From positions 5,543-69,542 of the forward strand of contig JAJZPF010000005.1 of the NCBI GenBank assembly GCA_021811315.1: 64,000 nucleotides of DNA. The letters run 5' to 3'. The stretch comes from a bacterium. Lineage in GTDB: Bacteria; Elusimicrobiota; Elusimicrobia; Elusimicrobiales; UBA9959. Shown here in pieces: positions 1-64,000 of the stretch. The notes under the pieces are model-generated. The model saw only the letters and a program-made list of their open reading frames with translations. It was not told the origin of the DNA and ran no database searches. The position numbers were made by a program, and so were the translations under genes. Positions within the stretch are counted from its first letter, which is position 1. The number at the start of each line of letters is the position of its first letter.

Positions 1-4
1 CAAG

Positions 5-1039
5 ATGGAGATAGTTTTCAAGCGCATCAAGGAAGGCGCCATCCTCACCGACGTCGCCGGCGAGATAATCATCATAAACAGCTCGGCGAAAGTCTATCTC
101 GAGCATGAGAAATACAAGTTCGGGAACATCAAGGACGCCTTCCACAATTTCGAGACGAAGCCCGCCCTGGAAACCATAATGGGCGGCGAGGAACCCGTCG
201 CCAAGCTCGAGCTTTACCGCGAGAAGCCCAAGCGGTTCTACCTCGACTGCTCGGCTATCAAGCTTTTCAAGGAAGACAAGGACGGCAACGAGATAACGGA
301 GGGCCGGCTCTGGATCCTGTCCGACGTCACCGCCCAGCGGCTCGAAGAGCGCATGGCCCGCAATTTCCTCTCGCTGATCTCCCACAAGTTCAAGACCCCG
401 CTGGCCTGCATCAACGGCTACGCGCAGATACTCCGCGACGAATCCGCGTCCAAAGGGCTCCCCGAGATGGTGCAGAAATCCTCCGCCACCATCTTCGGCC
501 AGGGCCAGAAGCTGAACGGGCTGGTGGAAAGCCTGCTCGATTTCGTCACCATCGACAGCCTGGACGCCGCCTCGCTGGAAAAGATGGAGTTCGACGCTAC
601 CGACTTCCTGGAGGAAATAGCGGAAGACGCCAGGGGAAGGTTCAAGGAAACCGGCGGCCTGACAATCAAGACCGTGACGCCAGAGGCGGTAAAAGTAAAG
701 GCGGACCGCAAGATCATAGCCGCCGCCGTTAAAGCCCTGATAGACAATGCCGTGAAGTTCAACCAGGGCAAGGACAAGCTGGTCATCCTTTCCTCCCAGT
801 CCAGGGACGGGTACGCCCTCCTTTCCGTAGGCGACAACGGCCCCGGCATCCCCGGGGAAGAGCTGGAGAATATCTTCCACAGGTTCTACCAGGTGGAAGC
901 CTCCTTCACCGGCCAGGTGGAAGGCTGGGGCCTCGGCCTGGCGCTGGTAAAGAAGATAGCGGAAGTGCACGGCGGCCGCGTCTTCGCCAAATCCCAGCTG
1001 CAGAAAGGCTCCGCTTTTACTTTAGCCCTCCCGAATTAA
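5..1039 (+). CDS. PAS-like/HisKA/HATPase sensor histidine kinase, probably 5'-truncated by the window edge
   Basis: H-box LISHKFKTPL, N-box LIDNAVKF, G1 DNGPGI, F-box IFHRFYQ, G2 GWGLGL. Confidence 0.9.
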   Translation: MEIVFKRIKEGAILTDVAGEIIIINSSAKVYLEHEKYKFGNIKDAFHNFETKPALETIMGGEEPVAKLELYREKPKRFYLDCSAIKLFKEDKDGNEITEGRLWILSDVTAQRLEERMARNFLSLISHKFKTPLACINGYAQILRDESASKGLPEMVQKSSATIFGQGQKLNGLVESLLDFVTIDSLDAASLEKMEFDATDFLEEIAEDARGRFKETGGLTIKTVTPEAVKVKADRKIIAAAVKALIDNAVKFNQGKDKLVILSSQSRDGYALLSVGDNGPGIPGEELENIFHRFYQVEASFTGQVEGWGLGLALVKKIAEVHGGRVFAKSQLQKGSAFTLALPN

Positions 1040-1051
1040 CCCTGCCAACGC

Positions 1052-1088
1052 AAAAAAGAGGCCGGCTTCATCAGCCGGCCTCTTTTTT
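1052..1088. terminator. Bidirectional rho-independent terminator
   Basis: aaaaaagaggccggct-tcatc-agccggcctctttttt, a perfect inverted repeat with A/T tails between convergent genes. Confidence 0.9.
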
Positions 1089-1113
1089 TATCGTTCCGCG
1101 CCGCGCGCGGGGG

Positions 1114-2352
1114 TCAGACCAAATTATTATCCGTAAGGAGTTTCCTCAATTCGGTAATATCCGGGTTTATCACGTAGGGCTTGCCTACGGACTGCATCGC
1201 GCTCTGTATGTCTTTCAGGCCGTTGCCGGTGATCAGCAGCACCACGGACTCGTTCTCTTTCACGCGGCCTTCCTTGACGGCCTTGAGGAGGCCGGCGTAG
1301 GTGGCGGCGGCGGCCGGTTCGGCGAAGACGTTCGAGCCGCGCGCTATCCGGGGGATCGCGTCCAGGATCTCCGCGTCGGAAACGCTTACCGCGAAACCGC
1401 CGGAATCTTTTATCGCCATCACGGCGGCCATGCCGTCGCGGGGCAGGCTGACGGAGATGCTGTCCGCTATCGTCTTGCCCGAAACCGGCTGCACGTCCGT
1501 GCCGGACTCGAAAGCTCGCTTGATCGAATCCGAGCCCTCGGCCTGCACCGCGACCAGCTGCGGCAGGCGCTCGATGATGCCGAGGCGGTGGAACTCCACG
1601 AAGCCTTTCCAGATGCCGCTTATGATATTGCCGTCGCCCACGGGGACGAAAACCTTGTCCGGCGTTTCCCAGTTCATCTGCTCGCAGATCTCGAAAGCGC
1701 AGGTCTTCTTGCCCTCGCGGGTGAAAGGGTTGATACCGGTGCTGCGGTTGTACCAGCCATACTCGGACGAGGCCTTCAGGCACAGGTCGAAAGCGTCGTC
1801 ATAGGTGCCCTTCACCATGATGACCGTCGCGCCGAAGACCAGGAGCTGGGCCACCTTGGGCGCCGGCGCGGTCTCGGGCACGAAGATCACGGTCTTCATG
1901 ACCAGGCTGCCGGTCAGGCAGGCCAGCGAGGCCGCGGCGTTGCCGGTGGAAGCGGTGGTGATGACCTTTTCCTTCAGTTCCATAGCCCGGGCTATGACCA
2001 CGGCGCTGGCCCTGTCCTTGAAAGAGGCGCTGGGATTGCGGCCGTCGTCCTTTATATAAAGGTTAGGCACGCCGCACTCGGCCCCGAGCTTCTCGGCGCG
2101 GTAAAGCGGCGTCCAGCCGACCTGCACCGGCGGAACGTTCTTCAGGTTCGAAATAGGCAGGATGTCGATATAACGCCAGATGCTTCGCTCGGGATTGTCC
2201 TTAAGCACCTCGTAATTGAGCCGCTTCTTTATAAGGTTATAATCGTAAAGCACCTGCAGATTGCCGCCGCAGGAGCTGCAATTGTACTTGGCTTCGGTAA
2301 GCTTATGGTCTTTTCCGCAGCGGATGCACTGCAAAGTCTTGATTTTCTTCAT
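1114..2352 (-). CDS. thrC: Threonine synthase-like PLP enzyme (fold type II) with N-terminal Zn ribbon
   Basis: CIRC..CSSC, NPSASFKDR (PLP lysine), ASTGNAA, VPVGDG, EPAAA, ITGNGLKD. Confidence 0.8.
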   Translation of the reverse strand: MKKIKTLQCIRCGKDHKLTEAKYNCSSCGGNLQVLYDYNLIKKRLNYEVLKDNPERSIWRYIDILPISNLKNVPPVQVGWTPLYRAEKLGAECGVPNLYIKDDGRNPSASFKDRASAVVIARAMELKEKVITTASTGNAAASLACLTGSLVMKTVIFVPETAPAPKVAQLLVFGATVIMVKGTYDDAFDLCLKASSEYGWYNRSTGINPFTREGKKTCAFEICEQMNWETPDKVFVPVGDGNIISGIWKGFVEFHRLGIIERLPQLVAVQAEGSDSIKRAFESGTDVQPVSGKTIADSISVSLPRDGMAAVMAIKDSGGFAVSVSDAEILDAIPRIARGSNVFAEPAAAATYAGLLKAVKEGRVKENESVVLLITGNGLKDIQSAMQSVGKPYVINPDITELRKLLTDNNLV

Positions 2353-2362
2353 AGTTCCTTGA

Positions 2363-2818
2363 TTAAAGAGCTTCCTTAAAATAGACTGCGACGGGGCGGC
2401 CGGGCGCCGTTTTTTCCAGCAGGAGCAGCATGGGCGTGCAGGCCTGGTGCTTGCTGCCCGTGAAGAGCGGCATCCTGGCGTGATTAGACACGGCGAGGCG
2501 CTTGTTCTCGTCGCCGTCCAGGGTAACGGCCTCCTGGCTCCTGTTCTGCACGCACCAGATCACGGGCTTGCCCTCGGCGCCCGCCGGGTCGGCGAGGACT
2601 TTTTCATAAGTAAGCCCGAGCTCTTTCGCTTTTTCCAGCAGCGGGGAGATAGCCTCGGAGCGGGTATGGCTGATGGACAATCCGGTAAAGACGTCCGGAA
2701 GCCAGAGGGAAACGGCCCAGAGCCCGATCACGGCCATGACCGGGTAAACAACGAATTTGCGCAGCTGCTTGTAATTCACGACAGGGTCCGCAGGCCGGCC
2801 TTTTTCTTCAGTGTTCAT
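2363..2818 (-). CDS. Hypothetical protein with one N-terminal TM helix
   Basis: 151-aa ORF packed between co-oriented genes (4- and 10-nt gaps); hydrophobic VVYPVMAVIGLWAVSLWL. Confidence 0.7.
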   Translation of the reverse strand: MNTEEKGRPADPVVNYKQLRKFVVYPVMAVIGLWAVSLWLPDVFTGLSISHTRSEAISPLLEKAKELGLTYEKVLADPAGAEGKPVIWCVQNRSQEAVTLDGDENKRLAVSNHARMPLFTGSKHQACTPMLLLLEKTAPGRPVAVYFKEAL

Positions 2819-2822
2819 ATTA

Positions 2823-3923
2823 TTAACCGGGCAGCACCGTCGTGCCGGCTTTCCCGGCCAGGGTTTCCTCGAAGAGGTCGGTCTTCGAGATATAAGCCAC
2901 GCTCCCGCCGCCCTTCACGAATTCTATGACGGCTTTTATCTTGGGGCCCATTGAACCGGCGGGGAAAGGCGGCGGAACCTGGTTGTAGAGGGCCTCCAGC
3001 TCGGAGACCTTTATAACCCGCAGGCTCTTCTCGTCCGGCTTCTGGTAATTCAGCTTGGCGCCGTCCTCGCCGGTGAAGATGGTGAGGCTGACCTCCACTT
3101 CTTCGCCGCGGGCTTTCGCGCGCTTCATCAGCATATTGCCCAGCAGGGCGCTCGCCAGGTCCTTGTCTATCACGGCCTCCACGCCGGTGTACATCTTGAG
3201 CGCCTTCGCGCCTTTGGCGGGCTTGGTGAACTTCACGTTATAATTGGTGGTATAGGTTTCCCTGCCGTCTTTGACCTCCGGGGTCACTTCGCGCACCGGG
3301 ATGCCGCCGCCGCCGACCGTTATCGGGACTATCCCCTTGTCGAGCAGCGCCTCGATAGCGTCTATCTCCACGATATCCACCGGCACGGGGGAAGGGACCA
3401 CGCGGCGCCAGATCTCTTTGCCGGAGGCGTCCTTCTTGTAAAGCTTCATGGTCCAGCCGTCGGCCGTGCGCTGCTTGGCCTCCTCGGCATTGTAGGACTG
3501 GCCTATGTATTTGGAGGGGTTCTTGAAGTCGGGGTCGTCCTTGTCCACCACCACCTGGGTGACTATCCCGGCCACGATATTGTCTATGCCGCGGATGTTC
3601 AGCTCGTTATTGAGCTGGGCCAGCATGAAGGCCATCGCGCCCTGCGTGTCGGCGACGCAGACGTCGAGCGGCAGCGGCGGGAGGGCCGGGCGGCACATCT
3701 CGGCGCGCTGAAGCACGTTGCCCACCTGCGGGCCGTTGCCGTGAGTCATCACGTAGCGGTCCTCAGGGTGCTTCTCGAAAATATCGGCGACCAGCTTGCC
3801 GGTCTCGGCCGTGCGCTGCCACTGCATGGCTATGTCGGGGTTTATGGCCTTGCCGTCCTTGTCCTTGAGGCCGACCGGGGAAACTTCATTTCCGCCGAAG
3901 GCGAAGATCCTTATTTGTTTCAT
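2823..3923 (-). CDS. arcC: Carbamate kinase (ArcC/YqeA family)
   Basis: AFGGN, THGNGPQVG, NPSKYIG, WRRVVPSP, GGGGIPV, GVEAVIDKD, GSMGPK. Confidence 0.92.
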   Translation of the reverse strand: MKQIRIFAFGGNEVSPVGLKDKDGKAINPDIAMQWQRTAETGKLVADIFEKHPEDRYVMTHGNGPQVGNVLQRAEMCRPALPPLPLDVCVADTQGAMAFMLAQLNNELNIRGIDNIVAGIVTQVVVDKDDPDFKNPSKYIGQSYNAEEAKQRTADGWTMKLYKKDASGKEIWRRVVPSPVPVDIVEIDAIEALLDKGIVPITVGGGGIPVREVTPEVKDGRETYTTNYNVKFTKPAKGAKALKMYTGVEAVIDKDLASALLGNMLMKRAKARGEEVEVSLTIFTGEDGAKLNYQKPDEKSLRVIKVSELEALYNQVPPPFPAGSMGPKIKAVIEFVKGGGSVAYISKTDLFEETLAGKAGTTVLPG

Positions 3924-4669
3924 TGTGGTAGCTCCTGGTTGCTCGATTGCGGCGCTTCGCTCCGCGCCTGGTTCGCGTTCACTAGACCTGTGCTTGAACC
4001 TGAATTGTGTCGCTCCGCTCCACCCATAAATTCAAGGGCCGCCTGCCGCACCGCGCCGGTAAATCTTGCCAGCTCCTCGCCGTCCCTTTCAAGCCTGGCC
4101 AGCAGGCGCAGGGTTATTTCCAGCTGCACGCCCCCGGCCGAAGCCCGGTTCACTATATTTTTAGGGGAAGTCCCGGCCAGGCGCGCGCAGGGGGTTACGG
4201 CGGCGAAACCGGCGTCCTCCAGCCGCTTCGTCACCAGCGCCGCGGCGGCTTTATTGGCTCCTCCCACGCAGACCCAGCTGCCGTTGTCCGCCTGCGCGTG
4301 CAGAGAGAGGCCGAGCGTCCCGGAGGCCGCCAGTTTTACCGCGTCCGGATCGTCAAAATGAGTGGCGGTCACGTGCAGGCGGCCGCTCTCTTTTCCCTGC
4401 CAGCCGCTGAAAATATAAAGGTTGAAATCCCGGCCGGCTATGCCGCGGGCGAGGCGGGAGGTGGCGCGCTCGATATCCCCCCCGTGCAGCGCGAAAACGG
4501 AAACCCGGGAGCCGCGGTCGTAAACTTCCCGCGAATAATCCAGCCCCTCGACGTTGGCTGCTTTGAGAGCGGCGAAGTCGGGATAGGCGTCGCCGCCGCG
4601 GCGCAGGGCGGAGCCCCCCGCGGAGCAGGCGGTCAGAAGCAGGAAGAAAAGCGGCAGAAGGGTCTTCAT
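3920..4669 (-). CDS. Poly-gamma-glutamate hydrolase family (PghP-like) lipoprotein
   Basis: Lipobox LLTAC; HGGDIE, LHVTATHFDDP, SLH, NIVNR, GVQLE motifs. Confidence 0.8.
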   Translation of the reverse strand: MKTLLPLFFLLLTACSAGGSALRRGGDAYPDFAALKAANVEGLDYSREVYDRGSRVSVFALHGGDIERATSRLARGIAGRDFNLYIFSGWQGKESGRLHVTATHFDDPDAVKLAASGTLGLSLHAQADNGSWVCVGGANKAAAALVTKRLEDAGFAAVTPCARLAGTSPKNIVNRASAGGVQLEITLRLLARLERDGEELARFTGAVRQAALEFMGGAERHNSGSSTGLVNANQARSEAPQSSNQELPQ

Positions 4670-4727
4670 TTATCGCGAACACCCGGGCCTTCCCGGGCTA
4701 TCCATATAATATAAAAAATAAGGCCTT

Positions 4728-5621
4728 TTAATCTTTGAGCGGGAGGGGCTTCAGCTCCGCCGCCCCGTAGCGCCGCAAATACGGCTTCATCAGCCCCACG
4801 CAGACTTCCCTGTCCCGGCAGCCGGAACAGGCGGGCGGATAGGCCCGGTCTTCGGGCGGAAGGCTCACTATGGCCAGCCTGCGCAGCGCCGGCAAAAGCA
4901 GGCAGCGGGGGAAATGGTAAAGGCGCGCCTCCCCGAAACCCGCCAGGGAGCTTTTGCAGGCATTGACCCGCTTCGCGGTGGCGGAAAGCCGCACTTCCAG
5001 TTTTTTGCGGTTTTTAACCCCGCTCCCCTCCGCCTCGTAATGCATCACCACCACGCGGTACCGCCTGCCGCGCATCAGCCGCTTTATAAAGCCAAGGGTC
5101 GCGCCGAGCCGCCGGTAATTAAGCCTGTGCAGTATCACCCTTATCTCGATCAAAGGCGCCGCCTGCAGGGCCAGCAGGTTTTTAAGGCCGAGCAGGGTTT
5201 CTTTAAAAGCGCCCTTTACCCCGGCCACCGCGTCATGCGCCGCCGCCGTAGGGCCGTGGATGGAAACCGCAAGCGTAAAAGGCGGCCTTGCCGCCGCGGC
5301 AAAAGCGGCGGCGAAATCCGGGTCCGAGAAGCGCCGGCCATTTGAAAGCAAAGTCAGTTCCTCGCCTTCCAGCCGCCGCCTGAAATAGTTTATAGCCTTC
5401 AGAAAATCCGGGTTCAGCGTGGGCTCGCCGCCGGTCAGGTTCCAGGCGCCGGCCGTGCGCGCGTTCTTCCTGTAAGCCCCGGCCCCGCGCAGGTACTTCT
5501 CCAGCCTGTAAGCCTGCTTGAGCAGGCCGTAATCGCCGGGCGTATTCAGGCTGAAGCCGGCCGTATTGGCGCACATCAGGCACTTGTTATTGCATTTGTT
5601 CCAGACGGGGATATCGGGCAT
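4728..5621 (-). CDS. HxsC-like radical SAM protein
   Basis: CNNKCLMC, LTGGEPT, LSNGR, HDAV, C-terminal FPRCL...CSGCRDREVCVG. Confidence 0.75.
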   Translation of the reverse strand: MPDIPVWNKCNNKCLMCANTAGFSLNTPGDYGLLKQAYRLEKYLRGAGAYRKNARTAGAWNLTGGEPTLNPDFLKAINYFRRRLEGEELTLLSNGRRFSDPDFAAAFAAAARPPFTLAVSIHGPTAAAHDAVAGVKGAFKETLLGLKNLLALQAAPLIEIRVILHRLNYRRLGATLGFIKRLMRGRRYRVVVMHYEAEGSGVKNRKKLEVRLSATAKRVNACKSSLAGFGEARLYHFPRCLLLPALRRLAIVSLPPEDRAYPPACSGCRDREVCVGLMKPYLRRYGAAELKPLPLKD

Positions 5622-6089
5622 TGCGGAAAATCTATCTATCTCTTTTCGCGCGCTTTATTACGGAAGGCCCCGGCTTGCGCGCGTCAGCCAGGAAGGCTTC
5701 GTCTCCGTCGGCCCTGGGCTGAAAAACATCCCGCGGCAGCCCGGGCCGGCAAAAAACAGGCAAAATCCAGGATCTTTCTTCATCGAGGCCGCCAATCAAT
5801 AATATAAAATTTGCCAGGGCCTTGTTCTGCCTGGCCTGAACCGGAACATCTCCCTGGCCGATTCTGTCGACAATTCCGACCTTCCCGGTTACTTCCCGGC
5901 TCCTCATACGATCTTGGTCCTTTCAGCGATTCTCATGCGGCCCGGACATAACCGCCCGAACTTTATATAATGGATTCTGTATTTAAACGCATTACCGGCC
6001 GGCGCCTCTTGGAAGCCGGGGGAGGCCCGTAAGTTGTAAATATCGCGGGGGATAGCGGAAATTCTATTAACGCCGCAGCCGTAAAAAAT

Positions 6090-7928
6090 ATGATATTCGG
6101 AATTCTAAGCCTTAACCAGCGCGGCAATGCCGCTCTTATACAGAAAGCGCTCAAGAAAGCCGGGGCCTCCTGGCCTGGCGGCGACTTGTACTCCGGAAGC
6201 AATATCGGGTTCCGGTGCAGCGCCGGCAGCGACGGCTTTTTTGAGGATACAGATAAGAACGCCAGCGTCATTTATAGCGGGAAAATATATAACTATTCCG
6301 AATTAAGGGGCGAACTGGAGGCGGCGGGCGCTAAATTCAGGTCGCGCCTGGAAAGCGAGCTCGTCCTGCGCGCCTATGACGCCTGGGGCGCCGGCTGCCA
6401 GGAGCGCTTCAACGGGGAATGGGCTTTCGCCGCCTGGAACGGCCGGACGAAGCAGCTTTTCTGTTCCCGCGACAGGTTCGGGCTCAGCTCTTTTTATTAT
6501 TTTATCGACAAGGATCTCTTCGCTTTCGGGTCAACGGCCAAAATACTTTTCTCCTGTCAGTCCATAAAAAAAGAGCCGGACCATAAAGCCGTCTTCCACT
6601 ACCTGGCGGAGAATAATTCCGAATTTCCCGGCGGAACCTTCTTCAAGGGGATAAAACCGCTGGAGGCCGGCTGCAGCATCCTGCTGTCCCCGGGAAAGAA
6701 GCCGGCGCATAAACGGTATTACGCCCCGAAATATAACCCTGAAATGGGCGAATTCAGCGAGAAAGCCTTAAAAAAGCACTCCGCTGAATTCCTGGAACTT
6801 CTGAAGAGCGCAATAAAAACACAAATGTCCCCCCCCGGTCCTGCGGGGATCATGCTTTCCGGCGGGCTGGATTCCTCCGCGATGGCCTGCCTGGCCGGCG
6901 GTTTTAAGACGGGCGGAGCGTCCGGCCCCGGGAAACCGGAACTTTTCAGCATCGACTGGGAGGAAGAAGCCGAATATATAAAGGCGGTGGCCGGGGCGGT
7001 AAGCTTCAAACACTGCGTCATCAGCCCGGAGGAAGTTGCGGAACTGCCGTGGGAGGAGATGGAAAAAAGGGTCCTGGCTTCCGAAATACCTTTTAATTCG
7101 CAGAGCGATATCGGCCACATCCGGATCCAGCAAAGAGCGGAGAAAGCGAATATTAAAGTGCTCCTGGACGGCAACGGCGCGGACGAACTGGTGGCCGGCT
7201 ACCCCGAAAGATATTTCAACTCGTATTTGAACCAGATCATCTGCGCCAAGGATCTCCCCCGGTTCGAGAGGGAATTCAAGACGGTTTTCGCCGGCCGCCT
7301 GCGCGAGTTCGGTATCGACGGGGAAATGCCCCCCGGCTTCTACAAGATATTCTTAAGGAGCCAGTCCAGCGCGCCGCAATTATCGGAATACTTCAGCGGC
7401 GAAACCGTAGACCAGTCCTTTCTACGCAACTGCGCGCCGCAGGCCGGGCCGCAGCCGGGACTGCCCCTGAGCCTCCAGCAGGACCTTTGGCGGGATACGC
7501 TTGGCCTGGCGAACTGGCACATCCCGATACGCCCCATAAAGTACCGCTACCCTTTCCTGGACCACCGCCTGGCGGAGTACGCTTTTTCCCTGCCCGCCTG
7601 CTACAAGATCCACGGCGGCTGGACGAAGTTCGTAATGAGGACGGCGCTGGACGGGATCCTTCCCAAAAAAGTCTGCTGGAGGAAGGACAAAGTGGGGGGC
7701 ACCGTCCCTATCTATACCTGGAAGGTTTTCCTGACGCGGAACAAGAAGAAGCTGAAGGAGATCCTCTCGGCGCGGAACTTCCGTTCCGGGGAATTCCTGA
7801 ACCAAAAAGCCATCCTTCGCAGATTCGACGCTCTTTTCGAAGCGGCCGTTTCTTCAGATACCTCGGACGTTTCCGGGCTGTGGCGGTTCGTCAATTTGGA
7901 ACTGTGGCTCGGCGAGAATATGCGCTAA
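6090..7928 (+). CDS. Asparagine synthetase (AsnB)-like ATP-dependent amide ligase lacking the N-terminal catalytic Cys
   Basis: IYNYSELR, FNGEWAF, RDRFG, LSGGLDSS, GNGADEL, YPFLDHRL; N-terminus MIFGIL. Confidence 0.85.
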   Translation: MIFGILSLNQRGNAALIQKALKKAGASWPGGDLYSGSNIGFRCSAGSDGFFEDTDKNASVIYSGKIYNYSELRGELEAAGAKFRSRLESELVLRAYDAWGAGCQERFNGEWAFAAWNGRTKQLFCSRDRFGLSSFYYFIDKDLFAFGSTAKILFSCQSIKKEPDHKAVFHYLAENNSEFPGGTFFKGIKPLEAGCSILLSPGKKPAHKRYYAPKYNPEMGEFSEKALKKHSAEFLELLKSAIKTQMSPPGPAGIMLSGGLDSSAMACLAGGFKTGGASGPGKPELFSIDWEEEAEYIKAVAGAVSFKHCVISPEEVAELPWEEMEKRVLASEIPFNSQSDIGHIRIQQRAEKANIKVLLDGNGADELVAGYPERYFNSYLNQIICAKDLPRFEREFKTVFAGRLREFGIDGEMPPGFYKIFLRSQSSAPQLSEYFSGETVDQSFLRNCAPQAGPQPGLPLSLQQDLWRDTLGLANWHIPIRPIKYRYPFLDHRLAEYAFSLPACYKIHGGWTKFVMRTALDGILPKKVCWRKDKVGGTVPIYTWKVFLTRNKKKLKEILSARNFRSGEFLNQKAILRRFDALFEAAVSSDTSDVSGLWRFVNLELWLGENMR

Positions 7929-7933
7929 CGGAG

Positions 7934-8953
7934 CTAGAAGCTCCTTTTAGGGTACTGGAGCGCCGCCTCGAACAGCGGTTTCAGCCCGCTCCTGTCGATG
8001 TCGGCCTTGTTTTTCGAAGAGCTGTACGCGGCTTCTATCCCGTTCTTAAGGGTTATTATTTCCCCCACGTTCTCGTGCAGGCGCTTTACGGCGCTCTCGG
8101 CGTGAGAGAAGCAGATGCGGTCGAAGCCGAGGGCTTTGTACTTCCGCATGAACAGCGCCGCTTCCTTTAAATTTTCCCTGACCAGCGTCATATGCCCGTG
8201 GATCACCGTAGCGCTGTGAAACTCCTTCCTGTATTTCTTCAGTCTCCGGATATTTCCAAGCACCGTCTCCCATTTTGAGCCGACATTCACCCGCTCATGG
8301 GTTTCTTTGGTCGCCGCGTTGATCGAAATATAAATAAACAAAGAGTTCCTGACGATCTTTTGCGCCCATTCGTCGGTTATCAGCATGCCGTTGGATAAAA
8401 AAGAAACAGTCTTTCCCTGCGAGGCGGCATGGTCGAAGAATTTTTTCGCCGGCTCGATGAACAAAGGCTCTCCGCCTTCTATCGCTATATTCTGAAAAGG
8501 GCCGAGATCCAGGTTTTTCTTGAACCTCTCCAGGTCCAACGTCCGGCTCCCGACATGAGCCTGGGTGCACATCAGGCACCTGATATTGCAGGACTCCCCG
8601 AAACGCAGGTTGAGCTGTTTAAGGCCGCTATAGGCGATCTTCAGCGGCTTGGCGGCCGGCGGCGGCGGGATGGCCGCTTTGTTAAGGAGATGGCAGCGGG
8701 CGTAACATTTCAGGGCGCCGCTCAGGGACAACTTTCTCAGCGCCTGGACCGCCCTTGAATTGCAGATCTTCGATAGCGGGGTTTTATAAATATCGCCGAA
8801 AGGCACGGCTTCGGGGCAGACGCAGGCGTAGACCCGGCCTTCATGATCTATATGAATTTCTTCCCAGAGCCTGGGGCAGTAGGTTCGTGCGCGGATCTTG
8901 CGCGGCGGTATCGACATAAAGATAGACGCTTGTTTTCCTGTACCGGCCTTCAT
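7934..8953 (-). CDS. Radical SAM protein with N-terminal SPASM/twitch-like domain
   Basis: CPRLW..GRVYACVC..CYARC precedes CNIRCLMC and GGEP. Confidence 0.82.
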   Translation of the reverse strand: MKAGTGKQASIFMSIPPRKIRARTYCPRLWEEIHIDHEGRVYACVCPEAVPFGDIYKTPLSKICNSRAVQALRKLSLSGALKCYARCHLLNKAAIPPPPAAKPLKIAYSGLKQLNLRFGESCNIRCLMCTQAHVGSRTLDLERFKKNLDLGPFQNIAIEGGEPLFIEPAKKFFDHAASQGKTVSFLSNGMLITDEWAQKIVRNSLFIYISINAATKETHERVNVGSKWETVLGNIRRLKKYRKEFHSATVIHGHMTLVRENLKEAALFMRKYKALGFDRICFSHAESAVKRLHENVGEIITLKNGIEAAYSSSKNKADIDRSGLKPLFEAALQYPKRSF

Positions 8954-8975
8954 TCCCGCTTCAGGCGGGCCGCAG

Positions 8976-10415
8976 TTAACGCAGCTTCCTGCCCTTCAGC
9001 TGAAAGATGGACCTTAACCCGCGCAGGTCCTGCATTAAATGCTCTAACGAGCGCAATTTCGCGAGGCGCCTGAAGATATAACGGGGCCCGAAATAGAACT
9101 TCCTGAAAAAGATCTTCTGCAGTTCCATCAAACGGTCCTTGGAGAGCTCCCCGGCCGCGATAACCGGGTGGACGGTTGAGAACAGGTTTATATACTGGTC
9201 CCAGTCAATGGTTGAAACATCCAGTCTCCCCTCCAGGACGAACCTGTCGAAGAAAACGGAGCCGGGCAGGGGGGCGAAAATACAGCAGATGGCGAAATCC
9301 GGGTCCAGCTCCCTGGCGAAGGCTATGGTTTCAGCGGCGGTTTCTTCCGTTTCCCCGGGAGTTCCAAGCATGAAGCTGCAGAAAGAAAGGAGGTCGTGTT
9401 CGCGGCAGATCTTGACGGCGCGGCGTATCTGCTCCAGGTCGGTCCCCTTGTTAAGCTTCGCCCGTATTTCAGGGGAGCCGGATTCCACGCCGAAGGAAAC
9501 GAGGCGGCAGCCGGCCGCGCGCATTTCCCGCGCCAGGTCGGCCGTGATATGGTCTACGCGGCTTGAACAGCTCCAGGTTATCTTTATCCCGCTTTCACGT
9601 ATCAGCCCGCAGATCTCAAGGGCTCGTTCTTTATCGAGCAGGAAGGAGTCGTCCCAGAAAAGGATCTCGCCCACGCCGAAATTTTCCCGGAGGTGTTTTA
9701 TTTCCGCCAGGACGCTTTTAGGGGAGCGGAACCGGACTTTCCCCTTGAACACGTTGTTATGGCTGCAGAAGTAACATCCGTAGGGGCAGCCTCTCGATGT
9801 TATTATGGCCGCGGCCGGCGCGCTGGTCAGCCGCCTGGAAGCCGGGAGGCTGTATTGCCCCATCCGCATCAGGTGATGGGCCGGGAAAGGGAGGGTATCT
9901 ATGTCCTGTACCGGGGGTCTTTCCGGAGTTTCAATAACTTGCCCCCCGGACCTGAAAACGAGGCCTTTTACCGCGGCGGGATCCGTTCCTTCTTTGACCG
10001 CTTTAAGCAATTCCAGGGACGTTTCCTCTCCTTCGCCGCGCACCACGAAGTCCACGCAGGGGTTTTCCAGTATTTTATGAGGCAGGGCCGAGGCGTGGGA
10101 CCCGCCCGCCGCGACTAAAACGGACCCATCGGCTTCCTTTACAAGGCGCGCAAGCTCCAGCGCCGTATTGTGGGACGAGGAGGATACGCTTATCCCGACG
10201 ATAAGGGGGCGGAGCTCCAGCACTTTTCGCTTAAATTCCGCCGGGCCGAGCTCCTCTATACTGTTATCCAGTATCGCGACCTTGGCGCCGGAACGCTCCA
10301 GGAAGGCGGCTATGTAGCCGAGTCCAAGCGGCTGGGTTATTCCGGAGGCCCCTTTCAGTATTTCCGCGCTCGCGGGCTGGTGCGGCACCACAAGCAGCAT
10401 GTCGGTCCTGGTCAT
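8976..10415 (-). CDS. Cobalamin-binding radical SAM protein
   Basis: PLGLGYIAA, GGSHAS, GEGE, SRGCPYGCYFC, WDDSF, GVESG. Confidence 0.92.
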   Translation of the reverse strand: MTRTDMLLVVPHQPASAEILKGASGITQPLGLGYIAAFLERSGAKVAILDNSIEELGPAEFKRKVLELRPLIVGISVSSSSHNTALELARLVKEADGSVLVAAGGSHASALPHKILENPCVDFVVRGEGEETSLELLKAVKEGTDPAAVKGLVFRSGGQVIETPERPPVQDIDTLPFPAHHLMRMGQYSLPASRRLTSAPAAAIITSRGCPYGCYFCSHNNVFKGKVRFRSPKSVLAEIKHLRENFGVGEILFWDDSFLLDKERALEICGLIRESGIKITWSCSSRVDHITADLAREMRAAGCRLVSFGVESGSPEIRAKLNKGTDLEQIRRAVKICREHDLLSFCSFMLGTPGETEETAAETIAFARELDPDFAICCIFAPLPGSVFFDRFVLEGRLDVSTIDWDQYINLFSTVHPVIAAGELSKDRLMELQKIFFRKFYFGPRYIFRRLAKLRSLEHLMQDLRGLRSIFQLKGRKLR

Positions 10416-10561
10416 TTTAAAATGTTACATTATATTGCGGATATTTACAGCGTTTCCCGCGCCGGGTCTGCGGGGCGGAACGGATAAGACCAGCCGCATG
10501 CGACCGGCACAATAATAAGGCTGCCGGGCCGCGCCCGGGAAGCCCCGGGCTACCGGCATTT

Positions 10562-11641
10562 TTATTTCTTATCCAGAGACAGGGAGAGGGCCTCTATATC
10601 CACCGGCAGCTTCGCGGCCCCGCCGGCGAAAAGTTTTTCACGGAACCCGGTGTCGTTCATCAGGCACATGGAGCACTTCCCGTATTTTGCAAAAAAAGGA
10701 TGAGCGACCATCGACGCGGCTATTTCAGCCAGCGGACGCCTGCGGACGTTGCCGAAACTCACCGGTATGGCGGGACAGGGCTGCACGTCCCCGGTAGGGG
10801 AAATATAAAGAAGGTTCCTTTCCATGGCCGAGCAGCCCTTGCCGCGGCTTTTCACCATCTGCAGGGCGTCCTCCAGGTAAACATATGACGGGTCCATCAG
10901 CGCAAGCAGCCGCTTTTCTTCTTCGGAATCAAGGCGTTCGGACTCGTTCTTGCGCCAGTTCCCGGAAAGTATAGGGAAAAGTATCTTCACCCCCGACGCG
11001 CCGAGCGACCTGGCCAGGGCGATCAATTTCACCATGTCGCCGTCGCTGAGGGAGCGCTTCGAGGCGTAGGTGGAGACCAGGCAGGGGATATCGAGCGCGA
11101 CGCAGCTCTTTATGGCGCCCACGGCGGCGTCAAAGCAGCCTTTCCGCATCCTCAGCGAATCGTGCACGGAGGGATCGGCGCTGTCGAGACTGACGTTCAC
11201 ATTGCCGATACCCGCGGCCCTGAGCCGGGCGGCCATCCCCTTATCCAGCAAAAGCCCATTGGTGTCCAGCGAGGTCCTCAGCCCTTTGCGGCCCGCGTAA
11301 ACCATGAGATCGCACAGGTCTTCGCGGACCAGCGGCTCTCCGCCGAAGAAGGTTATTTTCACGGCGCCCACGCCCGCGACGCTGTCTATAAGTTCCATCG
11401 CCTCGGCGGTATCCAGCTCTCCGGCCGGGACCCCGTAGTCGGCCACGGAACAATGCACGCAGCGGCACTGGCACTTATAAGTAACGGCATAAACCGCAGA
11501 GAACGGAACGGGCGCGGAAAGCAGGTACCGCCTGAAAATAAAAACGGCTATCTGGCGGACGTTCTTTACCGAAAGGCGCCGGAAAAAAACCCTGAGTCCG
11601 AAAGAGAACTGACGGGCGTAGACGAAAAGGTTGTTTTTCAT
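10562..11641 (-). CDS. Radical SAM/SPASM-twitch protein (start reassigned to MKNNLF)
   Basis: CQCRCVHC, FFGGEP, DTNG, C..YISPTGDVQPC; the longer track start overlaps the divergent gene. Confidence 0.85.
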   Translation of the reverse strand: MKNNLFVYARQFSFGLRVFFRRLSVKNVRQIAVFIFRRYLLSAPVPFSAVYAVTYKCQCRCVHCSVADYGVPAGELDTAEAMELIDSVAGVGAVKITFFGGEPLVREDLCDLMVYAGRKGLRTSLDTNGLLLDKGMAARLRAAGIGNVNVSLDSADPSVHDSLRMRKGCFDAAVGAIKSCVALDIPCLVSTYASKRSLSDGDMVKLIALARSLGASGVKILFPILSGNWRKNESERLDSEEEKRLLALMDPSYVYLEDALQMVKSRGKGCSAMERNLLYISPTGDVQPCPAIPVSFGNVRRRPLAEIAASMVAHPFFAKYGKCSMCLMNDTGFREKLFAGGAAKLPVDIEALSLSLDKK

Positions 11642-11716
11642 GGATACGAGAACATCTTCAGAATATAGTTGGAGCGCGGCCGGGTCCAATCCTGTAAATC
11701 TTATATAATTATCTAT

Positions 11717-12757
11717 ATGCGCTGCTTGAAAGATTTCACGGGGAAAGCAAAAAACATGGGGCTGGTTTTGAAAATCTTTTTCCGGGTCACCCCCCCGGGC
11801 CTCTGGCCGCGCGTTCTCGGCAATACCCTGAAAAACCTGTCCGGCTCCCGCATCCCCGCCTCCGCAGTGATAGGCGCGACCTATCGCTGCCAGCTCGGCT
11901 GCGAACACTGTTCAGCCGGGCTTTACAAGCGGGACGGCAGGGAACTAACGCTGGAGGAATGGAAAACGGTCCTTTCACAGGCTTACAAGCTCGGCGTACC
12001 CCGCCTCAATATCAGCGGAGGCGAGGCCCTCCTGCGGACCGACATCCTGGAGCTGATCCGCTTCGCCTCCGCGCGCTTCGTCACGGTGCTTGAAAGCAAC
12101 GGCGAAACGCTGGACGCCGGAAAGATAAAAGACCTGAAAAAAGCCGGGCTGGCCTGCGCGGCCGTGAGCATAGACTCCCCCGACCCCGCCGAGCACGACC
12201 GTCTCCGGAGAAAAGCCGGCTGTTTCGCCGCGGCAAAGCGCGCTTTAGGGCTTTGCGCCGGAGCCGGGCTTCCCGCCGTCATCTCCACTTACGTCACCGC
12301 CGAGCGCGCCGGCGCCGCGAACCTGTCCGCCCTGGAAGAACTGGCCAGGGACACCGGCGCGATAGCTGTGCGGGTGATGCCGGCCAGGCCTGTCGGCAAT
12401 TTCTGCCGCTCCGCCGACTCGGCCCTCAGCCCCGGGCAGGAAAAGCTGATCATGGAGACCATGGACCGCTCTCTCTGCTATTTCAAAGGGCTGCCCGGCC
12501 CCGAAGAATGCGGCATCTTCAAGCGGAACACTTTTTATATTTCCCCGTACGGGGAGGTGCAGCCCTGCGCCTACCTGCCGCTGGCCTTCGGCGACGTGCC
12601 CGCCGAACCGCTGGCCGTGGTGCTCGAGAGGATGTGGACGCACAGGATCTTCGACGCTCCGCGCCGCCAATGCCTTATACTTGACGCCGCTTTCCGCGCT
12701 GAACACCTTCCCGGCACGGAAGATCTTGCCGGCAAGCTCCCGGTCAGGGTCAAATAA
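11717..12757 (+). CDS. Radical SAM/SPASM-twitch protein, paralog of 10562-11641
   Basis: CQLGCEHC, SGGEA, YISPYGEVQPC; start uncertain (11717 or 11757 region). Confidence 0.85.
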   Translation: MRCLKDFTGKAKNMGLVLKIFFRVTPPGLWPRVLGNTLKNLSGSRIPASAVIGATYRCQLGCEHCSAGLYKRDGRELTLEEWKTVLSQAYKLGVPRLNISGGEALLRTDILELIRFASARFVTVLESNGETLDAGKIKDLKKAGLACAAVSIDSPDPAEHDRLRRKAGCFAAAKRALGLCAGAGLPAVISTYVTAERAGAANLSALEELARDTGAIAVRVMPARPVGNFCRSADSALSPGQEKLIMETMDRSLCYFKGLPGPEECGIFKRNTFYISPYGEVQPCAYLPLAFGDVPAEPLAVVLERMWTHRIFDAPRRQCLILDAAFRAEHLPGTEDLAGKLPVRVK

Positions 12758-12760
12758 GCG

Positions 12761-14284
12761 ATGCGCATCGCCTTCGCTACCAGCCATTACGAGAATCTTG
12801 CCATAGAGTACCTGTCGGCGCTGGTAAAACTTGATGGCCACGAGACCGCGCTCTTCTTCGAACCGGCGCTGTTCCATAATTTCTTCTGCGACAGCAATTT
12901 CCTGCACGACCGCGTCTTTAATTTCAGGTCCCGGCTGCTGAAAAGCCTGGAGGAATGGAAGCCGGACATCATCGCCTTCTCGGTCATCTCGGACAATTAC
13001 CGCTGGACCCTCGACATAGCCCGCGAAGCTAAAAAGCTCACGGGGGCCAAAATAGTTTTCGGCGGCGTGCACCCGACATCCGTACCGGACAGAACGCTGG
13101 CGGAAGGAACCCCGGACTTCATAGTGGCGGGCGACGCCGAGGAGGCCTTCCCGGAACTGGCGAGGGCCCTCGCCGCGGGGACAGACCCGTCCGGGATAGC
13201 CAACGTGGGCGGCCGGTCGGGAGGAAAGACCTGGCTCAACCCGCCCAGGCCGCTTATGAAGGACCTGGACCGCCTCCCCTTTCCGGACAAGGACCTGTTC
13301 TACCGCGAATGCGCGCTGCTGGTAAAAAAAAGCTATATGATCTCGGCCTCGCGCGGCTGCAATTATTCGTGCAGTTACTGCTGGAACTCGATGATCCGGA
13401 AGGTTTACCCGGAGGGATTTTTCAGGCGGCGGTCCCCGGAGAACGCCGCGGCGGAGCTGGAATGGGCCAAGGCGCGCTACGGCATTGAGCGCGTGACTTT
13501 TTACGACGAGGTCTTCACTTCCGACCGGGACTGGCTGGAAAAATTCCTGGAAATTTACCGGCGCCGGGTGGGCCTGCCGTTCTTCTGCTGCGTCCACCCG
13601 GACAACATAGACGAGGCGGTCGTGAAGCTGCTTGAAGACTCCGGCTGCGGCGCGGTGAACATCGGCCTGCAAACCGCGAACGAGGACACCCGCAGGCGGA
13701 TACTTAACCGGGGCGGGTCGAACGACCAGGCCGCGCGGGCGCTTGACATTCTCGGCCGCTCGAAGCTGTACGTCTATTCCAATATCATGCTCGGCCTTCC
13801 GGGCGAAACGGAAAAAGACCTGGAAGGCACCCTGCTTTTCTGCGCGCGGCACAAGGCGGACCTGCCGGCCATTTACTGGCTGCGCTACTACCCCGGGACG
13901 CGGATAATCGAGACCGCCGGGGGAATGGGAATACTCACCGGCGAACAGATCGAAAGGATAAACGACAGCAGGGAATACCTGCCTTACGCTACGACAGGCA
14001 GCACTTATAAACCGGACATGGCCCGGCTGGGGAACCTGATACTGCTTAGCGGCTTCCTGCCCGTTGCCTGGGCGGAGACCATAGTGCGCCGCCGCCTGTA
14101 CCGCTTCCTGCCCGCCGGCAACCTGCTTTTCCCGGTCATCGCCCTGACGGCCTGGATAAAAAAATATTTTAAAGGGAAGAACAGCCCCTTCCATTACCTC
14201 TCGGTAACTGATTATGCGAGGTTCTACCTCCTGTACTCATGGAGGTTGCTACGGACATCTGCCGCGCGGCTTTTTAGATCTTAG
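12761..14284 (+). CDS. Cobalamin-binding radical SAM protein
   Basis: ENLAIEYLSA, GGVHPT, SRGCNYSCSYC, YDEVF. Confidence 0.9.
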   Translation: MRIAFATSHYENLAIEYLSALVKLDGHETALFFEPALFHNFFCDSNFLHDRVFNFRSRLLKSLEEWKPDIIAFSVISDNYRWTLDIAREAKKLTGAKIVFGGVHPTSVPDRTLAEGTPDFIVAGDAEEAFPELARALAAGTDPSGIANVGGRSGGKTWLNPPRPLMKDLDRLPFPDKDLFYRECALLVKKSYMISASRGCNYSCSYCWNSMIRKVYPEGFFRRRSPENAAAELEWAKARYGIERVTFYDEVFTSDRDWLEKFLEIYRRRVGLPFFCCVHPDNIDEAVVKLLEDSGCGAVNIGLQTANEDTRRRILNRGGSNDQAARALDILGRSKLYVYSNIMLGLPGETEKDLEGTLLFCARHKADLPAIYWLRYYPGTRIIETAGGMGILTGEQIERINDSREYLPYATTGSTYKPDMARLGNLILLSGFLPVAWAETIVRRRLYRFLPAGNLLFPVIALTAWIKKYFKGKNSPFHYLSVTDYARFYLLYSWRLLRTSAARLFRS

Positions 14285-14387
14285 ACAAGATCCGGGAGAT
14301 CCTGAAACCCGCTGGAACGCTCCTTTTGGCGGAGCGCTGCGGTAGGCCGGAGAAGTTATACCGGATTTCAGGCTGGCCTCAGGTTCT

Positions 14388-15329
14388 TCATGACCCGCTC
14401 CCGGGAACCGTGAAGCCGTCAAGCACCAGGGCGCCGGAGATCGCGGCTCCGGCGGGCACGCTGCCCCCGGGGAAGACCACTGAATTCTTAACCCGCGCCC
14501 CGGCCCCGATAAAAGAGCCTTGCGCCGCCACCGAATTCTCAAGCTCCGCCCCCTCGCCCACCGCAGCGGAGGGATGGGCGAAGCCGCGAAGTCCGCGCTC
14601 GACCAGCCAGGCGGAGTTGGCGGCCAGGATATCCCCCGGGTACGTAATATTCACGTCAAGCTTGAGCGTTTCCATGGCCTTCACCAGGCCGCCGCCGGCT
14701 ATAAGGTTCTGTATAGCGTCGGTCAGCTCTATTTCCCCGCGCAGCGCCGACGGGCGGGTAACCTTCAGCGCCTGCATGAAGCGCGGCCCGAAAAAATATA
14801 TACCGCAGGGTTTGACCATGCTCAGCGCGCGCGCCGGCTTCTCTATTATCCTGAGCACGCGGCCGGCCGCGTCCTGGGCTATCGTACATTCTTTCAGTAT
14901 GGCCGCCTCGTCGGCCACCGTGCGCACCGAAAGCACGGCGTCCGCCCCTCCGCCCGCGACGGCTTTCACGGCCCCGGCCAGGTCCGGCTGCGAGTAGTAA
15001 GTGTCTCCAAGTACCAGCGCGAAAGGCCCGCCGTCCAGCCAGGGTTCGGCCAGCGAGGCCGCGTGGCCTATCCCGCGCCGTTCGGACTGCGGCACCACAA
15101 AAAGCTCGGCCCCGGAACCCTCAAGGGCCCGCTTCGCGGCCTCCCCTACGGAATCCGACGACGGGTCAGTGACTATGATGAAGCGTTTGGTCCCGAGCCC
15201 GGAGAAGACCCGCAGGTGCAGCTCCAGCAGGGTGCGGTCGCCTACCGGCAGCAAAGCCTTCGGGAAAAGTTTGCCGATCTCCCCCAGCCTGGCGCCGGCG
15301 CCGGCGGTAAGTATGACTACCGGGATCAT
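14388..15329 (-). CDS. Sugar-1-phosphate nucleotidyltransferase (RmlA/GalU-like) with short beta-helix tail
   Basis: LTAGAGARL..PKALL, LGD, EKP, RGEIELTDA. Confidence 0.87.
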   Translation of the reverse strand: MIPVVILTAGAGARLGEIGKLFPKALLPVGDRTLLELHLRVFSGLGTKRFIIVTDPSSDSVGEAAKRALEGSGAELFVVPQSERRGIGHAASLAEPWLDGGPFALVLGDTYYSQPDLAGAVKAVAGGGADAVLSVRTVADEAAILKECTIAQDAAGRVLRIIEKPARALSMVKPCGIYFFGPRFMQALKVTRPSALRGEIELTDAIQNLIAGGGLVKAMETLKLDVNITYPGDILAANSAWLVERGLRGFAHPSAAVGEGAELENSVAAQGSFIGAGARVKNSVVFPGGSVPAGAAISGALVLDGFTVPGSGS

Positions 15330-16663
15330 GGTAAGGTGATCTTTCCCGCCGCCGAGATACCGGCCTCTATACTATGGTCCATATTGTAGATAGACCATTC
15401 GCCGAAACGCCCGGCGGAAATAATGCCGGAGGCCGACAGGCGGCGCAGGCAGAACGGCACGTCCTCCGAGCGGCGCGTATGCGGCACCGGGTAGGCCGGG
15501 TAATGGCTGGATAGCCACACTTTCCGGATGTCTTTCTTTTTAACTATGCCCAGTCCCGCCAGGGAGGCGGTCACGCGCTTCTCGAGCCCGGCGGCCGAGC
15601 CTCCCTCGGGTATGGAACATTCCACCAGCAGCGCCTTGCCGCCGGGTACGGCCCGCGGGTTTATCAGGTCCGCCCGCGTGAGGCGGTAGAAAGGGACCGC
15701 GGGGTCGGGGACATAGATCCAATGATAAGGCGGCAGGTTTACGGCCGACAGCGCGTATTGCAGGCAAACCACCCTTGTAGCGCGCAGGCGCGAAACCGCC
15801 TTGTAACAATCCTTAAGCCCGGCCAGCCTTACGGCCCGGTCCAGGGGCAGGGTGGAGATGAGCCTGCCATAGCGCACAGCCCCCCTCCCGGTATGCACCA
15901 CCTTACGGCCTGCGTCTATTTTCAGGACTTCGGCGCCGCAGAAAGGGGAGACCGGCCTGATAGCCCGGAGCAGGCCTTCGACAAGGGAAGCTATCCCTCC
16001 CTGTCTTGGATAAATGAACTCCGCGTGAGGGGCGACGTCTTCCTTCCCGGCGCGCGTTCCCCCCAGTATACTGTCGGCCAGGCCCGCGGCGCCGGGCAGG
16101 CGTATTTTAGAAGAGAGCCAGGCGTAATCCATGCCGGACAGCGGAGTCCGCCACAATTTTTCATTATACGGCCGGAAGAAAAGGTCGACGATCCCCCCGC
16201 CCAGTTCCCGCAGCGAGTACTCTTCGAGATTGCCCGGGCGGGCGGAGTTCTCTTCAAGGCGCCGCTCAAGCAGGCTGCGCAGCACGACCTTCCTGTCCTC
16301 CAGGCCCAGCTGGCTGATATTGTCCTGGAAAGGGAAATCCACGTATCCGCCCTTCCACATTACCCCGAGACGGTGGCGGTAGCTGTGGACAGGGCCCGTC
16401 ATTTTCCTGAAAATAGCGGAGGCGCGTTTATCCTTCGTAAAAAAGACATGCGGCAGTTCGTCAATGGTCACGCCGGCCGACCGGTTGGTCTTAAGCAGGC
16501 CGCCCGGCCCGGCCTCGCGCTCCAGCAGCAAAATATCGCGCCGGCCGGCCAGCAGCAGCTCGCGCGCGGCTATAAGCCCGGTCAGGCCGGCCCCGAGTAT
16601 GACTATTTCGGCTCTTTCCGGCAGGCCGGAGAGGCTTTTTTTAACCTTTTTTTCCATTGGCAT
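15326..16663 (-). CDS. FAD-dependent oxidoreductase (UDP-galactopyranose mutase/protoporphyrinogen oxidase-like)
   Basis: ILGAGLTGL, PYNEKLW, FIYPRQGG, AYPV, GRFGEWSIYNMDH; start uncertain (16657-16690). Confidence 0.82.
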   Translation of the reverse strand: MPMEKKVKKSLSGLPERAEIVILGAGLTGLIAARELLLAGRRDILLLEREAGPGGLLKTNRSAGVTIDELPHVFFTKDKRASAIFRKMTGPVHSYRHRLGVMWKGGYVDFPFQDNISQLGLEDRKVVLRSLLERRLEENSARPGNLEEYSLRELGGGIVDLFFRPYNEKLWRTPLSGMDYAWLSSKIRLPGAAGLADSILGGTRAGKEDVAPHAEFIYPRQGGIASLVEGLLRAIRPVSPFCGAEVLKIDAGRKVVHTGRGAVRYGRLISTLPLDRAVRLAGLKDCYKAVSRLRATRVVCLQYALSAVNLPPYHWIYVPDPAVPFYRLTRADLINPRAVPGGKALLVECSIPEGGSAAGLEKRVTASLAGLGIVKKKDIRKVWLSSHYPAYPVPHTRRSEDVPFCLRRLSASGIISAGRFGEWSIYNMDHSIEAGISAAGKITLP

Positions 16664-16891
16664 ATCGATTAACGTGTTAAATTTTAGCAAATATAGGATT
16701 CAGGAATCTGCAGGCAAAGCCGGCAAAAGCCGGCGCAGGGCGACTTAACCCGGTTCCGGCTCCCCCTTCAGGTTTCCGGCCGGGAAGTGAATTTATTTTA
16801 TTTCCCGCGCCCCATTTTCGCCCTGAGGCCTTCCGGTATTACAGTCCCGCGCCCGCCCTAATGCCGTTAATTTTTATTGTATTATTATATT

Positions 16892-18334
16892 ATGAGGCGC
16901 CCGGTAGTACTTCTTATCAAAAGCCGCAGCCTGGCTTCAAAAGTCAGCGGGAGCACTCCGCCGCTGGGGCTGCTTTATATAGCCGCCTGCCTGCGCAAGA
17001 ACCTCGGTGCCGAGGTGCGCATTATAGACGCGGAACTGGAGCCGGACCCCCTCAGGGCCGTGCGCGACGCCGTAAGGACGCGCCGGCCCGATGTAGCCGG
17101 GATAAGCGCGCTGACCGCGGAAGCTTTCCTCGCCCACTCTTTAGCGGCGGCGATAAAGGCGGAGAACCGCGGCATCCCCGTGATAATGGGCGGCCCACAC
17201 CCCTCTTCCGACCCCGAACTGGCGCTCAAAGACCTGAGCGTAGACGCCGCCGTCATCGGAGAAGGCGAAGAAACTTTCTCGGAACTGACCCGGCTTCTTA
17301 CCGAAGAAGGCGCGGCGGGGCTCAGTAAGGAGAGCCTGCGCTCCGTAAAAGGGCTGGCTTTCCGCGGGCTGCAAGCGGTTGAATTTTCCGCGCCGCGCCC
17401 GCCCATACAGGACCTGGACTCCCTGCCTTTCCCCGCCTGGGACCTGATAGACTATAAAAGGTTCTGGAAGCTGGGGAGCATGGCCAGCATAGGGACAAGG
17501 CCCTACCTCACCATGTTCACTTCCCGCGGCTGCCCCTACCAGTGCGTTTACTGCCACCAGATCTTCGGCAAGTCCTTCCGCGCCCGCTCCCCGGAAAGCG
17601 TGGCGGAAGAGGCCGCGATGCTGGTAAAGATGGGCGCCGGGGACATAGAGATCCTGGACGATATAGCTAATTTCAAACAGGACCGCTTCGACCGGATCCT
17701 CGAGCTGATGCTGGAGCGCGGCCTTCACCCCGCGCTGAGCTTCCCGAACGCGATCCGCGCCGACCTGCTGCAGGAGCATTCCATAGACCTGCTCAAGCGC
17801 GTCGGCGTCGGCGAAGTGTCGGTGGCGGTAGAGACCGCCTCCCCCCGCCTCCAGAAACTGCTCGGGAAGAACCTTTCGCTGGAAAAAGTGAGCCGCACGA
17901 TAAACCTGCTTGCCGACAAGCGCATTTTCACGCGGGGCTTCTTCATGCTTGGTTTCCCCACCGAGACCGAGGCCGAGATGCGCTCCACCATAAGCTTCGC
18001 CCACTCCTCCCGCCTGCACCTGGCTCTTTTCTTTACGCCCAACCCGTTCCGGAACACCGGGCTTTACGATATGTTCGCCAGCGCCGGGAAGCTCCCCGGG
18101 AACATCGGGACCATAGATTACGAGTATTACGGCTCGCCCTTCAATGCCAGCGAAGTTCCGGGCGGAAAATACCGCCGGCTTTACCGCTGGGCTTATTACG
18201 GTTTTTACTTCAACCCGCTGCGCGCCCTGCGGATAGCGCGGGACAGGCCCTCCGTGGCGGATATCCCTTTGCGGGCTTACAAGCTGCTGCGCAACGTGGT
18301 GTCCTTCCGCAGGCTCAAGGAGAAACAACGATGA
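16892..18334 (+). CDS. Cobalamin-binding radical SAM protein
   Basis: PPLGLLYIAA, GGPHPS, GEGE, SRGCPYQCVYC. Confidence 0.92.
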   Translation: MRRPVVLLIKSRSLASKVSGSTPPLGLLYIAACLRKNLGAEVRIIDAELEPDPLRAVRDAVRTRRPDVAGISALTAEAFLAHSLAAAIKAENRGIPVIMGGPHPSSDPELALKDLSVDAAVIGEGEETFSELTRLLTEEGAAGLSKESLRSVKGLAFRGLQAVEFSAPRPPIQDLDSLPFPAWDLIDYKRFWKLGSMASIGTRPYLTMFTSRGCPYQCVYCHQIFGKSFRARSPESVAEEAAMLVKMGAGDIEILDDIANFKQDRFDRILELMLERGLHPALSFPNAIRADLLQEHSIDLLKRVGVGEVSVAVETASPRLQKLLGKNLSLEKVSRTINLLADKRIFTRGFFMLGFPTETEAEMRSTISFAHSSRLHLALFFTPNPFRNTGLYDMFASAGKLPGNIGTIDYEYYGSPFNASEVPGGKYRRLYRWAYYGFYFNPLRALRIARDRPSVADIPLRAYKLLRNVVSFRRLKEKQR

Positions 18335-19887
18335 GCGGCGCGGAACGAAGATTTGACGCTATAGTGATAGGCGCGGGGCCCGGCGGGCTCTCGGCGGCGC
18401 TCGCCCTCTCCAGGAAGGGCTGGAAGGTCCTGGTGGCGGAAAAGAACGGCCGGCCGGGCGGGAACTGCACCTCCAAGAATTACGGCGGCTACACTTTCGA
18501 CCTCGCCGTGCACCAGCTCTCCGGGATAGGCGGGGGCGGCGTCTGCGCCGGCATCATGCGCGAATACGGGATAGCCGGCAAGCTGGACTTCAGAAAAGTG
18601 GACCCGTTCCTGGTCATAGACATGCCGGACCGCTCCTACCTGCTGCACGGCGATAAAGAGGCCCTGCGCGCGGAGCTTGTAAAAGATTTCCCCGGAGACG
18701 AGGGCGACATAGACCGTATGCTCTCCGGCCTGGATTCAATGAGGAAAGACGCTCTTCTCTCGCAGCGCCTGTTCTACGGCCCCGACCCGGTACTGGACAG
18801 GATGATAGCCGACGGCATAAGCCCGCTGGACCTGCTGACCTTCCCTTTCACTTTTCTCTGGAACATCGCGCTGCGGGCTGATTCCGACGCCGACTCCGTA
18901 CTGCGGCGCTGGGTGAGGAACCCGAAACTGCGCTCTATAATCCACTCTTCCTGGGCTTACCTCGGCCTGCCCCCGCGCCGGCTTTCAGGGCTGATGATGA
19001 GCATCTTCGTATCAATGCAGCACACGGCGGCCAGCTACTATCCGGCGGGCAGCTCCCAGAAACTCGCGGACGTGATGGCCGAAGCCGTTCAGGAGCGGGG
19101 AGGGGAGGTGCTCCTGGATTCCCCGGTGAAACGGATAATAACGGAAAGCGGACGGGTACTCGGTGTGGAGCTGGAGGACGGGAAAAAGGCTTACGCGGAT
19201 ATAGTTATTTCCAACGCCGACATGCTCTATACCTACCGCAGCCTGCTGGCGCCGGAAGCGGTTCCCTCCCGGTTCATGAAACGCCTGGGGAAAATACCGC
19301 TCTCCCTGGCGCCGTTCCGGGTCTGCCTGGGCCTGGACTATGACGTGGCCGCGCACGGCCTTGACCACCACGAATATATGATAGCCCCCGGCTACGATCA
19401 CGAGGCCACCTACGAAGATATGGCGCGCGGAAATTCCAAGGGGCTCAGTCTCTATTCACCCACCAAGATCTGCCCGGAACTGGCCCCGCCGGGCCACAGC
19501 ACGCTGATACTTACCACTATGATGCCCTGGCGCCCCGACCAGGACTGGCGCGAGCGCAAGGATGAGATAGCCGACGGGATGATAGCCCTGGCCGAACACA
19601 AAAGGCTGCCCGGCCTGTCCAAACATATAGTTGTTAAAAAAGTTCTTACCCCGGAAGACCTGCAGCGCCTTACCCACTCCTCGGAAGGCTCAATGTACGG
19701 CTGGGCCAACTCCCCCCGCCATTCCCTGGTGCGGCGGGTTTCAATGAAGTCCCCGGTAAAGGGCCTCTACCACGTGGGCCACTGGACCAGGCCCGGCACG
19801 GGAGTGACCTCGGCCATACTTTCCGGCTGGATGCTGGCCAACAGGCTCAACAGCTGGGTAGGCAAATACCTGGATAAGATGTTCTGA
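18331..19887 (+). CDS. Phytoene desaturase (CrtI)-like FAD oxidoreductase
   Basis: IGAGPGG, EKN..PGG, YYPAGSS, LAPPG, LTPEDL, GLYHVGHWTRPGTGV; ATGA overlap with upstream gene. Confidence 0.87.
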   Translation: MSGAERRFDAIVIGAGPGGLSAALALSRKGWKVLVAEKNGRPGGNCTSKNYGGYTFDLAVHQLSGIGGGGVCAGIMREYGIAGKLDFRKVDPFLVIDMPDRSYLLHGDKEALRAELVKDFPGDEGDIDRMLSGLDSMRKDALLSQRLFYGPDPVLDRMIADGISPLDLLTFPFTFLWNIALRADSDADSVLRRWVRNPKLRSIIHSSWAYLGLPPRRLSGLMMSIFVSMQHTAASYYPAGSSQKLADVMAEAVQERGGEVLLDSPVKRIITESGRVLGVELEDGKKAYADIVISNADMLYTYRSLLAPEAVPSRFMKRLGKIPLSLAPFRVCLGLDYDVAAHGLDHHEYMIAPGYDHEATYEDMARGNSKGLSLYSPTKICPELAPPGHSTLILTTMMPWRPDQDWRERKDEIADGMIALAEHKRLPGLSKHIVVKKVLTPEDLQRLTHSSEGSMYGWANSPRHSLVRRVSMKSPVKGLYHVGHWTRPGTGVTSAILSGWMLANRLNSWVGKYLDKMF

Positions 19888-19888
19888 T

Positions 19889-21357
19889 CTATTTTAAGGG
19901 CCTGGTCAGTCTCTGGAAGGCCCGCCGCACCCAGAGTTCGGGCATGGGCCGGAGTATGCCGGTGCGCAGCCTCGCCCAGGCGATCGGCCGGTAGAGGGCT
20001 ATCATGGCCCCCACCAGCCAGTTAACTTTGATGAAAGGGTCCTTCACCCTGTCGAGGAAATTCCCCGCCGTGGCGACCCGTTCGAGAAAATCCGCCGTGG
20101 CCGGGTCCGACTCCTGCAGGCGCGAATAATCCCAATGGTAGTTTCCCCAATCCTCCAGCCTGGCCGGAAAGCTGGTTCCGCGCTTTTCAAGTTCCGCGTA
20201 CAGCTCCGTCCCCGGGTACGGGGTAAAATTAAAAAAACGCTCCATGTGGAAATTGGGCCCCATGCTCATAACTTCCATGGCGAAGGCTATGGTCTTTTCC
20301 ATCTCCGCCCGTGTTTCCGAAGGGAAACCCAGGATGAAGAAACAGGTGAGGTCTATGCCCCGGCCTTTGAAGCGCGCCAGCTGCGCGCGGACCAGGTCCA
20401 GGCTGCCGCCTTTTTTAAGTATATCCCTGCGCACGCGCTCCGAGGCGGATTCTATGCCCATGGCGAGCCCTTCCACGCCCGCCGCCTCCAGGAAGTCCAG
20501 GTCGGCGTCGGACATCCGCGCCAGGGTTTCCACGTCCGCGCCGTGCAGCAGGCATTTCAGCCCCAGCTCCTTTATCCCGGCGATAACCTTCATGGCGCGC
20601 TCATGGTCTATAAAAAAATTATCGTCCCAGATAAAGACCGCCTCCAGGCTGTAGCGCTCTTTCAGCTCCGCGAGTTCCTCCAGTATCCGGTCCGCTTTCC
20701 TGGCGCGCCAGCGCCCGGAGTTGAAAACCCGGTTGTAGCAGTAGGTACAGCGGTGGGGGCAGCCGCGGCTGGACTGGTAGAAAAGTGTCCGCTTGCCGTC
20801 CTTGTAGAACTGGATGTACTTCTCCATGTCCACCAAGTGGTAAGGGACGGGGGGAGTTCTCCCATATCCAGCAGGGGGCCGCGGGGCGTGCCCTCGGGCT
20901 TCCCGTCTTTCTTGCGCCAGACCCCGGGGATGCCGCCGGCGTCCTCCCCCGCGGCCAGCCGGCGCACCAGCTCGGAAAAAGCGGCCTCTCCCTCGCCCTC
21001 TACGACATAGTCCACCAGTTCGTGAGAGACGGTCTGCTCCGGAAGCAGGGAGGCGTGTATGCCTCCCCAGACCAGCGGCGCGCGGCTCAAGGTTCTCGCC
21101 TCGCGCGCGGCCTTGAGCGCGTGCAGGATCATCGCCCCGGTCATCGCGGTGATCCCCACGGCCACCGTACCCGCGTCCAGGGCCGCGGCCAGGGCTCCTC
21201 TCCAGTCCTTCTGTATGCGCTGGTCCACGATACGTATTTCAATACCGCCGTCAACCAGGGAGGCGGCGCAGAGCGGCCCTACGGGCGGAGTGGGCCGGCC
21301 CCGGAACATATCCATGTCCCCGATGGCGGGCTGTATCAGGACTATATTTTTTTTCAT
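19889..21357 (-). pseudogene. Cobalamin-binding radical SAM gene interrupted by a one-base frameshift in a C6 run (or sequencing error)
   Basis: N-half ORF 20662-21357 and C-half ORF 19889-20836 (SRGCPHRCTYC) together match intact paralog 30767-32236; one extra C at 20849-20854 restores LPPVPYHLVDMEKY. Confidence 0.82.
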
Positions 21358-21503
21358 TGGCGGCCGTACCGAAATAAAATTATATCAAACTGCCGGAACC
21401 CGCGGCGGCCGGCCGCAATAAAGCGGCGCGCTAATATTATAAAATAGACATTGAGGCCGTCATTCCAGGTTAGGGGCCGGCGCTGAACATCCCGGTACGA
21501 ACA

Positions 21504-23219
21504 ATGAAATACCCGGTTTTCCTGAAAGAATTCGCCTTGTACGTTTCAAGGAACAATACAGGCGCCTCTATCATACGCGCGCTGTACCCGCACGCCATAA
21601 ATATCCCCCGGACCAGGTCCCCTCTTTTCGGCTCCATCATCATGCTGTCGCTGACGGGCCGCTGCCAGTGCAGCTGCGCCCACTGCGGCGCCACCGCCTA
21701 TAAAGACCCGGGCCGGCCGGAACTTTCCCGCGAAGAGATCCTGTCCATAATTTCCAAGCTGGGCAAGCTGGGGTCGGAAGAGGTCTATTTCCTGGGCGGA
21801 GAGCCGCTGATGGTTCCGGAGGTTCTCGAATATATTTCGGCGGCCTCCGGCCTGGGCATGCGCACCAGCCTCGACACCAACGGCATACTGCTCGACAGCG
21901 CGATGGTCTCGGCCCTCAAGAAAGCGGGCCTGGGCAAGCTCCGGGTCAGCCTGGACAGCCCGTTCGAAGAAGAGCACGACGGACAGCGCGGCCACAAGGG
22001 CCTGTATAAAAAAGTCCTGGCCGGGATAAAGAACTGCCTGGAGGAAGGCCTCGACTGCCATATCTCCGCCTGCGCTACCCCCTCCAACCTCAAAGACGGC
22101 CGCCTGCGCGGCATGCTCGAGATCGCCGAAAAACTCGGGGCAAAAACCCGCCTCCTCTCCCTTATAAGCTGCGGCAAGCTGAGCGGCTCCGACGGGGAGA
22201 AGCTTTCCGGTGAAAACGTGAAGCTCATCAGGGAACTGCTGCGGCCCGGGCGGGTCTACTGGGAGCTGGAGCCCGTCGACAGCCCCGGCGCCGCCTTCCT
22301 GTGCGGGTACTCCATGAAGAAAACCTGCTATATCTCCCATTTCGGGGTAGTACAGCCCTGCATCTATATGCCGGTCTCGTTCGGTAACCTGCGCGAAGAA
22401 CCCCTTGAGGCGATAGCCGGCCGGATGTGGGATTCCCAGAACTCTTTCGGTCACTCCCCTAACGGCTGCCCCACCAATTCCAGGCCTTTCGCCGCCGCCT
22501 TCAGCCGCGGCCTTTCGGACCGGGGGGGCAAAGCCGTGCCTTATGAGCAACGCGCCTCGGAGAACAGCCTGGCCGAATGGGACGAATGGTCCTCTTCCTA
22601 CCGCGACAGCGCCGACCTGCTTGAAAGCTTCAACGACGCCGGCCTGGCGGCCTCCGCGGACTTTAGCGGGAAGCGGGTTCTCGATATCGGGGGTGGGACG
22701 GGCAGGTTCGCGGGCGCCATCGCCGCAAAAGCGGCGCACGTGACCGTGGCGGATTTTTCAGAAGGCATGCTTAAAGAAGCCCGCGGGAACCTTAAAAATT
22801 TCTCTAATGTCTCCTTCCTCCTGGCCGACATAGAAAAAGAAAAACCGGCGGCGGGGCCCTACGACCTCATCACGGCCGTTTCAGTGATGCATCATATTTC
22901 CAAGGTGGATTTCGCCGTAGAGAACCTAAAGGCCCTGCTGGCGCCCGGCGGCAAAATAATAATAGTGGACCAGGTCCTGCACAAGAACGCCGCGGGCGTA
23001 CTGGAGTTCATGGCCAGGCTGCTGTTCGCCCTTGGCCCGGCCCGCTGCGCTGGACTGCTCGTCGGCGGGCTAAAAGGGGCCGCGCTGCTCAGGCGGCATC
23101 TGGACAGGGAGGAGAAATTCTCCCTGCAGGATTTTAAGCGCAGGTACGCGAAGCTGCTTCCCGGCGCCGGGATCCGCCTCCGTTACGGGATCTTCGCCTA
23201 CCTGGAGTGGACCAAATGA
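21504..23219 (+). CDS. Radical SAM/twitch domain fused to class I SAM methyltransferase
   Basis: CQCSCAHC, GGEP, YISHFGVVQPC; C-terminal VLDIGGGTG, DFSEGML, VMHH, LAPGG. Confidence 0.88.
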   Translation: MKYPVFLKEFALYVSRNNTGASIIRALYPHAINIPRTRSPLFGSIIMLSLTGRCQCSCAHCGATAYKDPGRPELSREEILSIISKLGKLGSEEVYFLGGEPLMVPEVLEYISAASGLGMRTSLDTNGILLDSAMVSALKKAGLGKLRVSLDSPFEEEHDGQRGHKGLYKKVLAGIKNCLEEGLDCHISACATPSNLKDGRLRGMLEIAEKLGAKTRLLSLISCGKLSGSDGEKLSGENVKLIRELLRPGRVYWELEPVDSPGAAFLCGYSMKKTCYISHFGVVQPCIYMPVSFGNLREEPLEAIAGRMWDSQNSFGHSPNGCPTNSRPFAAAFSRGLSDRGGKAVPYEQRASENSLAEWDEWSSSYRDSADLLESFNDAGLAASADFSGKRVLDIGGGTGRFAGAIAAKAAHVTVADFSEGMLKEARGNLKNFSNVSFLLADIEKEKPAAGPYDLITAVSVMHHISKVDFAVENLKALLAPGGKIIIVDQVLHKNAAGVLEFMARLLFALGPARCAGLLVGGLKGAALLRRHLDREEKFSLQDFKRRYAKLLPGAGIRLRYGIFAYLEWTK

Positions 23220-23722
23220 TAAACCGTAAAAATATTTTTCTGCTGCTCGGCATCCTGCCGCTGCTGGTCTTCCTGCGCGTGGCCGGCTGGTACGGGTTCA
23301 CGTACCGGGCCTGGGAGCTCGCTTTTTTAACGGGGGCCGCGCTCACTTCGGCCGTGCTGGCCCTTTCGGCCTGGAGGAAAGTCCCCGTGAGGGATATTAC
23401 CCTGGCCTCCTCCCTTATGCTCCTCTCCGGCGGCCTGGGTTTTCTGACCGGGACGTCTTCCCTGACCGGCTTCTATTGTCGGTGGCAGGGCTCCGTCTTT
23501 ATAGCCTGGTACCTGGCGGTAAGGGCCGGCCTCGCCCTGGCCCCGAAGCTGTCGGCCGGCCTGGTCTACGACCCCTACGCGGCCCTCCCGAAGTTGGCCT
23601 TTGGCCTTTCGCTGCTAGCGCTCGCATGGTCGCTTTTCCACAAAGACCTGCTCGTGTCGGTGGTCCTGCCCTTCGCCCTGCTGACGGCCGGCCTTTCCCT
23701 GGCCTGCAGGCAGAAAGCCTGA
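23216..23722 (+). CDS. Small multi-TM membrane protein
   Basis: Several hydrophobic helices; ATGA overlap with the upstream stop. Confidence 0.7.
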   Translation: MINRKNIFLLLGILPLLVFLRVAGWYGFTYRAWELAFLTGAALTSAVLALSAWRKVPVRDITLASSLMLLSGGLGFLTGTSSLTGFYCRWQGSVFIAWYLAVRAGLALAPKLSAGLVYDPYAALPKLAFGLSLLALAWSLFHKDLLVSVVLPFALLTAGLSLACRQKA

Positions 23723-23816
23723 CCCGTCTTTTTTGTATCATAGGTGACAGCGTGGGAACATAATGCGGCCTCCGCCGCGGCCCAACCCCGGGCGCGCTTC
23801 ATAGTATAAGCAGCTT

Positions 23817-25373
23817 ATGGAAGACCTTGTAAAAAAATACGACGCCGTTATTATCGGAGCCGGGCCCGGCGGCCTGTCAGCCGGTCTTTCCCTCGCGTCC
23901 GGCGGCTGGAAAGTCCTTATAGCCGAAAAGAACGCGGCGCCGGGCGGGAACTGCACCGCTAAAACCGTAGGCGGCTATACCTTCGACCTTGCGGTACACC
24001 AGCTTTCCGGCATAGGCGGCGGCGGGATCTGCGCCCGCATAATGAAAGAATACGGGATAGCCGGCAAGCTGGATTTCAGGCAGGTGGATCCTTTTTTGGT
24101 GCTGGACATGCCTGACCGCTCCTATGTCCTGCCCGGGAACCGGGAAGGCCTGCGTGAAGAACTGTTAAAGGATTTCCCCGGGGATAAAAAAGATATAGAC
24201 CGGATGCTGGCCGGCCTCGATACCCTGAAAAAAGACGCGCTGATCTCGCAGCGCCTGCTTTACGGCAAAAACGCCGCGGTGCAGGATATGCTGTCCGGCA
24301 CCGTCGGCCCCCTTAAAATAGCCACTTTCCCTTTTACCTTTTTCCGGGGCATGATCTTGAAAATGCGCCTTGACGCCGACTCGATGCTGAGCCGCTGGGT
24401 GGGCAACAAAAAACTGCGGGCTATTATCCATAGCTCCTGGATATACCTGGGCCTCCCCCCCCGCCGTCTTTCCGGGGTTATGATGAACGTTTTCGTGGCT
24501 ATGCAGCATATGGAGCACTCTTATTACCCCGCGGGCAGCTCCCGGAAACTGGCGGAAACCATGGCCGAAGCTTTCAGGGAGCATGGGGGTGAATTGCGCC
24601 TGTCCTCCCCGGTTAAAAAGATACTGACGGAAGGCGGACGCGCCTCCGGCGTGGAGCTTGAGGACGGCAGCACCGCCCTGGCGGGGACGGTTATCTCGAA
24701 CGCCGACGCGCTCCATACTTATAAAAAACTCCTGGGCCGGGACCGCGCGCCCGCGGGGCTGGTGGAAAAACTGGAAAAGCTGAAACTTTCAGTGGGCCCC
24801 TTCAGGGTCTGCCTCGGGCTGGATTACGACGCGGCCGCGCACGGCCTTGAACAGCACGAGTACATCCTCCTCCCGGGCTACGACCATGAAGAGACCTACG
24901 CCGCGCAGGAGCGCGGGGAACTTGCGGTGCTGAGCGTTTATTCGCCTTCCAGGATCTGCCCCGAACTGGCGCCGCCGGGGCACAGCACGCTGATCCTAAC
25001 CACCACTATCCCCTGGAGCGCGGCCGGGGCCTGGACCTCCCGCAAAGAGGAAATGGCCGCCCGGATGATAGAGATGGTAGAGAAAAAAAGGCTGCCGGGC
25101 CTTTCAAAGCATATCGTGTTAAAAGAGATACTCACCCCCGGGGACCTGCAGCGCCTGACGAACTCCTCGGAAGGTGCGATGTACGGCTGGGCCAACACCC
25201 CCGGACAGGTGCTTACCTTCAGGTTTTCAATGAAGTCCCCGCTGCGCGGCCTCTATCATGCCGGCCACTGGACCAGGCCCGGAACAGGAGTAACCACCGC
25301 CATACTCTCCGGCTGGCTCCTGGGCAACCGGCTTAAAAGCTGGGTCGGGAAATACCTGGACAGGCTGATCTAG
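23817..25373 (+). CDS. Phytoene desaturase (CrtI)-like FAD oxidoreductase, paralog of 18331-19887
   Basis: Same length (518 aa) and shared blocks GYTFDLAVHQLSGIGGGG, GHWTRPGTGV, SWVGKYLD. Confidence 0.87.
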   Translation: MEDLVKKYDAVIIGAGPGGLSAGLSLASGGWKVLIAEKNAAPGGNCTAKTVGGYTFDLAVHQLSGIGGGGICARIMKEYGIAGKLDFRQVDPFLVLDMPDRSYVLPGNREGLREELLKDFPGDKKDIDRMLAGLDTLKKDALISQRLLYGKNAAVQDMLSGTVGPLKIATFPFTFFRGMILKMRLDADSMLSRWVGNKKLRAIIHSSWIYLGLPPRRLSGVMMNVFVAMQHMEHSYYPAGSSRKLAETMAEAFREHGGELRLSSPVKKILTEGGRASGVELEDGSTALAGTVISNADALHTYKKLLGRDRAPAGLVEKLEKLKLSVGPFRVCLGLDYDAAAHGLEQHEYILLPGYDHEETYAAQERGELAVLSVYSPSRICPELAPPGHSTLILTTTIPWSAAGAWTSRKEEMAARMIEMVEKKRLPGLSKHIVLKEILTPGDLQRLTNSSEGAMYGWANTPGQVLTFRFSMKSPLRGLYHAGHWTRPGTGVTTAILSGWLLGNRLKSWVGKYLDRLI

Positions 25374-25375
25374 CC

Positions 25376-26794
25376 ATGGCGAAAATACTGCTCACCACCC
25401 CGCCCTGGCAGTCCTTCCATACTTTACAGGTGCTGTTCCCCGATATCCCAGCGCTGGGCCTGCAGATCCTGGCCGGGGTTCTGCGCGCCGCCGGCCACGA
25501 AGCCAGGGTGGCCGACGTGCAGCATCTGCGCCCCCTGCATCCGGATTTTATCAGGGCTATAGAAGAATTCAAGCCGGACATAATAGGTTTTTCGAACTCG
25601 GAGCTGCCGAACGCCCCGATGGTGGTGAGGGTGGCCGGCGAAATCAAACGCCGCTACCCCGGCATTAAACTGCTGGCCGGGGGACAGGCCCCCAGCTTCA
25701 AGCCTGAACTCTTCCTGGGGCCTGCCGGGCCTTTCGACGCGGTGGCGCTTTACGAGGCCGAAAGCACAATAGTTCCCATCGCGGAGGCGCTGGTCTCCGG
25801 CTCCCCGCTGGACTCCCTGCCCGGCTGCGCCTGGCGCGCCCCCGACGGCAGCCTGAAGCGCTCCGGCGTAGAGCGGGTGGTCTGCGACCTTAACGCCCAA
25901 CCCCTGCCCTACTGGGAAGGCTCGCTTAAAAAAGCCGCTTTCTCCAAGGGTTATTTCGCGGCTGTCGAAACCTCGCGCGGCTGCCCTTTCCGCTGCACTT
26001 TCTGCTCCATTCCCGGCTACTACGGCGCGCCGCGCTACAAATCCGCTGAAAGGATAGTTAAGGAACTGCGCGCGCTTAAAGCCCTGGGGGTAACGGAGTT
26101 CTCCATCAACGACGACTCTTTTGCCACCAGGCCCGCCGTAGTCCGCGAGATCCTGGAGACCATGCTCCGGGAAAATATGGGACTGCGCTTCGGCGTGCAG
26201 ATAAGGGCGGATATCATAGCGGCCAACCCGGACCTGCTGGAACTGGCCGCCCGCGCCGGGATGTTCCTGGCCGTGGTAGGTTTCGAAGGCTATACTTCGG
26301 CCGTGCAGGACGAGTCGGATAAAGGGAATTCGGCGCTGATAAACCACGAGGCCTCCAGGATACTGCGCCGCAACAAGATAGCCGTGTACGGGACCCATGT
26401 TTTCGGCGGGCCGCAAAGCGGGCTGCGCGACAGCCTTTCCACTTTTTTCTACGGCAGGCTGAATTCGGATATTTTCCGCATGACCATCTACACGCCGGTG
26501 CCCGGTTCGAGGCTCTACGACGACCTGTCGGACTCCTCCCAGCTGTCTTCCGAAAACCCAGCGGATTTTTACGAGGGAAAATACCTGATCAAGGACGCGC
26601 ATAACCCGCTGGTGGTGCAGCTCGGCTATTACTTCCTGCTCGCGCTTCATTACGCCCTGCCCGATACGCTTTTAAAACTATTCAGCAGCGACGAGGTCAT
26701 CAGGACCTTCACGCGCCGCGCCTACCGCGGGGCCGTCTATTTCGTGCTCGGGCAGGCCCTGTCTTTTGTCCGGAGAGGACCGCAAAAGATATGA
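25376..26794 (+). CDS. Cobalamin-binding radical SAM protein
   Basis: PALGLQILA, SRGCPFRCTFC, NDDSF, GFEG. Confidence 0.9.
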   Translation: MAKILLTTPPWQSFHTLQVLFPDIPALGLQILAGVLRAAGHEARVADVQHLRPLHPDFIRAIEEFKPDIIGFSNSELPNAPMVVRVAGEIKRRYPGIKLLAGGQAPSFKPELFLGPAGPFDAVALYEAESTIVPIAEALVSGSPLDSLPGCAWRAPDGSLKRSGVERVVCDLNAQPLPYWEGSLKKAAFSKGYFAAVETSRGCPFRCTFCSIPGYYGAPRYKSAERIVKELRALKALGVTEFSINDDSFATRPAVVREILETMLRENMGLRFGVQIRADIIAANPDLLELAARAGMFLAVVGFEGYTSAVQDESDKGNSALINHEASRILRRNKIAVYGTHVFGGPQSGLRDSLSTFFYGRLNSDIFRMTIYTPVPGSRLYDDLSDSSQLSSENPADFYEGKYLIKDAHNPLVVQLGYYFLLALHYALPDTLLKLFSSDEVIRTFTRRAYRGAVYFVLGQALSFVRRGPQKI

Positions 26795-28233
26795 AGCGTC
26801 CTTATGTTCTGCTCATAAAAAGCCGCAGCATAGTCTCCAAGATAAAAAAAGGGACCATGCCGCCGGTAGGCCTGCTTTATATAGCCGCCTGCCTGCGCAA
26901 ACAACTGGGGGCCGAGGTCCGCCTGCTCGACGCTATGTTCGAGCCGGAGATACTCAAGCTGGTGAATTCGGAGATCCGCAAACGGCGCCCCGACGTGGTG
27001 GGGATCAGCGCGCTGACCGCCGAAGCCTTCCTCGCCCATAAACTGGCGGCCGCCGTAAAAAGCGCCGACAGCGCTATCCCGGTCATACTGGGAGGGCCGC
27101 ACCCGTCATCGGACCCCGAAGCCGCGCTGAACGACCCGGCGGTCGACGCGGTCGTTATCGGCGAGGGAGAGGTTACTTTTACCGAGCTGGTCAGCGCGAT
27201 CTCGGAAGAGGGGCCGCGCTGGAGCGAGCCCGGAACGCTGCGGGAAATTGCGGGCCTGGCGGTACGGGGAGAAAGCGGCGTGGAGCACACCGCGCCGCGC
27301 GCGCCCATCGCCGACCTGGACTCGCTGCCTTTCCCGGCCTGGGACCTGATAGACTATAAAAAGTTCTGGCGGACCGGCGGCATGGCCACCGTCGGAATAA
27401 GACCCTACCTCCCCATCTTCACCTCGCGGGGCTGCCCGTACCACTGCGTGTTCTGCCACCAGATCTTCGGCAAGAAATTCCGCGCCCGCTCGCCCGAGAG
27501 CGTAGTTGAGGAAATAGCGTTGATCCACAGCCTGGGCACCAGGAATATAGAGGTGCTGGACGACATCGCCAATTTCGACCAGGACCGGTTTGACCGCATC
27601 CTGGAGCTGATGCTGGAGCGTAACCTGCAGTCCGTCCTGAATTTCCCGAACGCCATCCGCGCCGATATCATGCGTCCCGGGTCCCTGGACCTGCTCAAGC
27701 GCGTCGGGGTCTGCGAAGTGTCGGTGGCGGTGGAGACCGCCTCCCCGCGGCTGCAGAAACTGATAAACAAGAACCTCTCGCTTGAGAAAGCGAGCGAGAC
27801 TATCAACATGCTGGCCGAACGCCGGATCTTTACCCGCGGCTTCTTCATCCTGGGCCTGCCTACGGAAACGGAAGAGGAAATGCGCGCCACTATCCGCTAC
27901 GCCTGCGAGTCGCGCCTGCATCTGGCCCTGTTCTTCACGCCCAACCCGTATCCCAATACGGAGATGCACGCTATGTTCAAAAAGGCCGGCAAGCTGCGCC
28001 CGGATATAAACTCTATAGATTTCGAATATACAGGCTCTCCTTTCAACGCCAGCGAGATGCCGGACAAGGAGTACCGCCGCACCTACAGGAACGCCTTCCT
28101 GAAATTCTACCTTGACCCCGGCCGCGCTTACCGCATAGTCAGGGACGGCCCCTTTGGCTGGGATATCCCCGCGCGGGCCTATGGCCTGTTCAAGAACTTT
28201 ATAAATTTTTCCCGTCTGAAAGAGGACAGGTAG
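26791..28233 (+). CDS. Cobalamin-binding radical SAM protein, paralog of 16892-18334
   Basis: PPVGLLYIAA, GGPHPS, SRGCPYHCVFC; long identical blocks with the paralog. Confidence 0.92.
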   Translation: MKRPYVLLIKSRSIVSKIKKGTMPPVGLLYIAACLRKQLGAEVRLLDAMFEPEILKLVNSEIRKRRPDVVGISALTAEAFLAHKLAAAVKSADSAIPVILGGPHPSSDPEAALNDPAVDAVVIGEGEVTFTELVSAISEEGPRWSEPGTLREIAGLAVRGESGVEHTAPRAPIADLDSLPFPAWDLIDYKKFWRTGGMATVGIRPYLPIFTSRGCPYHCVFCHQIFGKKFRARSPESVVEEIALIHSLGTRNIEVLDDIANFDQDRFDRILELMLERNLQSVLNFPNAIRADIMRPGSLDLLKRVGVCEVSVAVETASPRLQKLINKNLSLEKASETINMLAERRIFTRGFFILGLPTETEEEMRATIRYACESRLHLALFFTPNPYPNTEMHAMFKKAGKLRPDINSIDFEYTGSPFNASEMPDKEYRRTYRNAFLKFYLDPGRAYRIVRDGPFGWDIPARAYGLFKNFINFSRLKEDR

Positions 28234-28275
28234 GGATCAGGAACGCCCGGCGCCGGCCGGCCGCGCGCCTCTTGC

Positions 28276-29781
28276 CTACGCTGTTTTCCGTTTGTACAGA
28301 TAAAAAACCCTGCCGCTGGCCGTGATCCTGTCGACTTTAACTCCGCCCTTGTCGAAGCCGGCCAGGATCTCTTTTTCTTTGTTTACATCTACATTGAAAA
28401 ATCCGATCCAGATCTGGTTGTCCCGCGCCGGGTTATTCCACGCCTGGTCATTGACCGCGTTGTATTTCCCTTCCTGGTTGAAATATCCGACGGTATCCGG
28501 AGCATACACGAACAGGACCAGCCCCGTTTTTCCTATTGAGCAGAAATTTCCCGCGCTAGCCGGGTTCGCGGGATAATATGTGTAAAGGATGTCCCCCGCG
28601 CGCCACTTAGCCGACACATATCTTTCGATCGGATCGAATTGCGCCGCCGGGTCCAGCAGAAGGTCCTTTGCTTCGCGGGAAGTGCCGAAGATCAACAGGG
28701 CGGCTAAAATGATCCCCGGGTAGAACGCGATCCGGTTTTTTATTACGCGCCCGACGCCTTCGGCTATGAATATGATAATGATAGGGACCAAAAACAGGAT
28801 CAACCGTTCATAGAACGGGTATTTCCCCAATACTGAAGCGGTTACCGTAAACAAGACCGGCGATATCAAATAAAAAAAATCCCTCCTTCTTTTTACGAAC
28901 ATATAAATACCCCCCGCGGCACACATCGATATTGCGATAGCATATGGCAGCACCCGCGCCGTCTTGAAACCGTTCCACAAGGCGTTCGCGTACAATTCCA
29001 GGTCAGCCAGGCCATTTATTTTGAACGAAAGGAAGTGGTCCTGCCAATAACAGAGCCCCCCTTTACTGCCTGCCAGCGCATTGAGCCCGGCATGATAAAC
29101 AAAGACCAGGTTTATCGCCAGGACGGAGCTGAGGAGCAGCAGGTTCCCGAGTTTTCCTTCTTCTTTCTTCCTTATGGTGTCCAGGATCAGGACCAGGCCA
29201 AGTCCGGGCAGGACCAGGATCGCGGCATGCGATATCCACATTGCCGCTGAACCGGCGGCTCCCCACAAGATCGCCCGTAAACGGTTCAGGGGCTTTTCCT
29301 GAAGGTCTTTAATTCCAAGCAGCAGGATCAATACGATCAGCACATCGCAGGAATAAGACTTGATGATCGATGAATAACGGATCAATTGTTGTGAAACGGC
29401 AAAGAACAGCAGCGCGACCGGGACGGCTGCCGGCTCGCAGTAAAGTACCGCGACTTTATAAAACAGCAGAACTGAAAAGATGCCGCATAAAAACGGGAAA
29501 AGCCGGAGCATGTACTTGCCGGGGCCGAACAATTTAACGATAATGTTTTCAATTATCAAAAAGCCTGTCGGCTGCGCCTGATTATAGGCCTGATCGCGTC
29601 CGGACGGCTCAAAAACCTCCGTGATCCTGAAATTTTCGATATTATAGGAACTAAAATACTCGTCTATGTCGACCAGGTTGGTCCGGTAAAGCTCCACCCG
29701 CATAAATATACCGGCGGCGATGATCAGCCAGATCAGCTTCCGGGAACTCCAGCCGGGGAGAGCTTTGAAATATTTCTTCAT
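28276..29781 (-). CDS. GT-C fold (ArnT/PMT-like) membrane glycosyltransferase
   Basis: First TM followed by DIDE loop, QPTGF, LRLFP, IKSY, many TM helices; visibly AT-richer DNA. Confidence 0.75.
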   Translation of the reverse strand: MKKYFKALPGWSSRKLIWLIIAAGIFMRVELYRTNLVDIDEYFSSYNIENFRITEVFEPSGRDQAYNQAQPTGFLIIENIIVKLFGPGKYMLRLFPFLCGIFSVLLFYKVAVLYCEPAAVPVALLFFAVSQQLIRYSSIIKSYSCDVLIVLILLLGIKDLQEKPLNRLRAILWGAAGSAAMWISHAAILVLPGLGLVLILDTIRKKEEGKLGNLLLLSSVLAINLVFVYHAGLNALAGSKGGLCYWQDHFLSFKINGLADLELYANALWNGFKTARVLPYAIAISMCAAGGIYMFVKRRRDFFYLISPVLFTVTASVLGKYPFYERLILFLVPIIIIFIAEGVGRVIKNRIAFYPGIILAALLIFGTSREAKDLLLDPAAQFDPIERYVSAKWRAGDILYTYYPANPASAGNFCSIGKTGLVLFVYAPDTVGYFNQEGKYNAVNDQAWNNPARDNQIWIGFFNVDVNKEKEILAGFDKGGVKVDRITASGRVFYLYKRKTA

Positions 29782-30041
29782 GAAGATGTTTTCTATCCGG
29801 ACTTCATTCGCTGCCGTCGCCTGCCGTTATCGCTTTCGGCGGTCCACGCGCGTCACGGACCCTTTCCGGGTATTCTACGACTTTTTCCGCCAGGCGGAAC
29901 CGGCGAACGAGCGTGCCCGGAACGCATATAGTATAATTGAGCGGGCGCAGCAACCGCGGCCGCCGCGGAATAAAAAACTCCGCCTCCGGGTCCCGCCGGG
30001 AGCGGGGCATCCCTTAAAACAGAAAATAATCCTTCCTGAAA

Positions 30042-30773
30042 ATGCCCAAACTCGCGGTAATTATCCCGTCCTATAATTCAGGAAAGACCATCTCCTCCAC
30101 CCTGACCAGGCTCGCGGCCGCCCTCGCGGTCCTGCCGCAGGCGGCGGTGCTGCTGATCGACGACGGCAGCCGCGATTCCAGCGCCGCGGTTGCCGGAAGC
30201 GAGGCGGAAAAACTCGGCCTGGACCTGCGGGTGCTTACGCATGAAAAGAACCGCGGCTACGGCGCGGCCCAGAAAACCGGCCTGAAAGCCGCGCTTGAAC
30301 TGGGCTGCCGGGCGGCGGTCCTGCTGCATTCGGACGGGCAGTACGCTCCCGAGGAGCTGCCGGCGATGGTGCGCCCCCTGCTGGACGGCTCCGCCGACGT
30401 ATGCGCCGGGTCGAGGCTGCTTTCCGGCCGCGCCCTCCGGCAGGGCATGCCCCTGGCCAGGTACCTGGCTAACCGCTGGCTGACCGCGCTGGAGAACGCC
30501 GTCTTCGGCCTTGATTTCGCGGAATACCACTCCGGGTACATGGCTTACTCCGCCTCAGCGCTGCGCGTCATAAAATTCGAGACCCTCACCGACAAGTTCC
30601 ACTTCGACGGGGAAATGCTGCTTTGCGCAGGGAAACTGGGACTGCGCGTTTCACAGCTGCCGGTCTCCGCCTATTACGGTCCGGGCGCCTCCAGCCTCTC
30701 CCCGCTGCCCTACCTGGCCGAGATCGCCGGCGTTCTGTTCCGGTACCTGCGCCGGGGGTACTTTTTTCAGTGA
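30042..30773 (+). CDS. GT2 glycosyltransferase (polyprenol-phosphate sugar synthase/DPM1-like)
   Basis: IIPSYN, IDDGSRD, NRGYG, HSDGQY, GSR, FDGEML. Confidence 0.9.
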   Translation: MPKLAVIIPSYNSGKTISSTLTRLAAALAVLPQAAVLLIDDGSRDSSAAVAGSEAEKLGLDLRVLTHEKNRGYGAAQKTGLKAALELGCRAAVLLHSDGQYAPEELPAMVRPLLDGSADVCAGSRLLSGRALRQGMPLARYLANRWLTALENAVFGLDFAEYHSGYMAYSASALRVIKFETLTDKFHFDGEMLLCAGKLGLRVSQLPVSAYYGPGASSLSPLPYLAEIAGVLFRYLRRGYFFQ

Positions 30774-32236
30774 CCGCTGCTCCCGGCGAAGATATTTTTG
30801 AGAACGCCGTAGCACCACCGCTCCGGCAGCGGCTTTAAAAAACCGCTCTTAAGCCTGAACCAGGCGAAAGGCCGGTATAAATTGTAAAGAATTCTCAGCG
30901 CCCCCGAGCCCGCCCCGTAGTCGTCCATCTTCCGGTCCAGGAACTTGCTCACGAAACAGGCGCGCTCCAGGAAATCCTTGAGCTGCGGGCTGTTCTCATG
31001 CATGTGCGAGTAATCCCACTCGTATTCCCCCCATTCCTCCAGCTTCTTCGGGAAAAGAACGCCGTCCTTCTCCAGGCCGGAAAAAAGCTCCGTGCCCGGG
31101 TACGGCGAAAAGATGTAGAACTGCGCGATACGGAAGTTGTCTCCCAGCTTCAGTATCTCCATGCCCAGGTCCATCGTAGCGCGTATCTCCTCCCGCGTTT
31201 CGGTGGGCAGCCCCACGATAAAGGAACAGAACACGACTATCTTACGGCCGCTGAACCTGGCCACCTGCCTGCGCGCGAGTTCCAGGCTCCCGCCTTTATT
31301 CATGATGTCGCGGCGTACGCGGTCGACCCCGGACTCCACGCCGATGGTGATCCTGACCACGCCGGACTCCTCAAGGAAGTCCAGGTCGGCGTCCTGCATG
31401 CGCGCCAGCGTCTCTATATCCACGCCCTGCAGCACGCAGCCGAGGCCCATCGCCTTAAGGCCGGCAAGTATGGCCATGGCCCTGCGCTGGTCGATAAAGA
31501 AATTATCGTCCAGCAGGTAGACCAGGGAAAAGTCGTACCGCGCGCGCAGGTCTTTGATCTCTTTCAGCGCCAGCTCCGCGCTTTTCGCCCGCAGCCGCCC
31601 GCGGCTGAAGGTCCGGTTATAGCAATACGCGCAGCGGCACGGGCAGCCGCGGCTGGACTGGTAGAAGAATATTTTCCCGCCTTTGTAGGTCTGGGCGTAC
31701 TTCTCCATGTCCACAAGGTGGTACGGCACCGGCGGCAGCGCTTCCACATCCAGCAGGGAAGCCTGCGGCGGGGCTTCGGCTTTGCCTTCCTTCTTGCGCC
31801 AGACGCCCGGGATGCCGCTGGTGTCCGCGCCTGAGGCCAGCCGGCGCGTCAGCTCCGCCAGGGCGGCTTCCCCCTCGCCTTCCACGACATAATCCGCAAA
31901 TTCATGCGCCACGGTCTGCGCCGGCAGAAGAGAAGCGTGTATGCCGCCCCAGATCAGCGGCGCCGGGGTATGTCTCCTGGCTTCTCCCGCGGCCTCGAGC
32001 GCGTGAAATATCATCTGCCCCGTCATGGCGGTAAGACCTACGGCCACCGTCTCCCCGTCGATAGCGGCGGCCAGCCTGGCGCGCCAGCCGGAGTCCAGGC
32101 GCTGGTCCACCACCCGCACTTCTATTTCGCGGCAGATGACGGAAGCGGCGCAAAGCAGGCCCAGCGGCGGAGTGGGCTTGTCGCGGAACATGTCCATGTC
32201 CCCGATTCCCGGCTGTACCAGGACGAGGTTCTTCAT
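30767..32236 (-). CDS. Cobalamin-binding radical SAM protein (start reassigned to MKNLVL)
   Basis: PPLGLL, WGGIHAS, GEGE, SRGCPCRCAYC, LDDNF, GVESG; start matches paralog MKKNIVL. Confidence 0.9.
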   Translation of the reverse strand: MKNLVLVQPGIGDMDMFRDKPTPPLGLLCAASVICREIEVRVVDQRLDSGWRARLAAAIDGETVAVGLTAMTGQMIFHALEAAGEARRHTPAPLIWGGIHASLLPAQTVAHEFADYVVEGEGEAALAELTRRLASGADTSGIPGVWRKKEGKAEAPPQASLLDVEALPPVPYHLVDMEKYAQTYKGGKIFFYQSSRGCPCRCAYCYNRTFSRGRLRAKSAELALKEIKDLRARYDFSLVYLLDDNFFIDQRRAMAILAGLKAMGLGCVLQGVDIETLARMQDADLDFLEESGVVRITIGVESGVDRVRRDIMNKGGSLELARRQVARFSGRKIVVFCSFIVGLPTETREEIRATMDLGMEILKLGDNFRIAQFYIFSPYPGTELFSGLEKDGVLFPKKLEEWGEYEWDYSHMHENSPQLKDFLERACFVSKFLDRKMDDYGAGSGALRILYNLYRPFAWFRLKSGFLKPLPERWCYGVLKNIFAGSSGH

Positions 32237-32790
32237 ACGCCGCTTCCCCGCGCCGTGAACCCGGCCGGCGCCAGGGAGCCGGGGATTCCGGCCCCGGCGC
32301 CCGCTCCGGCTGACAGGCGCGAAGATCCGCCAAGCCCTCTTTTCTCCGGCCGGACGGCGGCCGCAGTTATTATATTCATTGAATGATCGATCTTCTCGTC
32401 CATCTTCAGCGTCCCTGGTGCCTCCGCCAGGCCGGCCCCGGGCATGGCCGCCCCGGCACGCTCCCGCGGGCCGGGAAAAACGATTTCTTCTCTTCTTCCA
32501 TAAGGCACGACACAATTTTAGCAAATTGCCATTACCGGCTCCGCCCGGGATCACGCGGCATTTCCCGTATACGGCAAACCCGGGAGCGATCATCGCCAGC
32601 CGCCGCCCTGCCCTTAACGCGGCCAAAGGCCGAAGAAAATGTTAAAATAAGCGAAGCCGGCCGGGGCGGGCCCGCGGCAATATTTTCGTCGGGCGGACCC
32701 GGCGGCCAGCGAGGCAAGACGCCTCCACCTGCGCGGCCGCCGGGACACAATCAACCACTAACCAGTATCGAGAGAGAACGAACTTGAGAT

Positions 32791-34632
32791 ATGGATAAAA
32801 ACAGACAGCCCGCTTTTATACGCGCTATCGTACATTTCTTTATTATCGCCGGCTCGTTCCTGTTCCTTTTGTCGATCAGCTGGATGAAATGGGGAGATGG
32901 CCTTATAGACGCCGGCGAGCAGCTGTGGCTTCCTACGCAGATACTTAAAGGCAAGATCTTATATGAGGACTTTTATAGCATAGTCGGATTCTTTCCCGCG
33001 CATTTCCTGGCTTTGATCTATAAAACATTCGGCATCCATATAATTTCATTGGCCGGCTGCGGAATAATTATTACGGTCTTAATGGTCATGCTTCTTTACA
33101 GGATCTCCTCTTTCTTTATGGAGAAGGAGCTGTCGTTGTTGGTAGCCCTGACTTTTCTTTATGTCTTTGCTTTTGGATATTATGTTAATCCCTGCGTTTT
33201 TAATTTCATATTTCCTTATAGCTTCGAGTCCGTATTCTTCATCCTGTTCATATCGCTCGCTCTATTGTTATTTCTAAAGTTCATATTCACCGGGAAGGAA
33301 AGATATTTGCTTTTCTGGAGCATGGCCATGTCCTTCGCCTTTTTTTCCCGGATATTAATGTCCAGCCCTCCATACCTGGTCTTTCTTGTGCTGGGCGGTA
33401 TCTATCTCTGGAAGAATAGAGGCAAAAGGCCATGGCGCCTGGGGCTGTATTTAATTTCCCCTTTATTCATCAGCGTGTCAGGCTATATGTGTTACGTATT
33501 ATTACTGTCCAAAACATATTCACTTTCAGCATTAACACACAGCCTCTCTATTGCTCTCGAATATGCGCTGAGCGAAAATGCGTTCGCCCTGCTTTTGGCG
33601 GGCCTGAATGACACCGCCAGGAACATATCCATGATGTTCGGATCTTTTGCCGCGCATCTTTTAATCATAGCTTTGCTGATCTTAAGCGTCATGAAGATCC
33701 CGTCGTTCTCGATCAGGGAAAAGAAAACATATCTCCCTTTTATTCTTGCGATCGCTGCGATCTCGATTATTTTTATCGTCACACAGGATCAGAGGGTGCT
33801 TTTTACGCAATATATGTGCTTGCCGCCGATCTTAATGATCGGGACGGCGTATTCGATAAAAGGACTTCGCTCTTCCGACTATAAAGAACCGCTGGCTTTA
33901 TTGACGCTATTTCTCATCTCTTTCTCCCTGACCGCAAGGATCTTCTTCCGTACTATTCCTTTCCCGTACGGATTCTACCTGCTGCCCTTAAGCCTGGTCT
34001 GCTATTACATATTCTTTTTCAAGCTTCTGCGCGACTTTCTCCGGATACGCTTTAATGAATATCTGAAGTCCTATTCATTGATCCTGGGGATCTTCTTCGC
34101 AGCTTTAATAATTCCTTACGTAAAAAAATCCTCTTCCATGTACGCCGCTAACAACATAAAGGTGGAAACAGCAAGAGGGACGCTGTTCCTCTCGCAAGAG
34201 GATAAAGCGTCAAGGATCAAAGGGATATTGAAATATTTAAAAGAAAACACGCGGGAAAACGACACCCTGGTCGTCTTTCCCGAAGGCACCGCGCTAAACT
34301 ATTTTTCGCAAAGGGATAATCCCCTGAAACTCTATATCTACACTCCGCCGCCGCTTAGAATGGCGAGAGAGGACAGGCTGATCTCCTGGCTTATTTACTG
34401 CAAGGTGGACTACATTATCATTTTACAAAGGGAGACCGATGAGTATGGTTATGCCCGTTTTGGCATAGATTATGGCAAAGAAATATCAGCATGGATCAAT
34501 GATAAATACAGCGTTGTTGCGCAGTTCGGACCGGCCCCCTTCACCTCTGATGAATTTGGCGCGGTGATCCTTAAAAGGAAGAACGCCGCTGTAAAATCAA
34601 GTAAAAAGAAGCTGCTTGCGTTCAGCCGCTAG
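32791..34632 (+). CDS. Large multi-TM membrane protein, probable GT-C-type transferase
   Basis: WGDGLIDAGE loop after TM1, more than 10 TM helices, soluble C-terminal domain; AT-rich DNA. Confidence 0.65.
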   Translation: MDKNRQPAFIRAIVHFFIIAGSFLFLLSISWMKWGDGLIDAGEQLWLPTQILKGKILYEDFYSIVGFFPAHFLALIYKTFGIHIISLAGCGIIITVLMVMLLYRISSFFMEKELSLLVALTFLYVFAFGYYVNPCVFNFIFPYSFESVFFILFISLALLLFLKFIFTGKERYLLFWSMAMSFAFFSRILMSSPPYLVFLVLGGIYLWKNRGKRPWRLGLYLISPLFISVSGYMCYVLLLSKTYSLSALTHSLSIALEYALSENAFALLLAGLNDTARNISMMFGSFAAHLLIIALLILSVMKIPSFSIREKKTYLPFILAIAAISIIFIVTQDQRVLFTQYMCLPPILMIGTAYSIKGLRSSDYKEPLALLTLFLISFSLTARIFFRTIPFPYGFYLLPLSLVCYYIFFFKLLRDFLRIRFNEYLKSYSLILGIFFAALIIPYVKKSSSMYAANNIKVETARGTLFLSQEDKASRIKGILKYLKENTRENDTLVVFPEGTALNYFSQRDNPLKLYIYTPPPLRMAREDRLISWLIYCKVDYIIILQRETDEYGYARFGIDYGKEISAWINDKYSVVAQFGPAPFTSDEFGAVILKRKNAAVKSSKKKLLAFSR

Positions 34633-34700
34633 TCCCGCGGAAGCCCGTCAGAACTCCCGGTAAAGGGCTTTTTCCGCCGGTTCCCCCGGCCTTCTACGGT

Positions 34701-35618
34701 TCAAGCGCGCTCCGTTCGCGGCGCGGGCGCGGCGGACGGCAGAGCGCCGCGAGAAACCACCGCCGCCAATACCCCCTGTTCCAGCAGCTTATCGACCTGC
34801 GTGTACTTAAAGAACCAGCTTGCCGCCAATAACGGGAACGGGGGCCGCCCGTTGAAAGCTATCTTTATACGCGCGGGGTTCCCAAGAACGCTGTCTTTTA
34901 CGAGTTTTTCCTCGCGTAATCCGGCTTTCTCCAAAAGAAGCCGGAACGTAGCTACGGTGAAAAGAAAAGCGTGATCGGGATTGGTAGGGTACCCGCCCCC
35001 GTACATTTTAAGCGCCACCCGGGCAAACCCCTTTAACCTGAAAAGAGACTCGTTCGGTACTTCAAAGTAGGCCTTACCGCCCGGTCTTAGCAGCAAGGCC
35101 ATGGTCTTTGCGGCTTCCAGCGGGTCGTCCATATGCTCAAGCGTGTCCGTAGCCACTACCACGTCGAACGACCTCTCCGGGAACAAGCCGGCACGCAATT
35201 TTTCAGGGACCAGCCGCCCGGCCAGTTCAGGGAATTGCTCAAGCGCCGCCCTGCGGCACAGCTCCATGGGCTCCAGGCCGGTATAATCCGCCCCGGCCAT
35301 GGTCAGCATGTGCCCCAGGGCGCCGTTGCCAGCGCCCACCTCAAGGACCTTTAACCCGCGGAAGGGGCGGCCCAGCAGCGCCTCCATCTGTAAAACCCGG
35401 GGGCGATTAAGCCGCAAGTGCTGCCGGATATGCCCTGCGTATTGCGCGTAGATCTTTTCTATCAGTTCCCTGTTATGGCGCGCAGGGCTGTCAGGGCCCT
35501 GGAACATCAGGCCGCAGCCCCGGCATTTCCGCACGATCATATCCAGGCGGGAGCAAAGGATGGGGGCGCCGGTTTTTTTGCAAAGCGGGCAAGCCGTTAA
35601 CTTTTCCGTCTTTTTCAT
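34701..35618 (-). CDS. Class I SAM-dependent methyltransferase with N-terminal Zn ribbon
   Basis: CPLC..CRGCG, VLEVGAGNG, FDVV..DTLEH, LRPGG..EVPN. Confidence 0.88.
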   Translation of the reverse strand: MKKTEKLTACPLCKKTGAPILCSRLDMIVRKCRGCGLMFQGPDSPARHNRELIEKIYAQYAGHIRQHLRLNRPRVLQMEALLGRPFRGLKVLEVGAGNGALGHMLTMAGADYTGLEPMELCRRAALEQFPELAGRLVPEKLRAGLFPERSFDVVVATDTLEHMDDPLEAAKTMALLLRPGGKAYFEVPNESLFRLKGFARVALKMYGGGYPTNPDHAFLFTVATFRLLLEKAGLREEKLVKDSVLGNPARIKIAFNGRPPFPLLAASWFFKYTQVDKLLEQGVLAAVVSRGALPSAAPAPRTERA

Positions 35619-35631
35619 AAGAACAGTCGCG

Positions 35632-37191
35632 CTAACGCGGTACCGATGATAGTTTCTCCGCGTTCATTACGAAGACCTCGCCTTCCGGAAGTTTTAAGCT
35701 GAAGTCCGGGTTTGAACGGGCAGCTTCATATAAAGGATAGGGGCCTTCGGCCTTACCTGCGCTCCGGCAGCGCGCCGCGGAGCCGGAATAAAATCGTTCC
35801 TCCACCAGGAAGTGCGTCAGGCCATAGTCACGCGCTATCCGCCCCGCCGCCGCGGCCGAACCGGAACAAAAGGCGCGCAGCATGGCTTCACGCCTGTTTT
35901 TTATCTCCTCGTCGTTGAGGACTACGGTGAAGATATCCATATTATCGCTGTAAAAGACCTTCCTTTTAGCATAGAAAGGCACCCCGGCGTAGACGAGGCT
36001 TTTCGGGTCGCCCGCCAGCAGGGAGCCGGCAGGGAGCCGGCCGATATATTCGTAAAGCCCGCGGAACCGGCTGAAATCCGTTATATTGTTATAGAACGGG
36101 TGCAGCGAAACGAATAACAGCGCGGCAAGCCATGGAAGCGCCTTACTGTTCTTTTCCCCCGACAGCCCCGCCGCGGCCAAGCCGGCCGCCAGGGAAACCG
36201 AGGACGGAAGTATAAAAGACAGCTGCCTGGCGGCGAACAGCGGCTTGAACAGGTAAAGAACGGCGAAGCCGGCCAGGGAGGCGCCCAGGGCCGGCCCTAC
36301 GGCCCTGGCGAGCGCCCCCAGGCCGCGGGGGCCGCTCCGCAGCAATTTCGCCAGTATTATCCCCAGCAAAAGCCCGGTAAAGATCATGTACAAAGATCCA
36401 TGCTCGTTCATGTTGAGAATAAAATTAAAAATTATATCGACCGTATTTTTAGGGTCCAGCGGCGCACCGCTCCATGATAAAAATTTATATTTGTTCGGAT
36501 TCCGGATGAACCCGGAAACCCCCCCGACGCCGGGCAGGATGGTCAGCGCGGCCGAGAGCCCCAAAGCGGAGAAATACGCCCAACCGCGGCCCGCCAGTTC
36601 TTTCCTCCTGAAAAAAGGCAGCGCCAGGGCCAGGATAGCGGTTGAAAAAGCCGGGTACGGGTATGTAACGTAAAAAAGCGGCACAAAAAAAGGGACCAGG
36701 ATGTATTTTTCCGAGCAGAGGACGTAGATCAGCAGCGAATTCAGCAGCGCGCCCAGCGTCCTGTTCTGGCCGAAATAAAAAGAGTCCATGGAAAGGAAAT
36801 ATATGGTATGGAAGGCGGCCAGCAGGAAGGCCGTATCCTTACCCTGCCCCAGGCGCAGGACGGCCCGGTAGATCAGGAAAACCGAGAAAAGCACGGAAAA
36901 GATGGATATTATTTTAGCGGACCACGGCAACCCGGCCAGGGGGAGCAGCGCTTTATACAAGGAGATGAACACGATATCACCGGCCCCCGGGTCCGCCGCC
37001 ATTCCCCTGAAAAGGTCAGCCGCCGGGTCTCCGGGAAAAAGAGCCGGGTCGGTTATCGTGTGCAGGCCGTAGAGGTTGAAAGTGTCTATATAAGTGGAAT
37101 AGCCCGGCGTGAAAGTGAGCCTGTCGGTAAAGAACATGCCGCAAGCCGTCAAGCCCAGGAAAAACAGGCAGTATTTAATTTCTTTTTTCAT
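35632..37191 (-). CDS. Multi-TM membrane protein, possible GT-C-like transferase
   Basis: Acidic loop (DPALFPGD) after TM1, many TM helices, C-terminal YGLTHFLV. Confidence 0.6.
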   Translation of the reverse strand: MKKEIKYCLFFLGLTACGMFFTDRLTFTPGYSTYIDTFNLYGLHTITDPALFPGDPAADLFRGMAADPGAGDIVFISLYKALLPLAGLPWSAKIISIFSVLFSVFLIYRAVLRLGQGKDTAFLLAAFHTIYFLSMDSFYFGQNRTLGALLNSLLIYVLCSEKYILVPFFVPLFYVTYPYPAFSTAILALALPFFRRKELAGRGWAYFSALGLSAALTILPGVGGVSGFIRNPNKYKFLSWSGAPLDPKNTVDIIFNFILNMNEHGSLYMIFTGLLLGIILAKLLRSGPRGLGALARAVGPALGASLAGFAVLYLFKPLFAARQLSFILPSSVSLAAGLAAAGLSGEKNSKALPWLAALLFVSLHPFYNNITDFSRFRGLYEYIGRLPAGSLLAGDPKSLVYAGVPFYAKRKVFYSDNMDIFTVVLNDEEIKNRREAMLRAFCSGSAAAAGRIARDYGLTHFLVEERFYSGSAARCRSAGKAEGPYPLYEAARSNPDFSLKLPEGEVFVMNAEKLSSVPR

Positions 37192-37260
37192 GCGCAGCGG
37201 TAAAGCAATTTTACCATAACGAAGGATTCCCTGGATTTTACCGGATCGGCGCGCCGGCGG

Positions 37261-38745
37261 TCAGGACTGTTTCCGCCATAAGCCCTTTAGCCTTAGCGCC
37301 ATAAAATAGCGGTAGCGGCGGACGAACTGCCCGGTATTGAAATCATGGGCCGGCCGTCTTAAAAGCCGGGTCATTATCCTGAGAATTATATTGCCCGGGA
37401 GGAATTTAAGCAAGGAGGACCTGTTTACGAGGCCTTTCCTCAGTCCGGCCGGGACCAGCGGGAGCAGGAGCAGCAGCGTGAAAAACCCGTTCAGTTCCGG
37501 CTGCGCCGTCCCCGGCCGGCTGATGATGCCCGACGGGCCTTCCCCCTCTTCCACGGCCGCGGCCTCCTGCGGCTTCAAAAGCCCTTCCGACGCCGCTTTC
37601 AGCGTCAATTCCGTTCCGGGATAATATTTTAAAAAGAACACTTCGTTCTGGTCGGGAGTGTGCCCGGCGTAAAATCCGGCCAGGTCCAGCAGGTCCTCCC
37701 TGGTTTCCCCCGGCAGGCCCAGGATAGAATCGCAGACCGTATACACGCCTTCGCGCCTGAGCAGGTCTATAGCCCCGGCTATTTTAGCGTTCCGAGAGGG
37801 CCGCTTGAGCGTTTCAAGGCGGCGGCCTTCGTCGTAGGTCTGGACCCCGAGCTGCACCTTAAAGCACCCGGCGCCTTTGAGAAGCGCGGCGGTCTTCGCG
37901 TCCAGCAGGTCGGGATAGATAAAGCAGGAGAAAGGCAGGCCGATCTCTTTTTTATAGCGCGGGAGAAAGTCTTCCAGCCAGGCAGTGTCCCAGTTGAAGA
38001 CCTCGTCGGCGAAATGGACGAATTCCGGCTTCCATTTTTCCTTGGCGAGGGCCAGTTCCCCCAGCACGTGGGCCGGGCCCCGCTTCCTGGCGTAACCCCG
38101 CCCGCCGTAGAGCCGCGCGTAGATATTGTTGGCGCAGTAGGCGCAGGCGAAAGGACAGCCCCGGGACGCCGAGATAAGATAGCCGCCGCCGAAGAACGGG
38201 TAGCGCGAATAAAAGATATCCTTGTCGGCGAATTCCAGCGAGTCCAGGCGCAGCGGCGGGGCGATCTCGCCTTTTAGAACCGCCCCGTTCTTCTTCGACC
38301 AGATATTCGGGATGGAAACCGGCGACTTCGCGGCCAGAGCGAGCGCCAGGGCCGGCAGGGCGCGGTCGCCCTCGCCCACGCAGACGTAATCCACGCAGTC
38401 CCTGCTGATAACTTTTTCAGGGACGCTGGTGGGATGAATGCCGCCGAAGACCACCGGCACGCCCAGTTCTTTCCTGGCGGCTTCGGCCCAGGCCAGCGCC
38501 CAGCGGTAATTATCGGTAAAGACCGAAAAGCAGAGGAGGTCCGGCTTCTCGGCCTTCAGGCGGGCCAGCGCCGCTTTTTTAAGGTCGAAAAACCGCGCCG
38601 GCCATTTCAGGCGCCAGAAACCGCTTTCGTCGAACAGGCACGGGTCTATGACAAGGCTGGTTTCCACGCCCGCCTTCCTGAGGGCGGCCGACAGCGCCTC
38701 TATCCCAAGGCTTTCATAACCGTTGTGCAGGAACGTGACTTTCAT
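37261..38745 (-). CDS. Cobalamin-binding radical SAM protein, paralog of 12761-14284
   Basis: YESLGIEALSA, DNYRWAL, GGIHPT, SRGCPFACAYC, DEVF. Confidence 0.9.
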   Translation of the reverse strand: MKVTFLHNGYESLGIEALSAALRKAGVETSLVIDPCLFDESGFWRLKWPARFFDLKKAALARLKAEKPDLLCFSVFTDNYRWALAWAEAARKELGVPVVFGGIHPTSVPEKVISRDCVDYVCVGEGDRALPALALALAAKSPVSIPNIWSKKNGAVLKGEIAPPLRLDSLEFADKDIFYSRYPFFGGGYLISASRGCPFACAYCANNIYARLYGGRGYARKRGPAHVLGELALAKEKWKPEFVHFADEVFNWDTAWLEDFLPRYKKEIGLPFSCFIYPDLLDAKTAALLKGAGCFKVQLGVQTYDEGRRLETLKRPSRNAKIAGAIDLLRREGVYTVCDSILGLPGETREDLLDLAGFYAGHTPDQNEVFFLKYYPGTELTLKAASEGLLKPQEAAAVEEGEGPSGIISRPGTAQPELNGFFTLLLLLPLVPAGLRKGLVNRSSLLKFLPGNIILRIMTRLLRRPAHDFNTGQFVRRYRYFMALRLKGLWRKQS

Positions 38746-40067
38746 TTTTTAGCGAGGACCCTGGCGGCCGCCGCCCCGGCGTTGTGGAGGCATTCCTCCA
38801 TGTCGAGGTAGGCGTGGGCGCCGGTCCTGCCGCAAAGCTCCAGGTTCCGGTACCCGGCCAGCGCCGACTTAAGGTCTTCCAGCGGGCCTTCAAAGCCGGA
38901 GTAAAGCAGCGGGTAGGCGTGGGAAAGCCGCACGGCGGTGAACTCGGCGGTCTCGAAGCCGCCGAAGATCTTCATCGCCCTGAGGGAGCGCTCGGTCTCC
39001 CTGAGCAGGTCCTCGTCCTTCATGCGCCAGGTCGAGTCCCCCTCGTCGCAGAACACCTCGAAGGTGATCGGCAGGGCGCCGCCCGGACCGGCCAGGGCGG
39101 GGCTCCAGTTGGAAAGCTCGCAGGCGCGCGAGAAAAAAACCTCTTTCTCCGGGAAATACACCCAGTGGTCCCTGAGCGGCGCCTTGCGCTTCATCGAGGC
39201 GAACAGGACTATCAGCGAGCGGTACTTGATCCCCCGGGCGGAGGACGCCGGCCCGGGATCGTCTTTGAAGAGAGGGGCCAGTTCGGTCAGGGGGATGGTG
39301 GAGATCACCTGCCTGCAGGCGATCCGCCGCTTTTTTCCGTCCTGCTCGAACAGGACCGAGTCTATCTTCCCGCCCCCGGTCCCGAATTCGAGAGGGGCCG
39401 CGCCGGTGAGGAGCGCTCCGGCGGGAAGATTTTTCTGCAGGGCCGAGCAGAGCCCGCCTATGCCGCCGCGGGGGTAGAGGAAATCCAGGGTGTTCTCTTT
39501 CGAAGCGCTTTTTATGGAAAGCATTTCAAGAAAGAGATTTTTAAGGCTCAGCGGGCCGATGCGCCTTTCGGCCCAGACCGAGGAGATGCTCTCGGTAGGC
39601 AGGCCCCACACTTTGAGGGTGTAATCCTTGAAATAAGCGTCATGGATGCCGGAGCCGAAGCGGGAGTGGAGCCAGTCCTTTAAAGAACCTTCCGGCGGTT
39701 TTAAACCCGGCCCGCGCAGGCGCTTGAGCAGGGCCGGGCCCGCGTAGAGCAGGCCGTTCAAAAGCGTGGGCGGGTAACTCAGGAGGCGGCCGCCGACGTA
39801 GTTGCTGCTCCTGCGCCTGAGCCTGAGCAGCGGCTCCGGCTCAAGGAGTTTTTCTACGCGGGCGGCGAGAGCGGCGTCCTCGAAGTAAAGCCGGTGCCCG
39901 CCCAGGTCGAATTTATGCTCTTTATAGGCGACGGTGCGCGCGAGCCCGCCGGCCAGCCGCTCTTTTTCAAGCAGGATGACCCGCTCGCCCGCGGCAGAAA
40001 GGGCTTCGGCGGCCGCCAGGCCGCTCAGGCCCGCGCCAAGTATGACTATATCGGTGTCCAGGTGCAT
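38742..40067 (-). CDS. FAD-dependent oxidoreductase (Glf/PPO-like), related to 15326-16663
   Basis: ILGAGLSGL, DLGGHR, YTLKVWG, FLYPRGG, AYP, GRTG..YLDM. Confidence 0.83.
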   Translation of the reverse strand: MHLDTDIVILGAGLSGLAAAEALSAAGERVILLEKERLAGGLARTVAYKEHKFDLGGHRLYFEDAALAARVEKLLEPEPLLRLRRRSSNYVGGRLLSYPPTLLNGLLYAGPALLKRLRGPGLKPPEGSLKDWLHSRFGSGIHDAYFKDYTLKVWGLPTESISSVWAERRIGPLSLKNLFLEMLSIKSASKENTLDFLYPRGGIGGLCSALQKNLPAGALLTGAAPLEFGTGGGKIDSVLFEQDGKKRRIACRQVISTIPLTELAPLFKDDPGPASSARGIKYRSLIVLFASMKRKAPLRDHWVYFPEKEVFFSRACELSNWSPALAGPGGALPITFEVFCDEGDSTWRMKDEDLLRETERSLRAMKIFGGFETAEFTAVRLSHAYPLLYSGFEGPLEDLKSALAGYRNLELCGRTGAHAYLDMEECLHNAGAAAARVLAKK

Positions 40068-40170
40068 TTTTTCCGTTTTCAGAGGCAGCGACCCACTAAT
40101 TATAGTATTTTAGGGAAGTATAACGCGGGGCTCCATAGGCCCGGGAATTATTATGTTATAATGAAATATT

Positions 40171-41067
40171 ATGCGCATCACGGTGGGAATCAAATCCCTG
40201 AAGGAAGCGGATTATTTCCTGCACAACGGCGCTGACGAGATCTATTTCAGCCTGAAATCGGTGCCGGGCCACCGCTCCGCCGCTTTTTCCAACGAAAAAG
40301 AGCTCCTCGATTCCATCAAGCTCGCCCTCAAGCTCCGCAAAAGCACCATGCTGGGCATGAACGCCGTCTACCCGAGGGAAAAATACCCCGTCCTCCTGAA
40401 GCATGCGCGCCGCATGATGGACCACGGCCTCGACGGCGTCATCGTGCGCGACCCGGCGCTCCTGGAGTATTTCAACGAAAAGAACTTCCGCCCCTTCTTC
40501 GTCTCCAGCATACTGTCCGCCTGCTTCAACTCCCAGGCAATGGAATTTTACCAGGACCTGGGCATACGCCGCTTCACCTTCCACAGCCAGATCCTGCCCG
40601 AAGACCTCGCTATGATGCTGAAAGGCGCCGCCAAGACCGAAACCGTGGTCTTCGCCCCCTGCATTTTCCTCGCCGCCAACATCGTGCCCTACTGCCTCTG
40701 CCCCTACCCGGAGTCGAAGGACCCCGGCGGCGCGGCCCTCCCGGACCACGCCTGCACCCTCAGGTACAAATGCGGCGAACAGGATTTCCGCATGCTGGAT
40801 TCGAACCTGTATATGCAGGCGGGGATGTTCTACGATTTTTACAAGATGGGCGTGCAATGGCTCAAAGTCCCGAGGCAGCTCAACACCCCGAAACTGATAG
40901 CCGATTTCAAGGTCACCTGCTACCTGAACGAGCTCCTCGGAAAAGGCGTGGACAGGAAAGCTTTTACCGCGGCGGTGGCGGAGCTCGTACAGCGCGTGGA
41001 CATGAATAAATATGGAAAAAGCTATCATTTTAAGCCCTTCCCGGATATGCCGGCCCGGGGCGCTTAA
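40171..41067 (+). CDS. Peptidase U32 family protein (UbiU/RlhA-like), copy 1
   Basis: GADEIYF, DGVIVRD, SS..ACFNS, GIRRF, C-terminal Cys cluster, LKV.R. Confidence 0.78.
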   Translation: MRITVGIKSLKEADYFLHNGADEIYFSLKSVPGHRSAAFSNEKELLDSIKLALKLRKSTMLGMNAVYPREKYPVLLKHARRMMDHGLDGVIVRDPALLEYFNEKNFRPFFVSSILSACFNSQAMEFYQDLGIRRFTFHSQILPEDLAMMLKGAAKTETVVFAPCIFLAANIVPYCLCPYPESKDPGGAALPDHACTLRYKCGEQDFRMLDSNLYMQAGMFYDFYKMGVQWLKVPRQLNTPKLIADFKVTCYLNELLGKGVDRKAFTAAVAELVQRVDMNKYGKSYHFKPFPDMPARGA

Positions 41068-41830
41068 ACTCATAAACGGCGCGACGGTCTACCTGGGTGA
41101 CGAGTTCTGCGCCCATAAACAGCCCTCTTTCAGGGACTTCGCCGCCGCCAGGGAACTGACAGGCAGGAACCCGGTCCTGGTGAGCTCGCTTCTGACCGAG
41201 CCGTTCCTGAAGAAATATATCGCGCTTCTCTCGGAGTGCGCTAAAAAAGCCCCGGGCACCGAAATAGTGGTAAACGACCTCGGCCTGCTGAATTTCATCG
41301 ACAAGAATTACCGCGGCGTGTTCAGCATCACCCTGGGCCGCCTGATCACCTACCTGTTCGACCCGAAGAACACGCGCGTCCTGGGTTCCAGATCCGACCA
41401 GGGCCTGGCGGGGAAAAAGATGAAGGTCTGGGAAGCCACTCTCGAGGCCACCCCCACGCCCTACATCAAGAGGTTCCTCAAGCGCTACCTGGTGGAGCGG
41501 ATAGAGACCGACAGCGAGCGCATCTTCCGCAAGTACGCCAAGAACACGAAGGTGAAGATCTCTTTTTATTCCCCCATGCGCCTTATGGCCATGACCCGGT
41601 TCTGCCCGTTCAGGGGCGGGATGGCGCTTGAGTGCAAGGAGCCGTGCGGAACCCGCCTTTTGAAGATAAAGACCCCCCATCTGGATTACCCCCTCTTCTC
41701 CAAAGGGAACGCTTATTTCGTCAAGAACAGGCCCGTGAAGCACCCCAGGCTGGACCGCACGGTCACCATTCCTTACATGAGCAGCACGGGCCTCAAGGTG
41801 TATATGAACGAAGGTTCCCTGCGCGGCTAA
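41012..41830 (+). CDS. UbiV-like U32 partner protein, copy 1
   Basis: VYLGDEFC, VVNDLG, LGRL, TRFC...CKEPC, KGN. Confidence 0.65.
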   Translation: MEKAIILSPSRICRPGALKLINGATVYLGDEFCAHKQPSFRDFAAARELTGRNPVLVSSLLTEPFLKKYIALLSECAKKAPGTEIVVNDLGLLNFIDKNYRGVFSITLGRLITYLFDPKNTRVLGSRSDQGLAGKKMKVWEATLEATPTPYIKRFLKRYLVERIETDSERIFRKYAKNTKVKISFYSPMRLMAMTRFCPFRGGMALECKEPCGTRLLKIKTPHLDYPLFSKGNAYFVKNRPVKHPRLDRTVTIPYMSSTGLKVYMNEGSLRG

Positions 41831-41853
41831 GGACCCGGGCGGCGCCCGCTGTT

Positions 41854-42729
41854 ATGAAGATCACAATAGGCATCAAATCACTGGCAGAGGCGGATTATTT
41901 CCTGCGCCGCGGCGCCGACGAGATCTACTTCGGCCCGGCGGTGCCCAGCCACCGCGCGTCTTTTTCAAAAGAGCGCGAGCTCATCGCCACCATCGAACTG
42001 GCCGGGAAATTACGCAAGAAATCCCTCCTGGCGCTCAACGAGATCTATTCGGAAGAACACCACGCCTTCCTCCTGGACCACGCCCGCAGCCTTATCGCCA
42101 GCGGCCTGGACGGCATCGTGGTGCGCGACGTCGCGCTGCTCGAACATTTCAATAAACACAAGCTCCGCACCAATTTCACCTCCAGCATAATGTGCTCCTG
42201 TTTCAATTCCCACTCAATGGATTTTTACAGGGACCTGGGCGTGCGCCGGTTCACGCTTCACAGCCAGGTCATGCCTGAGGACGCGGCCAGGATGGTCGCC
42301 AGGGCCGAGACCATAATGTTCGTGCCCTGCCTCTTCCTCGAGGAAAACATAGTGCCCTTCTGCTTTTTCACCTACCCGGGCGGGCCGGGCGCCTCCAAGC
42401 TTAAAGTGCGCCCCTGCAAGATAGGGTTCAAATGCGGCGGCCGGGATTTCCGGATGCTGGAGTCGAACCTTTATTTCCAGGCCGGCCTGCTGTACGACTT
42501 CCACAAGCTGGGAGTTAAATGGCTGAAGATCCCGCGGCAGCTCAACACGCGCAAGCTTATAACCGAATTCGAAATAACCCGTTTCCTGAACGTCCTCCTG
42601 CAAAGAGGGCTGGACAGGAACGCTTTCATTAACGCGGTAGCGGAACTCATAACGAGGACAGACCTGAATAAATATGGATCGAGCTATCTTATTAAGCCCG
42701 ACGCTGATCTCAGGGCGCGGCACGCCTGA
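41854..42729 (+). CDS. Peptidase U32 family protein, copy 2 (start reassigned to MKITIG)
   Basis: Collinear paralog of 40171-41067. Confidence 0.78.
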   Translation: MKITIGIKSLAEADYFLRRGADEIYFGPAVPSHRASFSKERELIATIELAGKLRKKSLLALNEIYSEEHHAFLLDHARSLIASGLDGIVVRDVALLEHFNKHKLRTNFTSSIMCSCFNSHSMDFYRDLGVRRFTLHSQVMPEDAARMVARAETIMFVPCLFLEENIVPFCFFTYPGGPGASKLKVRPCKIGFKCGGRDFRMLESNLYFQAGLLYDFHKLGVKWLKIPRQLNTRKLITEFEITRFLNVLLQRGLDRNAFINAVAELITRTDLNKYGSSYLIKPDADLRARHA

Positions 42730-43552
42730 GCTCGTAAAGAACGCGACGGTCTACCTGGGGGACGAATTCTGCATTCACAAGCAGCCCTCCTTCCGGGACT
42801 TCGCCGCCGTCAGGAAGCTGTCCGGCAGAAACCCGGTGCTTCTGGGCACGCTTTTGACCGAGCCCGCTTTTGACCGCTGGGCCCTGCTGCTGGCGGAATG
42901 CGCGAAAAAGGCGCCGGGCGCCGAGGTGGTGGTCAACGACGTCGGCCTGCTGCGCTTTATCGACGGGAACTACCGCGGCAGGTTCAAGCTCGCGCTGGGG
43001 CGCCTGATGACCTATTTCTTCGACACCAAGCACACGCGCCTTCCCGGCTGCACCAGGCCGCTCTTATGGACCGGCGAAGCTTCCGCCCCCGCGGCGCGTA
43101 AAGCGGACCTGGAGGCGGAGGAAAAAAGCCGGAAGTCCTGGGAGGACGGGCTCGACCTTACGCCCATAGCCTATATCAGGGAATTTTTAAAGCGCTACGC
43201 CATTGAGCGGGTGGAGACCGACAGCGAATATCTTTTCAAGAAATACTCCGACGGCACGGATATGAAAATATCCTACTATTATCCGCTGCGCCTGATGGCC
43301 ATGACCCGGTTCTGCCCTTTCGTCGGCGGCATCGTCCAGAAGTGCAAAGCGCCGTGCGGGACCAGCCTGGTGAGGCTCGAGACCCGGCAGCTCGATTACC
43401 GGCTTTTCTCAAAAGGCAACGCCTATTTCGCGAAGAACAAACTTTTCAAGCACCCCCGGCTGGACCGCCTGGTCGTGATGCCCCTCGCTAAAAGCCCCGG
43501 CTTCAACCCGCTCCCGAACAAATACTCCAGCCCGGACAGGCCCCGCGCTTAA
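42674..43552 (+). CDS. UbiV-like U32 partner protein, copy 2
   Basis: Collinear paralog of 41012-41830 (VYLGDEFC, RLMAMTRFCPF). Confidence 0.65.
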   Translation: MDRAILLSPTLISGRGTPELVKNATVYLGDEFCIHKQPSFRDFAAVRKLSGRNPVLLGTLLTEPAFDRWALLLAECAKKAPGAEVVVNDVGLLRFIDGNYRGRFKLALGRLMTYFFDTKHTRLPGCTRPLLWTGEASAPAARKADLEAEEKSRKSWEDGLDLTPIAYIREFLKRYAIERVETDSEYLFKKYSDGTDMKISYYYPLRLMAMTRFCPFVGGIVQKCKAPCGTSLVRLETRQLDYRLFSKGNAYFAKNKLFKHPRLDRLVVMPLAKSPGFNPLPNKYSSPDRPRA

Positions 43553-43556
43553 TTAT

Positions 43557-45332
43557 ATGGCCCTCATCAAAAAACAGCAGCGGGTGGCGCTGGTCTACCC
43601 CCCGGGGGAACAGAAGATCTCTGAGCCCATCCCGCCGCCCAACATGACCATAGCCGTCCTGGCCGACGCGCTCGCCGGGAACGGCTGCGAAGTCTTCCAG
43701 ATCGACGCGGAAAAAGAATGGTTCGACAGGATACAGTTCCTGTTCAGCGCCAGGCAGACCGAGCTTCTCTTCGACAAGGACGGCGTGGACGCCTTCGTAA
43801 AGGGCAAGGCCCCGGCCAGGCTCGCCGCGGAATACGAGCGCCTCTCCGCGCTCCTGCTCGGGGAGCTGGGGCTGCCTTCCGTGGACTTCGTCGGGATAAC
43901 GCTCGTGGATATGCGGGCCGAGCCCCTGATCATCAATTTCTCCGCCCTGCTGGCGCTCGCCGTCAAGAAGAAGTTCAAGGCCCGCACGGCAATAGGCTAC
44001 AGGGGCATGCCGAAAGAGGGCTATTTCTACCTGCTCAGGAAATACCCCTGTTTCGATTACGGCGTCTACGCCCGCTGGGGCGAGAAAGCCCTGCTCGAGA
44101 TCCTGAAGGACGCCGCCGGCGAAAGTTCGGCCATGATAGGCACCGTCGCCAGGAAAGGCGCCAGGCTGCGCAACTATCCCGACGGGGCCGCGCGGAGGCC
44201 CAGGGTCCCGCACCCCAGGTACGACGACCGGATACTCGAAAAGTACAAGGCTTACGACGGCGACATCCTCTCGAAGTACAACCCGGACGCCTCCTTCGCA
44301 AAGGACCTCGTCAAAAGGGACAAGCGCTACCTGGTCACCCCCTACGCCTTCGAACTTACCTGCACCGGCGCCTGCGCCTTTTGCGACAACGACAACCGCG
44401 TGCCCACCGACATGAAGTCGGTGGACCAGGTGATAGACGAGCTTTCGGAGCTTAAAGAGAAAGGGGCGACCGGGATCTACTTCATCAATTCCTCCTTCAA
44501 CAACCACTACCGGCAGGCGGAAGAGCTTTGCGAGAAGATGATAAAGCACAGGCTGGGCCTGAAATGGTTCGACTGCGCGAACCTGCGGATCATGGACGAG
44601 CCCCTGCTCGACAAAATGAAAGCCGCCGGCGCCGTGAAGCTGACCTTCGGCGTGGAGACGGGCAGCCAGCGGCTGATGAACTACGTCAACAAAGGCACCA
44701 CGGTGGAAAAAGCCGCCAGGTATCTTGAATACTCGGACAAGATAGGCATCTGGAACCATATCGAGCTGATCGCCGGGTTTCCCACCGAAACGGAGAAAGA
44801 CCTCCAGGACACGCTGGCCCTGATAGACAGGATAAAGGACTCCGTGGACCTGTACACGCTCAATCCTTTTTATTTTTACCCTAACTCCAGGTTTTACCGC
44901 GAGCCCCGGAAATTCGGCATCAGGATCCTGCCGGCGCCGCCCATGCAGCTCCTGAACTTCTTCTACCCTATCTACCGGATCGTGCAGCAGTACTCGCTGA
45001 AGTTCGACGAGATCGGCGGCCTGCCCTGGAAGGAAAAGAACGAGCAGATAGTCAGGTCCGTGACGGCCCTCTCGGAAAAGATCCGGAGCATCGCCACTTT
45101 CAGGGCCATCGGCAACGAGCACGTCTACCTGCTCAACTGCCTTTACGACAAGCTCGGGCACGGCCGCAAGCCCCTCATAAGGAAAATGGTGAAGGTCCTG
45201 ACCACGAAGTTCAAGCCTTACAACCTCAATTTCTTCATGGACGATTTCAGGACCAGTTTCAGCAAAGATAAAGATCCGCGCATATTCCTGCCCTTAAAGG
45301 ACACGCCTTTTCTCGGGGAAGAGCTCCCATGA
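43557..45332 (+). CDS. Radical SAM protein with divergent probable B12-binding-like N-terminus
   Basis: LVYPP..PPP, WGE, CTGACAFC, FGVETGS, GFPTET. Confidence 0.82.
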   Translation: MALIKKQQRVALVYPPGEQKISEPIPPPNMTIAVLADALAGNGCEVFQIDAEKEWFDRIQFLFSARQTELLFDKDGVDAFVKGKAPARLAAEYERLSALLLGELGLPSVDFVGITLVDMRAEPLIINFSALLALAVKKKFKARTAIGYRGMPKEGYFYLLRKYPCFDYGVYARWGEKALLEILKDAAGESSAMIGTVARKGARLRNYPDGAARRPRVPHPRYDDRILEKYKAYDGDILSKYNPDASFAKDLVKRDKRYLVTPYAFELTCTGACAFCDNDNRVPTDMKSVDQVIDELSELKEKGATGIYFINSSFNNHYRQAEELCEKMIKHRLGLKWFDCANLRIMDEPLLDKMKAAGAVKLTFGVETGSQRLMNYVNKGTTVEKAARYLEYSDKIGIWNHIELIAGFPTETEKDLQDTLALIDRIKDSVDLYTLNPFYFYPNSRFYREPRKFGIRILPAPPMQLLNFFYPIYRIVQQYSLKFDEIGGLPWKEKNEQIVRSVTALSEKIRSIATFRAIGNEHVYLLNCLYDKLGHGRKPLIRKMVKVLTTKFKPYNLNFFMDDFRTSFSKDKDPRIFLPLKDTPFLGEELP

Positions 45333-45531
45333 CCGGGAACGAACCCGCGGCCATACCTGACCTGCCGGCCACGCTCTCTTTCCCGGACCGGGAATCCGGC
45401 CGCAAGCCGCCCGCGCCCGTTCCTTTTCACAAGCGGGCCGCGCAATACTACAATATAGAGAGCGCGCCGGTTAAAGCCGGGGAACCGGCGGAGAATTTTG
45501 CGCGGACGCCGGTACGGGACAGCCTAAAGCA

Positions 45532-46683
45532 ATGAAGAAACGGGACTGCTGCGAGATAATACTTAACCACGCCTGCGACCTGGGCTGCGCCTTCTGCTCT
45601 CAGGCCGACTTCGACCCTTCCGCCCTGATGAAGCCGGGCGAGGCGGTGCGGCATATCTACCGGGCCAAAAAAGAAGGCTTCAGCCGCCTTGGCTTCTCCG
45701 GCGGCGAAGCGCTGCTGCGCCGGGACCTGCCGCAGCTTGTGAAAGCCGCGCGGGAAGTCGGCTTCAAAGCGGTGCGCCTCCAGACCAACGGCCTGCGCCT
45801 CGCCTCGATGGCGGCCGCGGAAAAACTGGTTCGGGCCGGCCTCACCGTCTGCAAATTCACTTTCGCAAGCCATATCCCCAAGGTGCACGACCGCCTCGTC
45901 GGGAAGCCTGAAGCCTTCAAAAAAAGCCTGGCCGGGCTCTCGAACATGCTGAAACTTAAAGCGGCCGTCGGGGTGAACCTGCTGGTCACCAAGGCTACTT
46001 ACCGGGCCCTCCCGGAAACGCTGAAGTTCTTCATGGCTAAAGGCGTTTCGAATTTCGTGCTTATCTACCCGATACATACAGGGGCCATGGCCCGCTCCCC
46101 GGCGCTGCGGATCAGCCTTCCGGCGGCAGCGCCTTATATCGCCAAAGCCCTGCGCCTCGCCGCCGCTTCCGGCCTTGGCCGCGAGGTAAAGGCGCTGAAC
46201 GTCCCGCCCTGCCTGCTACCGGGCTTCGAGAACATGGCCTCGGGCCTTTACCGCTTCAATACCGTGGTGGTTGCCGCCGACGGAGAGGCTCGCGACCTCG
46301 ATTCCTCGGTGGCCGCGGCCAGGCGGCAGGGGCCGCCCTGCGCGCGCTGCTTCTTTAAAAAGACCTGCCGCGGCGTCGACCATAACTACCTGGCAATTTT
46401 CGGCTGGAAGGGTATTTCGCCCGTCAAAAGAAAACCCGGCCCCGCCCGCCTGGCCTCCGGCCCGTTCTTTACGAACAGCGAGAAATGCTTCCTGGAACTC
46501 CTGCGCGGCGGAAAAGCGCGCGCAACTGCCGAACTCCTGCGGGCGGCCAAAAGCGTACCGCTCTGCTATGATTGCTCCGATGGTTCGAATGTAATGACCA
46601 CGGGGACGGCGCTGATAAAAAAAGGGCTGGTGACCCGCGCTTTGCGCGGCGGAATTTATTTTTGGAGCCTTAAGCATGCTTGA
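45532..46683 (+). CDS. HxsC-related radical SAM protein with C-terminal extension
   Basis: CDLGCAFC, SGGEA, QTNG, VPPCLL...CARCFFKKTCRG, tail with CYDC. Confidence 0.82.
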   Translation: MKKRDCCEIILNHACDLGCAFCSQADFDPSALMKPGEAVRHIYRAKKEGFSRLGFSGGEALLRRDLPQLVKAAREVGFKAVRLQTNGLRLASMAAAEKLVRAGLTVCKFTFASHIPKVHDRLVGKPEAFKKSLAGLSNMLKLKAAVGVNLLVTKATYRALPETLKFFMAKGVSNFVLIYPIHTGAMARSPALRISLPAAAPYIAKALRLAAASGLGREVKALNVPPCLLPGFENMASGLYRFNTVVVAADGEARDLDSSVAAARRQGPPCARCFFKKTCRGVDHNYLAIFGWKGISPVKRKPGPARLASGPFFTNSEKCFLELLRGGKARATAELLRAAKSVPLCYDCSDGSNVMTTGTALIKKGLVTRALRGGIYFWSLKHA

Positions 46684-47977
46684 AGAACTCCTCCGGGCCG
46701 CCGGTGAAAGCGGCCTTGAACTGGACGTGGACCGGCGCGCCCGGGAATTTAAAATCGCGTTTAAACCCGGCGCGGCCCCGGGCAAAGCGCGCCCCGTAGT
46801 TTATCCGCTCCTGGCCGCGCTGGAGGATAATTTCCTGGTAACGGTAAGCGGGGCGCCGGCCTGCCTGATGCCCGACGCCTTCGAGCATTTTAGCTGGCCG
46901 CTGGGGGCGAAGGGCCCTTTCAGGCGCGTTAAAGCCTGCCGCCTCTGCGCCCTCAGCGGGCGCTGCCCCGGGGTGAACCTGGCCTGGACCAAGGCAGCCG
47001 GGCTTTTAAACCCGGTGCTTCCGGCCCCGGCTGAACTCGTGATAGAACTGAACAAGAACTGCAATTTGGCCTGCAGGGCCTGCTTCGGACGCGGCGGCGA
47101 GGAACTCCCTCTGAAAACTGCGGAGAAAGCCCTGCGCGAGGCCGCCGCGCTGGGCGTGAAAAGCGCGCGCTTCACCGGCGGCGAGCCGCTGCTATACCCC
47201 GGCCTTGAAAAATTGCTGCGCCTCGCGCGAAAGCTGGGATTTTACACGCTGCTGAACACCAACGCCGTATTGTTCTCCCCGGCCGTCGCCCGCCGCCTCA
47301 AAGGGCTCGTCGACAACGCGCTGGTCTCGCTGCCCGGCGTGGATGAAGCGGGGCACGCGGCCGGCTCCGGGATGGCCGGGCAGTTCGGCCGGAAGACGGC
47401 GGCAATAAAGCGGCTGCGCTCTTCGGGAGTAAAAGTTTTAAGGGCAGGCACGGTCGTTTCAAAGCCGCTTTTAAACGATTTCAGCCGCTGGCATAAAGCC
47501 GTACGCCGGCTCGGCTTCGACATCTGGGAACTTTACAGGCCGATGATGACCGGCAAGGCCCTGGCCGCCGCCGCGGAATTCAAGATTTCCAGGAACGATC
47601 TTATAAACCTGGCGAAAAGAACAGCGGCCCTGGAACCAGGGCGGCCCAGGACCGTACTTGCCAACCCCGTACCGTACTGCGCAATTCCGGCGGCGGCCAG
47701 GCCCTTCGCCCTCGGGGCCCGCTTCGACGACGGCTGGACCAGGCTGGTGCTGGACGCTTCCGGGGTTTACAAACCCAGTTATCCCTCGGCGCAATTCCTC
47801 GGCAAAACGCTGGCCGGCGCCTGGGCGCACCCTTTCCTTAAAAAGACGCGGGCGGCGGCCTGGCTCCCGGCGAAGTGCCGCCGCTGCGGCATGCTTTCAG
47901 CCTGCCTTGGCGGCAGCCGCTTCCAGGCCGAAGCCGCCGGCGATATTTTCGGCGCCGACCCGTGGATGGCAGGATGA
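46676..47977 (+). CDS. Radical SAM/SPASM protein with extra N-terminal Cys domain
   Basis: APACLM..CRLCALSGRCPG, then CNLACRAC, TGGEP, NTN, CRRCGMLSACLGGSR. Confidence 0.85.
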   Translation: MLEELLRAAGESGLELDVDRRAREFKIAFKPGAAPGKARPVVYPLLAALEDNFLVTVSGAPACLMPDAFEHFSWPLGAKGPFRRVKACRLCALSGRCPGVNLAWTKAAGLLNPVLPAPAELVIELNKNCNLACRACFGRGGEELPLKTAEKALREAAALGVKSARFTGGEPLLYPGLEKLLRLARKLGFYTLLNTNAVLFSPAVARRLKGLVDNALVSLPGVDEAGHAAGSGMAGQFGRKTAAIKRLRSSGVKVLRAGTVVSKPLLNDFSRWHKAVRRLGFDIWELYRPMMTGKALAAAAEFKISRNDLINLAKRTAALEPGRPRTVLANPVPYCAIPAAARPFALGARFDDGWTRLVLDASGVYKPSYPSAQFLGKTLAGAWAHPFLKKTRAAAWLPAKCRRCGMLSACLGGSRFQAEAAGDIFGADPWMAG

Positions 47978-48693
47978 AAATATTTTTCCTGCGCTGCGAC
48001 GACGTAACGAAACCCGATAAGGCTTTCCTGCGTATTTACGGACCGCTCAGGGCTGCCGGGCTGCCGGTTTCCTGCGCCGTTATCCCCGCCCGGGCCGGGC
48101 AGGCGCTGGCCGCCTTCTTCCGCGCCGAAACCGCCGCCGGCGCCCGCCTCGAAGCCTTGCAGCACGGCCTCAGCCACGCCGAACATTCCGGCAACAGGTA
48201 CCTCAAGCAGGAATTCGGCCCTTCGCGCTCTTATAAAGAGCAGCGGGCCGATATAGCCGCTGGAAAGAAGCTGATGAAAAAGCTGTTCGGGAAAATTTCA
48301 AAGCCGGTTTTTGTGCCGCCGTTCCACATTTACAATTCGGACACGCTTAAAGCCCTGGCAGCGCTCGGATTCAAGGCGGTCTCCGCCAGCCGGCGGCTGA
48401 AGGAGCCAATGCCGCGGGGCCTGGCTTTCCTGGGCACCAGGGTTACGGTAAACGAATATGACCTGGAACTAAAGCCCCGCCCGCTTTTTTTGAGCCGGTT
48501 GAAATCACGGACCCTGGCGGCCATAAAAGAGGGCGGCGCCCCCTCCGGCATCTATTTCCACCACGACGATATCAGGGGGAAGGACTTTGAAATTTTCTCG
48601 GGGTATATCTCTTTCCTGAAAGAGCTGGAAAACCGCGGGCTGGCCCGCTTTGTCCCGGCTTCCGAACTTATTAAAAAACCCTCTCGATCTTAA
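47974..48693 (+). CDS. Polysaccharide deacetylase-like (NodB/DUF2334-type) protein
   Basis: LRCDD, AVIP, QHGLSH, EFG, FVPPF, YFHH; ATGA overlap. Confidence 0.78.
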   Translation: MKIFFLRCDDVTKPDKAFLRIYGPLRAAGLPVSCAVIPARAGQALAAFFRAETAAGARLEALQHGLSHAEHSGNRYLKQEFGPSRSYKEQRADIAAGKKLMKKLFGKISKPVFVPPFHIYNSDTLKALAALGFKAVSASRRLKEPMPRGLAFLGTRVTVNEYDLELKPRPLFLSRLKSRTLAAIKEGGAPSGIYFHHDDIRGKDFEIFSGYISFLKELENRGLARFVPASELIKKPSRS

Positions 48694-49636
48694 AGCGCTG
48701 GCAGCAGCGGGCGCAGCCCTGCGGCGGCCCGGCCTTGACCAGCCGGCGCTTGACCTTCAGCACAGCCGCCCGGTCAAAGTCTTTGGCCCGGCCCGCCGCC
48801 GCGCCGTAGAGAACACAGGTCCGTACGCTCCCGTCGGGCTCCACGTTAACGGTTGAAAGCAGCCCGGGGCAGGAGCCGGCGGGCTTCAGCAGCCCGTTAT
48901 AATAGCGCTCCAACTGCGCGGGCGTAAAATCCGGCCGCAGCTCGAAGCGGGTTTTAAAAGCCCCGCGCAGCGCTTTTATTTTCTTTATCGAGGCCGCAAA
49001 CGCGCGCGCATCCAGGCGGTAGCCGTCCAGCGCCGGGGTAATTATTTCGGACGGGGAAAGCCCGGCGCGCGCGGCCTCCGCCTTTTTCACGAACTGCAGA
49101 TGCTCGAAGACGGCCCTGTCGGCGCCGGCGCGGGCCGCGTCGAGGTAAACGGCCGGCAGCAAGGCCGCGTTAGCGGCGTTAACGACGCAGTTGGTTATTA
49201 TCTCCGTTCCGGGCCTTTTAAAGTCCGCCGCCGTTTTAAGATTTGCCAGCAGTTTTTTATGCGCGCCCCTCACGCGCAGGAGGCGGTCGTGCGCGGCGGC
49301 GGGGCCGTGCAGCGAAAAAATAATATAGGCCGGCCCTAGGGCCAGCAGCTTTTTTATTTTAGCGGCGTCCAGCGCCAGGCCGTTGGTATTGACCCCCCAA
49401 TCGAAGCCGCGCGCGGACGCGTACGCCAGTATTCCGAAAATATCCTTTCGCAGAAAAGGCTCTCCCCCGCTGAAGTAGAAATGCGTGCCTGCCGGGAAGC
49501 GGCGCATGAAGGCCTTGATCTCCGCCTCCTTCATCTCCGGCCCCCGCCTGTTAAGGCGGCCCGTCTTTCCCAGGTAGCAGAAAGCGCAGGCCGCGCCGCA
49601 GCGCCAGGTAAGTTCCATCATCACGGTTTCTTTCAT
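48671..49636 (-). CDS. Radical SAM/twitch protein (start reassigned to MKETV)
   Basis: CGAACAFC, SGGEP, NTNG, C..VEPDGSVRTC..CARCC; ATGA overlap with upstream glycosyltransferase. Confidence 0.85.
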   Translation of the reverse strand: MKETVMMELTWRCGAACAFCYLGKTGRLNRRGPEMKEAEIKAFMRRFPAGTHFYFSGGEPFLRKDIFGILAYASARGFDWGVNTNGLALDAAKIKKLLALGPAYIIFSLHGPAAAHDRLLRVRGAHKKLLANLKTAADFKRPGTEIITNCVVNAANAALLPAVYLDAARAGADRAVFEHLQFVKKAEAARAGLSPSEIITPALDGYRLDARAFAASIKKIKALRGAFKTRFELRPDFTPAQLERYYNGLLKPAGSCPGLLSTVNVEPDGSVRTCVLYGAAAGRAKDFDRAAVLKVKRRLVKAGPPQGCARCCQRFKIERVF

Positions 49637-50781
49637 AGGCCGCATATGATCCGCGCCGACTTTTGCGCGCCGCGGAACCAGGAGGGTTTTACGCGTTTCG
49701 AGATCCTGACCGGCTTCCCCAGCCGAACCCTTACCGCGGCAGCGATCTTCTCCGGGGTAAGGTCCGCCGGCAGGAGCAGAGCCGCGCCGGCCAGGTCCCT
49801 CATCAGCCAGGCGCGGGCCAGCTGGTCGGAATGCTCGCGCATTTTTGAGCCGCAGTAGGGGGCCAGCACCATTTTTTTCCGCAAAGCCAGCATTTCGTAA
49901 ACGGAGCCGCCCGCCGTAGAAAGGCAAACGGCGGCCCCGGACATGAGGTCCTGCAGGCCGGCCGAGCTCCCTATTACCTCGGCCTTTCCTCCGCCGGAAG
50001 CCGCCAGCCGCCGAAAATAGGCCAGCCGCCGGGGCGGCGTGGCCGGCCCCGCGACAAGCCTGAAAGGGACGTCGGAAATGGAAGCCGCCCCGATAGCGGC
50101 CTCAAAAAAAAGGTCGGAAGTGGAACCGCCGCCGCGCGTGACCAGCACGAAATCGTTTGTTTTAACCCGCTTAACTACGGGCTTGCCGGGGTAAAGGTAG
50201 CCGGTAAAGACGATCTTGCGGCGCAGTTCCCGGAACACTGAAAGAAAGGCGGGCGCGGTTATGCGCCTCTCCAGGCTTACGGCTTTTGCCATGTATGCGA
50301 GGTCCGCGCCTTCAGGGCTGTGGACCAGGAGCTTATCGTAGCGGGCGCAGACCCCGAGCAGCTCTTCAAGGCCGCGCTCCGGGGCCGTAAAATAGGGCAT
50401 AGGGACGCTTGAAATCTTCTTCGCGCCGCAGGCCGAAGCCGCCTCGAGGAGAGGGAGCGCTTCCGGAAGGCACTCGGCCCTGCCGAAAGGAAAGAACTCG
50501 GTCACCAGCGCCGAAGGCCGGAACCGCCGCAGCGTAAGGGCGAGGCGGCGGCCCGAAGCCGCGGAGGGCGCCGCCGGGAGCCGCACTACCCGCCCGTATT
50601 TGCTGAAAAGGTTATACGGATAAATATACGGGCCCCGCAGAAAGATCAAACTGCGGCTGCCGCGGGATCCTTTGATCTCCGCCAGCAGCCGCAGCAAGTG
50701 TACCGCGTGACCGATATCCCCGGAGGGACTATGGAGGTAAAAAACAAGTCTTTCCCGCGCCGCTGATTCAATAGGAACCAT
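49633..50781 (-). CDS. GT-B fold glycosyltransferase (GT28/MurG C-terminal-like)
   Basis: GDIGH, EFFPFGR, FTGY, VTRGGG, STAGG..YE, DQ..RA. Confidence 0.75.
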   Translation of the reverse strand: MVPIESAARERLVFYLHSPSGDIGHAVHLLRLLAEIKGSRGSRSLIFLRGPYIYPYNLFSKYGRVVRLPAAPSAASGRRLALTLRRFRPSALVTEFFPFGRAECLPEALPLLEAASACGAKKISSVPMPYFTAPERGLEELLGVCARYDKLLVHSPEGADLAYMAKAVSLERRITAPAFLSVFRELRRKIVFTGYLYPGKPVVKRVKTNDFVLVTRGGGSTSDLFFEAAIGAASISDVPFRLVAGPATPPRRLAYFRRLAASGGGKAEVIGSSAGLQDLMSGAAVCLSTAGGSVYEMLALRKKMVLAPYCGSKMREHSDQLARAWLMRDLAGAALLLPADLTPEKIAAAVRVRLGKPVRISKRVKPSWFRGAQKSARIICGL

Positions 50782-51094
50782 GGCTGCCGTGGCTGCCGTG
50801 GGAACCGTGGCTGCCGTGGGAACCGTGGCTGCCGTGAGAACCGTGGCTGCCGTGGGAGGCGTGCGAACCGTGGCTGCCGTGCGAACCGTGGCTGCCGTGG
50901 CTCTGGTGGCTTACGTGGGAGCTGCTGGTGAAGTAATTAGAGTGAACCTGCGCCGCGGCCTGCTCGACCATTACCGTACCGAGTATGCCGAGGGCCAGGC
51001 CGGTCTTCACGATATCCGAGTCCAGCATCTTGCCTTCCTCGCTGCTGAGGAACATGCGGATGTTCTTTTTAAGTTTCGAGGTTTTCTTTTTCAT
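50768..51094 (-). CDS. hxsA: His-Xaa-Ser repeat precursor peptide (HxsA-like), 108 aa
   Basis: Basic leader, FLSSEEG, hydrophobic segment, then 16 tandem HxS (HVS, HQS, 4xHGS, HAS, 9xHGS) and terminal Tyr; two genes downstream of hxsB. Confidence 0.88.
   Translation of the reverse strand: MKKKTSKLKKNIRMFLSSEEGKMLDSDIVKTGLALGILGTVMVEQAAAQVHSNYFTSSSHVSHQSHGSHGSHGSHGSHASHGSHGSHGSHGSHGSHGSHGSHGSHGSY
50774..50917 (-). repeat. Coding 9-bp tandem repeat (partial 18-bp higher order) encoding HxS units
   Basis: Plus strand alternates gctgccgtg and (g/c/a)gaaccgtg units. Confidence 0.95.
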
Positions 51095-51172
51095 AAGTTT
51101 ACCGTCCCGCTTTCCCGATAACAGCGCCAAGGAAGAACCGGATCGTTCCGTTCGACACGGAACGGAACCTGC

Positions 51173-52306
51173 CTATTCGCCCTTCTTGCCCATCAGCTTC
51201 CGCACCTTTTCATTGACCTGCTTGGTGGTGGTTTCTTCCTGCTTGCGGAGCCGCTCCTCCTCCGCTTTCTTCCTCGCCGCCTCCGCCAGTGATTCCTTCA
51301 CTTCTTCAGGCGTGACCCCGAAAAAACCGCCGCTTTTTTTCATTTGCTCTTTGCGGTAGGCGCAATATTTCTGGGACATGTCGGCAAGGATGGGCGCGCA
51401 GGGCCCGGGGCTGTTCTGCAGCAGCGCGGCGCAGTTCGGCTTGTAAGCGTCCGGGCACTTGGCCGGGTTGCCCGTGAACAAGCCTGTCCACAGGTCATGG
51501 TCGGCCAGGCAGGCGGCGTCGGAGCCGCAGACGTCCGCGGTGATAGCCATCAGCCTTTCAGCCGGAGGATAAGCCTGCGGCATTTTTTTCTTGATATAGG
51601 AGAAAGCGCTGTCAAAGCCCTTGGAGACCGCCGTGCAGAATTCAGCGGGGTTGGCGAACAGGGGGGGCTGGCCCTCGCTGGGCTGCTCGCTGACAAAGTC
51701 AAGGCAGTTCCGCTGGTCTTTGGCTTTGCCGGCGGCATAGGCCTTGAAGAGGAAAAGCACGGTCTTCTTCCTGCATAGGTCCATCGGGGTCATAAAGGCG
51801 CCGATCTTGGAATCTACTTTCGGATTTTCGAACGAGGGGACGCCGAACTTGGCCACGTCCTTTACATTTTCCCCGGGAAGCTCGCTGCAGATCGAAGAGT
51901 CCTGGCGCGAAGCGGCCGTGCAGGCGTAATAATCCCAGATATGGTTATAGATATCCTGGGTCTTGATCGGCTCGATGGCCAGGTTGCGGCCGGTGAAGTA
52001 GCCCCAGGTCTTGCCGTGGTTCTCCATTATCTCCTTGGGGGACCCGCCCTCGCAGGCGCCCTTGAGGTCCAGCGCCGCCGCGGGCAGCGCCAGTTGCTCA
52101 AAGCTGCCGGTAGCCTGCGCCGAGGTAGGCATGGGGCTGGGAGGTATATAATCGGTAGAGCCGGGAGGCAGCGCCACTCCCTGCTGCTCGGCCTGGGGCT
52201 GCGTGGCCGGCTGGGGCATACCGACCTGGTTTTTAGCCGCAAAATATTTCAGCCCCACCAAGGCCGCCGCCAAGATGACAACAACGCCTATGATTATTTT
52301 TTTCAT
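51173..52306 (-). CDS. Membrane-anchored/exported Cys-rich hypothetical protein
   Basis: N-terminal TM, Pro/Gln linker, 12 Cys, charged helical C-terminus; lies between hxsB and hxsA. Confidence 0.75.
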   Translation of the reverse strand: MKKIIIGVVVILAAALVGLKYFAAKNQVGMPQPATQPQAEQQGVALPPGSTDYIPPSPMPTSAQATGSFEQLALPAAALDLKGACEGGSPKEIMENHGKTWGYFTGRNLAIEPIKTQDIYNHIWDYYACTAASRQDSSICSELPGENVKDVAKFGVPSFENPKVDSKIGAFMTPMDLCRKKTVLFLFKAYAAGKAKDQRNCLDFVSEQPSEGQPPLFANPAEFCTAVSKGFDSAFSYIKKKMPQAYPPAERLMAITADVCGSDAACLADHDLWTGLFTGNPAKCPDAYKPNCAALLQNSPGPCAPILADMSQKYCAYRKEQMKKSGGFFGVTPEEVKESLAEAARKKAEEERLRKQEETTTKQVNEKVRKLMGKKGE

Positions 52307-52446
52307 AAATTTAAACGCTACCCCGGACCCTCCCTTGAACAGCCGGACACCCTAACATATGTTTTACCACAAAAAACGACAATTTTCAAGCCCAAAAGAT
52401 ATTAAGGCCTGACGGGAAACACCGGGGAAACTATTGCCGACACGCT

Positions 52447-53853
52447 TTAACTGCGGGCTATCCACTTCTCGAATATATCGAAGACGGGTTTCTCCGACAA
52501 CTTCTCAAAGATATAGTCAAAAACACCGATGAGCGTCCGGCAGCGCCCGTTCGAAGGCATGGAACCCCAGAAGCCGCCCTGAGCCGCCTGGTTATAGGCC
52601 GGGCAGGCGCCGCAGAACGGCTTGTAGGCGCAGCGCGCGCACACGGGCTGCAGGTCAAGGCTTGAGGAGATGGCGCAGGCCTTGACCGGCTCGGAGCTTA
52701 TAACCCCGGCATAGGCGTCCTTCAAAACGCTTCCAAGGCGGAAGGAGCGGTCCCCGCCGCGGGCGAGCATGCGGCCTTCGTCACAGGTATATACCCCCCC
52801 GTCGCAGTCGTAGGCCAGCTGGCCCAGGCCGGCCCCGCAGGGGCAGCGCAGGTCGACATACCTGTTATCCTGGGTGCCGATGATCTTTTTTACGGCCAGG
52901 AAAGCGGTTTTTTCTTTTATGGGCACGCCGCGCCGGTTAAGCTCCAGCACGCGGTCCAGCCCCTCCCGGTAAAATCCCAGGAATTCTTCCGGGGTATAGC
53001 CTATCTCGTCCCAGCGCTTCAGCGCGTCGCCGATGGGAGAAAGCGGCTTGAGGAAAACGTAGGGCAGCTTAAGGCGGGCGTACTCGTCAACTATTTCCCG
53101 GGCCCGCCCGAGCGAGGCCCTCGTAACCGTCAGCAGCGCGCTGGGCCCGCCGGGGGGCTCGGCCCCGCGGCGCTCCTGGAAATATTTTATCCACTTCGCC
53201 GCGACGGCGTGGGAATCGCCGCCGGAGAATTTACGGTTCGCGTTGTGCAGGTCCGCGGGCCCGTCCAGGGAGGTGCAGAGCGAGATATCGTTCGCGACTA
53301 TGAAATCGGCCTTCTTTTCATCCATCAGGCTGAAATTGGAAACCAGCGCCAGGGCCAGCCCCTTGCCGGTCTTTTCCGCTTTTTTGCGCGCGTAAATAGA
53401 GGCTTCCTTCAGCGCGGCCCAGTTCACCAGCGGCTCGCCGCCCTGGAACTCCAGAGTGAGCCCGCTCACGGGCGCGCTGAAAGCGAAATCCACGGCGCGG
53501 CGGGCCGTGGCCGGGCTCATGTTCCTACCGGCGCCGGAGCCGGCCTGGCAATAGACGCAGCTATGATTGCATTTCTCGGTCAGCACCATTATATGCAGGC
53601 CCGGGCCAAGGCGCAGATATTCGTTGGAATCCCTCCAGTCGGTAAAAATAGAGTCGAAATCAAGGCGCGAGCGCAGAAGCCCTGCCCTCCGCAGCGCTTC
53701 AAAAGCCGGCCCGCTCTTCAGTTTGCCCGCGGCGAAGAGCTTGAACTCGGCGGGCTTAAGCAAAGCCCAGCCGCCCAAATCGCCGGTAACCAGCACCCCC
53801 GCCTTAAGGCGGCGCCAGTTAAAATAAGCGGGCAGGTCCAGCTGTTTTTTCAT
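52447..53853 (-). CDS. hxsB: His-Xaa-Ser system radical SAM/SPASM maturase HxsB (start reassigned to MKKQLD)
   Basis: LHIMVLTEKCNHSCVYCQA, EFQGGEPL, TSLDGP..LHN.NR, VDLRCPCGAG.GQLAY..DG.VYTCDEGRM, C..C.YKPFCG.CP. Confidence 0.88.
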   Translation of the reverse strand: MKKQLDLPAYFNWRRLKAGVLVTGDLGGWALLKPAEFKLFAAGKLKSGPAFEALRRAGLLRSRLDFDSIFTDWRDSNEYLRLGPGLHIMVLTEKCNHSCVYCQAGSGAGRNMSPATARRAVDFAFSAPVSGLTLEFQGGEPLVNWAALKEASIYARKKAEKTGKGLALALVSNFSLMDEKKADFIVANDISLCTSLDGPADLHNANRKFSGGDSHAVAAKWIKYFQERRGAEPPGGPSALLTVTRASLGRAREIVDEYARLKLPYVFLKPLSPIGDALKRWDEIGYTPEEFLGFYREGLDRVLELNRRGVPIKEKTAFLAVKKIIGTQDNRYVDLRCPCGAGLGQLAYDCDGGVYTCDEGRMLARGGDRSFRLGSVLKDAYAGVISSEPVKACAISSSLDLQPVCARCAYKPFCGACPAYNQAAQGGFWGSMPSNGRCRTLIGVFDYIFEKLSEKPVFDIFEKWIARS

Positions 53854-53905
53854 TGCGCTCCTGATATCATATAAAAATAGCGCCATACGGATAAACGTGA
53901 AACCT

Positions 53906-54040
53906 TGGAGGTTGCCTGGCTGACCGGGTAAGCAAAAGCCCCTCGGAGGCCGAGGCTTGCGTAAGCGCCGAGGCCGAGAGCGGCAGGCGCGAGCACGGTG
54001 TGCGAGACGCCGATTTTGCGTCCCGGCCAGCCAGGCAACC
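53906..54040 (-). repeat. Structured ~135-nt element, copy 1 (REP/MITE-like or ncRNA)
   Basis: 19-bp terminal inverted repeat 53910-53928/54022-54040 (one G-T pair on the minus strand), core shared with 63868-63932, followed by TCCA on the minus strand. Confidence 0.8.
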
Positions 54041-54057
54041 GAACCCATCACTTCTTC

Positions 54058-54087
54058 TTGACAATACCGAGGCGAAAGACATTTAAT
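54058..54087 (+). promoter_or_regulatory. Putative sigma70 promoter of ygeW
   Basis: TTGACA-N18-TTTAAT, then GGAG RBS before ATG 54125. Confidence 0.5.
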
Positions 54088-54124
54088 TGTTGTAGCAACG
54101 ATAGCAAACACCTGGAGATAAAAA

Positions 54125-55315
54125 ATGCCCATCAATATCGAAAGATCTTTAGCTGAACTGGAAAAGCTCGGCGCCGGCATGCGCGGCAAGGATTTCCTGC
54201 TCACCTGGGAAAAATCCGACAAAGAACTCAAATCCGTTTTCATCATCGCCGAGCTCCTCAAAGAGCTCCACGCCAAGAACGTCCCCCTCGACATGTTCAA
54301 GACCGGCCTCGCCGTCTCCAACTTCCGCGACAACTCCACCCGCACCCGCTTCTCCTTCGCCTCCGCCTGCAACCTGCTCGGCCTCGCCGTCCAGGACCTC
54401 GACGAGGGCAAAAGCCAGATAGCCCACGGCGAGACCGTGCGCGAAACCGCCAACATGATCTCCTTTTTGACCGAGGCCGTCGGCATCCGCGACGACATGT
54501 TCATCGGCAAAGGCCACACCTATATGCAGGAAGTCGCCGAGGCCCTCGACGACGGTTTCAGGAACGGCGTGCTGAACCAGCGCCCCGCCGTGGTCAACCT
54601 CCAGTGCGACCTCGACCACCCCACCCAATCCATGTCCGACATGCTCTTCATAAAGAACCATTTCGGCGGCTTCGAAAAACTCAAGGGCAAGAAAATAGCC
54701 ATGACCTGGGCCTACTCCCCCAGCTACGGCAAACCCCTCTCCGTGCCGCAGGGCGTCATCTGCCTGATGACCCGCTACGGCATGAACGTCGAGCTCGCCC
54801 ACCCCGAGGGCTACGACCTGCTCCCCGAGACCATCAAGGTCGCCGGCGACAACGCCAAAAAGTCCGGCGGCTCCTTCAAAGTCTCGAACAGCATGGAGAG
54901 CGCTTTCAAGGACGCCGACATCGTCTACCCGAAGAGCTGGGCTCCCTACAAAGTGATGGAGCGCCGCACGCAGCTCCTCGAGAAGAACGACCACCCCGGC
55001 CTCAATGACCTCGAGAAAGAATGCCTGGCGCAGAACGCTAAACACACGGATTGGGAATGCGACGAGAAGAAGATGAAGCTCACCAAGGGCGGCGAAGGCC
55101 TCTACCTGCACTGCCTGCCCGCCGACATCACGGACGTGTCCTGCAAACAGGGCGAGGTAAGCGCCAAGGTCTTCGAGAAATACCGCATCGGGACCTACAA
55201 AGAAGCCGGCTACAAGCCCTTCATCATCGCGGCCATGATAGCCGCCTGCACAAAAAAGAACCCCGCGAAAGTAATACAGGCGCTTTACAAGTCCGGGCAG
55301 AAACGCGTCCTGTAG
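54125..55315 (+). CDS. ygeW: Knotted carbamoyltransferase YgeW
   Basis: DFLLTW, FRDNSTRTR, HGETVRET, NLQCDLDHPTQ, WAYSPSYGKPLSVPQG, YLHCLPAD. Confidence 0.93.
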   Translation: MPINIERSLAELEKLGAGMRGKDFLLTWEKSDKELKSVFIIAELLKELHAKNVPLDMFKTGLAVSNFRDNSTRTRFSFASACNLLGLAVQDLDEGKSQIAHGETVRETANMISFLTEAVGIRDDMFIGKGHTYMQEVAEALDDGFRNGVLNQRPAVVNLQCDLDHPTQSMSDMLFIKNHFGGFEKLKGKKIAMTWAYSPSYGKPLSVPQGVICLMTRYGMNVELAHPEGYDLLPETIKVAGDNAKKSGGSFKVSNSMESAFKDADIVYPKSWAPYKVMERRTQLLEKNDHPGLNDLEKECLAQNAKHTDWECDEKKMKLTKGGEGLYLHCLPADITDVSCKQGEVSAKVFEKYRIGTYKEAGYKPFIIAAMIAACTKKNPAKVIQALYKSGQKRVL

Positions 55316-55483
55316 ACCAGGCAGAAAGCCGCCGGGGCGGACACCGCTATCATAGGCGGGCTATTGAGCGCCGCGTCCTCGCCGCCGCATATTTTTTAAC
55401 GGGCGGGCAGCCGCCCCCCCCGGCGGCATCACATCCATTATCGTCAGGCCCGCCTGTTCCGCGCGAGTGGAGTCAACGCTGAC

Positions 55484-57574
55484 ATGAGACATTTTCTTCT
55501 GATGATCCCGGCGCTTTTTTCAGCGCTCCTTTGCCCGCCCCGCGCCCTTGCGGCCGGGCCGGACGCCGGGATGCGGGATTATTACTGCGACGACGTGAAA
55601 AAGCCTTTCTTCGCCGAGGCTCCGGGAGAAAAAGGCGGGTTCGTGCTCCGGAGGACGGGCGCCCTGCCCGACGCTTTCATGATGCCCAAGCCGGCTGGAA
55701 CGAAGCGCGTGTTCGTAGTAGGAGAATCGGTAGCCGCGCTGCTCGGGCCGGGTACGGCGTTGTCCTCCGGGAGGATAAAAAAAGAGGGCTTGCTCAGGAA
55801 CATGCTCGGGAAAAGCGCCGCCGGAGACAACTCCGGGATAGAAATAATCAACTGCGGCATGGGCGGCTATGAAAGCTACAGGATCTACGGCGTGCTGGAA
55901 GAGGCGCTTAAATACAGCCCTGACCTGGTGGTGGTGCTCAGCGGCAACAACGACACGCAGGAAGAGTCCTGCCCCGGGCTCGAGTGCGAGCTGCGCCGGC
56001 GCAAGTTCCGCCTCTTCGAAAAATATTTCTCCCTAAGCGGCGCTCCCCGGGAGGCCGTTAAGAAAGCGTCGCTGAAAATGCATGAGGCCATGCTGCTGAA
56101 AATGGGCGCGGCCGCGAAGAAAGCCGCCGTCCCCATAGTGTTCTGCACCCTGCCCGCGGCCGTCAGGGATATGCCGCCGCGCCAGCCCGCGCCCCTCGAG
56201 AACAAGTTTTTCGCGGCCGGCTACAGGCTTTTTTACGCGAAAAAGACCGCCGGGGCGCTTGAGAAATTCAAGCTCGCGCTCGCCGCCGGCCCGCGGGAGC
56301 CTTTTTCCAGCTTTTACGCGGCCAAAGCCCTGGAGCAGCTGGGCCGTGAAAAAGAGGCCGCCGCCTATTACGCCAACGCGCTTAATTTCGACCCGGCAAT
56401 GTCGCGGGCCGGCCGGGAGCGCAACGACCTGATACGCCGCGCGGCCTCCGTGAAAGGCGCCTGCGTGGCCGACCTGGAAAAGCTTTTCCAGGGGATTTCC
56501 CCGGGCGGGCTTCCCGGGTTCGAGGACTTTACCGACGGGATGCACTGGAACTTCCCCCACGACAAGGAAGTCTGGGAGGAGATCTTCCGCTCCGCCGGCC
56601 GCTGCGGGATAAAGGGCTTTGAAAAATTCACCGCCGGGCCCCCCTCCCAATGGGCAGAAACCTCCAGCGGGACCGCCCTTAAACGGCTCGGCTACGCCTT
56701 CTCCTGGCTGGACGAAAGGGACTTCAACGAAGCGAGCCTGGCGGAACTGGCGCGCATTAAAAAGGAGCAGCCGGAACTGCTGGAAAAGGCGGGCTCAGCC
56801 CCGGCGCAGCTTGAAAAGCTGCTCATCAACAACCTTTGGTCCGCCGACAGGATCAAGCGTTTAAAGGATATCTACCCCTTCTTCCTGGCGCACCTGGCCG
56901 AAACGGAAAGGCGCGCTGGCAATTACGCCAAGGCGCTTTCACTGAGCGATAAAGCCCTGGCGCTGAAGCCGGGACACCCGCTGCTGAGGCTGGGCAGGGT
57001 CCAGGTCGTAGCCGATATGGGCGGCAAAGCGGAGGACGAATTTATGGCCCTTTCCCGGGAGCGCTCGCTCAACGGCAAGGCCGCGGCGCTCGCGGCCGCC
57101 TACGGCTTCACGAACGCCGCGGCCCCGGCGCCCGGCCGCGGGGCTTCTTCCGGCCCGGAGCCGGCCTCCAAGGAGAACGTCGAGTTATCCAAAAGATTAT
57201 CCGATCAGGCGGTCGACAAGATCTTCGCCAAGGACTTCAAGGCCGCCGAAGAACTTTCCGGCAAGGCCGTGGAGAAGAACCCTTTCAACTCCGAGGCCCT
57301 GATGAGCCTGTGTTATCTGCGCCGGAAGGACGGGCGTACGCTGCTGGCGCTCGAGGCCTGCAAAAGAGCCTCCGCCTCCGTTTATCAGGACCCGGCCAAC
57401 CAGATCCCTTCGCTGGAAATCCTGTCCTGCGACGCCGCTTTCGAAAGCTACAAGATGCTCAATGAGCTCGGCCGCGGACCCGAGGCGGCCGCCGTGCTCG
57501 AGCAATGCGTAAAAAGGGCCCCCGCCTCCTGGCCGGGACTGGACGCGGCCAAAGCCGCTTTAAAAGCGCGCTGA
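55484..57574 (+). CDS. Exported SGNH/GDSL-like hydrolase with TPR repeats
   Basis: Signal peptide; VVGES, NCGMGGY, SGNND, DGMH blocks; TPR-like helices. Confidence 0.72.
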   Translation: MRHFLLMIPALFSALLCPPRALAAGPDAGMRDYYCDDVKKPFFAEAPGEKGGFVLRRTGALPDAFMMPKPAGTKRVFVVGESVAALLGPGTALSSGRIKKEGLLRNMLGKSAAGDNSGIEIINCGMGGYESYRIYGVLEEALKYSPDLVVVLSGNNDTQEESCPGLECELRRRKFRLFEKYFSLSGAPREAVKKASLKMHEAMLLKMGAAAKKAAVPIVFCTLPAAVRDMPPRQPAPLENKFFAAGYRLFYAKKTAGALEKFKLALAAGPREPFSSFYAAKALEQLGREKEAAAYYANALNFDPAMSRAGRERNDLIRRAASVKGACVADLEKLFQGISPGGLPGFEDFTDGMHWNFPHDKEVWEEIFRSAGRCGIKGFEKFTAGPPSQWAETSSGTALKRLGYAFSWLDERDFNEASLAELARIKKEQPELLEKAGSAPAQLEKLLINNLWSADRIKRLKDIYPFFLAHLAETERRAGNYAKALSLSDKALALKPGHPLLRLGRVQVVADMGGKAEDEFMALSRERSLNGKAAALAAAYGFTNAAAPAPGRGASSGPEPASKENVELSKRLSDQAVDKIFAKDFKAAEELSGKAVEKNPFNSEALMSLCYLRRKDGRTLLALEACKRASASVYQDPANQIPSLEILSCDAAFESYKMLNELGRGPEAAAVLEQCVKRAPASWPGLDAAKAALKAR

Positions 57575-57613
57575 AGCCCGGCCCCCGCGGTTCAATTGTT
57601 ATATAATTACCCA

Positions 57614-60139
57614 ATGGAAAGCATAGTCTTTTTCGGAAAAGGCGGCATAGGCAAGAGCACCATAGCCGCCAATATCTCCGTGCTGTTCGCCGCGAAGGGC
57701 AGGAAGGTCCTTCACGTCGGCTGCGACCCGAAGATGGATTCCACGCTTTCGCTCATGGGGCGCCGCATACGCCCTTTCAACGACCAGGGAGGCTCCGACG
57801 AGGAAGCCCTGCGCCGGTCGCTCCACCGCTCGATCAAAGGCATAGACTGCATCGAGGCCGGCGGCCCCCAGGCCGGGGTCGGCTGCGCCGGCGCCGGCAT
57901 AGGCGCGATGCTCGACGCGATCAAGGACTCCGCGCTGATAGAGAAAGAAGGCTACGACACGGTGGTCTTCGACGTCCTCGGCGACGTGGTCTGCGGCGGT
58001 TTCGCCGCGCCGCTGCGCCGCGGTTTCGCGAGCAAAGCCATCCTCGTCGTCTCCGAGGAGCTCCTCTCCCTTTACGCCGCGAACAATCTTATCTCGATGG
58101 TGAACAATTACGCCAGGAACGGGGTGTTCCTGGCAGGCCTGGCCGTCAACGCCAAGGACCAGGCCGCCGTCAGGCTGGCCCACGATTTCGCGCGCGCCGC
58201 GAATACGCGGGTACTGGGCGTGATACCGAGGGACCCGGCGGTCACAAGGGCGGAAAAAGCCCGCAAGCCGGTGGTCGCGCTCGAGCCGCGCAGCGAAGCG
58301 GCCAAAAGCCTGGCGCGCCTCGCCGCGGAGATAGCCGCGGCCGGCATCCCCTCCTCGCCGCCGCGGATGCTGGGCCCGGCCGAGTTCGAGGCTTTCATGG
58401 ACGACAGGCCGGTCAAGCCGGAAGGGAAGAGCGCCGGGCCCGCCGCCAGCCCCGCCGTCAAAAAAAACAAAGTCGCCTCTTCGGCCCTGCTCGAGAGGTC
58501 CGGCTTCAGCATGACCGGCGTGGCCGGGGGACAGGTGGTCTGCTCCTGGAAAGGCGGCGGCACGACTTTCAGGCTTTTCATCGCCCCGGAGTCCGACTCC
58601 AGGCCGGGCATGTCCGCCATAGGCGACTGGGCTTTCTGCTTCCTGCCGGGAGAGGAGCCCCCCTCCGACATTTCCCGCGAAGGCTTCCACGCCGCGCTGA
58701 AAGAGATCTCCACCCTGCGCTTCGACGATTTCATCTCCGCCTTCAGCGGCAAGCTGGATTTTTACGAGAACGTGGATTCCTTCGGAAAAGGCTCCTCTCA
58801 CCCGCTCATGCCGGAAGGAGACAAGCCGGAGGAGCCCTACATAGGCTTCGGGCAGTGGCAGCGCTTTCTCTTTTCCGACAGTTCCGGCATCTGCGTGCCT
58901 CCGGGCTCGGTGATGGTGGAGCACGGCGATAACGAGTGCCGCTTCAGCAGCTGCTCCCAGACCCCGCTGAGCACTTTCCAGAAAATAGCGGGGCTCGCCA
59001 ACGATTCCACCCCCTCCCTCGCGCCGCTCCTCCCCAAGGAGGATCACATGATAGTCAATACCGATTTCCTTTACGAGGACGCCGTCAAAGGCGACGAGAA
59101 AAAGATAGCCGGCACCCTGGCGGCGGCGGCCGCGCGTACCGGCCCGGGCGGGCTGATCGAGTTTTACAGCGGCTGCGCCCCCCTCATCCTGGCCAGCGAC
59201 GTCGCCTCGTTCAGCGATAAGGTCGCCCGCGACCTGGGCGTGGAAGTTCTGCGGGAGAACTTCAACAGCTTTTACTCGCAAACCCCGGAGAAGGTGCGGG
59301 CCCGCTCCGCTTTCGTGGCGCGCAGGCTGGCCGCGCTCGGGCGCGTGAAGCCGGCGCAGGACGTGAACCTGATAAATTTCGGCAGCTCGCGCGAGCCGCT
59401 TACCGCCCTGCTGGCCGCCAAGGGCCTGGCCGTGAAGGACTGGGACACCGAGTTCTACAAAGATATCGCTTCCGCGCGGCTGCAGGTCCTGTCTTCCGCC
59501 GACCCGGTGCTGACCGGGGCTTTCGACAAGCTAGGGATAAAATGGACGGCCCCGGGCGCGCCCTACGGCTTCGCGGCCACGAAGGCCTGGCTGCGCGCGC
59601 TGTTCGCCGCCCTCGGCAGGAAAAGCCCCCCCGAAGGCTTCGGCCCCTCCAGGAAGGAGTCGGCCGCCCACGCCGCGGCGGCAAAAAAGCTTTCCCGCTT
59701 CGCCGCCGGCTTCGTGGCCTCGCCCGGGGAATTCGGCATGCTGGAAGGGACCTGGGCCGTCTCCGGAGTTCCGCTTATTTCTTTTCTTTCCGAGTCCGGC
59801 CTGGCCCTCAGGCTTTTCGTCCACGCCGCGGGTCCCGAAATAAAAGCCCTCGCCAGGACCGAAGCCGCCGCCCTCGCCGCCAAAACGGGGACGAAGCCGC
59901 GGCTGGCTTTCTTCGACAGCCCCGGCGCGCTTTTAAAGACGCTGGCCGCCGACCGCGCCCTCCGCCTGGTCTATTCGGACATCCCCCTCGACCCGCGGCT
60001 GTCCGCGGCAGGGAAAAACTCTTTTTCGGTGGCGGTCTGCGAGCCCGGCTACGAGGGCGCCCTGGAAACCCTGCGCAGGCTGGCGCAGCTTTGCGAATGG
60101 GATTTCAATGAAAGATATTACTTCACAAAAAGCGTTTGA
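57614..60139 (+). CDS. Nitrogenase-like Fe protein (NifH/BchL/CfbC family) fused to a nitrogenase component-1-like domain
   Basis: GKGGIGKST, GCDPK, EAGGP.AGVGCAG, DVLGDVVCGGF; C-half HGDNEC, SGC.P, PYGFAATKAWL, GYEGA. Confidence 0.88.
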   Translation: MESIVFFGKGGIGKSTIAANISVLFAAKGRKVLHVGCDPKMDSTLSLMGRRIRPFNDQGGSDEEALRRSLHRSIKGIDCIEAGGPQAGVGCAGAGIGAMLDAIKDSALIEKEGYDTVVFDVLGDVVCGGFAAPLRRGFASKAILVVSEELLSLYAANNLISMVNNYARNGVFLAGLAVNAKDQAAVRLAHDFARAANTRVLGVIPRDPAVTRAEKARKPVVALEPRSEAAKSLARLAAEIAAAGIPSSPPRMLGPAEFEAFMDDRPVKPEGKSAGPAASPAVKKNKVASSALLERSGFSMTGVAGGQVVCSWKGGGTTFRLFIAPESDSRPGMSAIGDWAFCFLPGEEPPSDISREGFHAALKEISTLRFDDFISAFSGKLDFYENVDSFGKGSSHPLMPEGDKPEEPYIGFGQWQRFLFSDSSGICVPPGSVMVEHGDNECRFSSCSQTPLSTFQKIAGLANDSTPSLAPLLPKEDHMIVNTDFLYEDAVKGDEKKIAGTLAAAAARTGPGGLIEFYSGCAPLILASDVASFSDKVARDLGVEVLRENFNSFYSQTPEKVRARSAFVARRLAALGRVKPAQDVNLINFGSSREPLTALLAAKGLAVKDWDTEFYKDIASARLQVLSSADPVLTGAFDKLGIKWTAPGAPYGFAATKAWLRALFAALGRKSPPEGFGPSRKESAAHAAAAKKLSRFAAGFVASPGEFGMLEGTWAVSGVPLISFLSESGLALRLFVHAAGPEIKALARTEAAALAAKTGTKPRLAFFDSPGALLKTLAADRALRLVYSDIPLDPRLSAAGKNSFSVAVCEPGYEGALETLRRLAQLCEWDFNERYYFTKSV

Positions 60140-61421
60140 AAAAACCTACCAGCTTCCTTACCTGCTGGGCGTCTTCCTGAGCCTCAACGCCGTCAGCGAC
60201 GCCTGCCTCATGGTGGACGGCGCGAACTGCGTCATGGTCAAAGCCGACCTGATAGCCGGCAACCACGACCTCTTCTCCACTCTTTTATCCGAATCCGGCC
60301 GGCACCGCATCATCTGCACGATGTGGACGCCCGTAAATCCCCCCAAGAACCCGGAGAAAAAGCTCGGCGCGATGCTCAACAGCGTGGCAGGCTCCGGGCA
60401 GTTCGGCGCGGTGCTCCTGACCGGCCTCCCTTACTGCTGGCTGGCCGGGATGGACTATGACGGCGTAGCGCGGGCCGTCTCCTCCAAAGCGCCGGTGGCG
60501 GCCATACCGGCCAAGTCGATGGATTCGGACTGGCTGGAAGGCTATGACCTGACCCTGGAGGCGCTCGCCCGGGCCATACCGGAGAGGAAGCCCGGGAAAC
60601 GCGCCAAAAATAAAGTCGCGCTGGTCGGCTATATGTTCGACAGGAACGAAAGCGACCATGCGGCTAACTTGAAAGAACTTACCCGGCTGCTGAGAATTTC
60701 CGGGCTCGACGTAGTTTCTATCTGGCCTTCCGGCGGAACCGTCGCCGAGCTGGCGCGCGTGTCCGAAGCCTCCCTTATCGTTTCCCTGCCCTACGGCAGA
60801 AAAGCCGCCAAAACCCTGGCCCGTAAATACGGCTGCGAACTCCTCGAGACCGGCCTGCCTATGGGGCTGAAAGGGACCTCCTCCTGGCTGGCCGCGGTCC
60901 GCCGCGCGGCGGGCCTGCCGGGCGCCCTGCCCCGGGAGATCCTGGTGGAAGAGCGGGAAGCCGCCAGGACCATAGCCCCGGCGCTTCGCGCCCTCCTCCA
61001 CAAAAAGCTGATGTTCGCCGGGGACCCTTACCTTTATTCCGCTTTCGCTTCTTTCGCGGCCGAGCTGTGCGCGACCCTGCCGCTGGTCTTCCTGGACTCC
61101 TCCAGGCGCCCGCTTGGCGCCGGGGCGGCGGAGGGGAGCGTTCTCTTCGCGCCGTCCACCGAGGACGCCAAAGCCGCCAGGAAAGCCCTTTCACGCTATC
61201 AAGCGCCGAACCTTGCCGTCGTCAATTCTTTCGCGCTTACCGAAGGTTTCGCGGACGGGCTCCCTTTCGTGGAATTCGGCTTTCCGTCTTACGGGCACCA
61301 CTGCCTTCTGGACGAGCCCTATTTCGGTTTCAGCGGCGCCCGGGCCCTGGCTTCGCGCATGCTGAACTCGCTGCAGACAAGGAGCAAGGCCAGCTCCTCG
61401 GGAGCGGACCGCTCGGCGTAA
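60108..61421 (+). CDS. Nitrogenase component-1 family subunit (NifD/K, BchN/B, CfbD-like paralog)
   Basis: VDGANC, DWLEGY, ELTRLL..SGL, PMGLKGTSSWL, GFPSY, PYFGFSGA; 32-nt overlap with the upstream fusion gene. Confidence 0.85.
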   Translation: MKDITSQKAFEKTYQLPYLLGVFLSLNAVSDACLMVDGANCVMVKADLIAGNHDLFSTLLSESGRHRIICTMWTPVNPPKNPEKKLGAMLNSVAGSGQFGAVLLTGLPYCWLAGMDYDGVARAVSSKAPVAAIPAKSMDSDWLEGYDLTLEALARAIPERKPGKRAKNKVALVGYMFDRNESDHAANLKELTRLLRISGLDVVSIWPSGGTVAELARVSEASLIVSLPYGRKAAKTLARKYGCELLETGLPMGLKGTSSWLAAVRRAAGLPGALPREILVEEREAARTIAPALRALLHKKLMFAGDPYLYSAFASFAAELCATLPLVFLDSSRRPLGAGAAEGSVLFAPSTEDAKAARKALSRYQAPNLAVVNSFALTEGFADGLPFVEFGFPSYGHHCLLDEPYFGFSGARALASRMLNSLQTRSKASSSGADRSA

Positions 61422-61448
61422 GAAGTCCTGTTTCGGGAGGGGGTTACT

Positions 61449-62483
61449 TTGTCGATCAAAAAAACCATATTGCTGGTTTCCGCCCTGGCGCTGGCCGCCG
61501 GAGGCTGCTCCAGGCGCGGCAGCACCGCGACTTTCACGCAAAAAGCCTATATAATGAACGTGTCCGCGCAGTTCCGGGCCTACGGCCCGCACACGCCGGG
61601 GGCGAAGGAGCTCGCCGACGAGATCTTCGCGGAATGGGAGCGGATATCCGGAGAGCTGAGCTATAGCGACGCCTACAGCCTTACTACGGTGGTGAATAAA
61701 AAAGCCGGGAAAGAATGGGCCCCCGTCACCGACGAGTTCATGCGCCTGCTCCTGCTCGCCCTGGACTACAACCGCCTGACCGACGGCGCTTTCGACATAA
61801 CTTTCGCGCCGCTCTGGCCGCTCTGGAAAGAGGCGGCCTCGAGCAAGACCCTGCCGGCGAAAGCGGATATCGAGAAGGCCCTGCGGGACATAGGCTCGAA
61901 ATACATCCAGGTCGACGCGGCGAAAAAACTGGTGAGGTTTTCCCGGCCCGTCGAGATAAACCTGGGCGGCCTGCTGCGCGGCTATTCTTTCGAGCGCGCC
62001 TACCAGATCCTCAAAGAGCGGAACCCGCCCTACCCGGTGCAGCTCAGGCTCGGCGGGAACACGCTGGTCTACGGGAAAAGGCCGTGGAAATACCGGGTTC
62101 CGGACCCGATGAACAAAGGAAAGAACCTGGGGATGTTCGCCTTCGAGGACGGGATGATAATTTCCTCCTCCGGGCGCGACGTTTTCGTCGAGATAGAGGG
62201 AAAGCTTTATTCCCATATCCTGGACCTGCGGACCGGGTATCCGATAAAGGATTTCTCGATGCTTACCATCTATTATCCCGGCATCGAGGACGAGAATTTC
62301 CTGGCCTCCGCGGCGCTGGCGGTGATGGGCAGGGAAAAAGCGTTCAAGCTTCTGAGCGGAGTAAAAGGCACGGCGGCCGTCTGGATAGACGGCGAAGGAA
62401 AAATGCACCGCCAGTTCAACGAAGCCAGCAAAGCGAAGTGGGAAGAGGACAAGAGTTCTTTTAACAGGATGCTGGGCAGATAA
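61449..62483 (+). CDS. apbE: FAD:protein FMN transferase (ApbE family) lipoprotein
   Basis: Lipobox AAGGC, TDGAFDIT..PL..LW, INLGG, SSG, YSHILD.RTGYP; TTG start. Confidence 0.85.
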   Translation: MSIKKTILLVSALALAAGGCSRRGSTATFTQKAYIMNVSAQFRAYGPHTPGAKELADEIFAEWERISGELSYSDAYSLTTVVNKKAGKEWAPVTDEFMRLLLLALDYNRLTDGAFDITFAPLWPLWKEAASSKTLPAKADIEKALRDIGSKYIQVDAAKKLVRFSRPVEINLGGLLRGYSFERAYQILKERNPPYPVQLRLGGNTLVYGKRPWKYRVPDPMNKGKNLGMFAFEDGMIISSSGRDVFVEIEGKLYSHILDLRTGYPIKDFSMLTIYYPGIEDENFLASAALAVMGREKAFKLLSGVKGTAAVWIDGEGKMHRQFNEASKAKWEEDKSSFNRMLGR

Positions 62484-62493
62484 CCGGGCAGTC

Positions 62494-62534
62494 AAATAAA
62501 AAGCCCCGCGGCGCTGCCGCGGGGCTTTTTATTT
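62494..62534. terminator. Bidirectional rho-independent terminator
   Basis: aaataaaaagccccgcggc-gct-gccgcggggctttttattt, a perfect inverted repeat between convergent apbE and ygeY. Confidence 0.92.
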
Positions 62535-62542
62535 ACCGGCTT

Positions 62543-63733
62543 TTACAGGTACTGCGGGATAGCGGCGTAGAAAGCCGCGGCTTTCACCAGGTCCTCGGCC
62601 GGCATGAACTCGTTTACGGTATGGGCGTAAACTTCATTGCCGGGGCCGAAACCGATGGTCGGGATATTCAGGCGGCCGGCCGTGGCCACGCCGTTGGTGG
62701 AGAACACCCATTTGTCCACCACGGGCGTCTTGCCCAGCGCGACCTTGCCGGCTTCCACGCCGGCTTTCACCAGCTTATGTCCGGCGGGCAGGACCCAGGT
62801 AGGGAAGTATTTTTCCTGGTCCACTTTCGCGCCGGTCCAGGCGACGGCATTGTACCAGAGCACTTCGACCCTGGCTTTGGCCTTCTTCACGGAAGGCAGG
62901 CGCTGTATCTCGGCCACCGAGCTCTTCAGGGTCTCGCCCAGGGTCAGGCGGCGGTCGAGGTAGATGGTGCATTCGTCGGGCACGGCGTTATAGGACGGGG
63001 TTTTGCACTCGATACAGGTCACGGCCACGGAGCCTTTGCCGAGGAATTTGTCGGTCTTGAGCTTCTTGTTGATGGCGGTTATCTCTTTTACGATGTCCGA
63101 CATCTTCACCACGGCGTTATCGCCGCGCTCTGGGGCGGAAGCGTGGCAGGAGCGGCCCTTGGTGACGACCTTCATCTCCATCCGGCCGCGGTGGCCGCGG
63201 TAGACCTTGAGGTCGGTGGGCTCGGTTATGACGACGAAGTCGGGGCGGAGCTTCTCTTTATTGATGAGGTGGAGGAGCGGCAGCCCGTCGCAGTCCTCTT
63301 CCATCACGGAGCCTACGACCATGAGGGTGTAGTCGCCTTCGAGCTTGAGGTCCTTTATTATTTTACCGGCGTAGACCATGGAGGCCATGGAGAGCTTCTG
63401 GTCGGTGGCGCCGCGGCCGTAGATGGTGTCGTTCTTGTAGATGCCGGCGAAGGGGTCTATCTTCCAGGCTTTGGGGTCGCCGATGCCGACGGTGTCGATA
63501 TGGGCGTCGAGCATGATCTTCTTTTTGCCGTGGCCGATGAAGCCGATGATATTGCCGATGGCGTCGATCCTTATTTTATCGAAGCCGACCTTGATCATCT
63601 CTTTCTTTATGAGTTCGACGAGCTTGCCTTCCTGGCAGGAAAAGCTGGGCGTGCGGATAATATTGCGCGCGAAAGCGACTATATCCTTCTTATATTTGTT
63701 TGCGGCCTGGCGAATCAATTCAGCGTTGTTCAT
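62543..63733 (-). CDS. ygeY: YgeY family M20 metallohydrolase
   Basis: DAHIDTVG, YGRGATDQK, EEDCDG, TEPT, RGHRGRME, HASAPERGDNA, KWVFSTNGV, GFGPG; GGAGG RBS. Confidence 0.92.
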   Translation of the reverse strand: MNNAELIRQAANKYKKDIVAFARNIIRTPSFSCQEGKLVELIKKEMIKVGFDKIRIDAIGNIIGFIGHGKKKIMLDAHIDTVGIGDPKAWKIDPFAGIYKNDTIYGRGATDQKLSMASMVYAGKIIKDLKLEGDYTLMVVGSVMEEDCDGLPLLHLINKEKLRPDFVVITEPTDLKVYRGHRGRMEMKVVTKGRSCHASAPERGDNAVVKMSDIVKEITAINKKLKTDKFLGKGSVAVTCIECKTPSYNAVPDECTIYLDRRLTLGETLKSSVAEIQRLPSVKKAKARVEVLWYNAVAWTGAKVDQEKYFPTWVLPAGHKLVKAGVEAGKVALGKTPVVDKWVFSTNGVATAGRLNIPTIGFGPGNEVYAHTVNEFMPAEDLVKAAAFYAAIPQYL

Positions 63734-63832
63734 TTTGTCCTCCGTCGTCTATCTTCTAGGTATATTCTATATCTATGGGGGCAATGTTGTAAATCTGATT
63801 AATATGAGAGAAGAACCGCGAGATGCGAAGTC

Positions 63833-63968
63833 GGGGTGGCAAGGGTATGGGCCCTTCGCTCACGGGCTCTCGCACACCGTGCTCGGCCCTCCTCTCTCGG
63901 CCTCCGCGCTTACGCAAGCGTCGGCCTCCGAGAGGTCGCTCAGAACCCATACCCTTGCCACCCCTCCA
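63833..63968 (+). repeat. Structured ~135-nt element, copy 2
   Basis: Perfect 19-bp inverted repeat ggggtggcaagggtatggg / cccatacccttgccacccc enclosing the core shared with copy 1, followed by TCCA. Confidence 0.8.
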
Positions 63969-64000
63969 ACATAAACGATCCAAGGACTTAATATGGTTTA

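Follow-up and report, generated by a model that had tools for sequence, protein, structure and literature searches.

The window analysed here is a 64,000-nt stretch of DNA from an uncultured bacterium (GCA_021811315.1, contig JAJZPF010000005.1, forward-strand positions 5,543–69,542; GTDB lineage Elusimicrobiota; Elusimicrobia; Elusimicrobiales; UBA9959). The source genome is 63% complete, and the relatives with which it was compared are kin, not independent samples. We chose 51 ORFs from the window and searched 50 of them with Pfam; the search covered ORFs of 100 aa or more, together with the ORF at 45329–45535 and the HxsA4 ORF. The motif CxxxCxxC was found in 18 of the 51 ORFs, and all 18 scored over the PF04055 cut-off, confirming the count of 18 radical SAM genes in an earlier note on this DNA. 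A whole-genome profile scan concurred, giving 18 PF04055 matches within the window and 56 in the whole assembly, 25 of them within 72 kb of contig C27. The span of 4728–61421 assigned in the earlier note needs revision on two counts: it includes ygeW, a gene of the flanking operon, and the cluster runs beyond the window to approximately C27:84915, with 7 further PF04055 matches and a second HxsB (480 bits on TIGR03978) in the added part. There are at least a dozen strand switches along the stretch.

The sequence from 22 to 42 kb was tiled by three contigs of an independent assembler with 0 differences and an even depth of 44–45 (6–22 kb lies outside this read check). Three other studies yielded 99–100% identical pieces along the stretch, one of which bridges 36980–37457, and synteny with G214, a genome of the same genus, holds at either end. 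Because of these three results we conclude that the stretch is not an assembly artefact, which speaks against the chimeric joining of unrelated loci raised as a concern in the earlier note.

A 13.7-kb core cassette (40171–53852) keeps its synteny in G214 and in G086, which belongs to a different genus; part of it is present in G122. Identity to G214 is 73–96%, except for the U32-like genes (28–32%), and identity to G086 is 27–75%. The syntenic block contains the HxS peptide, HxsB, a GT-B glycosyltransferase, a deacetylase, three to four radical SAM genes, and U32-like genes. The gene order at the window's Hxs genes is HxsB, Cys-rich protein, HxsA4, GT-B, and radical SAM gene. HxsB (52447–53852, minus strand), a SPASM radical SAM maturase, scored 429.8 bits on TIGR03978 (cut-off 370) and 431.2 bits in the genome scan, with weak matches to PapB and nif11-type maturase models; the listed ORF 52447–54519 is overlong, and translation probably begins at the ATG at 53852 for a protein of 468 aa. 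The HxsA4 precursor (50768–51094, minus strand; ~108 aa) scored 70.4 bits on NF038313 (cut-off 55) and 43 bits on the HxsA3 model, under its cut-off of 65. A basic N-terminus is followed by a conserved leader, then by a short hydrophobic segment, and last by an (HxS)16 tail ending in GSY. The 16 consecutive repeats (50774–50917, minus strand) are the sole run of three or more in the whole assembly. The (HxS)16 peptide and the HxsB reported earlier were both borne out. The repeat is His-Gly-Ser, with His its only basic residue. Pfam found no peptidoglycan-binding domain in HxsA4, its sole match being a collagen-like repeat artefact. Orthologs in five relatives keep the leader and carry 9–22 repeats.

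The start of the next gene (49633–50781, minus strand) overlaps the HxsA4 stop by 14 nt. It has no Pfam match, and its assignment as a GT-B fold glycosyltransferase-like gene comes from Foldseek and Atlas: 27 of 30 Atlas matches were in the PF04101 set, and an AF2 model (pLDDT 82.4) matched UDP-glycosyltransferases and MurG in Foldseek (E 2.5e-12, TM ~0.6). The gene also lies downstream of HxsA4 in G214, G086, and G122. Between HxsB and HxsA4 is a gene (51173–52306, minus strand) for a protein with 12 Cys, predicted from sequence features to be signal-anchored, with no match in Pfam or NCBIfam; homologs occupy the same position in G214, G086, G122, G206, and G256, and a paralog comes after the second HxsB. 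The last gene of the HxsB–HxsA4 transcription unit is a radical SAM gene (48671–49927, minus strand; PF04055, 63.4 bits) with 78% identity to G214 and 50% to G086. On the plus strand, 43557–48693 holds, by Pfam and NCBIfam, a gene for a 591-aa B12-class-like radical SAM protein, a 68-aa ORF, an HxsC4-like radical SAM gene (45532–46683), another radical SAM gene (46676–47977), and a polysaccharide-deacetylase-like gene (47875–48693). This segment is syntenic in G214 at 83–88% (68-aa ORF, 57%) and in G086 at 42–71% (68-aa ORF unmatched). Just outside the core cassette, the B12-radical SAM gene (PF02310, PF04055) and FAD oxidoreductase gene (PF01593) at 37261–40067 (minus strand) are 85–89% identical to G214.

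A U32-like gene and a Cys-containing partner form a tandem-duplicated two-gene unit at 40171–43552 (plus strand), the copies having 73–79% nucleotide identity and the partners being paralogous; G086 has one such pair at the corresponding place. UbiU/UbiV-type U32 proteins are O2-independent hydroxylases, and the window genes resemble them in being paired, in having one member with a PF01136 match, and in the Cys of the partners. They differ in that the PF01136 matches (29.1 and 28.6 bits, cut-off 22.4) align over ~60 of 233 profile positions, and the partners gave neither a Pfam match, with E allowed up to 1, nor any similarity by BLASTP. The "U32 pairs" of the earlier note thus come down to two weak matches, each beside a partner without detectable U32 similarity.

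The B12-binding domain PF02310 was fused to radical SAM in seven genes (starts 8976, 12761, 16877, 25376, 26791, 30767, and 37261). A stand-alone B12 protein (20662–21357) adjoins the radical SAM gene at 19889–20836, and the gene at 43557–45332 matches B12-radical-SAM NCBIfam models over its radical SAM part only. Seven fused genes, one stand-alone protein, and a ninth partial match are consistent with the earlier count of 8–9. In four of the five family genera examined, HxsA4 has B12-radical SAM genes no more than ~25 kb away.

The large segment between the core cassette and the left end is hypervariable (6090–37191, 23 ORFs; characterized by Pfam, NCBIfam, and comparison with G214). Its 11 radical SAM genes include five with a fused B12 domain, one split, and one fused to a methyltransferase. 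Also present are an AsnB-like gene, three flavoproteins, a sugar nucleotidyltransferase, a methyltransferase, a polyprenyl-P-sugar-synthase-like GT2, and three polytopic membrane proteins, of which two bear a weak resemblance to PMT_2. The PF13231 scores were 25.3 bits for 28276–29781 (cut-off 26.1) and 17 bits for 32791–34632; the GT2 scored 46–59 bits on the AglJ, PpgS, and dolichyl-P hexose transferase models, far under their cut-offs. With four amine-oxidase/CrtI-like flavoproteins, a class I methyltransferase, and the radical SAM–methyltransferase fusion in the window as a whole, the AsnB-like gene, four flavoproteins, methyltransferases, and glycosyltransferases noted earlier were all confirmed. 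G214 has no ortholog-level counterpart to any of the 23 ORFs: 14 match at 28–55% and 9 are unmatched, while the flanks are 73–98% identical. The equivalent insertion of G214 contains 19 CxxxCxxC ORFs; therefore the architecture is kept and the enzymes are different. Paralog duplications inside the block reach 69–81% nucleotide identity. A six-gene subset is kept at 56–84% in G206 and G256, beside their HxsA4 and HxsB, and neither genome has the nitrogenase-like gene.

Judged by gene order, the stretch consists of two insertions that interrupt a conserved ygeW/ygeY catabolic operon. The left flank, outside the cluster and all on the minus strand, consists of a threonine-synthase-like PLP enzyme (1114–2352; NF006050, 313.7 bits, cut-off 303), a 151-aa protein, a carbamate-kinase-like gene (2823–3923; arcC, 252 bits, under cut-off), and a poly-gamma-glutamate-hydrolase-family gene (3920–4669; PF05908, 148.9 bits). 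The knotted carbamoyltransferase gene ygeW lies at 54125–55315 (plus strand; NF005538, 679.1 bits, cut-off 453) and the M20 hydrolase gene ygeY at 62543–63733 (minus strand; TIGR03526, 564.6 bits, cut-off 321.5). In G206, G180, and G220 the left-flank genes run directly into ygeW, the PGA-hydrolase-like gene abutting it. In G206 and G122, of the same genus, ygeW abuts ygeY and the nitrogenase-like cassette is absent; by this comparison the cassette is a separate indel between those two genes. Given this indel and the lack of orthology across 6090–37191, the ~57 kb described earlier do not make up one conserved unit.

The left end of insertion A is a small HxsC-like radical SAM gene (4728–5621, minus strand), with 93% identity to G214 and 48% to its HxsC-like counterpart in the second cluster. 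Because it scored 147.8 bits on TIGR03977, against a cut-off of 267.9, it is a relative and not an equivalog, and the earlier HxsC-like assignment holds at that level. There was no HxsC equivalog among the 12 TIGR03977 matches in the whole assembly (best, 148.6 bits), and the top score on the HxsC4 model was 147.9 bits against a cut-off of 500. For HxsD (TIGR03976, cut-off 50) the highest score, 25.9 bits, came from next to the second HxsB, beyond the window, and there was none at the window's HxsB.

Insertion B (55.5–62.5 kb) is the nitrogenase-like cassette, all on the plus strand. Its first gene (55484–57574) encodes a putatively secreted TPR/GDSL-like protein, with weak TPR and GDSL Pfam matches and a signal-like N-terminus, whose homolog adjoins nitrogenase-like genes in G214, G180, and L077. 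Next is an 847-aa NifH-like ATPase fused to a NifD/component-1-like domain (57596–60139; PF00142 220.8 bits, PF00148 41 bits), followed by a 437-aa NifK/BchN-like partner (60108–61421; PF00148, 130.7 bits), in agreement with the NifH/component-1 pair described earlier. The GKGGIGKS-type P-loop, C97, and C133 of the fusion were invariant in 9 of 9 homologs, as were C448 and C527 of the D-like domain, in which few Cys are conserved; C41 of the partner was found in 35 of 36 homologs. Seven other family genomes retain the full-length fusion, and the closest named homologs (82–93%) are all from Elusimicrobia MAGs. The last gene, for an ApbE-family flavin transferase (61449–62483; PF02424, 157 bits), was shared with G214 only among the relatives compared. 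The most constant partner of the reductase is a small radical SAM gene with two U32-like genes; in this genome the trio falls beyond the window.

Group VI nitrogenase-like (NflHDK) loci are known from groundwater Elusimicrobia (Meheust et al. 2020, 10.1101/765248; PMC13474568). The cassette shares with them the phylum, the P-loop with Cys97 and Cys132 equivalents, divergent NifD/K-like partners whose few conserved Cys fall short of a full set of P-cluster and FeMo-co ligands, and many nearby radical SAM genes, several with a B12 domain; NifB (TIGR01290) was absent from 5 of 5 genomes searched at E 1e-10. We therefore call it Group-VI-type, a label taken from gene features rather than from placement in a NifH tree. 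It differs from those loci in the fusion of NifH to the NifD-like domain and in having HxsB 3.8 kb away. The main texts of the two papers, supplementary gene maps aside, mention no peptide, SPASM, or Hxs genes.

Genomes with HxsB over cut-off numbered 22/22 in the window's family, 20/26 in family f7, and 3/4 in family f5; the corresponding counts were 21/22, 21/26, and 3/4 for HxsA4 and 8/22, 14/26, and 1/4 for the nitrogenase-like gene. In 14 of the 22 family genomes HxsB is present and the nitrogenase-like gene absent. The earlier note had suggested looking for co-occurrence of the NifH fusion with Hxs genes, and the outcome was divided. Of the nine family genomes with both, eight had the nitrogenase-like genes 1.5–15 kb from HxsB, and in 4 of 14 f7 genomes the two were within 20 kb; of 18 metagenome loci whose flanks could be used, only 4 had HxsB, and all seven nitrogenase-like contigs of two sister families lacked both HxsB and an HxS peptide. 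The two sets of genes are arranged operon-like in G086, G220, and G267, and in G086 the contiguous order is NifHD, NifK, two small genes, HxsB, Cys-rich protein, HxsA4, GT-B, radical SAM genes, U32 pair, and B12-radical SAM genes. This linkage is too frequent for chance and therefore keeps one multi-module pathway in play.

With moderate confidence we read the region as a mosaic whose modules can be separated, and not as one fixed 57-kb pathway. From the gene identities, synteny, distributions, and linkage described above, we infer a core formed by the HxsA4/HxsB protein-maturation cassette at 40.2–53.9 kb. HxsB and several HxsC-like radical SAM enzymes would modify HxsA4 in the cytoplasm; the peptide would probably be glycosylated by the GT-B enzyme of the overlapping gene, with a deacetylase nearby, and then, by analogy with E. 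coli HxsA, be exported or membrane-anchored. Around this core facultative modules may gather and be shuffled, duplicated, lost, or replaced between species: B12-radical SAM enzymes with flavoproteins, the U32-like pairs, the Group-VI-type cassette, and a putative glycosylation module of sugar activation, polyprenyl-phosphate-sugar, and PMT-like functions. PqqE/PqqA, MftC/MftA, and ranthipeptides are known peptide-derived cofactor and RiPP pathways that use SPASM radical SAM maturases. The core is like them in that a small precursor gene adjoins a SPASM maturase, and unlike them in its precursor, where a hydrophobic segment is combined with a long tandem repeat.

The earlier note had regarded the HxS peptide as the only scaffold encoded and suggested that the locus may make from it a heavily methylated, reduced, hydroxylated, and glycosylated peptide. 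On this reading most or all of the 57-kb enzymes, the 18 radical SAM enzymes and the nitrogenase-like reductase among them, would act in sequence to give one RiPP. Peptide and maturase are real, HxsA4 is the sole ribosomal precursor-like gene found, and the Pfam scan of 50 of the 51 ORFs showed no NRPS, PKS, ACP, terpene synthase, or chelatase; the repeated proximity of the nitrogenase-like genes to HxsB and the contiguous G086 order also speak for such a pathway. The scaffold argument is weak, because the sugar nucleotidyltransferase, GT2, and PMT_2-like proteins point to a glycan and because primary metabolites need no scaffold gene. The HxsA4 tails of G000 and G214 differ at very few residues, against non-orthologous enzymes over 31 kb; for a repeat of three residues, eight or nine distinct B12-radical SAM enzymes is a high number; Hxs stands alone in most family genomes, as do the nitrogenase-like genes on the sister-family contigs; and the strand changes and the inclusion of ygeW, from another operon, fit a single pathway poorly. 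A single heavily tailored peptide is unproven, and we judge the proposal improbable; the region is a good lead. About equally doubtful is that the reductase, BchE-like and AhbD/NirJ-like radical SAM enzymes, and PPOX/CrtI-like flavoproteins tailor a tetrapyrrole-type cofactor with Hxs an unrelated neighbor. DPOR (BchLNB) and CfbCD are ATP-dependent reducers of tetrapyrrole double bonds, and the two-component arrangement of ATPase and catalytic scaffold here is like theirs. The best named matches of both subunits are to such enzymes (CfbC 217.8 bits, BchL 168.5, and BchN 63.9, against equivalog cut-offs of 402, 345, and 420), and further best, sub-threshold NCBIfam matches are to other tetrapyrrole enzymes (BchE, 218.6 and 155.8 bits; AhbD, 146.4, 126.7, and 107.4 bits); every one is far under its cut-off, and the 50 scanned ORFs include no chelatase. 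HemB and HemC are present in this genome and in G214, but HemB was not found in seven of the nine nitrogenase-like-positive family genomes (G270, G054, G086, G114, G156, G180, and G220, 92–100% complete), nor HemC in the three of those seven checked, and the HemB-positive G206, G226, and G287 lack the nitrogenase-like gene. The tetrapyrrole proposal (10.1101/765248), repeated in section 7 of PMC13474568, is weakened by the absence of HemB in these seven genomes.

The Hxs product was considered uncharacterized in the earlier note, a view now outdated. According to PMC13128918, E. coli HXS (HxsA–D) is an antiphage system that blocks phage DNA entry, and its HxsA is processed, modified (+8 Da), and exported. 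That source describes a compact four-gene unit (order D-B-C-A) with a peptidoglycan-binding domain in HxsA, found in 27.2% of Klebsiella genomes and with 99.7% of systems in Pseudomonadota. The Hxs cassettes here might then be HXS-type defence and the variable block a defence or variable island, in which case the clustering would reflect island biology and not a pathway. Compatible with this are the HxsB equivalog, the tandem-HxS precursor, the small HxsC-related radical SAM genes, a leader and hydrophobic segment that would suit processing and export, and the replacement of gene content within the genus between conserved flanks. Other features differ: the HxsC and HxsD scores fall short (148.6 vs. 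267.9 and 25.9 vs. 50 bits), there are 16 repeats (9–22 in relatives) rather than 5, the repeat has no basic residue besides His, the peptidoglycan-binding domain was not found, and the gene order is another. The cassette is also far larger, with added genes for GT-B, a deacetylase, a secreted protein rich in Cys, and U32-like proteins; unlike the patchy HXS, HxsB and HxsA4 occur in nearly all genomes of three Elusimicrobia families and seem to be inherited vertically; and neither an integrase, a transposase, nor a tRNA was found in the window by Pfam search of the ORFs and a tRNA check. A defence role thus seems the least probable of these explanations. A more specific and speculative idea, which we hold to be unlikely, is that the (His-Gly-Ser)n tail is a multi-copy core peptide from whose imidazole units HxsB, HxsC-like, and U32-like proteins and the ATP-dependent nitrogenase-like reductase make a peptide-derived redox cofactor, metallophore, or envelope polymer, with the B12-radical SAM, flavoprotein, and sugar modules as species-specific tailoring.

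A 2026 review (PMC13474568) still treats the function of Group VI as open and leans towards a tetrapyrrole role guessed from gene context. To this our results add that in one Elusimicrobia family a Group VI-type enzyme recurrently lies beside an Hxs maturation system, sometimes in the same apparent operon, and that HemB is missing in most enzyme-carrying genomes of that family. They define a minimal gene set of HxsA4, HxsB, the cassette radical SAM enzymes, and GT-B, to which NifHD/NifK and the trio of radical SAM and U32-like genes can be added. If the tail were the core peptide of such chemistry, Group VI would be the first nitrogenase-like reductase to act on a ribosomal peptide, as opposed to a tetrapyrrole or small sulfur compound. 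Hxs systems, so far known as a compact antiphage unit of Pseudomonadota, have in another phylum a larger, near-universal form whose product is probably glycosylated.

Third-position GC content was used to choose open reading frames (ORFs) in the window, whose GC content is 60%, and 51 were retained; no tRNA genes were found in the window. The CxxxCxxC motif was present in 18 of the 51, and all 18 matched PF04055 above its cut-off, so the count of 18 radical SAM genes in the earlier note was correct. Its estimate of 8–9 B12-type enzymes among them also held: seven carry the B12-binding domain as part of the same protein, one is a split pair (B12 protein, 20662–21357; radical SAM protein, 19889–20836), and one (43557–45332) is B12-class-like, its resemblance being confined to the radical SAM part. 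The maturase HxsB is real, with ORF 52447–54519 scoring 429.8 bits against TIGR03978 (cut-off 370); its probable start is the ATG at 53852, giving 468 aa. The proposed precursor is also real. The C-terminal end of ORF 50768–51130 consists of 16 consecutive His-Xaa-Ser units, the sole such run in the assembly, and the ORF passed the HxsA4 model (70.4 bits, cut-off 55). The nitrogenase-like pair was found as an 847-aa ORF (57596–60139) joining a NifH-like ATPase to a component-1-like domain, followed by a NifK/BchN-like ORF.

Two other assignments stood in part. The HxsC-like maturase showed similarity (147.8 bits) but did not reach the family cut-off of 267.9. For the U32 pairs there were two weak PF01136 matches, but the downstream partner of each belonged to no known family and had no BLASTP similarity to the U32-like protein. 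In Pfam searches at E up to 1, the U32 partners, the Cys-rich protein, and the 171-aa and 519-aa membrane proteins had no match; PDB sequence searches with the GT-B-like protein and the U32 partner gave nothing meaningful. All remaining gene classes named in the note were found in family searches of the chosen ORFs. The radical SAM ORF at 7934–8953 (minus strand) has an unusual order, in which a SPASM-like Cys-rich match (residues 26–83) precedes the core (residues 118–254), and no NCBIfam model was close to it.

To place these genes in context, all window proteins were compared by tblastn with about 1 Mb from contigs of 21 relatives, which are kin and not independent samples. For this comparison, and for those with sister-family contigs and metagenome loci, tblastn thresholds were used in place of family cut-offs. 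The results showed a conserved flanking operon of threonine-synthase-like, small-protein, carbamate-kinase-like, PGA-hydrolase-like, ygeW, ygeY, and SufS-like genes (window 1114–4669, 54125–55315, and 62543–63733, and positions 69688–70938 of the contig, C27). Both ygeW (679 bits, cut-off 453) and ygeY (565 bits, cut-off 321.5) were well above their cut-offs. The PGA-hydrolase-like gene adjoins ygeW in G206, G180, and G220, and ygeW adjoins ygeY in G206 and G122. Because these flank genes abut in relatives, we conclude that the supposed 57-kb cluster (4728–61421) consists of two insertions. Insertion A extends from 4728 to about 53900; insertion B (55484–62483) contains a TPR/GDSL protein gene, the NifH-NifD-like fusion, the NifK-like gene, and ApbE. 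The ygeW gene does lie within that span, but as a flank gene and not as a member of the cluster.

Downstream of ygeW, and on its strand, comes the nitrogenase-like cassette; in genera g1 and g5 the reductase cassette is flanked by ygeW and ygeY. The ygeW, ygeY, carbamate-kinase-like, threonine-synthase-like, and SufS-like set stands beside Hxs clusters in at least three genera, and beside nitrogenase-like genes in metagenome locus L074, where the order is NifHD, NifK, ygeY, ygeW, HxsB. This adjacency could reflect either function or an insertion hot spot. A structured element of about 130 nt precedes both ygeW (53909–54041, plus strand) and ygeY (about 63800–63935, minus strand). The two copies share a core of about 70 nt within an outer helix whose arms are wholly different between copies and complementary within each; the core also occurs near ygeY in G214 and G206. 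The element may be a riboswitch or leader for the catabolic genes ygeW and ygeY. No Rfam family reached its gathering score anywhere in the window, and the sole match of the ygeW leader in an E-value Rfam scan, to a miRNA, was rejected as chance.

In the congeneric species G214, conservation across insertion A was uneven. The left-end HxsC-like gene was 93% identical, region 37261–40067 was 85–89% identical, and region 43557–53852 was 73–96% identical except for a 68-aa ORF (57%). The four U32-region ORFs had 28–32% identity. None of the 23 ORFs at 6090–37191 had an ortholog-level match; 14 matched at 28–55% identity and nine had no match. The equivalent insertion in G214 contains 19 CxxxCxxC ORFs by motif count alone. 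Six of the variable-block genes (sugar nucleotidyltransferase, flavoprotein, split radical SAM pair, GT2, and a B12-radical SAM gene) form a compact block, at 56–84% identity, beside HxsA4 and HxsB in G206 and G256, which have no nitrogenase-like gene. Gene order in region 40171–53852 is kept in a different genus (G086, 27–75% identity) and partly in G122. This region comprises U32-like genes, a 591-aa radical SAM gene, two radical SAM genes, a deacetylase, a further radical SAM gene, GT-B, HxsA4, the Cys-rich protein, and HxsB.

GC content is 0.52–0.54 at 28001–30000 and 32001–36000, compared with about 0.60 elsewhere. Within these stretches lie the genes for a PMT_2-like protein, an 11-TM membrane protein, and a methyltransferase, and a portion of the gene for the 519-aa membrane protein; these genes may have been recently acquired. 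Recent local duplications (69–81% nucleotide identity) pair 16877–19887 with 23817–28233, 19889–21357 with 30767–32626, and 40171–41830 with 41632–43552. The genes involved are a B12-radical SAM gene, a CrtI-like flavoprotein, and the U32-like pair; in one case, a split B12/radical SAM pair has a fused gene as its paralog.

The distribution of the Hxs and nitrogenase-like genes was determined in one set of 301 genomes of the phylum, used for each query. HxsB above cut-off was present in 22 of 22 genomes of the window's family (f1), in 20/26 and 3/4 of sister families f7 and f5, and in three genomes elsewhere. HxsA4 was found in 21/22, 21/26, and 3/4, respectively. The nitrogenase-like gene (E up to 1e-30) was present in 8/22 (seven full-length fusions), 14/26, and 1/4, with 12 more distant NifH matches elsewhere. 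Since HxsB occurred in 22 of 23 nitrogenase-like-positive genomes of the three families versus 23 of 29 negative ones, presence or absence is uninformative, and only physical distance can be used. Among the f1 genomes with both genes, G000 (the source of the window) included, the two lie 1.5–14.8 kb apart in eight of nine; in the ninth they are on different contigs. The arrangements look operon-like in G086 (NifHD, NifK, two small genes, HxsB, Cys-rich protein, HxsA4, and GT-B on one strand), in G220 (the same type on the other strand), and in G267 of f7 (HxsB, HxsA4, and NifH in succession within 2.7 kb).

Other results speak against an obligate link. The two genes lie within 20 kb in only four of 14 f7 genomes, and seven nitrogenase-like contigs of f7 and f5 (20–60 kb each) had neither an HxsB ortholog nor an HxS run. 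In metagenomes, a fusion-length match was seen at 29 loci, many of them short; of the 18 loci that have a flank of 5 kb or more on one side, four had an HxsB-like gene (42–55% identity) and three had an HxS run of 13–27 units. The fusion's most constant neighbor is a unit, transcribed divergently from it, of one radical SAM gene and two U32-like genes, found near it in L072, L073, L077, L085, L089, G180, and G086; L077 has two reductase copies and one such unit for each. In f7 relatives (e.g., G292:C30, G269:C98, and G238:C107), open frames of 1179–1433 aa span the NifH-like match, and the 1433-aa frame of G292 also contains a separate NifD-like match, which suggests larger fusions than that of G000.

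The radical-SAM-rich stretch extends past the window end, and 25 of the 56 PF04055 matches of the assembly lie within 72 kb of C27. Beyond the window are a second HxsB (C27:78260–79657, 480 bits) and a radical SAM gene with two U32-like genes (C27:82222–84915). Both belong to a second Hxs-type cluster (C27:71094–84915, locus L010), together with six HxsC-like radical SAM genes, two weak HxsD-like ORFs, a 6-TM protein, and a Cys-rich secreted paralog. An HxS-repeat gene is absent from this cluster in G000, whereas its counterpart in G180, G220, and G156 includes one whose tail ends in SRGGWC. Two HxS repeats read in the gap that follows the second HxsB proved to be an artefact of the wrong frame; the frame conserved at that place codes for a small HxsD-like protein (18 bits). 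Two genes upstream of this HxsB had no Pfam match at E up to 1.

Orthologs of HxsA4 in five relatives have a basic N-terminus and a leader that is strongly conserved. A short hydrophobic segment and then an Ala-rich stretch precede 9–22 units, mostly His-Gly-Ser, and the tail ends in GSY or SRGGWC. The GSY type accompanies the GT-B gene in G000, G214, and G086. The GT-B gene is downstream of HxsA4 and overlaps its stop by 14 nt; the predicted fold of its product is a GT-B glycosyltransferase (pLDDT 82.4), for which Foldseek returned UDP-glycosyltransferases and MurG (E 2.5e-12). A polysaccharide-deacetylase-like gene also lies within the HxsA4/HxsB block. E. coli HxsA, as described in PMC13128918, is matured by HxsB, HxsC, and HxsD; a +8 Da change arises in its last repeat, its N-terminus is removed, and its site of action is the periplasm. 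By analogy, HxsA4 would be modified by radical SAM enzymes in the cytoplasm, glycosylated on Ser, and exported.

The window corresponds to C27:5543–69542 in an assembly of 2.67 Mb (48 contigs, 63% complete). Contigs from another assembler, made from the probable source run, tile 22001–42000 with no differences and an even depth of 44–45, breaking only at two paralog repeats. Pieces at 99–100% identity occur along the whole of that interval in three runs of other studies (one spans 36980–37457), and synteny with G214 holds at both ends of the region; a chimeric join is therefore unlikely. The closest named homologs of the fusion (82–93% identity) are all from Elusimicrobia or Elusimicrobiales MAGs. 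No RNA dataset was among those listed as containing the window's sequence, and the two RNA runs of a possible source study contained next to none of its sequence words. The idea that the entire 57 kb is devoted to a single peptide is unsupported, given the two insertions and the lack of any ortholog-level match in G214 at 6090–37191.

Tetrapyrrole enzymes are the best named matches of both reductase subunits and of several radical SAM genes, but every score is far below its cut-off. HemB was found in only two of the nine f1 genomes with the reductase, the seven negative ones being 92–100% complete; HemC gave the same outcome in the five genomes checked, and three HemB-positive f1 genomes have no reductase. 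NifB was not found in any of five genomes. From the HemB and HemC patterns, a de novo tetrapyrrole pathway is unlikely in f1; scavenging is possible, and these cells must in any event acquire corrinoids for their B12-radical SAM enzymes.

Group VI nitrogenase-like loci with many radical SAM genes (10.1101/765248) and Hxs systems, now with an antiphage role (PMC13128918), are already published, and HxsA4 is an existing NCBIfam model. Meheust et al. also had hits in Myxococcota and Gracilibacteria. Neither a Group VI–Hxs link nor a mention of HxsA4 was found in the literature searched, which included the main text of 10.1101/765248, whose Figure S6 maps may show HxsB-like genes; relative to that literature, the nitrogenase-like/Hxs linkage appears to be new. 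The best-supported unit is the HxsA4/HxsB cassette, with all else facultative. Because the reductase, U32-like, and B12-radical SAM/sugar modules gather non-randomly around Hxs genes in several genera, some functional coupling of these modules with Hxs is plausible; for the reductase itself, such coupling may exist, and we suggest it only tentatively.

What the first reader, a model, noticed from the sequence alone, without database searches (positions are those of the whole stretch)
50768..51094. Precursor with 16 HxS repeats and an Flp-pilin-like FLSSEEG leader plus hydrophobic helix
Seen: MKKKTSKLKKNIRM-FLSSEEG-KMLDSDIVK-TGLALGILGTVMV-EQAAA-QVHSNYFTSSS-(HxS)16-Y. The basic region ending FxxxEEG resembles class III (Flp prepilin) leaders, although the pilin Glu+5/Tyr motif is absent. 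The hydrophobic stretch ending AAA could instead be a signal-peptidase site. Inference: the core may be exported or membrane-tethered as a regular His/Ser array for cross-linking, glycosylation or metal binding, rather than released as a diffusible antibiotic.
Basis: partly seen in the sequence, partly recalled or inferred. Interest (0 to 1): 0.85.

Follow-up and report, generated by a model that had tools for sequence, protein, structure and literature searches.

The report
HxsA4 His-Ser repeat precursor, Elusimicrobia
This small gene encodes a catalogued but unstudied type of histidine-serine repeat protein that radical SAM enzymes probably modify; its leader looks like an extended export signal, not a pilin leader.

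Summary
Window 50768-51094 (-) encodes the 108-aa peptide as written, with 16 HxS units and a final Y.

It is not an unknown kind. It passes NCBIfam NF038313, His-Xaa-Ser repeat protein HxsA4 (91.2 bits, cut-off 55). It lies two genes downstream of an HxsB radical SAM/SPASM maturase (429.8 bits, cut-off 370).

The leader is real and conserved. F-L-x-S-E-E-G-K, a 13-residue uncharged stretch and an A-x-A/A|Q site recur across Elusimicrobiota. Invariant residues use all synonymous codons. A leader-only profile finds 196 cluster representatives. Of the 149 best, 121 hit HxsA3 and 52 hit HxsA4. An HxsB gene lies upstream in 63 of 66 genome loci and 54 of 59 metagenome loci.

The Flp reading is not supported. 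No leader hits Flp_Fap or N_methyl (0 of 30). No Flp_Fap match over cut-off occurs in 49 genomes of the family. K always follows the G, and the best-scoring relative has A instead of G.

Best reading: an extended Sec-type signal whose conserved n-region is the maturase handle. Export is inferred, not shown. Novelty: new member of a known kind. Interest 0.38.

The parts
50768..51094 (-). HxsA4 precursor gene (108 codons plus stop)
   Evidence: Translation. NF038313 HxsA4 91.2 bits, cut-off 55. Start supported by orthologues.
51053..51094 (-). Residues 1-14, Lys-rich start of the leader (MKKKTSKLKKNIRM). Its length varies between relatives.
   Evidence: Alignments. K9/K10 are conserved in at least 90% of rows.
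51029..51052 (-). Residues 15-22, conserved F-L-x-S-E-E-G-K motif. Proposed recognition handle for the maturase (inferred).
   Evidence: S18, E19, E20, G21 and K22 are invariant in A3 (32 rows) and A4 (68 rows). The rows were picked with a regex that needs [ST]EEG. One further relative has SEEA. All synonymous codons are used.
51005..51028 (-). Residues 23-30, charged spacer MLDSDIVK between the motif and the hydrophobic stretch
50966..51004 (-). Residues 31-43, 13-residue uncharged stretch TGLALGILGTVMV. Read as the h-region of a signal peptide.
   Evidence: The length is exactly 13 in 62 of 67 distinct leaders. Kyte-Doolittle maximum is 2.41 over 11 residues and 1.33 over 19. G36 and G39 are invariant.
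50951..50965 (-). Residues 44-48, EQAAA. Candidate signal-peptidase I site A-A-A|Q (inferred).
   Evidence: Strict A-x-A in 44 of 67 leaders, against a shuffle mean of 27.8 and maximum of 37. An A|Q dipeptide recurs in three clades.
50918..50950 (-). Residues 49-59, QVHSNYFTSSS with the conserved H-x-N-[YA]-[FL] motif. Predicted start of the mature product.
   Evidence: H51 and N53 are invariant.
50774..50917 (-). Residues 60-107, 16 His-Xaa-Ser units. Probable target of radical SAM modification. Followed by Y108 (50771-50773).
   Evidence: Copy number among relatives ranges from 10 to 39.
52447..53853 (-). HxsB radical SAM/SPASM maturase, 468 aa. The start is taken at the ATG behind an AGGAG site.
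   Evidence: TIGR03978 429.8 bits, cut-off 370. Start. Upstream of the precursor on the same strand in 63 of 66 genome loci.
51173..52306 (-). Gene between hxsB and hxsA4: membrane-anchored, Cys-rich helical protein of no known family (P0004)
   Evidence: No Pfam, NCBIfam or PADLOC hit. AF2 pLDDT 83.9, helix 2-29 then a helical domain with 12 Cys. None of 177 PDB fold matches reaches E<=0.001. Lies between HxsB and A4 in 36 of 66 loci.
49633..50781 (-). GT-B fold glycosyltransferase-like gene (P0002) that overlaps the precursor's last 14 bases
   Evidence: Only weak Glyco_tran_28_C/MurG sequence hits, below cut-off. AF2 pLDDT 83.3. 328 PDB matches at E<=0.001, led by GT1 UDP-glycosyltransferases and MurG. 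Directly downstream in 17 of 69 loci.
48671..49645 (-). Radical SAM gene, last of the minus-strand run. The start is inferred at the ATG before the Cys motif.
   Evidence: Pfam Radical_SAM 63.4 bits. Sequence.
45532..46683 (+). HxsC-like radical SAM gene on the convergent strand. It passes neither the HxsC nor the HxsC4 cut-off.
   Evidence: NF038332 96.9 bits (cut-off 500). TIGR03977 70.9 bits (cut-off 267.9). A homologue lies in 56 of 80 loci.
46676..47977 (+). Further radical SAM gene with a 110-aa N-terminal extension. Possibly part of the system.
   Evidence: A homologue lies in 26 of 80 loci.

Best explanation
The ORF is a translated precursor of the HxsA4 family, the Elusimicrobiota branch of the His-Xaa-Ser radical SAM systems.

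Its first 48 residues are the leader type shared by the NCBIfam families HxsA3 and HxsA4. I read this leader as an extended Sec-type signal peptide with three parts:
- a long Lys-rich n-region that carries the conserved F-L-x-S-E-E-G-K motif;
- a 13-residue h-region;
- an A-x-A|Q cleavage site.

Proposed course (inferred, by analogy with the characterised HxsA of E. coli):
1. In the cytoplasm the conserved n-region motif docks the peptide to HxsB, which is always encoded just upstream.
2. HxsB and the neighbouring HxsC-like radical SAM enzymes modify the His/Ser array. In this clade a GT-B glycosyltransferase may also act.
3. The product is exported and cut after A48. This releases into the periplasm a roughly 60-residue modified array that begins Q-V-H-S-N-Y-F and holds 18 His, 23 Ser and no charged residue other than His.
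4. There it acts as a multivalent His array. It either binds metal or, when protonated, binds polyanions such as incoming phage DNA, as proposed for HxsA.

Shown: family membership, leader conservation, protein-level selection and linkage to HxsB. Inferred: recognition by HxsB, export, cleavage site, chemistry and function.
For: Identity. NF038313 scores 91.2 bits against a cut-off of 55, covering residues 6-94, leader included. HxsB scores 429.8 bits against 370.

Leader conservation.
- 7 of 7 database relatives found with residues 1-60 keep F[LF][SN]SEEGKMLD.
- S18, E19, E20, G21, K22, G36 and G39 are invariant in 68 rows. These rows were regex-selected for [ST]EEG.
- Invariant residues use 2 to 4 synonymous codons each.

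Signal-like anatomy.
- The uncharged run is exactly 13 residues in 62 of 67 distinct leaders.
- The Kyte-Doolittle 19-residue maximum is 1.33 here and below 1.6 in 67 of 70. The TM anchor of the neighbouring P0004 scores 2.55.
- Strict A-x-A occurs in 44 of 67, above all 200 shuffles.
- The low-GC HxsA3-type relatives show textbook sites such as VSA|A, ISA|H and ASA|A directly before the conserved H-[ST]-[SN]-[YQ]-F.

Linkage to the maturase.
- HxsB lies upstream on the same strand in 63 of 66 genome loci with at least 3 kb upstream.
- It does so in 54 of 59 metagenome loci with at least 1.6 kb upstream. There HxsB is only 34-43% identical and the cores differ.

The leader travels with varied His-rich cores. 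A leader-only profile finds 196 representatives at E<=0.001. Of the best 150, 50 have a run of three or more HxS units and 100 do not.

Precedent. HxsA of the HXS defence system has a signal peptide, needs HxsB/C/D for N-terminal processing, and acts in the periplasm (PMC13128918, sections 8-11 read).

Envelope context. The gene between hxsB and hxsA4 encodes a membrane-anchored Cys-rich protein.
Against: - No signal-peptide predictor could be run, so the Sec reading rests on my own simple measures.
- The n-region is unusually long. Next to the h-region it is net acidic in this clade (SEEGKMLDSDIVK).
- In one clade the supposed c-region is charged and helix-like (RAEDLLAQT), and 25 of 67 distinct leaders carry two or more charged residues in the last ten positions.
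- The permissive (-3,-1) rule is met by 67 of 67, but shuffles already give 59, so only the strict A-x-A count is informative.
- No RRE or PqqD-like domain was detected by Pfam in the first 85 residues of HxsB.
- No HxsD passes its cut-off and no HxsC passes its own. The analogy with the characterised system is therefore partial.
- The core has no Lys or Arg, unlike the basic repeats of HxsA.
- A match in 43 of 47 genomes of the family, and a conserved YgeW neighbour, look more like a lineage core trait than a mobile defence island.
Confidence: 0.55

Rival explanations
1. Uncleaved signal anchor. The Lys-rich N-terminus stays in the cytoplasm, the hydrophobic stretch spans the inner membrane, and the His/Ser array is displayed tethered on the periplasmic face.
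For: - A strongly positive N-terminus fits the positive-inside rule (up to about 15 Lys in relatives).
- Small-xxx-small spacing around the invariant G36 and G39.
- In one clade the segment after the hydrophobic stretch is charged (RAEDLLAQT), which is unlike a typical c-region.
- Among the low-GC relatives 22 of 50 reach a 19-residue hydropathy of 1.6.
Against: - The uncharged run is only 13 residues in 62 of 67 leaders and is bounded by charged residues on both sides.
- The 19-residue hydropathy is 1.33 here and below 1.6 in 67 of 70.
- A-x-A is enriched directly before a conserved motif.
Confidence: 0.15
2. Purely cytoplasmic RiPP leader. The whole 48-residue N-terminus, hydrophobic helix included, is only a docking element for the radical SAM enzymes. 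A dedicated protease removes it, and the product is not exported by Sec.
For: - The leader co-occurs with HxsB across lineages, as RiPP leaders do with their maturases.
- Several radical SAM genes cluster around the precursor.
- In the characterised system HxsA is still cleaved when its signal peptide is replaced (PMC13128918, section 8).
Against: - The h-region/A-x-A anatomy is conserved even where the rest of the leader diverges.
- Relatives carry the same leader in front of 500-aa proteins with C-terminal domains, which is not peptide-like.
- No peptidase or transporter gene was recognised in the conserved core. A U32-like gene lies in only 12 of 80 loci.
- HxsA is periplasmic (PMC13128918).
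Confidence: 0.2
3. Class III (Flp-type) prepilin-like leader. A prepilin peptidase cuts after G21 and the hydrophobic helix is kept in the mature, membrane- or fibre-associated product.
For: - A basic region ends F-x-x-x-E-E-G.
- A prepilin peptidase gene exists in the genome.
Against: - None of 30 leaders hits Flp_Fap or N_methyl at E<=10. No pilin appears in a PDB profile search.
- The peptidase is PilD-type, beside an N_methyl pilin.
- No Flp_Fap match in the held genome (63% complete), and none over cut-off in 49 genomes of the family.
- Position +1 is an invariant Lys, and the hydrophobic run starts 9 residues later and is 13 long.
- There is no conserved Glu at +5.
- G21 is Ala in the best-scoring relative and in several HxsA3-type proteins.
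Confidence: 0.03

Closest known systems
NCBIfam NF038313 (HxsA4) and NF038309 (HxsA3), His-Xaa-Ser repeat proteins
   Same: The peptide passes the HxsA4 cut-off over leader and repeats. The leader-only profile retrieves proteins of which 121 of 149 hit HxsA3 and 52 hit HxsA4. HxsB is encoded next door.
   Different: Nothing differs, since it is a member. These families exist only as annotation models. My full-text searches for HxsA4, HxsA3, HxsA2, HxsC4 and NF038313 found 0 papers. The leader anatomy described here is therefore not in the searched literature.
HxsA of the HXS anti-phage system of E. coli (Li et al. 2026, PMC13128918; sections 8-11 read)
   Same: Both have a His-x-Ser array, an HxsB-family radical SAM/SPASM maturase, further radical SAM enzymes, an N-terminal hydrophobic export-like signal, and N-terminal processing expected.
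   Different: - HxsA is at least 214 residues (MS coverage to residue 214) with a 22-residue signal peptide, a peptidoglycan-binding domain and 5 basic repeats. This peptide is 108 aa with a 48-residue leader, 16 mostly H-G-S units and no other domain.
- No HxsD and no HxsC pass their cut-offs here.
- The gene order differs. Extra genes are present (P0004, GT-B).
- The distribution is lineage-wide in Elusimicrobiota families rather than patchy in Pseudomonadota (section 10 of the paper).
Flp/Fap prepilins (Pfam PF04964) and class III signal peptides
   Same: A basic N-terminus ending in F-x-x-x-E-x-G followed further on by a hydrophobic stretch.
   Different: - No profile match.
- Lys follows the Gly, and a charged spacer precedes a 13-residue hydrophobic run.
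- The Gly is replaceable by Ala.
- No Flp_Fap match over cut-off in the 49 searched genomes of the family.

The G/xxxxEY rule of Flp pilins is recalled, not taken from a call.
Leader peptides of radical SAM/SPASM-modified RiPPs, bound by an N-terminal recognition domain of the maturase (recalled general knowledge)
   Same: A conserved leader is coupled to a variable core and to one maturase family across lineages.
   Different: Here the leader also contains a signal-peptide-like h-region and A-x-A site. Some relatives are 500-aa proteins rather than peptides. A recognition domain in HxsB was not detected by Pfam.

Membership tests
HxsA4 (NCBIfam NF038313) | Score over the curated cut-off of the family model | tested here: met
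   91.2 bits against a cut-off of 55, residues 6-94 on profile positions 3-91 of 93. A six-frame search of the genome gives 61.4 bits, over the cut-off.
HxsA4 (NCBIfam NF038313) | Tandem His-Xaa-Ser repeats | tested here: met
   16 consecutive units.
HxsA4 (NCBIfam NF038313) | Genomic association with an HxsB-family radical SAM maturase | tested here: met
   HxsB at 52447-53853 (-), TIGR03978 429.8 bits against 370. Upstream in 63 of 66 related loci.
HxsA3 (NCBIfam NF038309) | Score over the curated cut-off | tested here: not met
   43.8 bits against a cut-off of 65. The hit shows a shared leader but not membership.
Canonical HXS defence system (HxsA/B/C/D; PMC13128918) | HxsA (TIGR03979) with a peptidoglycan-binding domain | tested here: not met
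   TIGR03979 is not among the hits at E<=0.1. The only Pfam hit is a repeat-driven Collagen match. The 108-aa peptide has no room for a further domain.
Canonical HXS defence system (HxsA/B/C/D; PMC13128918) | HxsB (TIGR03978) | tested here: met
   429.8 bits against 370.
Canonical HXS defence system (HxsA/B/C/D; PMC13128918) | HxsC (TIGR03977) | tested here: not met
   The best candidate, 45532-46683 (+), scores 70.9 bits against a cut-off of 267.9. It also falls below the HxsC4 cut-off (96.9 against 500).
Canonical HXS defence system (HxsA/B/C/D; PMC13128918) | HxsD (TIGR03976) | tested here: not met
   None in the window. The best hit in the held genome scores 25.9 bits (cut-off 50). It lies about 23 kb away on the same contig, beside a second HxsB. 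The genome is 63% complete.
Canonical HXS defence system (HxsA/B/C/D; PMC13128918) | Protection against phage | not testable with these tools
   PADLOC-DB 2.0.0 has no Hxs model; it gave only viperin cross-hits of the radical SAM domains.
Flp/Fap prepilin (PF04964), class III signal peptide | Match to the family profile | tested here: not met
   None of 30 leaders at E<=10, and no N_methyl hit. P0001 has no hit at E<=0.1.
Flp/Fap prepilin (PF04964), class III signal peptide | Gly at -1 directly followed by the hydrophobic segment with Glu +5 (rule recalled) | tested here: not met
   Invariant K at +1. The hydrophobic run starts at +10. Position +5 is S, E, K, Q or G in different clades. Gly is replaced by Ala in L003.
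Flp/Fap prepilin (PF04964), class III signal peptide | Flp pilins and a dedicated Tad-type peptidase in the same lineage | tested here: not met
   No Flp_Fap in the held genome. None over cut-off in 49 genomes of the family. The single A24 peptidase found is PilD-type, with an A24_N_bact domain. The genome is incomplete, so absence is not proven.
Sec-type signal peptide cleaved by signal peptidase I | Positive n-region, h-region of about 7-15 residues, small residues at -3 and -1 (rules recalled) | tested here: met
   7 Lys and 1 Arg in residues 1-14. A 13-residue uncharged run. A46-A47-A48|Q49. The n-region is atypically long and carries acidic residues.
Sec-type signal peptide cleaved by signal peptidase I | Positive call by a trained predictor, or experimental N-terminus | not testable with these tools
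   No SignalP, DeepTMHMM or PilFind is on hand, and there are no proteomic data.

The most novel reading that the evidence does not exclude
The F-L-x-S-E-E-G-K extension in front of a Sec-like signal is a distinct, undescribed targeting module shared by the HxsA3 and HxsA4 families across phyla. It would hold a nascent His-rich protein at the cytoplasmic HxsB radical SAM enzyme until the array is modified, and only then allow export, coupling radical SAM chemistry to secretion.

In Elusimicrobiota the system matches 43 of 47 sampled genomes of the organism's own family at E<=0.001. The modified (HGS)n array may therefore be a core envelope component, for example a periplasmic metal buffer or a polyanion trap, rather than an accessory defence island.
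Probability: 0.3. Interest if true: 0.65.

Novelty: new member of a known kind. Interest (0 to 1): 0.38.

Why it matters
His-Xaa-Ser systems were an orphan radical SAM family from 2011 (Haft and Basu, recalled). In 2026 one branch was shown to make a periplasmic anti-phage effector (PMC13128918). The HxsA3/HxsA4 branches are named only in an annotation library.

This locus and its relatives show four things:
- the two branches share one conserved leader;
- the leader always travels with HxsB, while the cores vary from 7 to more than 50 HxS units, Cys/His-rich cores, or 500-aa proteins;
- the leader has the anatomy of an extended export signal;
- in Elusimicrobiota the system is nearly universal in some families.

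This gives a concrete, testable handle (motif, predicted cleavage site, partner genes) for asking how a cytoplasmic radical SAM modification is coupled to export. It also asks whether HxS arrays have functions beyond phage defence. For annotation the gene itself is ordinary: NCBI's pipeline would name it HxsA4.

Tried and rejected
- Co-folding of HxsB (468 aa, alignment A2 of 32 rows) with the leader (65 aa, alignment A3 of 32 rows) gave no verdict: score 0.00 in both runs against a mark of 0.32, and controls were not run. It is neither support nor evidence against binding.
- RNA evidence: no RNA holder was listed. The one RNA run of the same study (X10) laid nothing on 50400-51500. This says nothing about expression.
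- DNA runs: X1 pieces tile the array without differences, but no listed piece spans the stretch.
- The ESM Atlas did not hold the window's peptide. For P0009 and P0004 it gave only Elusimicrobiota clusters of hypothetical proteins.
- A PDB sequence search with the leader profile gave 3 chance-level hits with E 0.36-1.5.
- A fold search for P0004 gave 0 of 177 matches at E<=0.001, so its function stays unknown.
- PADLOC gave only viperin cross-hits.
- The promoter/terminator scan of 48500-54300 was at shuffle level: 2 against 1.4 and 13 against 9.7.
- Tat signal considered and rejected. There is no twin Arg before F-L, and the f8-type clade has no Arg there at all.
- Double-glycine/PCAT leader considered and rejected. 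The window's I-L-G-T does not fit, and no C39 transporter was seen among the conserved neighbours.
- The 230-aa N-terminal extension of the long HxsB ORF (52447-54519) is rejected as spurious. It overlaps the YgeW gene, and the profile match starts at residue 231, behind a good ribosome-binding site.
- The Collagen Pfam hit of the array (27.7 against 27.2 bits) is read as a repeat artefact.
- The permissive (-3,-1) count is uninformative: 67 of 67 against 59 in shuffles.
- Supplementary files of PMC13128918 were not seen. They may hold the HxsA sequence features (signal peptide, cleavage mapping) that I compare with only through the main text.

Selection caveats.
- Alignment A1 holds 30 of the 31 HxsA4 loci fetched (L001, L003-L032). 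They were picked by a regex needing SEEG and at least 3 HxS units. The one dropped (L003) has SEEA.
- A3, A4 and the counts use the 74 of 80 genome loci in which my regex located an ORF. Three of the 70 distinct leaders lacked an H-x-N motif and were left out of the 67.
- A7 is 34 hand-picked non-Elusimicrobia-like representatives.
Full report
**1. What is there**

It has:
- a Lys-rich start;
- FLSSEEG at 15-21;
- a charged spacer;
- TGLALGILGTVMV at 31-43;
- EQAAA;
- QVHSNYFTSSS;
- 16 His-x-Ser units (13 HGS, HVS, HQS, HAS) and a final Tyr.

In the held genome (a 2.67-Mb assembly, 63% complete) five consecutive His-x-Ser codons occur only at this place. There are 12 overlapping matches, none elsewhere, and none for the reversed control. 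Ser alternates between AGC (9) and TCN (7) with an 18-bp period. These two codon families cannot interconvert by single synonymous steps, so the repeat is held at the protein level.

No single contig piece of the possible source run spans the array. A 98%-identical leader in the protein collection carries 4 units (P0005). The number 16 is therefore only as good as the assembly.

**2. What it is**

The peptide passes the curated cut-off of NCBIfam NF038313, 'His-Xaa-Ser repeat protein HxsA4' (91.2 bits against 55). The match covers the leader as well as the repeats. It also touches HxsA3 (43.8 bits, below 65) but not HxsA.

The minus-strand run of genes is:
- hxsB (52447-53853; TIGR03978 429.8 bits against 370; start fixed by a ribosome-binding site and by the profile);
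- an unknown gene, P0004 (51173-52306);
- hxsA4;
- P0002, which overlaps the precursor's stop by 14 bases (49633-50781);
- a radical SAM gene (48671-49645).

On the convergent strand lie a B12-radical SAM gene, an HxsC-like radical SAM gene, a further radical SAM gene and a DUF2334/deacetylase-like gene. The HxsC-like gene scores 70.9 bits against the HxsC cut-off of 267.9, and 96.9 against the HxsC4 cut-off of 500.

No HxsD passes its cut-off. A weak HxsD-like frame (24.5-25.9 bits, cut-off 50) sits beside a second HxsB (480 bits) about 23 kb away on the same contig, outside the window.

**3. Who has it**

A pattern scan of one genome per species returned 151 matches, of which 122 were confirmed. 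Of the 80 loci kept, 75 carry titles naming Elusimicrobia/Elusimicrobiota and 5 say only 'bacterium'.

In a sample of 401 genomes of the phylum, 79 have a match over the cut-off. Matches at E<=0.001 occur in 43 of 47 genomes of the organism's own family, 17 of 20 of its genus, 34 of 47 and 9 of 10 of two other families, and only 3 of 118 of a small-genome family.

In the closest clade the locus keeps the same YgeW neighbour (18 of 80 loci). This looks like a lineage trait rather than a mobile island.

**4. The leader**

In three alignments (A1 30 rows, A3 32 rows, A4 68 rows):
- S18, E19, E20, G21, K22, G36 and G39 are invariant;
- F15, L16/L24, V29, K30, L35 and I37 are at least 90% conserved;
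- H51 and N53 after the hydrophobic stretch are invariant.

The rows were picked with a regex that needs [ST]EEG, so the invariance of that part is partly built in. The independent checks are the 7 of 7 database relatives found by similarity over residues 1-60 and the one locus the regex dropped, which reads SEEA.

The invariant residues are written with all their synonymous codons: E GAA/GAG 38/30 and 43/25, and G with four codons. The frame is therefore under amino-acid selection. No RNA data were available.

**5. Flp or Sec?**

The Flp resemblance does not survive testing.
- None of 30 leaders hits Flp_Fap or N_methyl, even at E<=10.
- No pilin appears in a PDB profile search.
- There is no Flp_Fap match in the held genome, and none over cut-off in 49 genomes of the family.
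- The one A24 peptidase found is PilD-type, beside an N_methyl pilin.
- Lys is invariant after the Gly. Nine mostly charged residues precede the hydrophobic run. Position +5 is not conserved. The Gly can be Ala.

The hydrophobic run is exactly 13 uncharged residues in 62 of 67 distinct leaders, fenced by charged residues. Its 11-residue hydropathy is 2.41 but its 19-residue maximum is 1.33. That is below the 1.6 usually asked of a membrane span (threshold recalled), as in 67 of 70 relatives. The anchor of the neighbouring P0004 scores 2.55.

Just after it, a strict A-x-A occurs in 44 of 67 leaders, against a shuffle mean of 27.8 and a maximum of 37. An A|Q dipeptide recurs in all three clades shortly before the conserved H-x-N-[YA]-[FL].

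This is the anatomy of a Sec signal peptide with an unusually long n-region. I could not run a trained predictor. One clade has a charged, helix-like 'c-region'. I therefore hold this at moderate confidence.

**6. Which cores and enzymes go with the leader**

A profile of the leader alone (52 positions, no repeats) was searched against 1.84 billion cluster representatives. It found 196 at E<=0.001 and 25 at E<=1e-10.
- Of the best 150, 50 have a run of three or more HxS units and 100 do not. Many of the latter are fragments. Others have different His-rich cores (H-S-S-C, H-x-D, H-G-N), and many end in G-G-W-C.
- Of 149 scanned, 121 hit HxsA3 and 52 hit HxsA4 at E<=0.001. The leader is thus the common N-terminal module of these two curated families.

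A metagenome scan seeded with 34 of the unlike ones gave 541 pattern matches, 197 confirmed and 80 kept, on contigs of 28-50% G+C.
- In 54 of the 59 with at least 1.6 kb upstream, an HxsB homologue (34-43% identical to ours) lies directly upstream.
- In the Elusimicrobiota set the figure is 63 of 66.
- There the sites before the conserved H-[ST]-[SN]-[YQ]-F are textbook (VSA|A, ISA|H, ASA|A).
- Several proteins are about 500 residues long: leader, 27-56 HxS units, then a roughly 340-residue domain of no Pfam family starting C-C-P-F. In one case a Hint domain follows.

HxS arrays are thus often parts of exported proteins, as in E. coli HxsA.

**7. Neighbours**

- P0004 has no family in Pfam, NCBIfam or PADLOC. 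Its model (pLDDT 83.9) is an N-terminal membrane helix, a disordered linker, a helical domain with 12 Cys (7 invariant and 4 more conserved in at least 90% of 34 relatives) and a long C-terminal helix. No PDB fold match reaches E<=0.001. It lies between hxsB and hxsA4 in 36 of 66 loci.
- P0002 models (pLDDT 83.3) as a GT-B glycosyltransferase, with 328 PDB matches at E<=0.001 led by GT1 enzymes and MurG. It follows the precursor directly in 17 of 69 loci.
- Another radical SAM homologue is present in 49 of 58 loci with at least 6 kb downstream.

**8. How it probably works**

The only characterised relative is the HXS system of E. coli (PMC13128918; abstract and sections 8-11 read, supplements not seen). 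There HxsA has a signal peptide, needs HxsB, HxsC and HxsD for N-terminal processing and for a +8 Da change in one repeat, accumulates in the periplasm, and blocks phage DNA entry.

By analogy, and from the anatomy above, I propose the following. The conserved n-region docks the precursor to HxsB in the cytoplasm. The array is modified. The product is exported and cut after A48. The array acts in the periplasm.

What it does there is open. The core has 18 His and no Lys, Arg, Asp or Glu. It would be a polycation only when His is protonated. Otherwise it looks like a metal-binding array. The near-universal presence in some families argues for a housekeeping envelope role at least as much as for defence.

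**9. Verdict**

The Flp interpretation is rejected. The export idea is plausible but unproven. The gene is a regular member of a curated family, so it is a new member of a known kind. The leader's architecture and its strict coupling to HxsB across lineages do not appear in the literature I could search, and they make a testable case.

Noticed in passing
Own contig outside the window: G000:C27:78260-80126 (loci L115, L116): A second HxsB paralogue (TIGR03978 480 bits in the genome search) lies with a weak HxsD-like frame just upstream (24.5-25.9 bits, cut-off 50). It is about 23 kb from hxsA4. No second array of five or more HxS codons exists in the held genome, so its substrate is unknown.
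   Followed up: partly
window 51173-52306 (-): P0004 is a membrane-anchored, 12-Cys helical protein specific to Elusimicrobiota. It has a confident model (pLDDT 83.9) but no family and no PDB fold match. It is inserted between hxsB and hxsA4 in about half of the related loci.
   Followed up: partly
L123:1500-3023, L127:3837-5513, L166:974-2470, L156:8001-9572 (metagenome loci): The same leader and long HxS arrays (27-56 units) are fused to a conserved domain of about 340 residues that starts C-C-P-F-[IV]-x-L-W-N-G. It has no Pfam family.
   Followed up: partly
L196:348-1181; also P0111 and P0143: Leader plus a His-rich stretch is followed by a Hint (intein-like) domain (PT-HINT 28.1 bits against 27.7 in L196). 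Many short relatives end in G-G-W-C, which may be related to the Cys at the Hint junction. This is speculation.
   Followed up: no
window 37261-45332: The flank is dense in radical SAM genes. It holds two B12-binding radical SAM genes (37261-38745 -, 43557-45332 +), an amine-oxidase/phytoene-desaturase-like flavoprotein (38742-40067 -) and a U32-peptidase-like gene (41632-42729 +). In some relatives the flavoprotein and B12-radical SAM pair follows hxsA4 directly (for example L056, L058, L070, L072, L073).
   Followed up: partly
window 45329-45535 (+): A 68-codon ORF lies between the B12-radical SAM gene and the HxsC-like gene. It is conserved in 7 of 80 related loci by tblastn and has no family. 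It could be a small accessory protein or a second precursor.
   Followed up: no
window 54125-55315 (+): A knotted carbamoyltransferase YgeW (679 bits) is divergently transcribed from hxsB. The neighbourhood is kept in 18 of 80 related loci.
   Followed up: no

Follow-up and report, generated by a model that had tools for sequence, protein, structure and literature searches.

A predicted Group VI nitrogenase-like reductase of Elusimicrobia with a fused NflH-NflD protein, encoded near genes of the His-Xaa-Ser type

Introduction

Group VI nitrogenase-like (NFL) proteins, comprising NflH, NflD and NflK, have been described for Elusimicrobia, Myxococcales and Gracilibacteria (Meheust et al. 2020, 10.1101/765248; North and Shafaat 2026, PMC13474568), and the sections of the 2026 review available to us call the group wholly uncharacterised (PMC13474568). 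The published proposal for its substrate, as given in the available part of Meheust et al. (10.1101/765248), is a tetrapyrrole, by analogy with DPOR, COR and CfbCD. In the available portions of these two main texts, the words "fused" and "fusion" are never used for the genes, no alpha or beta type is assigned to the subunits, no loss of a docking arginine is described, and peptides, SPASM and His-Xaa-Ser are unmentioned. Fusions of NifH-like to NifE-like domains were noted in other clades in 2012, as "data not shown" (PMC3464626).

CfbCD contains a simple inter-subunit [4Fe-4S] cluster and does not need NifB. DPOR (BchLNB) and COR (BchXYZ) perform ATP-driven reductions, and the cluster involved has fewer than four Cys ligands. 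The DPOR cluster is held by three ligands from BchN and one Asp from BchB.

A different kind of system becomes relevant through the neighbouring genes. In the HXS antiphage system HxsABCD (Li et al. 2026; Haft and Basu 2011), HxsB and HxsC of E. coli modify an SHRSS motif with a mass change of +8 Da, and the periplasm is where HxsA acts. Pseudomonadota account for 99.7% of HXS systems, and a nitrogenase-like gene is unmentioned in that paper (Li et al. 2026).

Results

The window, meaning the whole 64,000-nucleotide stretch of Elusimicrobia DNA that was analysed, contains an NflH-NflD fusion gene followed by an NflK gene, with several radical SAM genes upstream (Table 1). Residue numbers of the fusion protein refer to the 847-aa frame (P0001); numbering from the ATG is lower by 6.

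Table 1. Positions of the reductase genes, their domains and neighbouring features in the window.
Feature	Position	Strand	Remarks
U32-like genes, two tandem pairs	40171..43552	+	weak similarity to UbiU, UbiV, TrhP; in 8/27 sources
Radical SAM genes, three	45532-46683; 46676-47977; 48671-49927	+; +; -	best match HxsC4, 96.9 bits (cut-off 500)
DUF2334/deacetylase-like gene	47875-48693	+	inside region 45532..49927
HxsA4, 108-aa peptide	50768..51094	-	NF038313, 91.2 bits (cut-off 55)
Secreted Cys-rich protein	51173..52306	-	between HxsB and HxsA4, in several relatives too
HxsB radical SAM/SPASM maturase	52447..53829	-	TIGR03978, 429.8 bits (cut-off 370); open frame continues to 54519, model match begins at residue 231
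Secreted GDSL-like/TPR protein	55484..57574	+	39 nt upstream of fusion gene; in 6/27 sources
NflH-NflD fusion gene	57614..60139	+	841 aa from ATG 57614; open frame 57596-60139, 847 aa from TTG 57596; translation, Pfam, relatives' alignment
NifH-type ATPase/[4Fe-4S] domain, residues 9-255	57620..58360	+	Pfam Fer4_NifH (PF00142), E 3e-65
Pro/Ala/Lys-rich linker, ~residues 256-300	58361..58495	+	alignment columns 290-345
~140-aa module, motifs GGQ..C.W, SDWA.CF.P, FGQW.RF	58496..58906	+	alignment, family-only
Diverged alpha-type (NifD/NifE/MarD-like) component-1 domain	58907..60136	+	Pfam Oxidored_nitro residues 438-697, E 1.5e-10; profiles, ligand mapping
NflK, beta-type (NifK/BchB/NifN-like) partner, 437 aa	60108..61421	+	Oxidored_nitro, E 8e-38
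ApbE-family lipoprotein	61449..62483	+	27 nt downstream of NflK; in 2/27 sources

The preliminary description of this DNA reported an 841-aa protein with a NifH domain, a linker and a component-1-like domain, in which the P-loop and both Fe-S cysteine motifs are intact and CAGAG replaces CAGRG. Translation and Pfam bear this out: the protein carries the P-loop GKGGIGKS as well as GVGCAG, DVVCGGF and CAGAG, and a Met matching the ATG is the start in 29 of 38 aligned relatives. In these 38 relatives, the P-loop, Switch II and the cluster cysteines C97 and C133 are invariant, while the linker varies in both length and sequence. The ~140-aa module after the linker forms the N-terminus of the alpha-type protein in unfused relatives; outside the family, Pfam matched it in 0 of 19 members, the PDB gave nothing below E 0.2, and the Atlas returned no match. 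The alpha-type domain contains two invariant cysteines, C448 (HGDxEC) at the alpha-Cys88 position and C527 (GC[SA]P) at the alpha-Cys154 position. The possibility that the fusion is a sequencing artefact can be set aside, because about 80 full-length relatives exist, nearly all of them from Elusimicrobia.

The NflK gene overlaps the fusion gene by 32 nt, and the two genes are adjacent in 20 of 27 sources. An overlapping second component-1 gene devoid of FeMo-co ligands had been described correctly, but not as a protein with few cysteines, since there are seven. Two of them, C41 and C399, are nearly invariant, C70 is a Cys in 16 of 20 relatives, and H398 is conserved. In the genome that the window comes from, of which 63% is present, this is the only NifH-like locus and these two genes are the only component-1-like (PF00148) matches; neither NifE nor NifN was found there.

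Comparison with curated models placed the fusion protein well below every cut-off for a described enzyme. The H domain scored 217.8 bits on CfbC (NF033200; cut-off 402), its best NCBIfam score, 213.7 on nifH (TIGR01287; 394.35), where labelled NifH references score 448-471 bits, 168.5 on BchL (345) and 152 on BchX (331). For the beta-type partner, the best curated match was BchN with 63.9 bits (420), and BchB gave 46.2 (490). Mapping to labelled references found three of the six P-cluster positions kept, namely alpha-Cys88, alpha-Cys154 and beta-Cys95, the last represented by C41 of the partner in the same column as the Asp ligand of BchB. The alpha-Cys62, alpha-Cys275, alpha-His442, beta-Cys70 and beta-Cys153 positions were absent in this mapping. 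At the Cys275 column, 17 of 21 family members have a gap and the remaining 4 have Val, Ala or Pro, with no Cys in any; the His442 column is filled by hydrophobic or other residues. Five genomes, of which four are 100% complete, were searched for NifB, and none yielded a match above the curated cut-off.

In both phylogenies, the window protein fell into a clade of fused Elusimicrobia proteins, which is starred and comprises 19 of 144 rows in the FastTree tree and 12 of 51 rows in the IQ-TREE tree (support 99*). This clade is enclosed by a wider clade of Elusimicrobia and Myxococcales sequences (45 rows at support 93; 23 rows at 83), which lies apart from labelled NifH, CfbC, BchL and BchX in both trees, the families against which phylogeny had been proposed as a check. 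Group VI was recognised through a genome named in the literature and not through the published reference set: Elusimicrobia bacterium GWF2_62_30 (L006), named among the Group VI loci in the available part of Meheust et al. (10.1101/765248), has copies within the fused clade, both in FastTree and the one that was entered in the IQ-TREE set.

Judged by this placement and by its sequence motifs, the system can be assigned as a fused member of Group VI, branching with the Elusimicrobia/Myxococcales clade of Meheust et al. 2020. It shares with Group VI the phylum and clade, the ATP motifs and both Fe-protein cysteines, a position outside Groups I-V, diverged NflD and NflK with at most four of the six P-cluster cysteines, the absence of FeMo-co ligands and NifB, and a neighbourhood rich in radical SAM genes. 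The earlier reading, of two genes that form a nitrogenase-like system other than a nitrogenase, is thus upheld by low model scores, missing FeMo-co ligands and NifB, and tree placement. The novelty that it implied was too high, as the family was already Group VI in 2020 (10.1101/765248) and NifH-NifE-like fusions had been noted in 2012 (PMC3464626).

Several described enzymes were considered and rejected. Nitrogenase proper (Groups I-III) is contradicted by the nifH score, the missing FeMo-co ligands, the three remaining P-cluster cysteines and the lack of NifB in the five genomes searched. CfbCD is rejected by the score below its cut-off and by the two distinct component-1 proteins, alpha and beta, found here, whereas CfbD is a single subunit type; the host, moreover, is a bacterium without methanogenesis context. 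DPOR and COR are rejected by scores far below the BchL, BchX, BchN and BchB cut-offs, and unlike in these enzymes, alpha would here supply two of the ligands and beta one or two. Methylthio-alkane reductase (Group IV-C) is rejected by the lack of a NifB-like gene in the five genomes searched, by a position outside the Group IV rows and by a similarity to MarD that is only local.

Profile comparisons place the fused C-terminal domain in the alpha type and its partner in the beta type, an assignment that adds to the literature. The C-terminal part best matched MarD (9d9u_A/9fmg_A, E 6e-26, over 228 profile positions), then NifE (E 1.6e-13) and NifD (E 2.3e-13), while the best matches of the partner were AnfK, NifK, BchB and NifN (E 5e-18 for the best, E 5e-16 for NifN). 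The fusions noted in 2012 share this layout, having an H domain fused to an alpha-type domain and then a separate beta-type gene. They come from Methanosarcina, Methanoculleus, Methanomassiliicoccales, Clostridium and Oscillospiraceae and form a separate tree group (13 rows at 99* in FastTree, 7 rows at 93 in IQ-TREE); unlike the present protein, they keep CAGRG in 7/7 rows, are without the ~140-aa module and matched the NifE and NifD models far better.

The docking arginine is lost only in the fused Elusimicrobia clade, which also adds to the literature. Its position is occupied by Ala, Val, Thr or Leu in 12/12 rows of this clade, and Arg is kept in nearly all other clades. The replacement, singled out in the preliminary description, is therefore no private oddity of the window protein.

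The reductase genes lie 3.8 kb from an upstream gene set of the His-Xaa-Ser system, type 4, in which HxsA4 and HxsB both score above their cut-offs. HxsA4 consists of a leader and a hydrophobic segment followed by 16 His at three-residue spacing, in Ser-His-Gly repeats. As in the HXS antiphage system, a maturase thus accompanies a His-Xaa-Ser-type repeat protein; the peptide here differs in being of the HxsA4 type, with at least 16 Ser-His-Gly repeats, and in the window no protein exceeds the cut-off for HxsC4 or for HxsC (70.9 bits; cut-off 268). HxsD-like proteins in relatives reached 41.1 and 24.4 bits (cut-off 50). The secreted Cys-rich protein had no NCBIfam match. Beside the reductase genes, the commonest neighbour is the radical SAM family encoded at 45532..49927 (13 of 27 sources, and 20 of 42).

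The link between Hxs and reductase genes is partial. Of 18 genomes of the fused clade, 12 have HxsB on the same contig no more than 18 kb away, and in 8 it is no more than 10 kb away; linkage was also seen in 4 of 5 further genomes; as the genomes counted are related, they are non-independent samples. Co-directional arrays with both gene sets occur in four lineages (G086, G220, G267 and the Myxococcales record L009), and in L009 HxsB and HxsA4 flank the NflH, NflD and NflK genes. SHG-repeat peptides were present in 15 of the 43 sources scanned. Among metagenome loci with a beta-type gene, HxsB-like genes lay inside the 10-kb flanks in only 4 of 77; when only loci of 15 kb or more are counted, the figure is 2 of 27. 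In the window itself, an unrelated ygeW gene separates the two gene sets, which run on opposite strands.

HxsB is also far commoner than the reductase, being present in 43 of 47 genomes of the family (reductase, 16) and in 17 of 20 of the genus (reductase, 8). In the congener G122, whose genome is 96% complete, HxsB, the Cys-rich protein, the SHG peptide and the three radical SAM genes are kept in the same order, and the GDSL/TPR, NflHD, NflK and ApbE genes are absent between YgeW and an M20 peptidase. Because G122 keeps the Hxs genes without the reductase cassette, the former do not need the latter.

Discussion

We consider it probable that this Group VI enzyme is a reductase, and not a nitrogenase, in which ATP would drive electrons to a bound organic substrate. 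From conserved sequence features we infer how ATP would drive electron transfer, which type of cluster takes part and in what stoichiometry, as follows. The N-terminal NifH-type domains of two fusion proteins would pair and share one [4Fe-4S] cluster through C97 and C133. ATP binding and hydrolysis would then push an electron into a simple cluster, probably [4Fe-4S], between the alpha-type domain and the beta-type subunit, with C448 and C527 of the former and C41 and probably C70 of the latter as candidate ligands, and from there the electron would pass to the substrate. The cluster type is a guess, because beta-C70 is a Cys in only 16 of 20 relatives, so that the fourth ligand is uncertain. 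The 45-residue linker would tether electron donor to acceptor, and the docking face was presumably altered along with this tethering, because the equivalent of Arg100 is lost. Of the tethered Fe protein envisaged in the preliminary description, the intact motifs stand, whereas its ATP-dependent reduction follows from the motifs only.

The least certain part of this model is the substrate. It is most likely an unsaturated or aromatic group, the product of radical SAM enzymes encoded nearby. For this genome, we tentatively advance the Ser-His-Gly repeat peptide HxsA4, once modified by HxsB, as the best candidate; with equal reserve, another radical-SAM-derived molecule may be proposed. The peptide had been suggested from the outset, and the nearby Hxs genes and the arrays in four lineages speak for it, while the few linked metagenome loci and the congener without the cassette speak against it. 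In such a scheme, HxsB-type enzymes would modify the repeats, and the tethered reductase would reduce an unsaturated His-derived group before export. That Group VI would thereby be the first nitrogenase-family enzyme acting on a ribosomal peptide is a doubtful though conceivable extension. If true, the reaction would yield a chemically altered, optional form of an effector that belongs to the periplasm and is related to the HXS antiphage system. The neighbouring modification genes for a histidine-rich repeat peptide offer a testable clue to the Group VI substrate.

A tetrapyrrole reductase making a novel cofactor appears unlikely. In the part of their paper available to us, Meheust et al. (10.1101/765248) put Group VI beside Groups IV and V and cite neighbouring B12-binding and HemN_C radical SAM genes. 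B12-type radical SAM genes are seen here and HemN-like ones in relatives, HemB and HemC are present in the window's genome and in congener G214, and a cluster with three conserved Cys positions recalls that of DPOR. This idea is nevertheless weakened, because three carrier genomes that are 100% complete (G114, G180 and G220, with 65%- or 48%-identical fused genes) yielded neither HemB nor HemC, an absence that adds to the literature and argues against the published proposal. With the two genes in only 1 of 4 complete carriers, scavenging would have to be assumed; no tetrapyrrole pathway gene is a conserved neighbour, and where a radical SAM gene here bears a curated name, it is that of a peptide maturase (HxsB).

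Still less probable is a NifEN/NifH-like scaffold or maturase that builds or repairs an unusual Fe-S cofactor for the neighbouring radical SAM enzymes. The alpha-type profile does match NifE almost as closely as NifD, NifN is among the matches of the beta-type profile, and a SufS-family cysteine desulfurase family (c14) occurs in 5 of 16 stitched regions that cover the wider neighbourhood. A NifB- or NifX-like partner was, however, not found (NifB having been searched in five genomes), congeners that lack the cassette still have the radical SAM genes, and no conserved cofactor ligand was found beyond the inter-subunit site.

We regard a carbon-sulfur bond reductase of the MAR/ISR type, serving sulfur acquisition, as very improbable. 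MarD of methylthio-alkane reductase is the closest solved relative of the alpha-type domain, but MAR needs a complex cluster made by NifB/MarB, according to the available sections of the 2026 review (PMC13474568), and no gene for making one was found in the five genomes searched. The alpha-type domain lacks the Cys275-type ligand, the H domain branches outside the Group IV rows, and sulfur-assimilation neighbours were not seen. A true, very divergent nitrogenase is close to refuted: the NifH, NifD and NifK folds are present, and a Group IV enzyme of another Elusimicrobia lineage is reported to fix N2 in the cited literature, but the P-cluster positions are half lost, FeMo-co ligands are missing, NifB was not found in five genomes nor NifE and NifN in the window's 63% complete genome, and the protein lies outside the NifH clade (99* support).

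The ApbE lipoprotein gene is not conserved beside reductase genes elsewhere (Table 1). Together with the GDSL/TPR gene, for which the reductase model likewise gives no account, it forms a cassette with the reductase genes that is either there or missing as a unit within the genus.

The NflHD fusion is real and conserved

The fused gene, NflHD, is the second of four tightly spaced plus-strand genes. It follows a GDSL/TPR gene and precedes its partner gene, NflK, which overlaps it by 32 nt, and an ApbE gene. These four genes are referred to here as the cassette. A scan for promoters and terminators gave no more sites than shuffled sequence, so the operon limits were drawn from gene spacing alone. 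The open frame of the fusion is stop-free on translation (847 aa, protein P0001, whose residue numbering is used throughout). ATG 57614 is the start methionine in 29 of 38 aligned relatives, giving the 841 aa reported in the preliminary description. That description also reported an intact P-loop and both Fe-S cysteine motifs; the P-loop, Switch II, C97 (GVGCAG) and C133 (DVVCGGF) are indeed invariant across all 38 aligned sequences.

Features of the reductase locus and the surrounding genes in the window (residues in the 847-aa frame)
Feature	Position	Strand	Match or remark
Radical-SAM-rich island, upstream	30767-38745		
B12-binding radical SAM gene	30767-32626		
Large membrane protein	35632-37191		
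B12-binding radical SAM gene	37261-38745		
Amine-oxidase-type flavoprotein	38742-40067		
U32-like genes, two tandem pairs	40171-43552	+	weak similarity to anaerobic hydroxylases UbiU, UbiV, TrhP
Type-4 Hxs core	50768-54519	-	HxsB, secreted Cys-rich protein, HxsA4
HxsA4, 108 aa	50768-51094	-	NCBIfam, over cut-off
HxsB maturase	52447-53829	-	NCBIfam, over cut-off
YgeW knotted carbamoyltransferase	54125-55315		679 bits vs cut-off 453; flanks cassette
GDSL/TPR protein, secreted	55484-57574	+	first in row
NflHD, open frame	57596-60139	+	ATG at 57614
NifH-type domain of NflHD	residues 9-255		Pfam, E 3e-65
Component-1 domain of NflHD	residues 438-697		Pfam, weak match, E 1.5e-10
NflK, clear component-1 protein	60108-61421	+	Pfam, E 8e-38
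ApbE lipoprotein	61449-62483	+	last in row
M20-type peptidase	62543-63733		flanks cassette

A search of the protein collection returned 776 proteins at E<=0.001 among 8000 candidates scored. The first 84 listed matches, whose source names are all Elusimicrobia metagenome-assembled genomes, comprise 83 proteins of 793-889 aa and one 525-aa partial. In 81 of them, query coverage is at least 94% and identity 32-93%. These conserved near-full-length relatives bear out that the fusion is not an artefact; it is real and conserved. Short contigs from two other studies (151-427 nt among those listed) also match the stretch with 0-5 differences and cover parts including 58238-58486 and 58638-58963, and weigh little because no single one bridges the whole fusion. 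No RNA data set was listed as matching the stretch, and two RNA runs of the study with the best DNA match yielded no sequence from it.

In the phylum sample, a match was present in 51 of 401 genomes. Within the genus and the family of the window the counts were 8/20 and 16/47, respectively, and a second family (20/47) contained both unfused and fused forms. From 1.84 billion proteins, the C-terminal profile picked out 531 representative clusters (E<=1e-30). Thirty-two of the best 150 carry the NifH P-loop and are therefore fused; the remaining 118 are mostly 560-730 aa long, keep the N-terminal module and have no NifH domain.

Subunit types and cluster ligands

For the C-terminal part of the fusion, a profile of 21 sequences (three from unfused proteins) had its top match to chain A of 9d9u/9fmg (E 6e-26), methylthio-alkane reductase entries according to the search listing, followed by NifE and NifD alpha chains. 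The partner profile (20 sequences) matched best the beta-type AnfK, NifK, BchB and NifN, at E ~5e-18. This gives the architecture NflH-NflD(alpha) plus NflK(beta).

We then compared ligand positions in alignments with NifD, K, E, N and BchN, B, Y, Z references, whose labels were confirmed over NCBIfam cut-offs, and with a CfbD reference labelled solely by its adjacency to CfbC. Nitrogenase residue numbers are used to name the alignment columns. In the alpha-type domain, C448 (HGDxEC) and C527 (GC[SA]P) fall at the alpha-Cys88 and alpha-Cys154 columns, respectively. No cysteine occupies the alpha-Cys62 column, and the FeMo-co ligand columns, Cys275 and His442, hold no ligand. In the beta partner, C41 falls at the beta-Cys95 column, which it shares with the Asp of BchB, a residue with a ligand role, and this serves as a check on the alignment. 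There is a gap at the beta-Cys70 column and a proline at the beta-Cys153 column. A further beta cysteine, C70, is kept as Cys in 16/20 relatives, and three other NFL beta partners, likewise uncharacterised, also have a Cys at its column. H398 is invariant and C399 nearly so. The simplest reading is a single [4Fe-4S] cluster that would take two ligands from alpha and one or two from beta.

Between a Pro/Ala-rich linker and the alpha-type domain, the fusion contains about 140 residues with conserved motifs. In the split relatives at loci L008, L009 and L013, this module forms the N-terminus of the alpha-type protein. None of its 19 members matched Pfam at E up to 10, nothing fell below E 0.2 in the PDB profile search, and the Atlas gave no usable match; these searches speak neither for nor against a peptide-recognition (PqqD/RRE-like) domain.

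A probable Group VI reductase without the docking arginine

Curated models scored far below their cut-offs throughout: for NflHD, 217.8 bits against 402 (CfbC), 213.7 against 394 (nifH), 168.5 against 345 (BchL) and 152 against 331 (BchX); for NflK, 63.9 against 420 (BchN). As tree references we used NifH, CfbC, BchL and BchX proteins over cut-offs, and other nitrogenase-like (NFL) proteins, from five named genomes. FastTree, run on 144 H-domain rows, places the window's protein among fused Elusimicrobia proteins in a starred clade of 19 rows, nested in a 45-row clade (support 93) with unfused proteins of Elusimicrobia, Myxococcales and Deltaproteobacteria. IQ-TREE, run with a mixture model on 51 chosen rows, gave a 12-row fused clade (99, starred) nested in a 23-row clade (83). 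NifH (99, starred), BchL, BchX, CfbC and other NFL rows are on the opposite side, and a single Myxococcales row, locus L013, also lies outside the 23-row clade. Trees and scores thus set NflHD apart from NifH, BchL, BchX and CfbC, in agreement with the preliminary view that it is not a nitrogenase.

Both fused copies of Elusimicrobia bacterium GWF2_62_30 (locus L006) fall in the fused clade in FastTree, as does the one copy entered in the IQ-TREE set. In the available text of Meheust et al. (2020; 10.1101/765248), this organism is cited among new "group VI" loci. There, Group VI is described as NifH paralogs that keep the ATP motif and both cysteines. Their nifD- and nifK-like partners are given as highly diverged and devoid of P-cluster motifs; genes for cofactor assembly are absent, and as many as 13 radical SAM genes lie nearby. 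The available text of a 2026 review (PMC13474568) gives at most four of six P-cluster cysteines, NflH and NflD only in about one third of genomes, and a standing as the sole major nitrogenase-superfamily branch without any characterised member. The family is therefore already known, its publication dating from 2020. The present locus is a compact two-gene version of the Group VI enzyme, which should be easy to express.

Arg100 of NifH is a docking residue. Its loss in NflHD, read in the preliminary description as CAGAG, extends to all 12 fused-clade rows, where Cys-Ala-Gly is followed by Ala, Val, Thr or Leu; the same four residues are found in all 38 aligned sequences. The arginine is kept in 11/12 other Group VI rows, 6/6 NifH, 3/3 CfbC, 2/2 BchX, 7/7 other NFL rows and 7/7 rows of a second fusion clade, and BchL has Tyr at this position (2/2). 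The loss is specific to the fused Elusimicrobia clade. Because other fusions keep the arginine, tethering alone does not explain it, and it points to a docking face remodelled along with the very diverged alpha and beta partners. We did not find the alpha/beta assignment, the clade-specific arginine loss or the orphan module in print.

Gene neighbourhood

Neighbours were counted in 27 sources (26 loci and the window), with genes in relatives called by a simple longest-ORF rule that at times picked an antisense frame. The fused gene and its partner each occur in 20/27, adjacent to one another. Radical SAM families lie near the reductase genes in 13, 6, 5, 5 and 4 sources, and U32-like genes in 8. 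ApbE and GDSL/TPR, whose proteins are both exported, were considered as functional partners; they lie beside the reductase in only 2/27 and 6/27 sources, respectively. In a second count over 42 sources (41 metagenome loci of at least 12 kb and the window), the commonest neighbours were one radical SAM family (20), standalone NflH (13) and B12-type radical SAM genes (10). In PADLOC, four neighbouring genes had only weak matches, to generic radical SAM (pVip) models, and NflHD, NflK and HxsA4 had none.

The radical-SAM-rich island reaches well upstream in the window. Each of the U32-like pairs consists of a larger gene and then an overlapping smaller one.

Partial linkage to the His-Xaa-Ser system

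The HxsB, Cys-rich and HxsA4 order of the window's Hxs core recurs in four genomes (G086, G156, G220 and the congener G122). The C-terminus of HxsA4 carries a run of 16 histidines, one at every third residue, in Ser-His-Gly repeats. Of the 43 sources scanned, 15 contain Ser-His-Gly repeat peptides, which have a common leader; the curated HxsA4 model was applied to the window's peptide only. According to the available text of Li et al. (2026), HxsABCD of E. coli is an antiphage defence in which HxsB and HxsC process HxsA, with +8 Da on an SHRSS motif; that text contains no mention of a nitrogenase-like gene.

An HxsB gene over cut-off lies within 18 kb of the fused gene on the same contig in at least 12/18 fused-clade genomes, and within 10 kb in at least 8/18. 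In the remaining six, HxsB is on other contigs, among the matches listed (150 of 210; distances taken by hand from coordinates). Moreover, four lineages place reductase and Hxs gene sets in one co-directional row. These read NflHD, NflK, two genes, HxsB, HxsD-like, Cys-rich, HxsA4 in G086; NflK, NflHD, an annotated gene (c9), a 67-aa ORF, HxsB, HxsD-like, Cys-rich, HxsA4 in G220; HxsD-like, HxsB, HxsA4, a radical SAM gene, reductase in G267; and HxsD-like, HxsB, two small genes, NflH, NflD, NflK, HxsA4 in the Myxococcales locus L009. The beta-type gene is 81 bp to 10 kb from HxsB in 4/5 further genomes (Myxococcales, a Deltaproteobacteria MAG, an unclassified bacterium and another Elusimicrobia).

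Past the window end, a second HxsB gene over cut-off (G000:C27:78260-79657, locus L183) lies 12.6 kb downstream of the reductase, so that the cassette is flanked by two HxsB genes. The cassette of the congener G214 likewise lies between two HxsB genes.

Among 77 metagenome loci found by the beta-type profile, an HxsB-like gene (at least 472 bits with a private HMM; next score 88) is within the flanks in only 4 and a repeat peptide in 2; in the subset of 27 loci that reach 15 kb or more, each occurs in 2. HxsB is much commoner than the reductase among the matches listed. As a control, HxsB was nearby in 0/72 loci of other NifH-family types, an unfair null because those taxa mostly lack HxsB. 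Genome-wide co-occurrence of HxsB and reductase (at least 37/39 carriers, counted by hand) is uninformative, since HxsB is near-universal in these families and related genomes are non-independent.

In the congener G122 (96% complete), nothing matches the fusion protein. This genome retains an HxsB of 78% identity, the Cys-rich gene and an SHG peptide in the window's order, a glycosyltransferase-like gene and three radical SAM genes, also in that order, and ygeW and the M20 peptidase gene, between which GDSL/TPR, NflHD, NflK and ApbE are all absent. In four other reductase-less congeners, no NflHD, NflK or ApbE was found in 16-19 kb around ygeW. The gap between ygeW and the M20 peptidase gene in cassette-less congeners measures 0.2-5 kb at loci L274-L277 and 7.8 kb in G256 (L278), where it holds a radical SAM gene and a GDSL/TPR-like gene of 39% identity. 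This interval marks a site of presence/absence polymorphism. The four-gene cassette is thus an optional unit beside an Hxs island that can do without it, and the locus offers a natural presence/absence congener pair at one chromosomal site.

The available main texts of the two Group VI papers mention neither Hxs, peptide, SPASM nor RiPP. We found no literature joining His-Xaa-Ser with nitrogenase, and neither the reductase-Hxs association nor the absence of HemB/HemC in carriers (see below) was found in print.

Mechanism and candidate substrates

Starting from the observed domains, motifs, conserved ligand positions and gene linkage, we infer that two fusion proteins would pair via their H domains around a [4Fe-4S] cluster, with ATP hydrolysis gating the passage of electrons to the alpha/beta cluster and then to the substrate. 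The linker would allow the tethered H2 dimer to dock on its own catalytic core, and the dimer may serve the two halves alternately. Both the stoichiometry and the cluster geometry of this scheme are putative. All evidence is comparative, with related genomes non-independent and, as Group VI organisms are uncultured, genomic clues the sole clues.

An HxsA4-derived peptide is a possible, if tentative, substrate. Just as tentatively, the substrate may instead be a different product of the radical SAM or U32-type enzymes encoded nearby. A radical-SAM-modified His-Xaa-Ser repeat peptide is a concrete alternative candidate. If this were true, nitrogenase-type ATP-driven reduction would reach from small molecules to peptide maturation, and the reductase would be linked with a system that, in E. 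coli, has been shown to stop phage DNA from entering.

Tetrapyrrole reduction, the function predicted for Group VI in the available text of Meheust et al. (10.1101/765248), seems unlikely. The window's genome and G214 have both HemB and HemC, and carriers without them could scavenge tetrapyrroles; however, neither was found in three 100% complete carriers of the fused gene, G114, G180 and G220. An endogenous tetrapyrrole pathway is not general among carriers, and the published proposal may be wrong. A role as cofactor scaffold is quite improbable.

Other NifH fusions

The second fusion clade, which is independent of the first and forms its own clade in both FastTree and IQ-TREE, joins NifH to a NifE/NifD-like domain in 700-800 aa, and a beta-type gene then follows. 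Its hosts are Methanosarcina, Methanoculleus, Methanomassiliicoccales, Clostridium tetanomorphum and Oscillospiraceae (loci L144, L148, L018, L032, L039, L048, L066 and L069), and it appears to be uncharacterised. The available text of Dos Santos et al. (2012; PMC3464626) mentions NifH-NifE-like fusions in Archaea, Firmicutes and Deltaproteobacteria as "data not shown"; the fusion architecture is therefore already in print, for another clade. Neither Meheust et al. nor the 2026 review states a Group VI fusion in the available main text, where "fused" occurs in other contexts only or is absent.

Two further arrangements were observed. Proteins P0092-P0104, about 1010-1104 aa long (P0093: 636 aa), combine NifH with NB-ARC/AAA_16/STAND-type ATPase families in precomputed Pfam annotation and, except for P0093, also list a component-1 domain, an odd architecture. 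Finally, the open frame L123:742-4266 is 1175 aa long, and its NifH domain begins only at residue 335.
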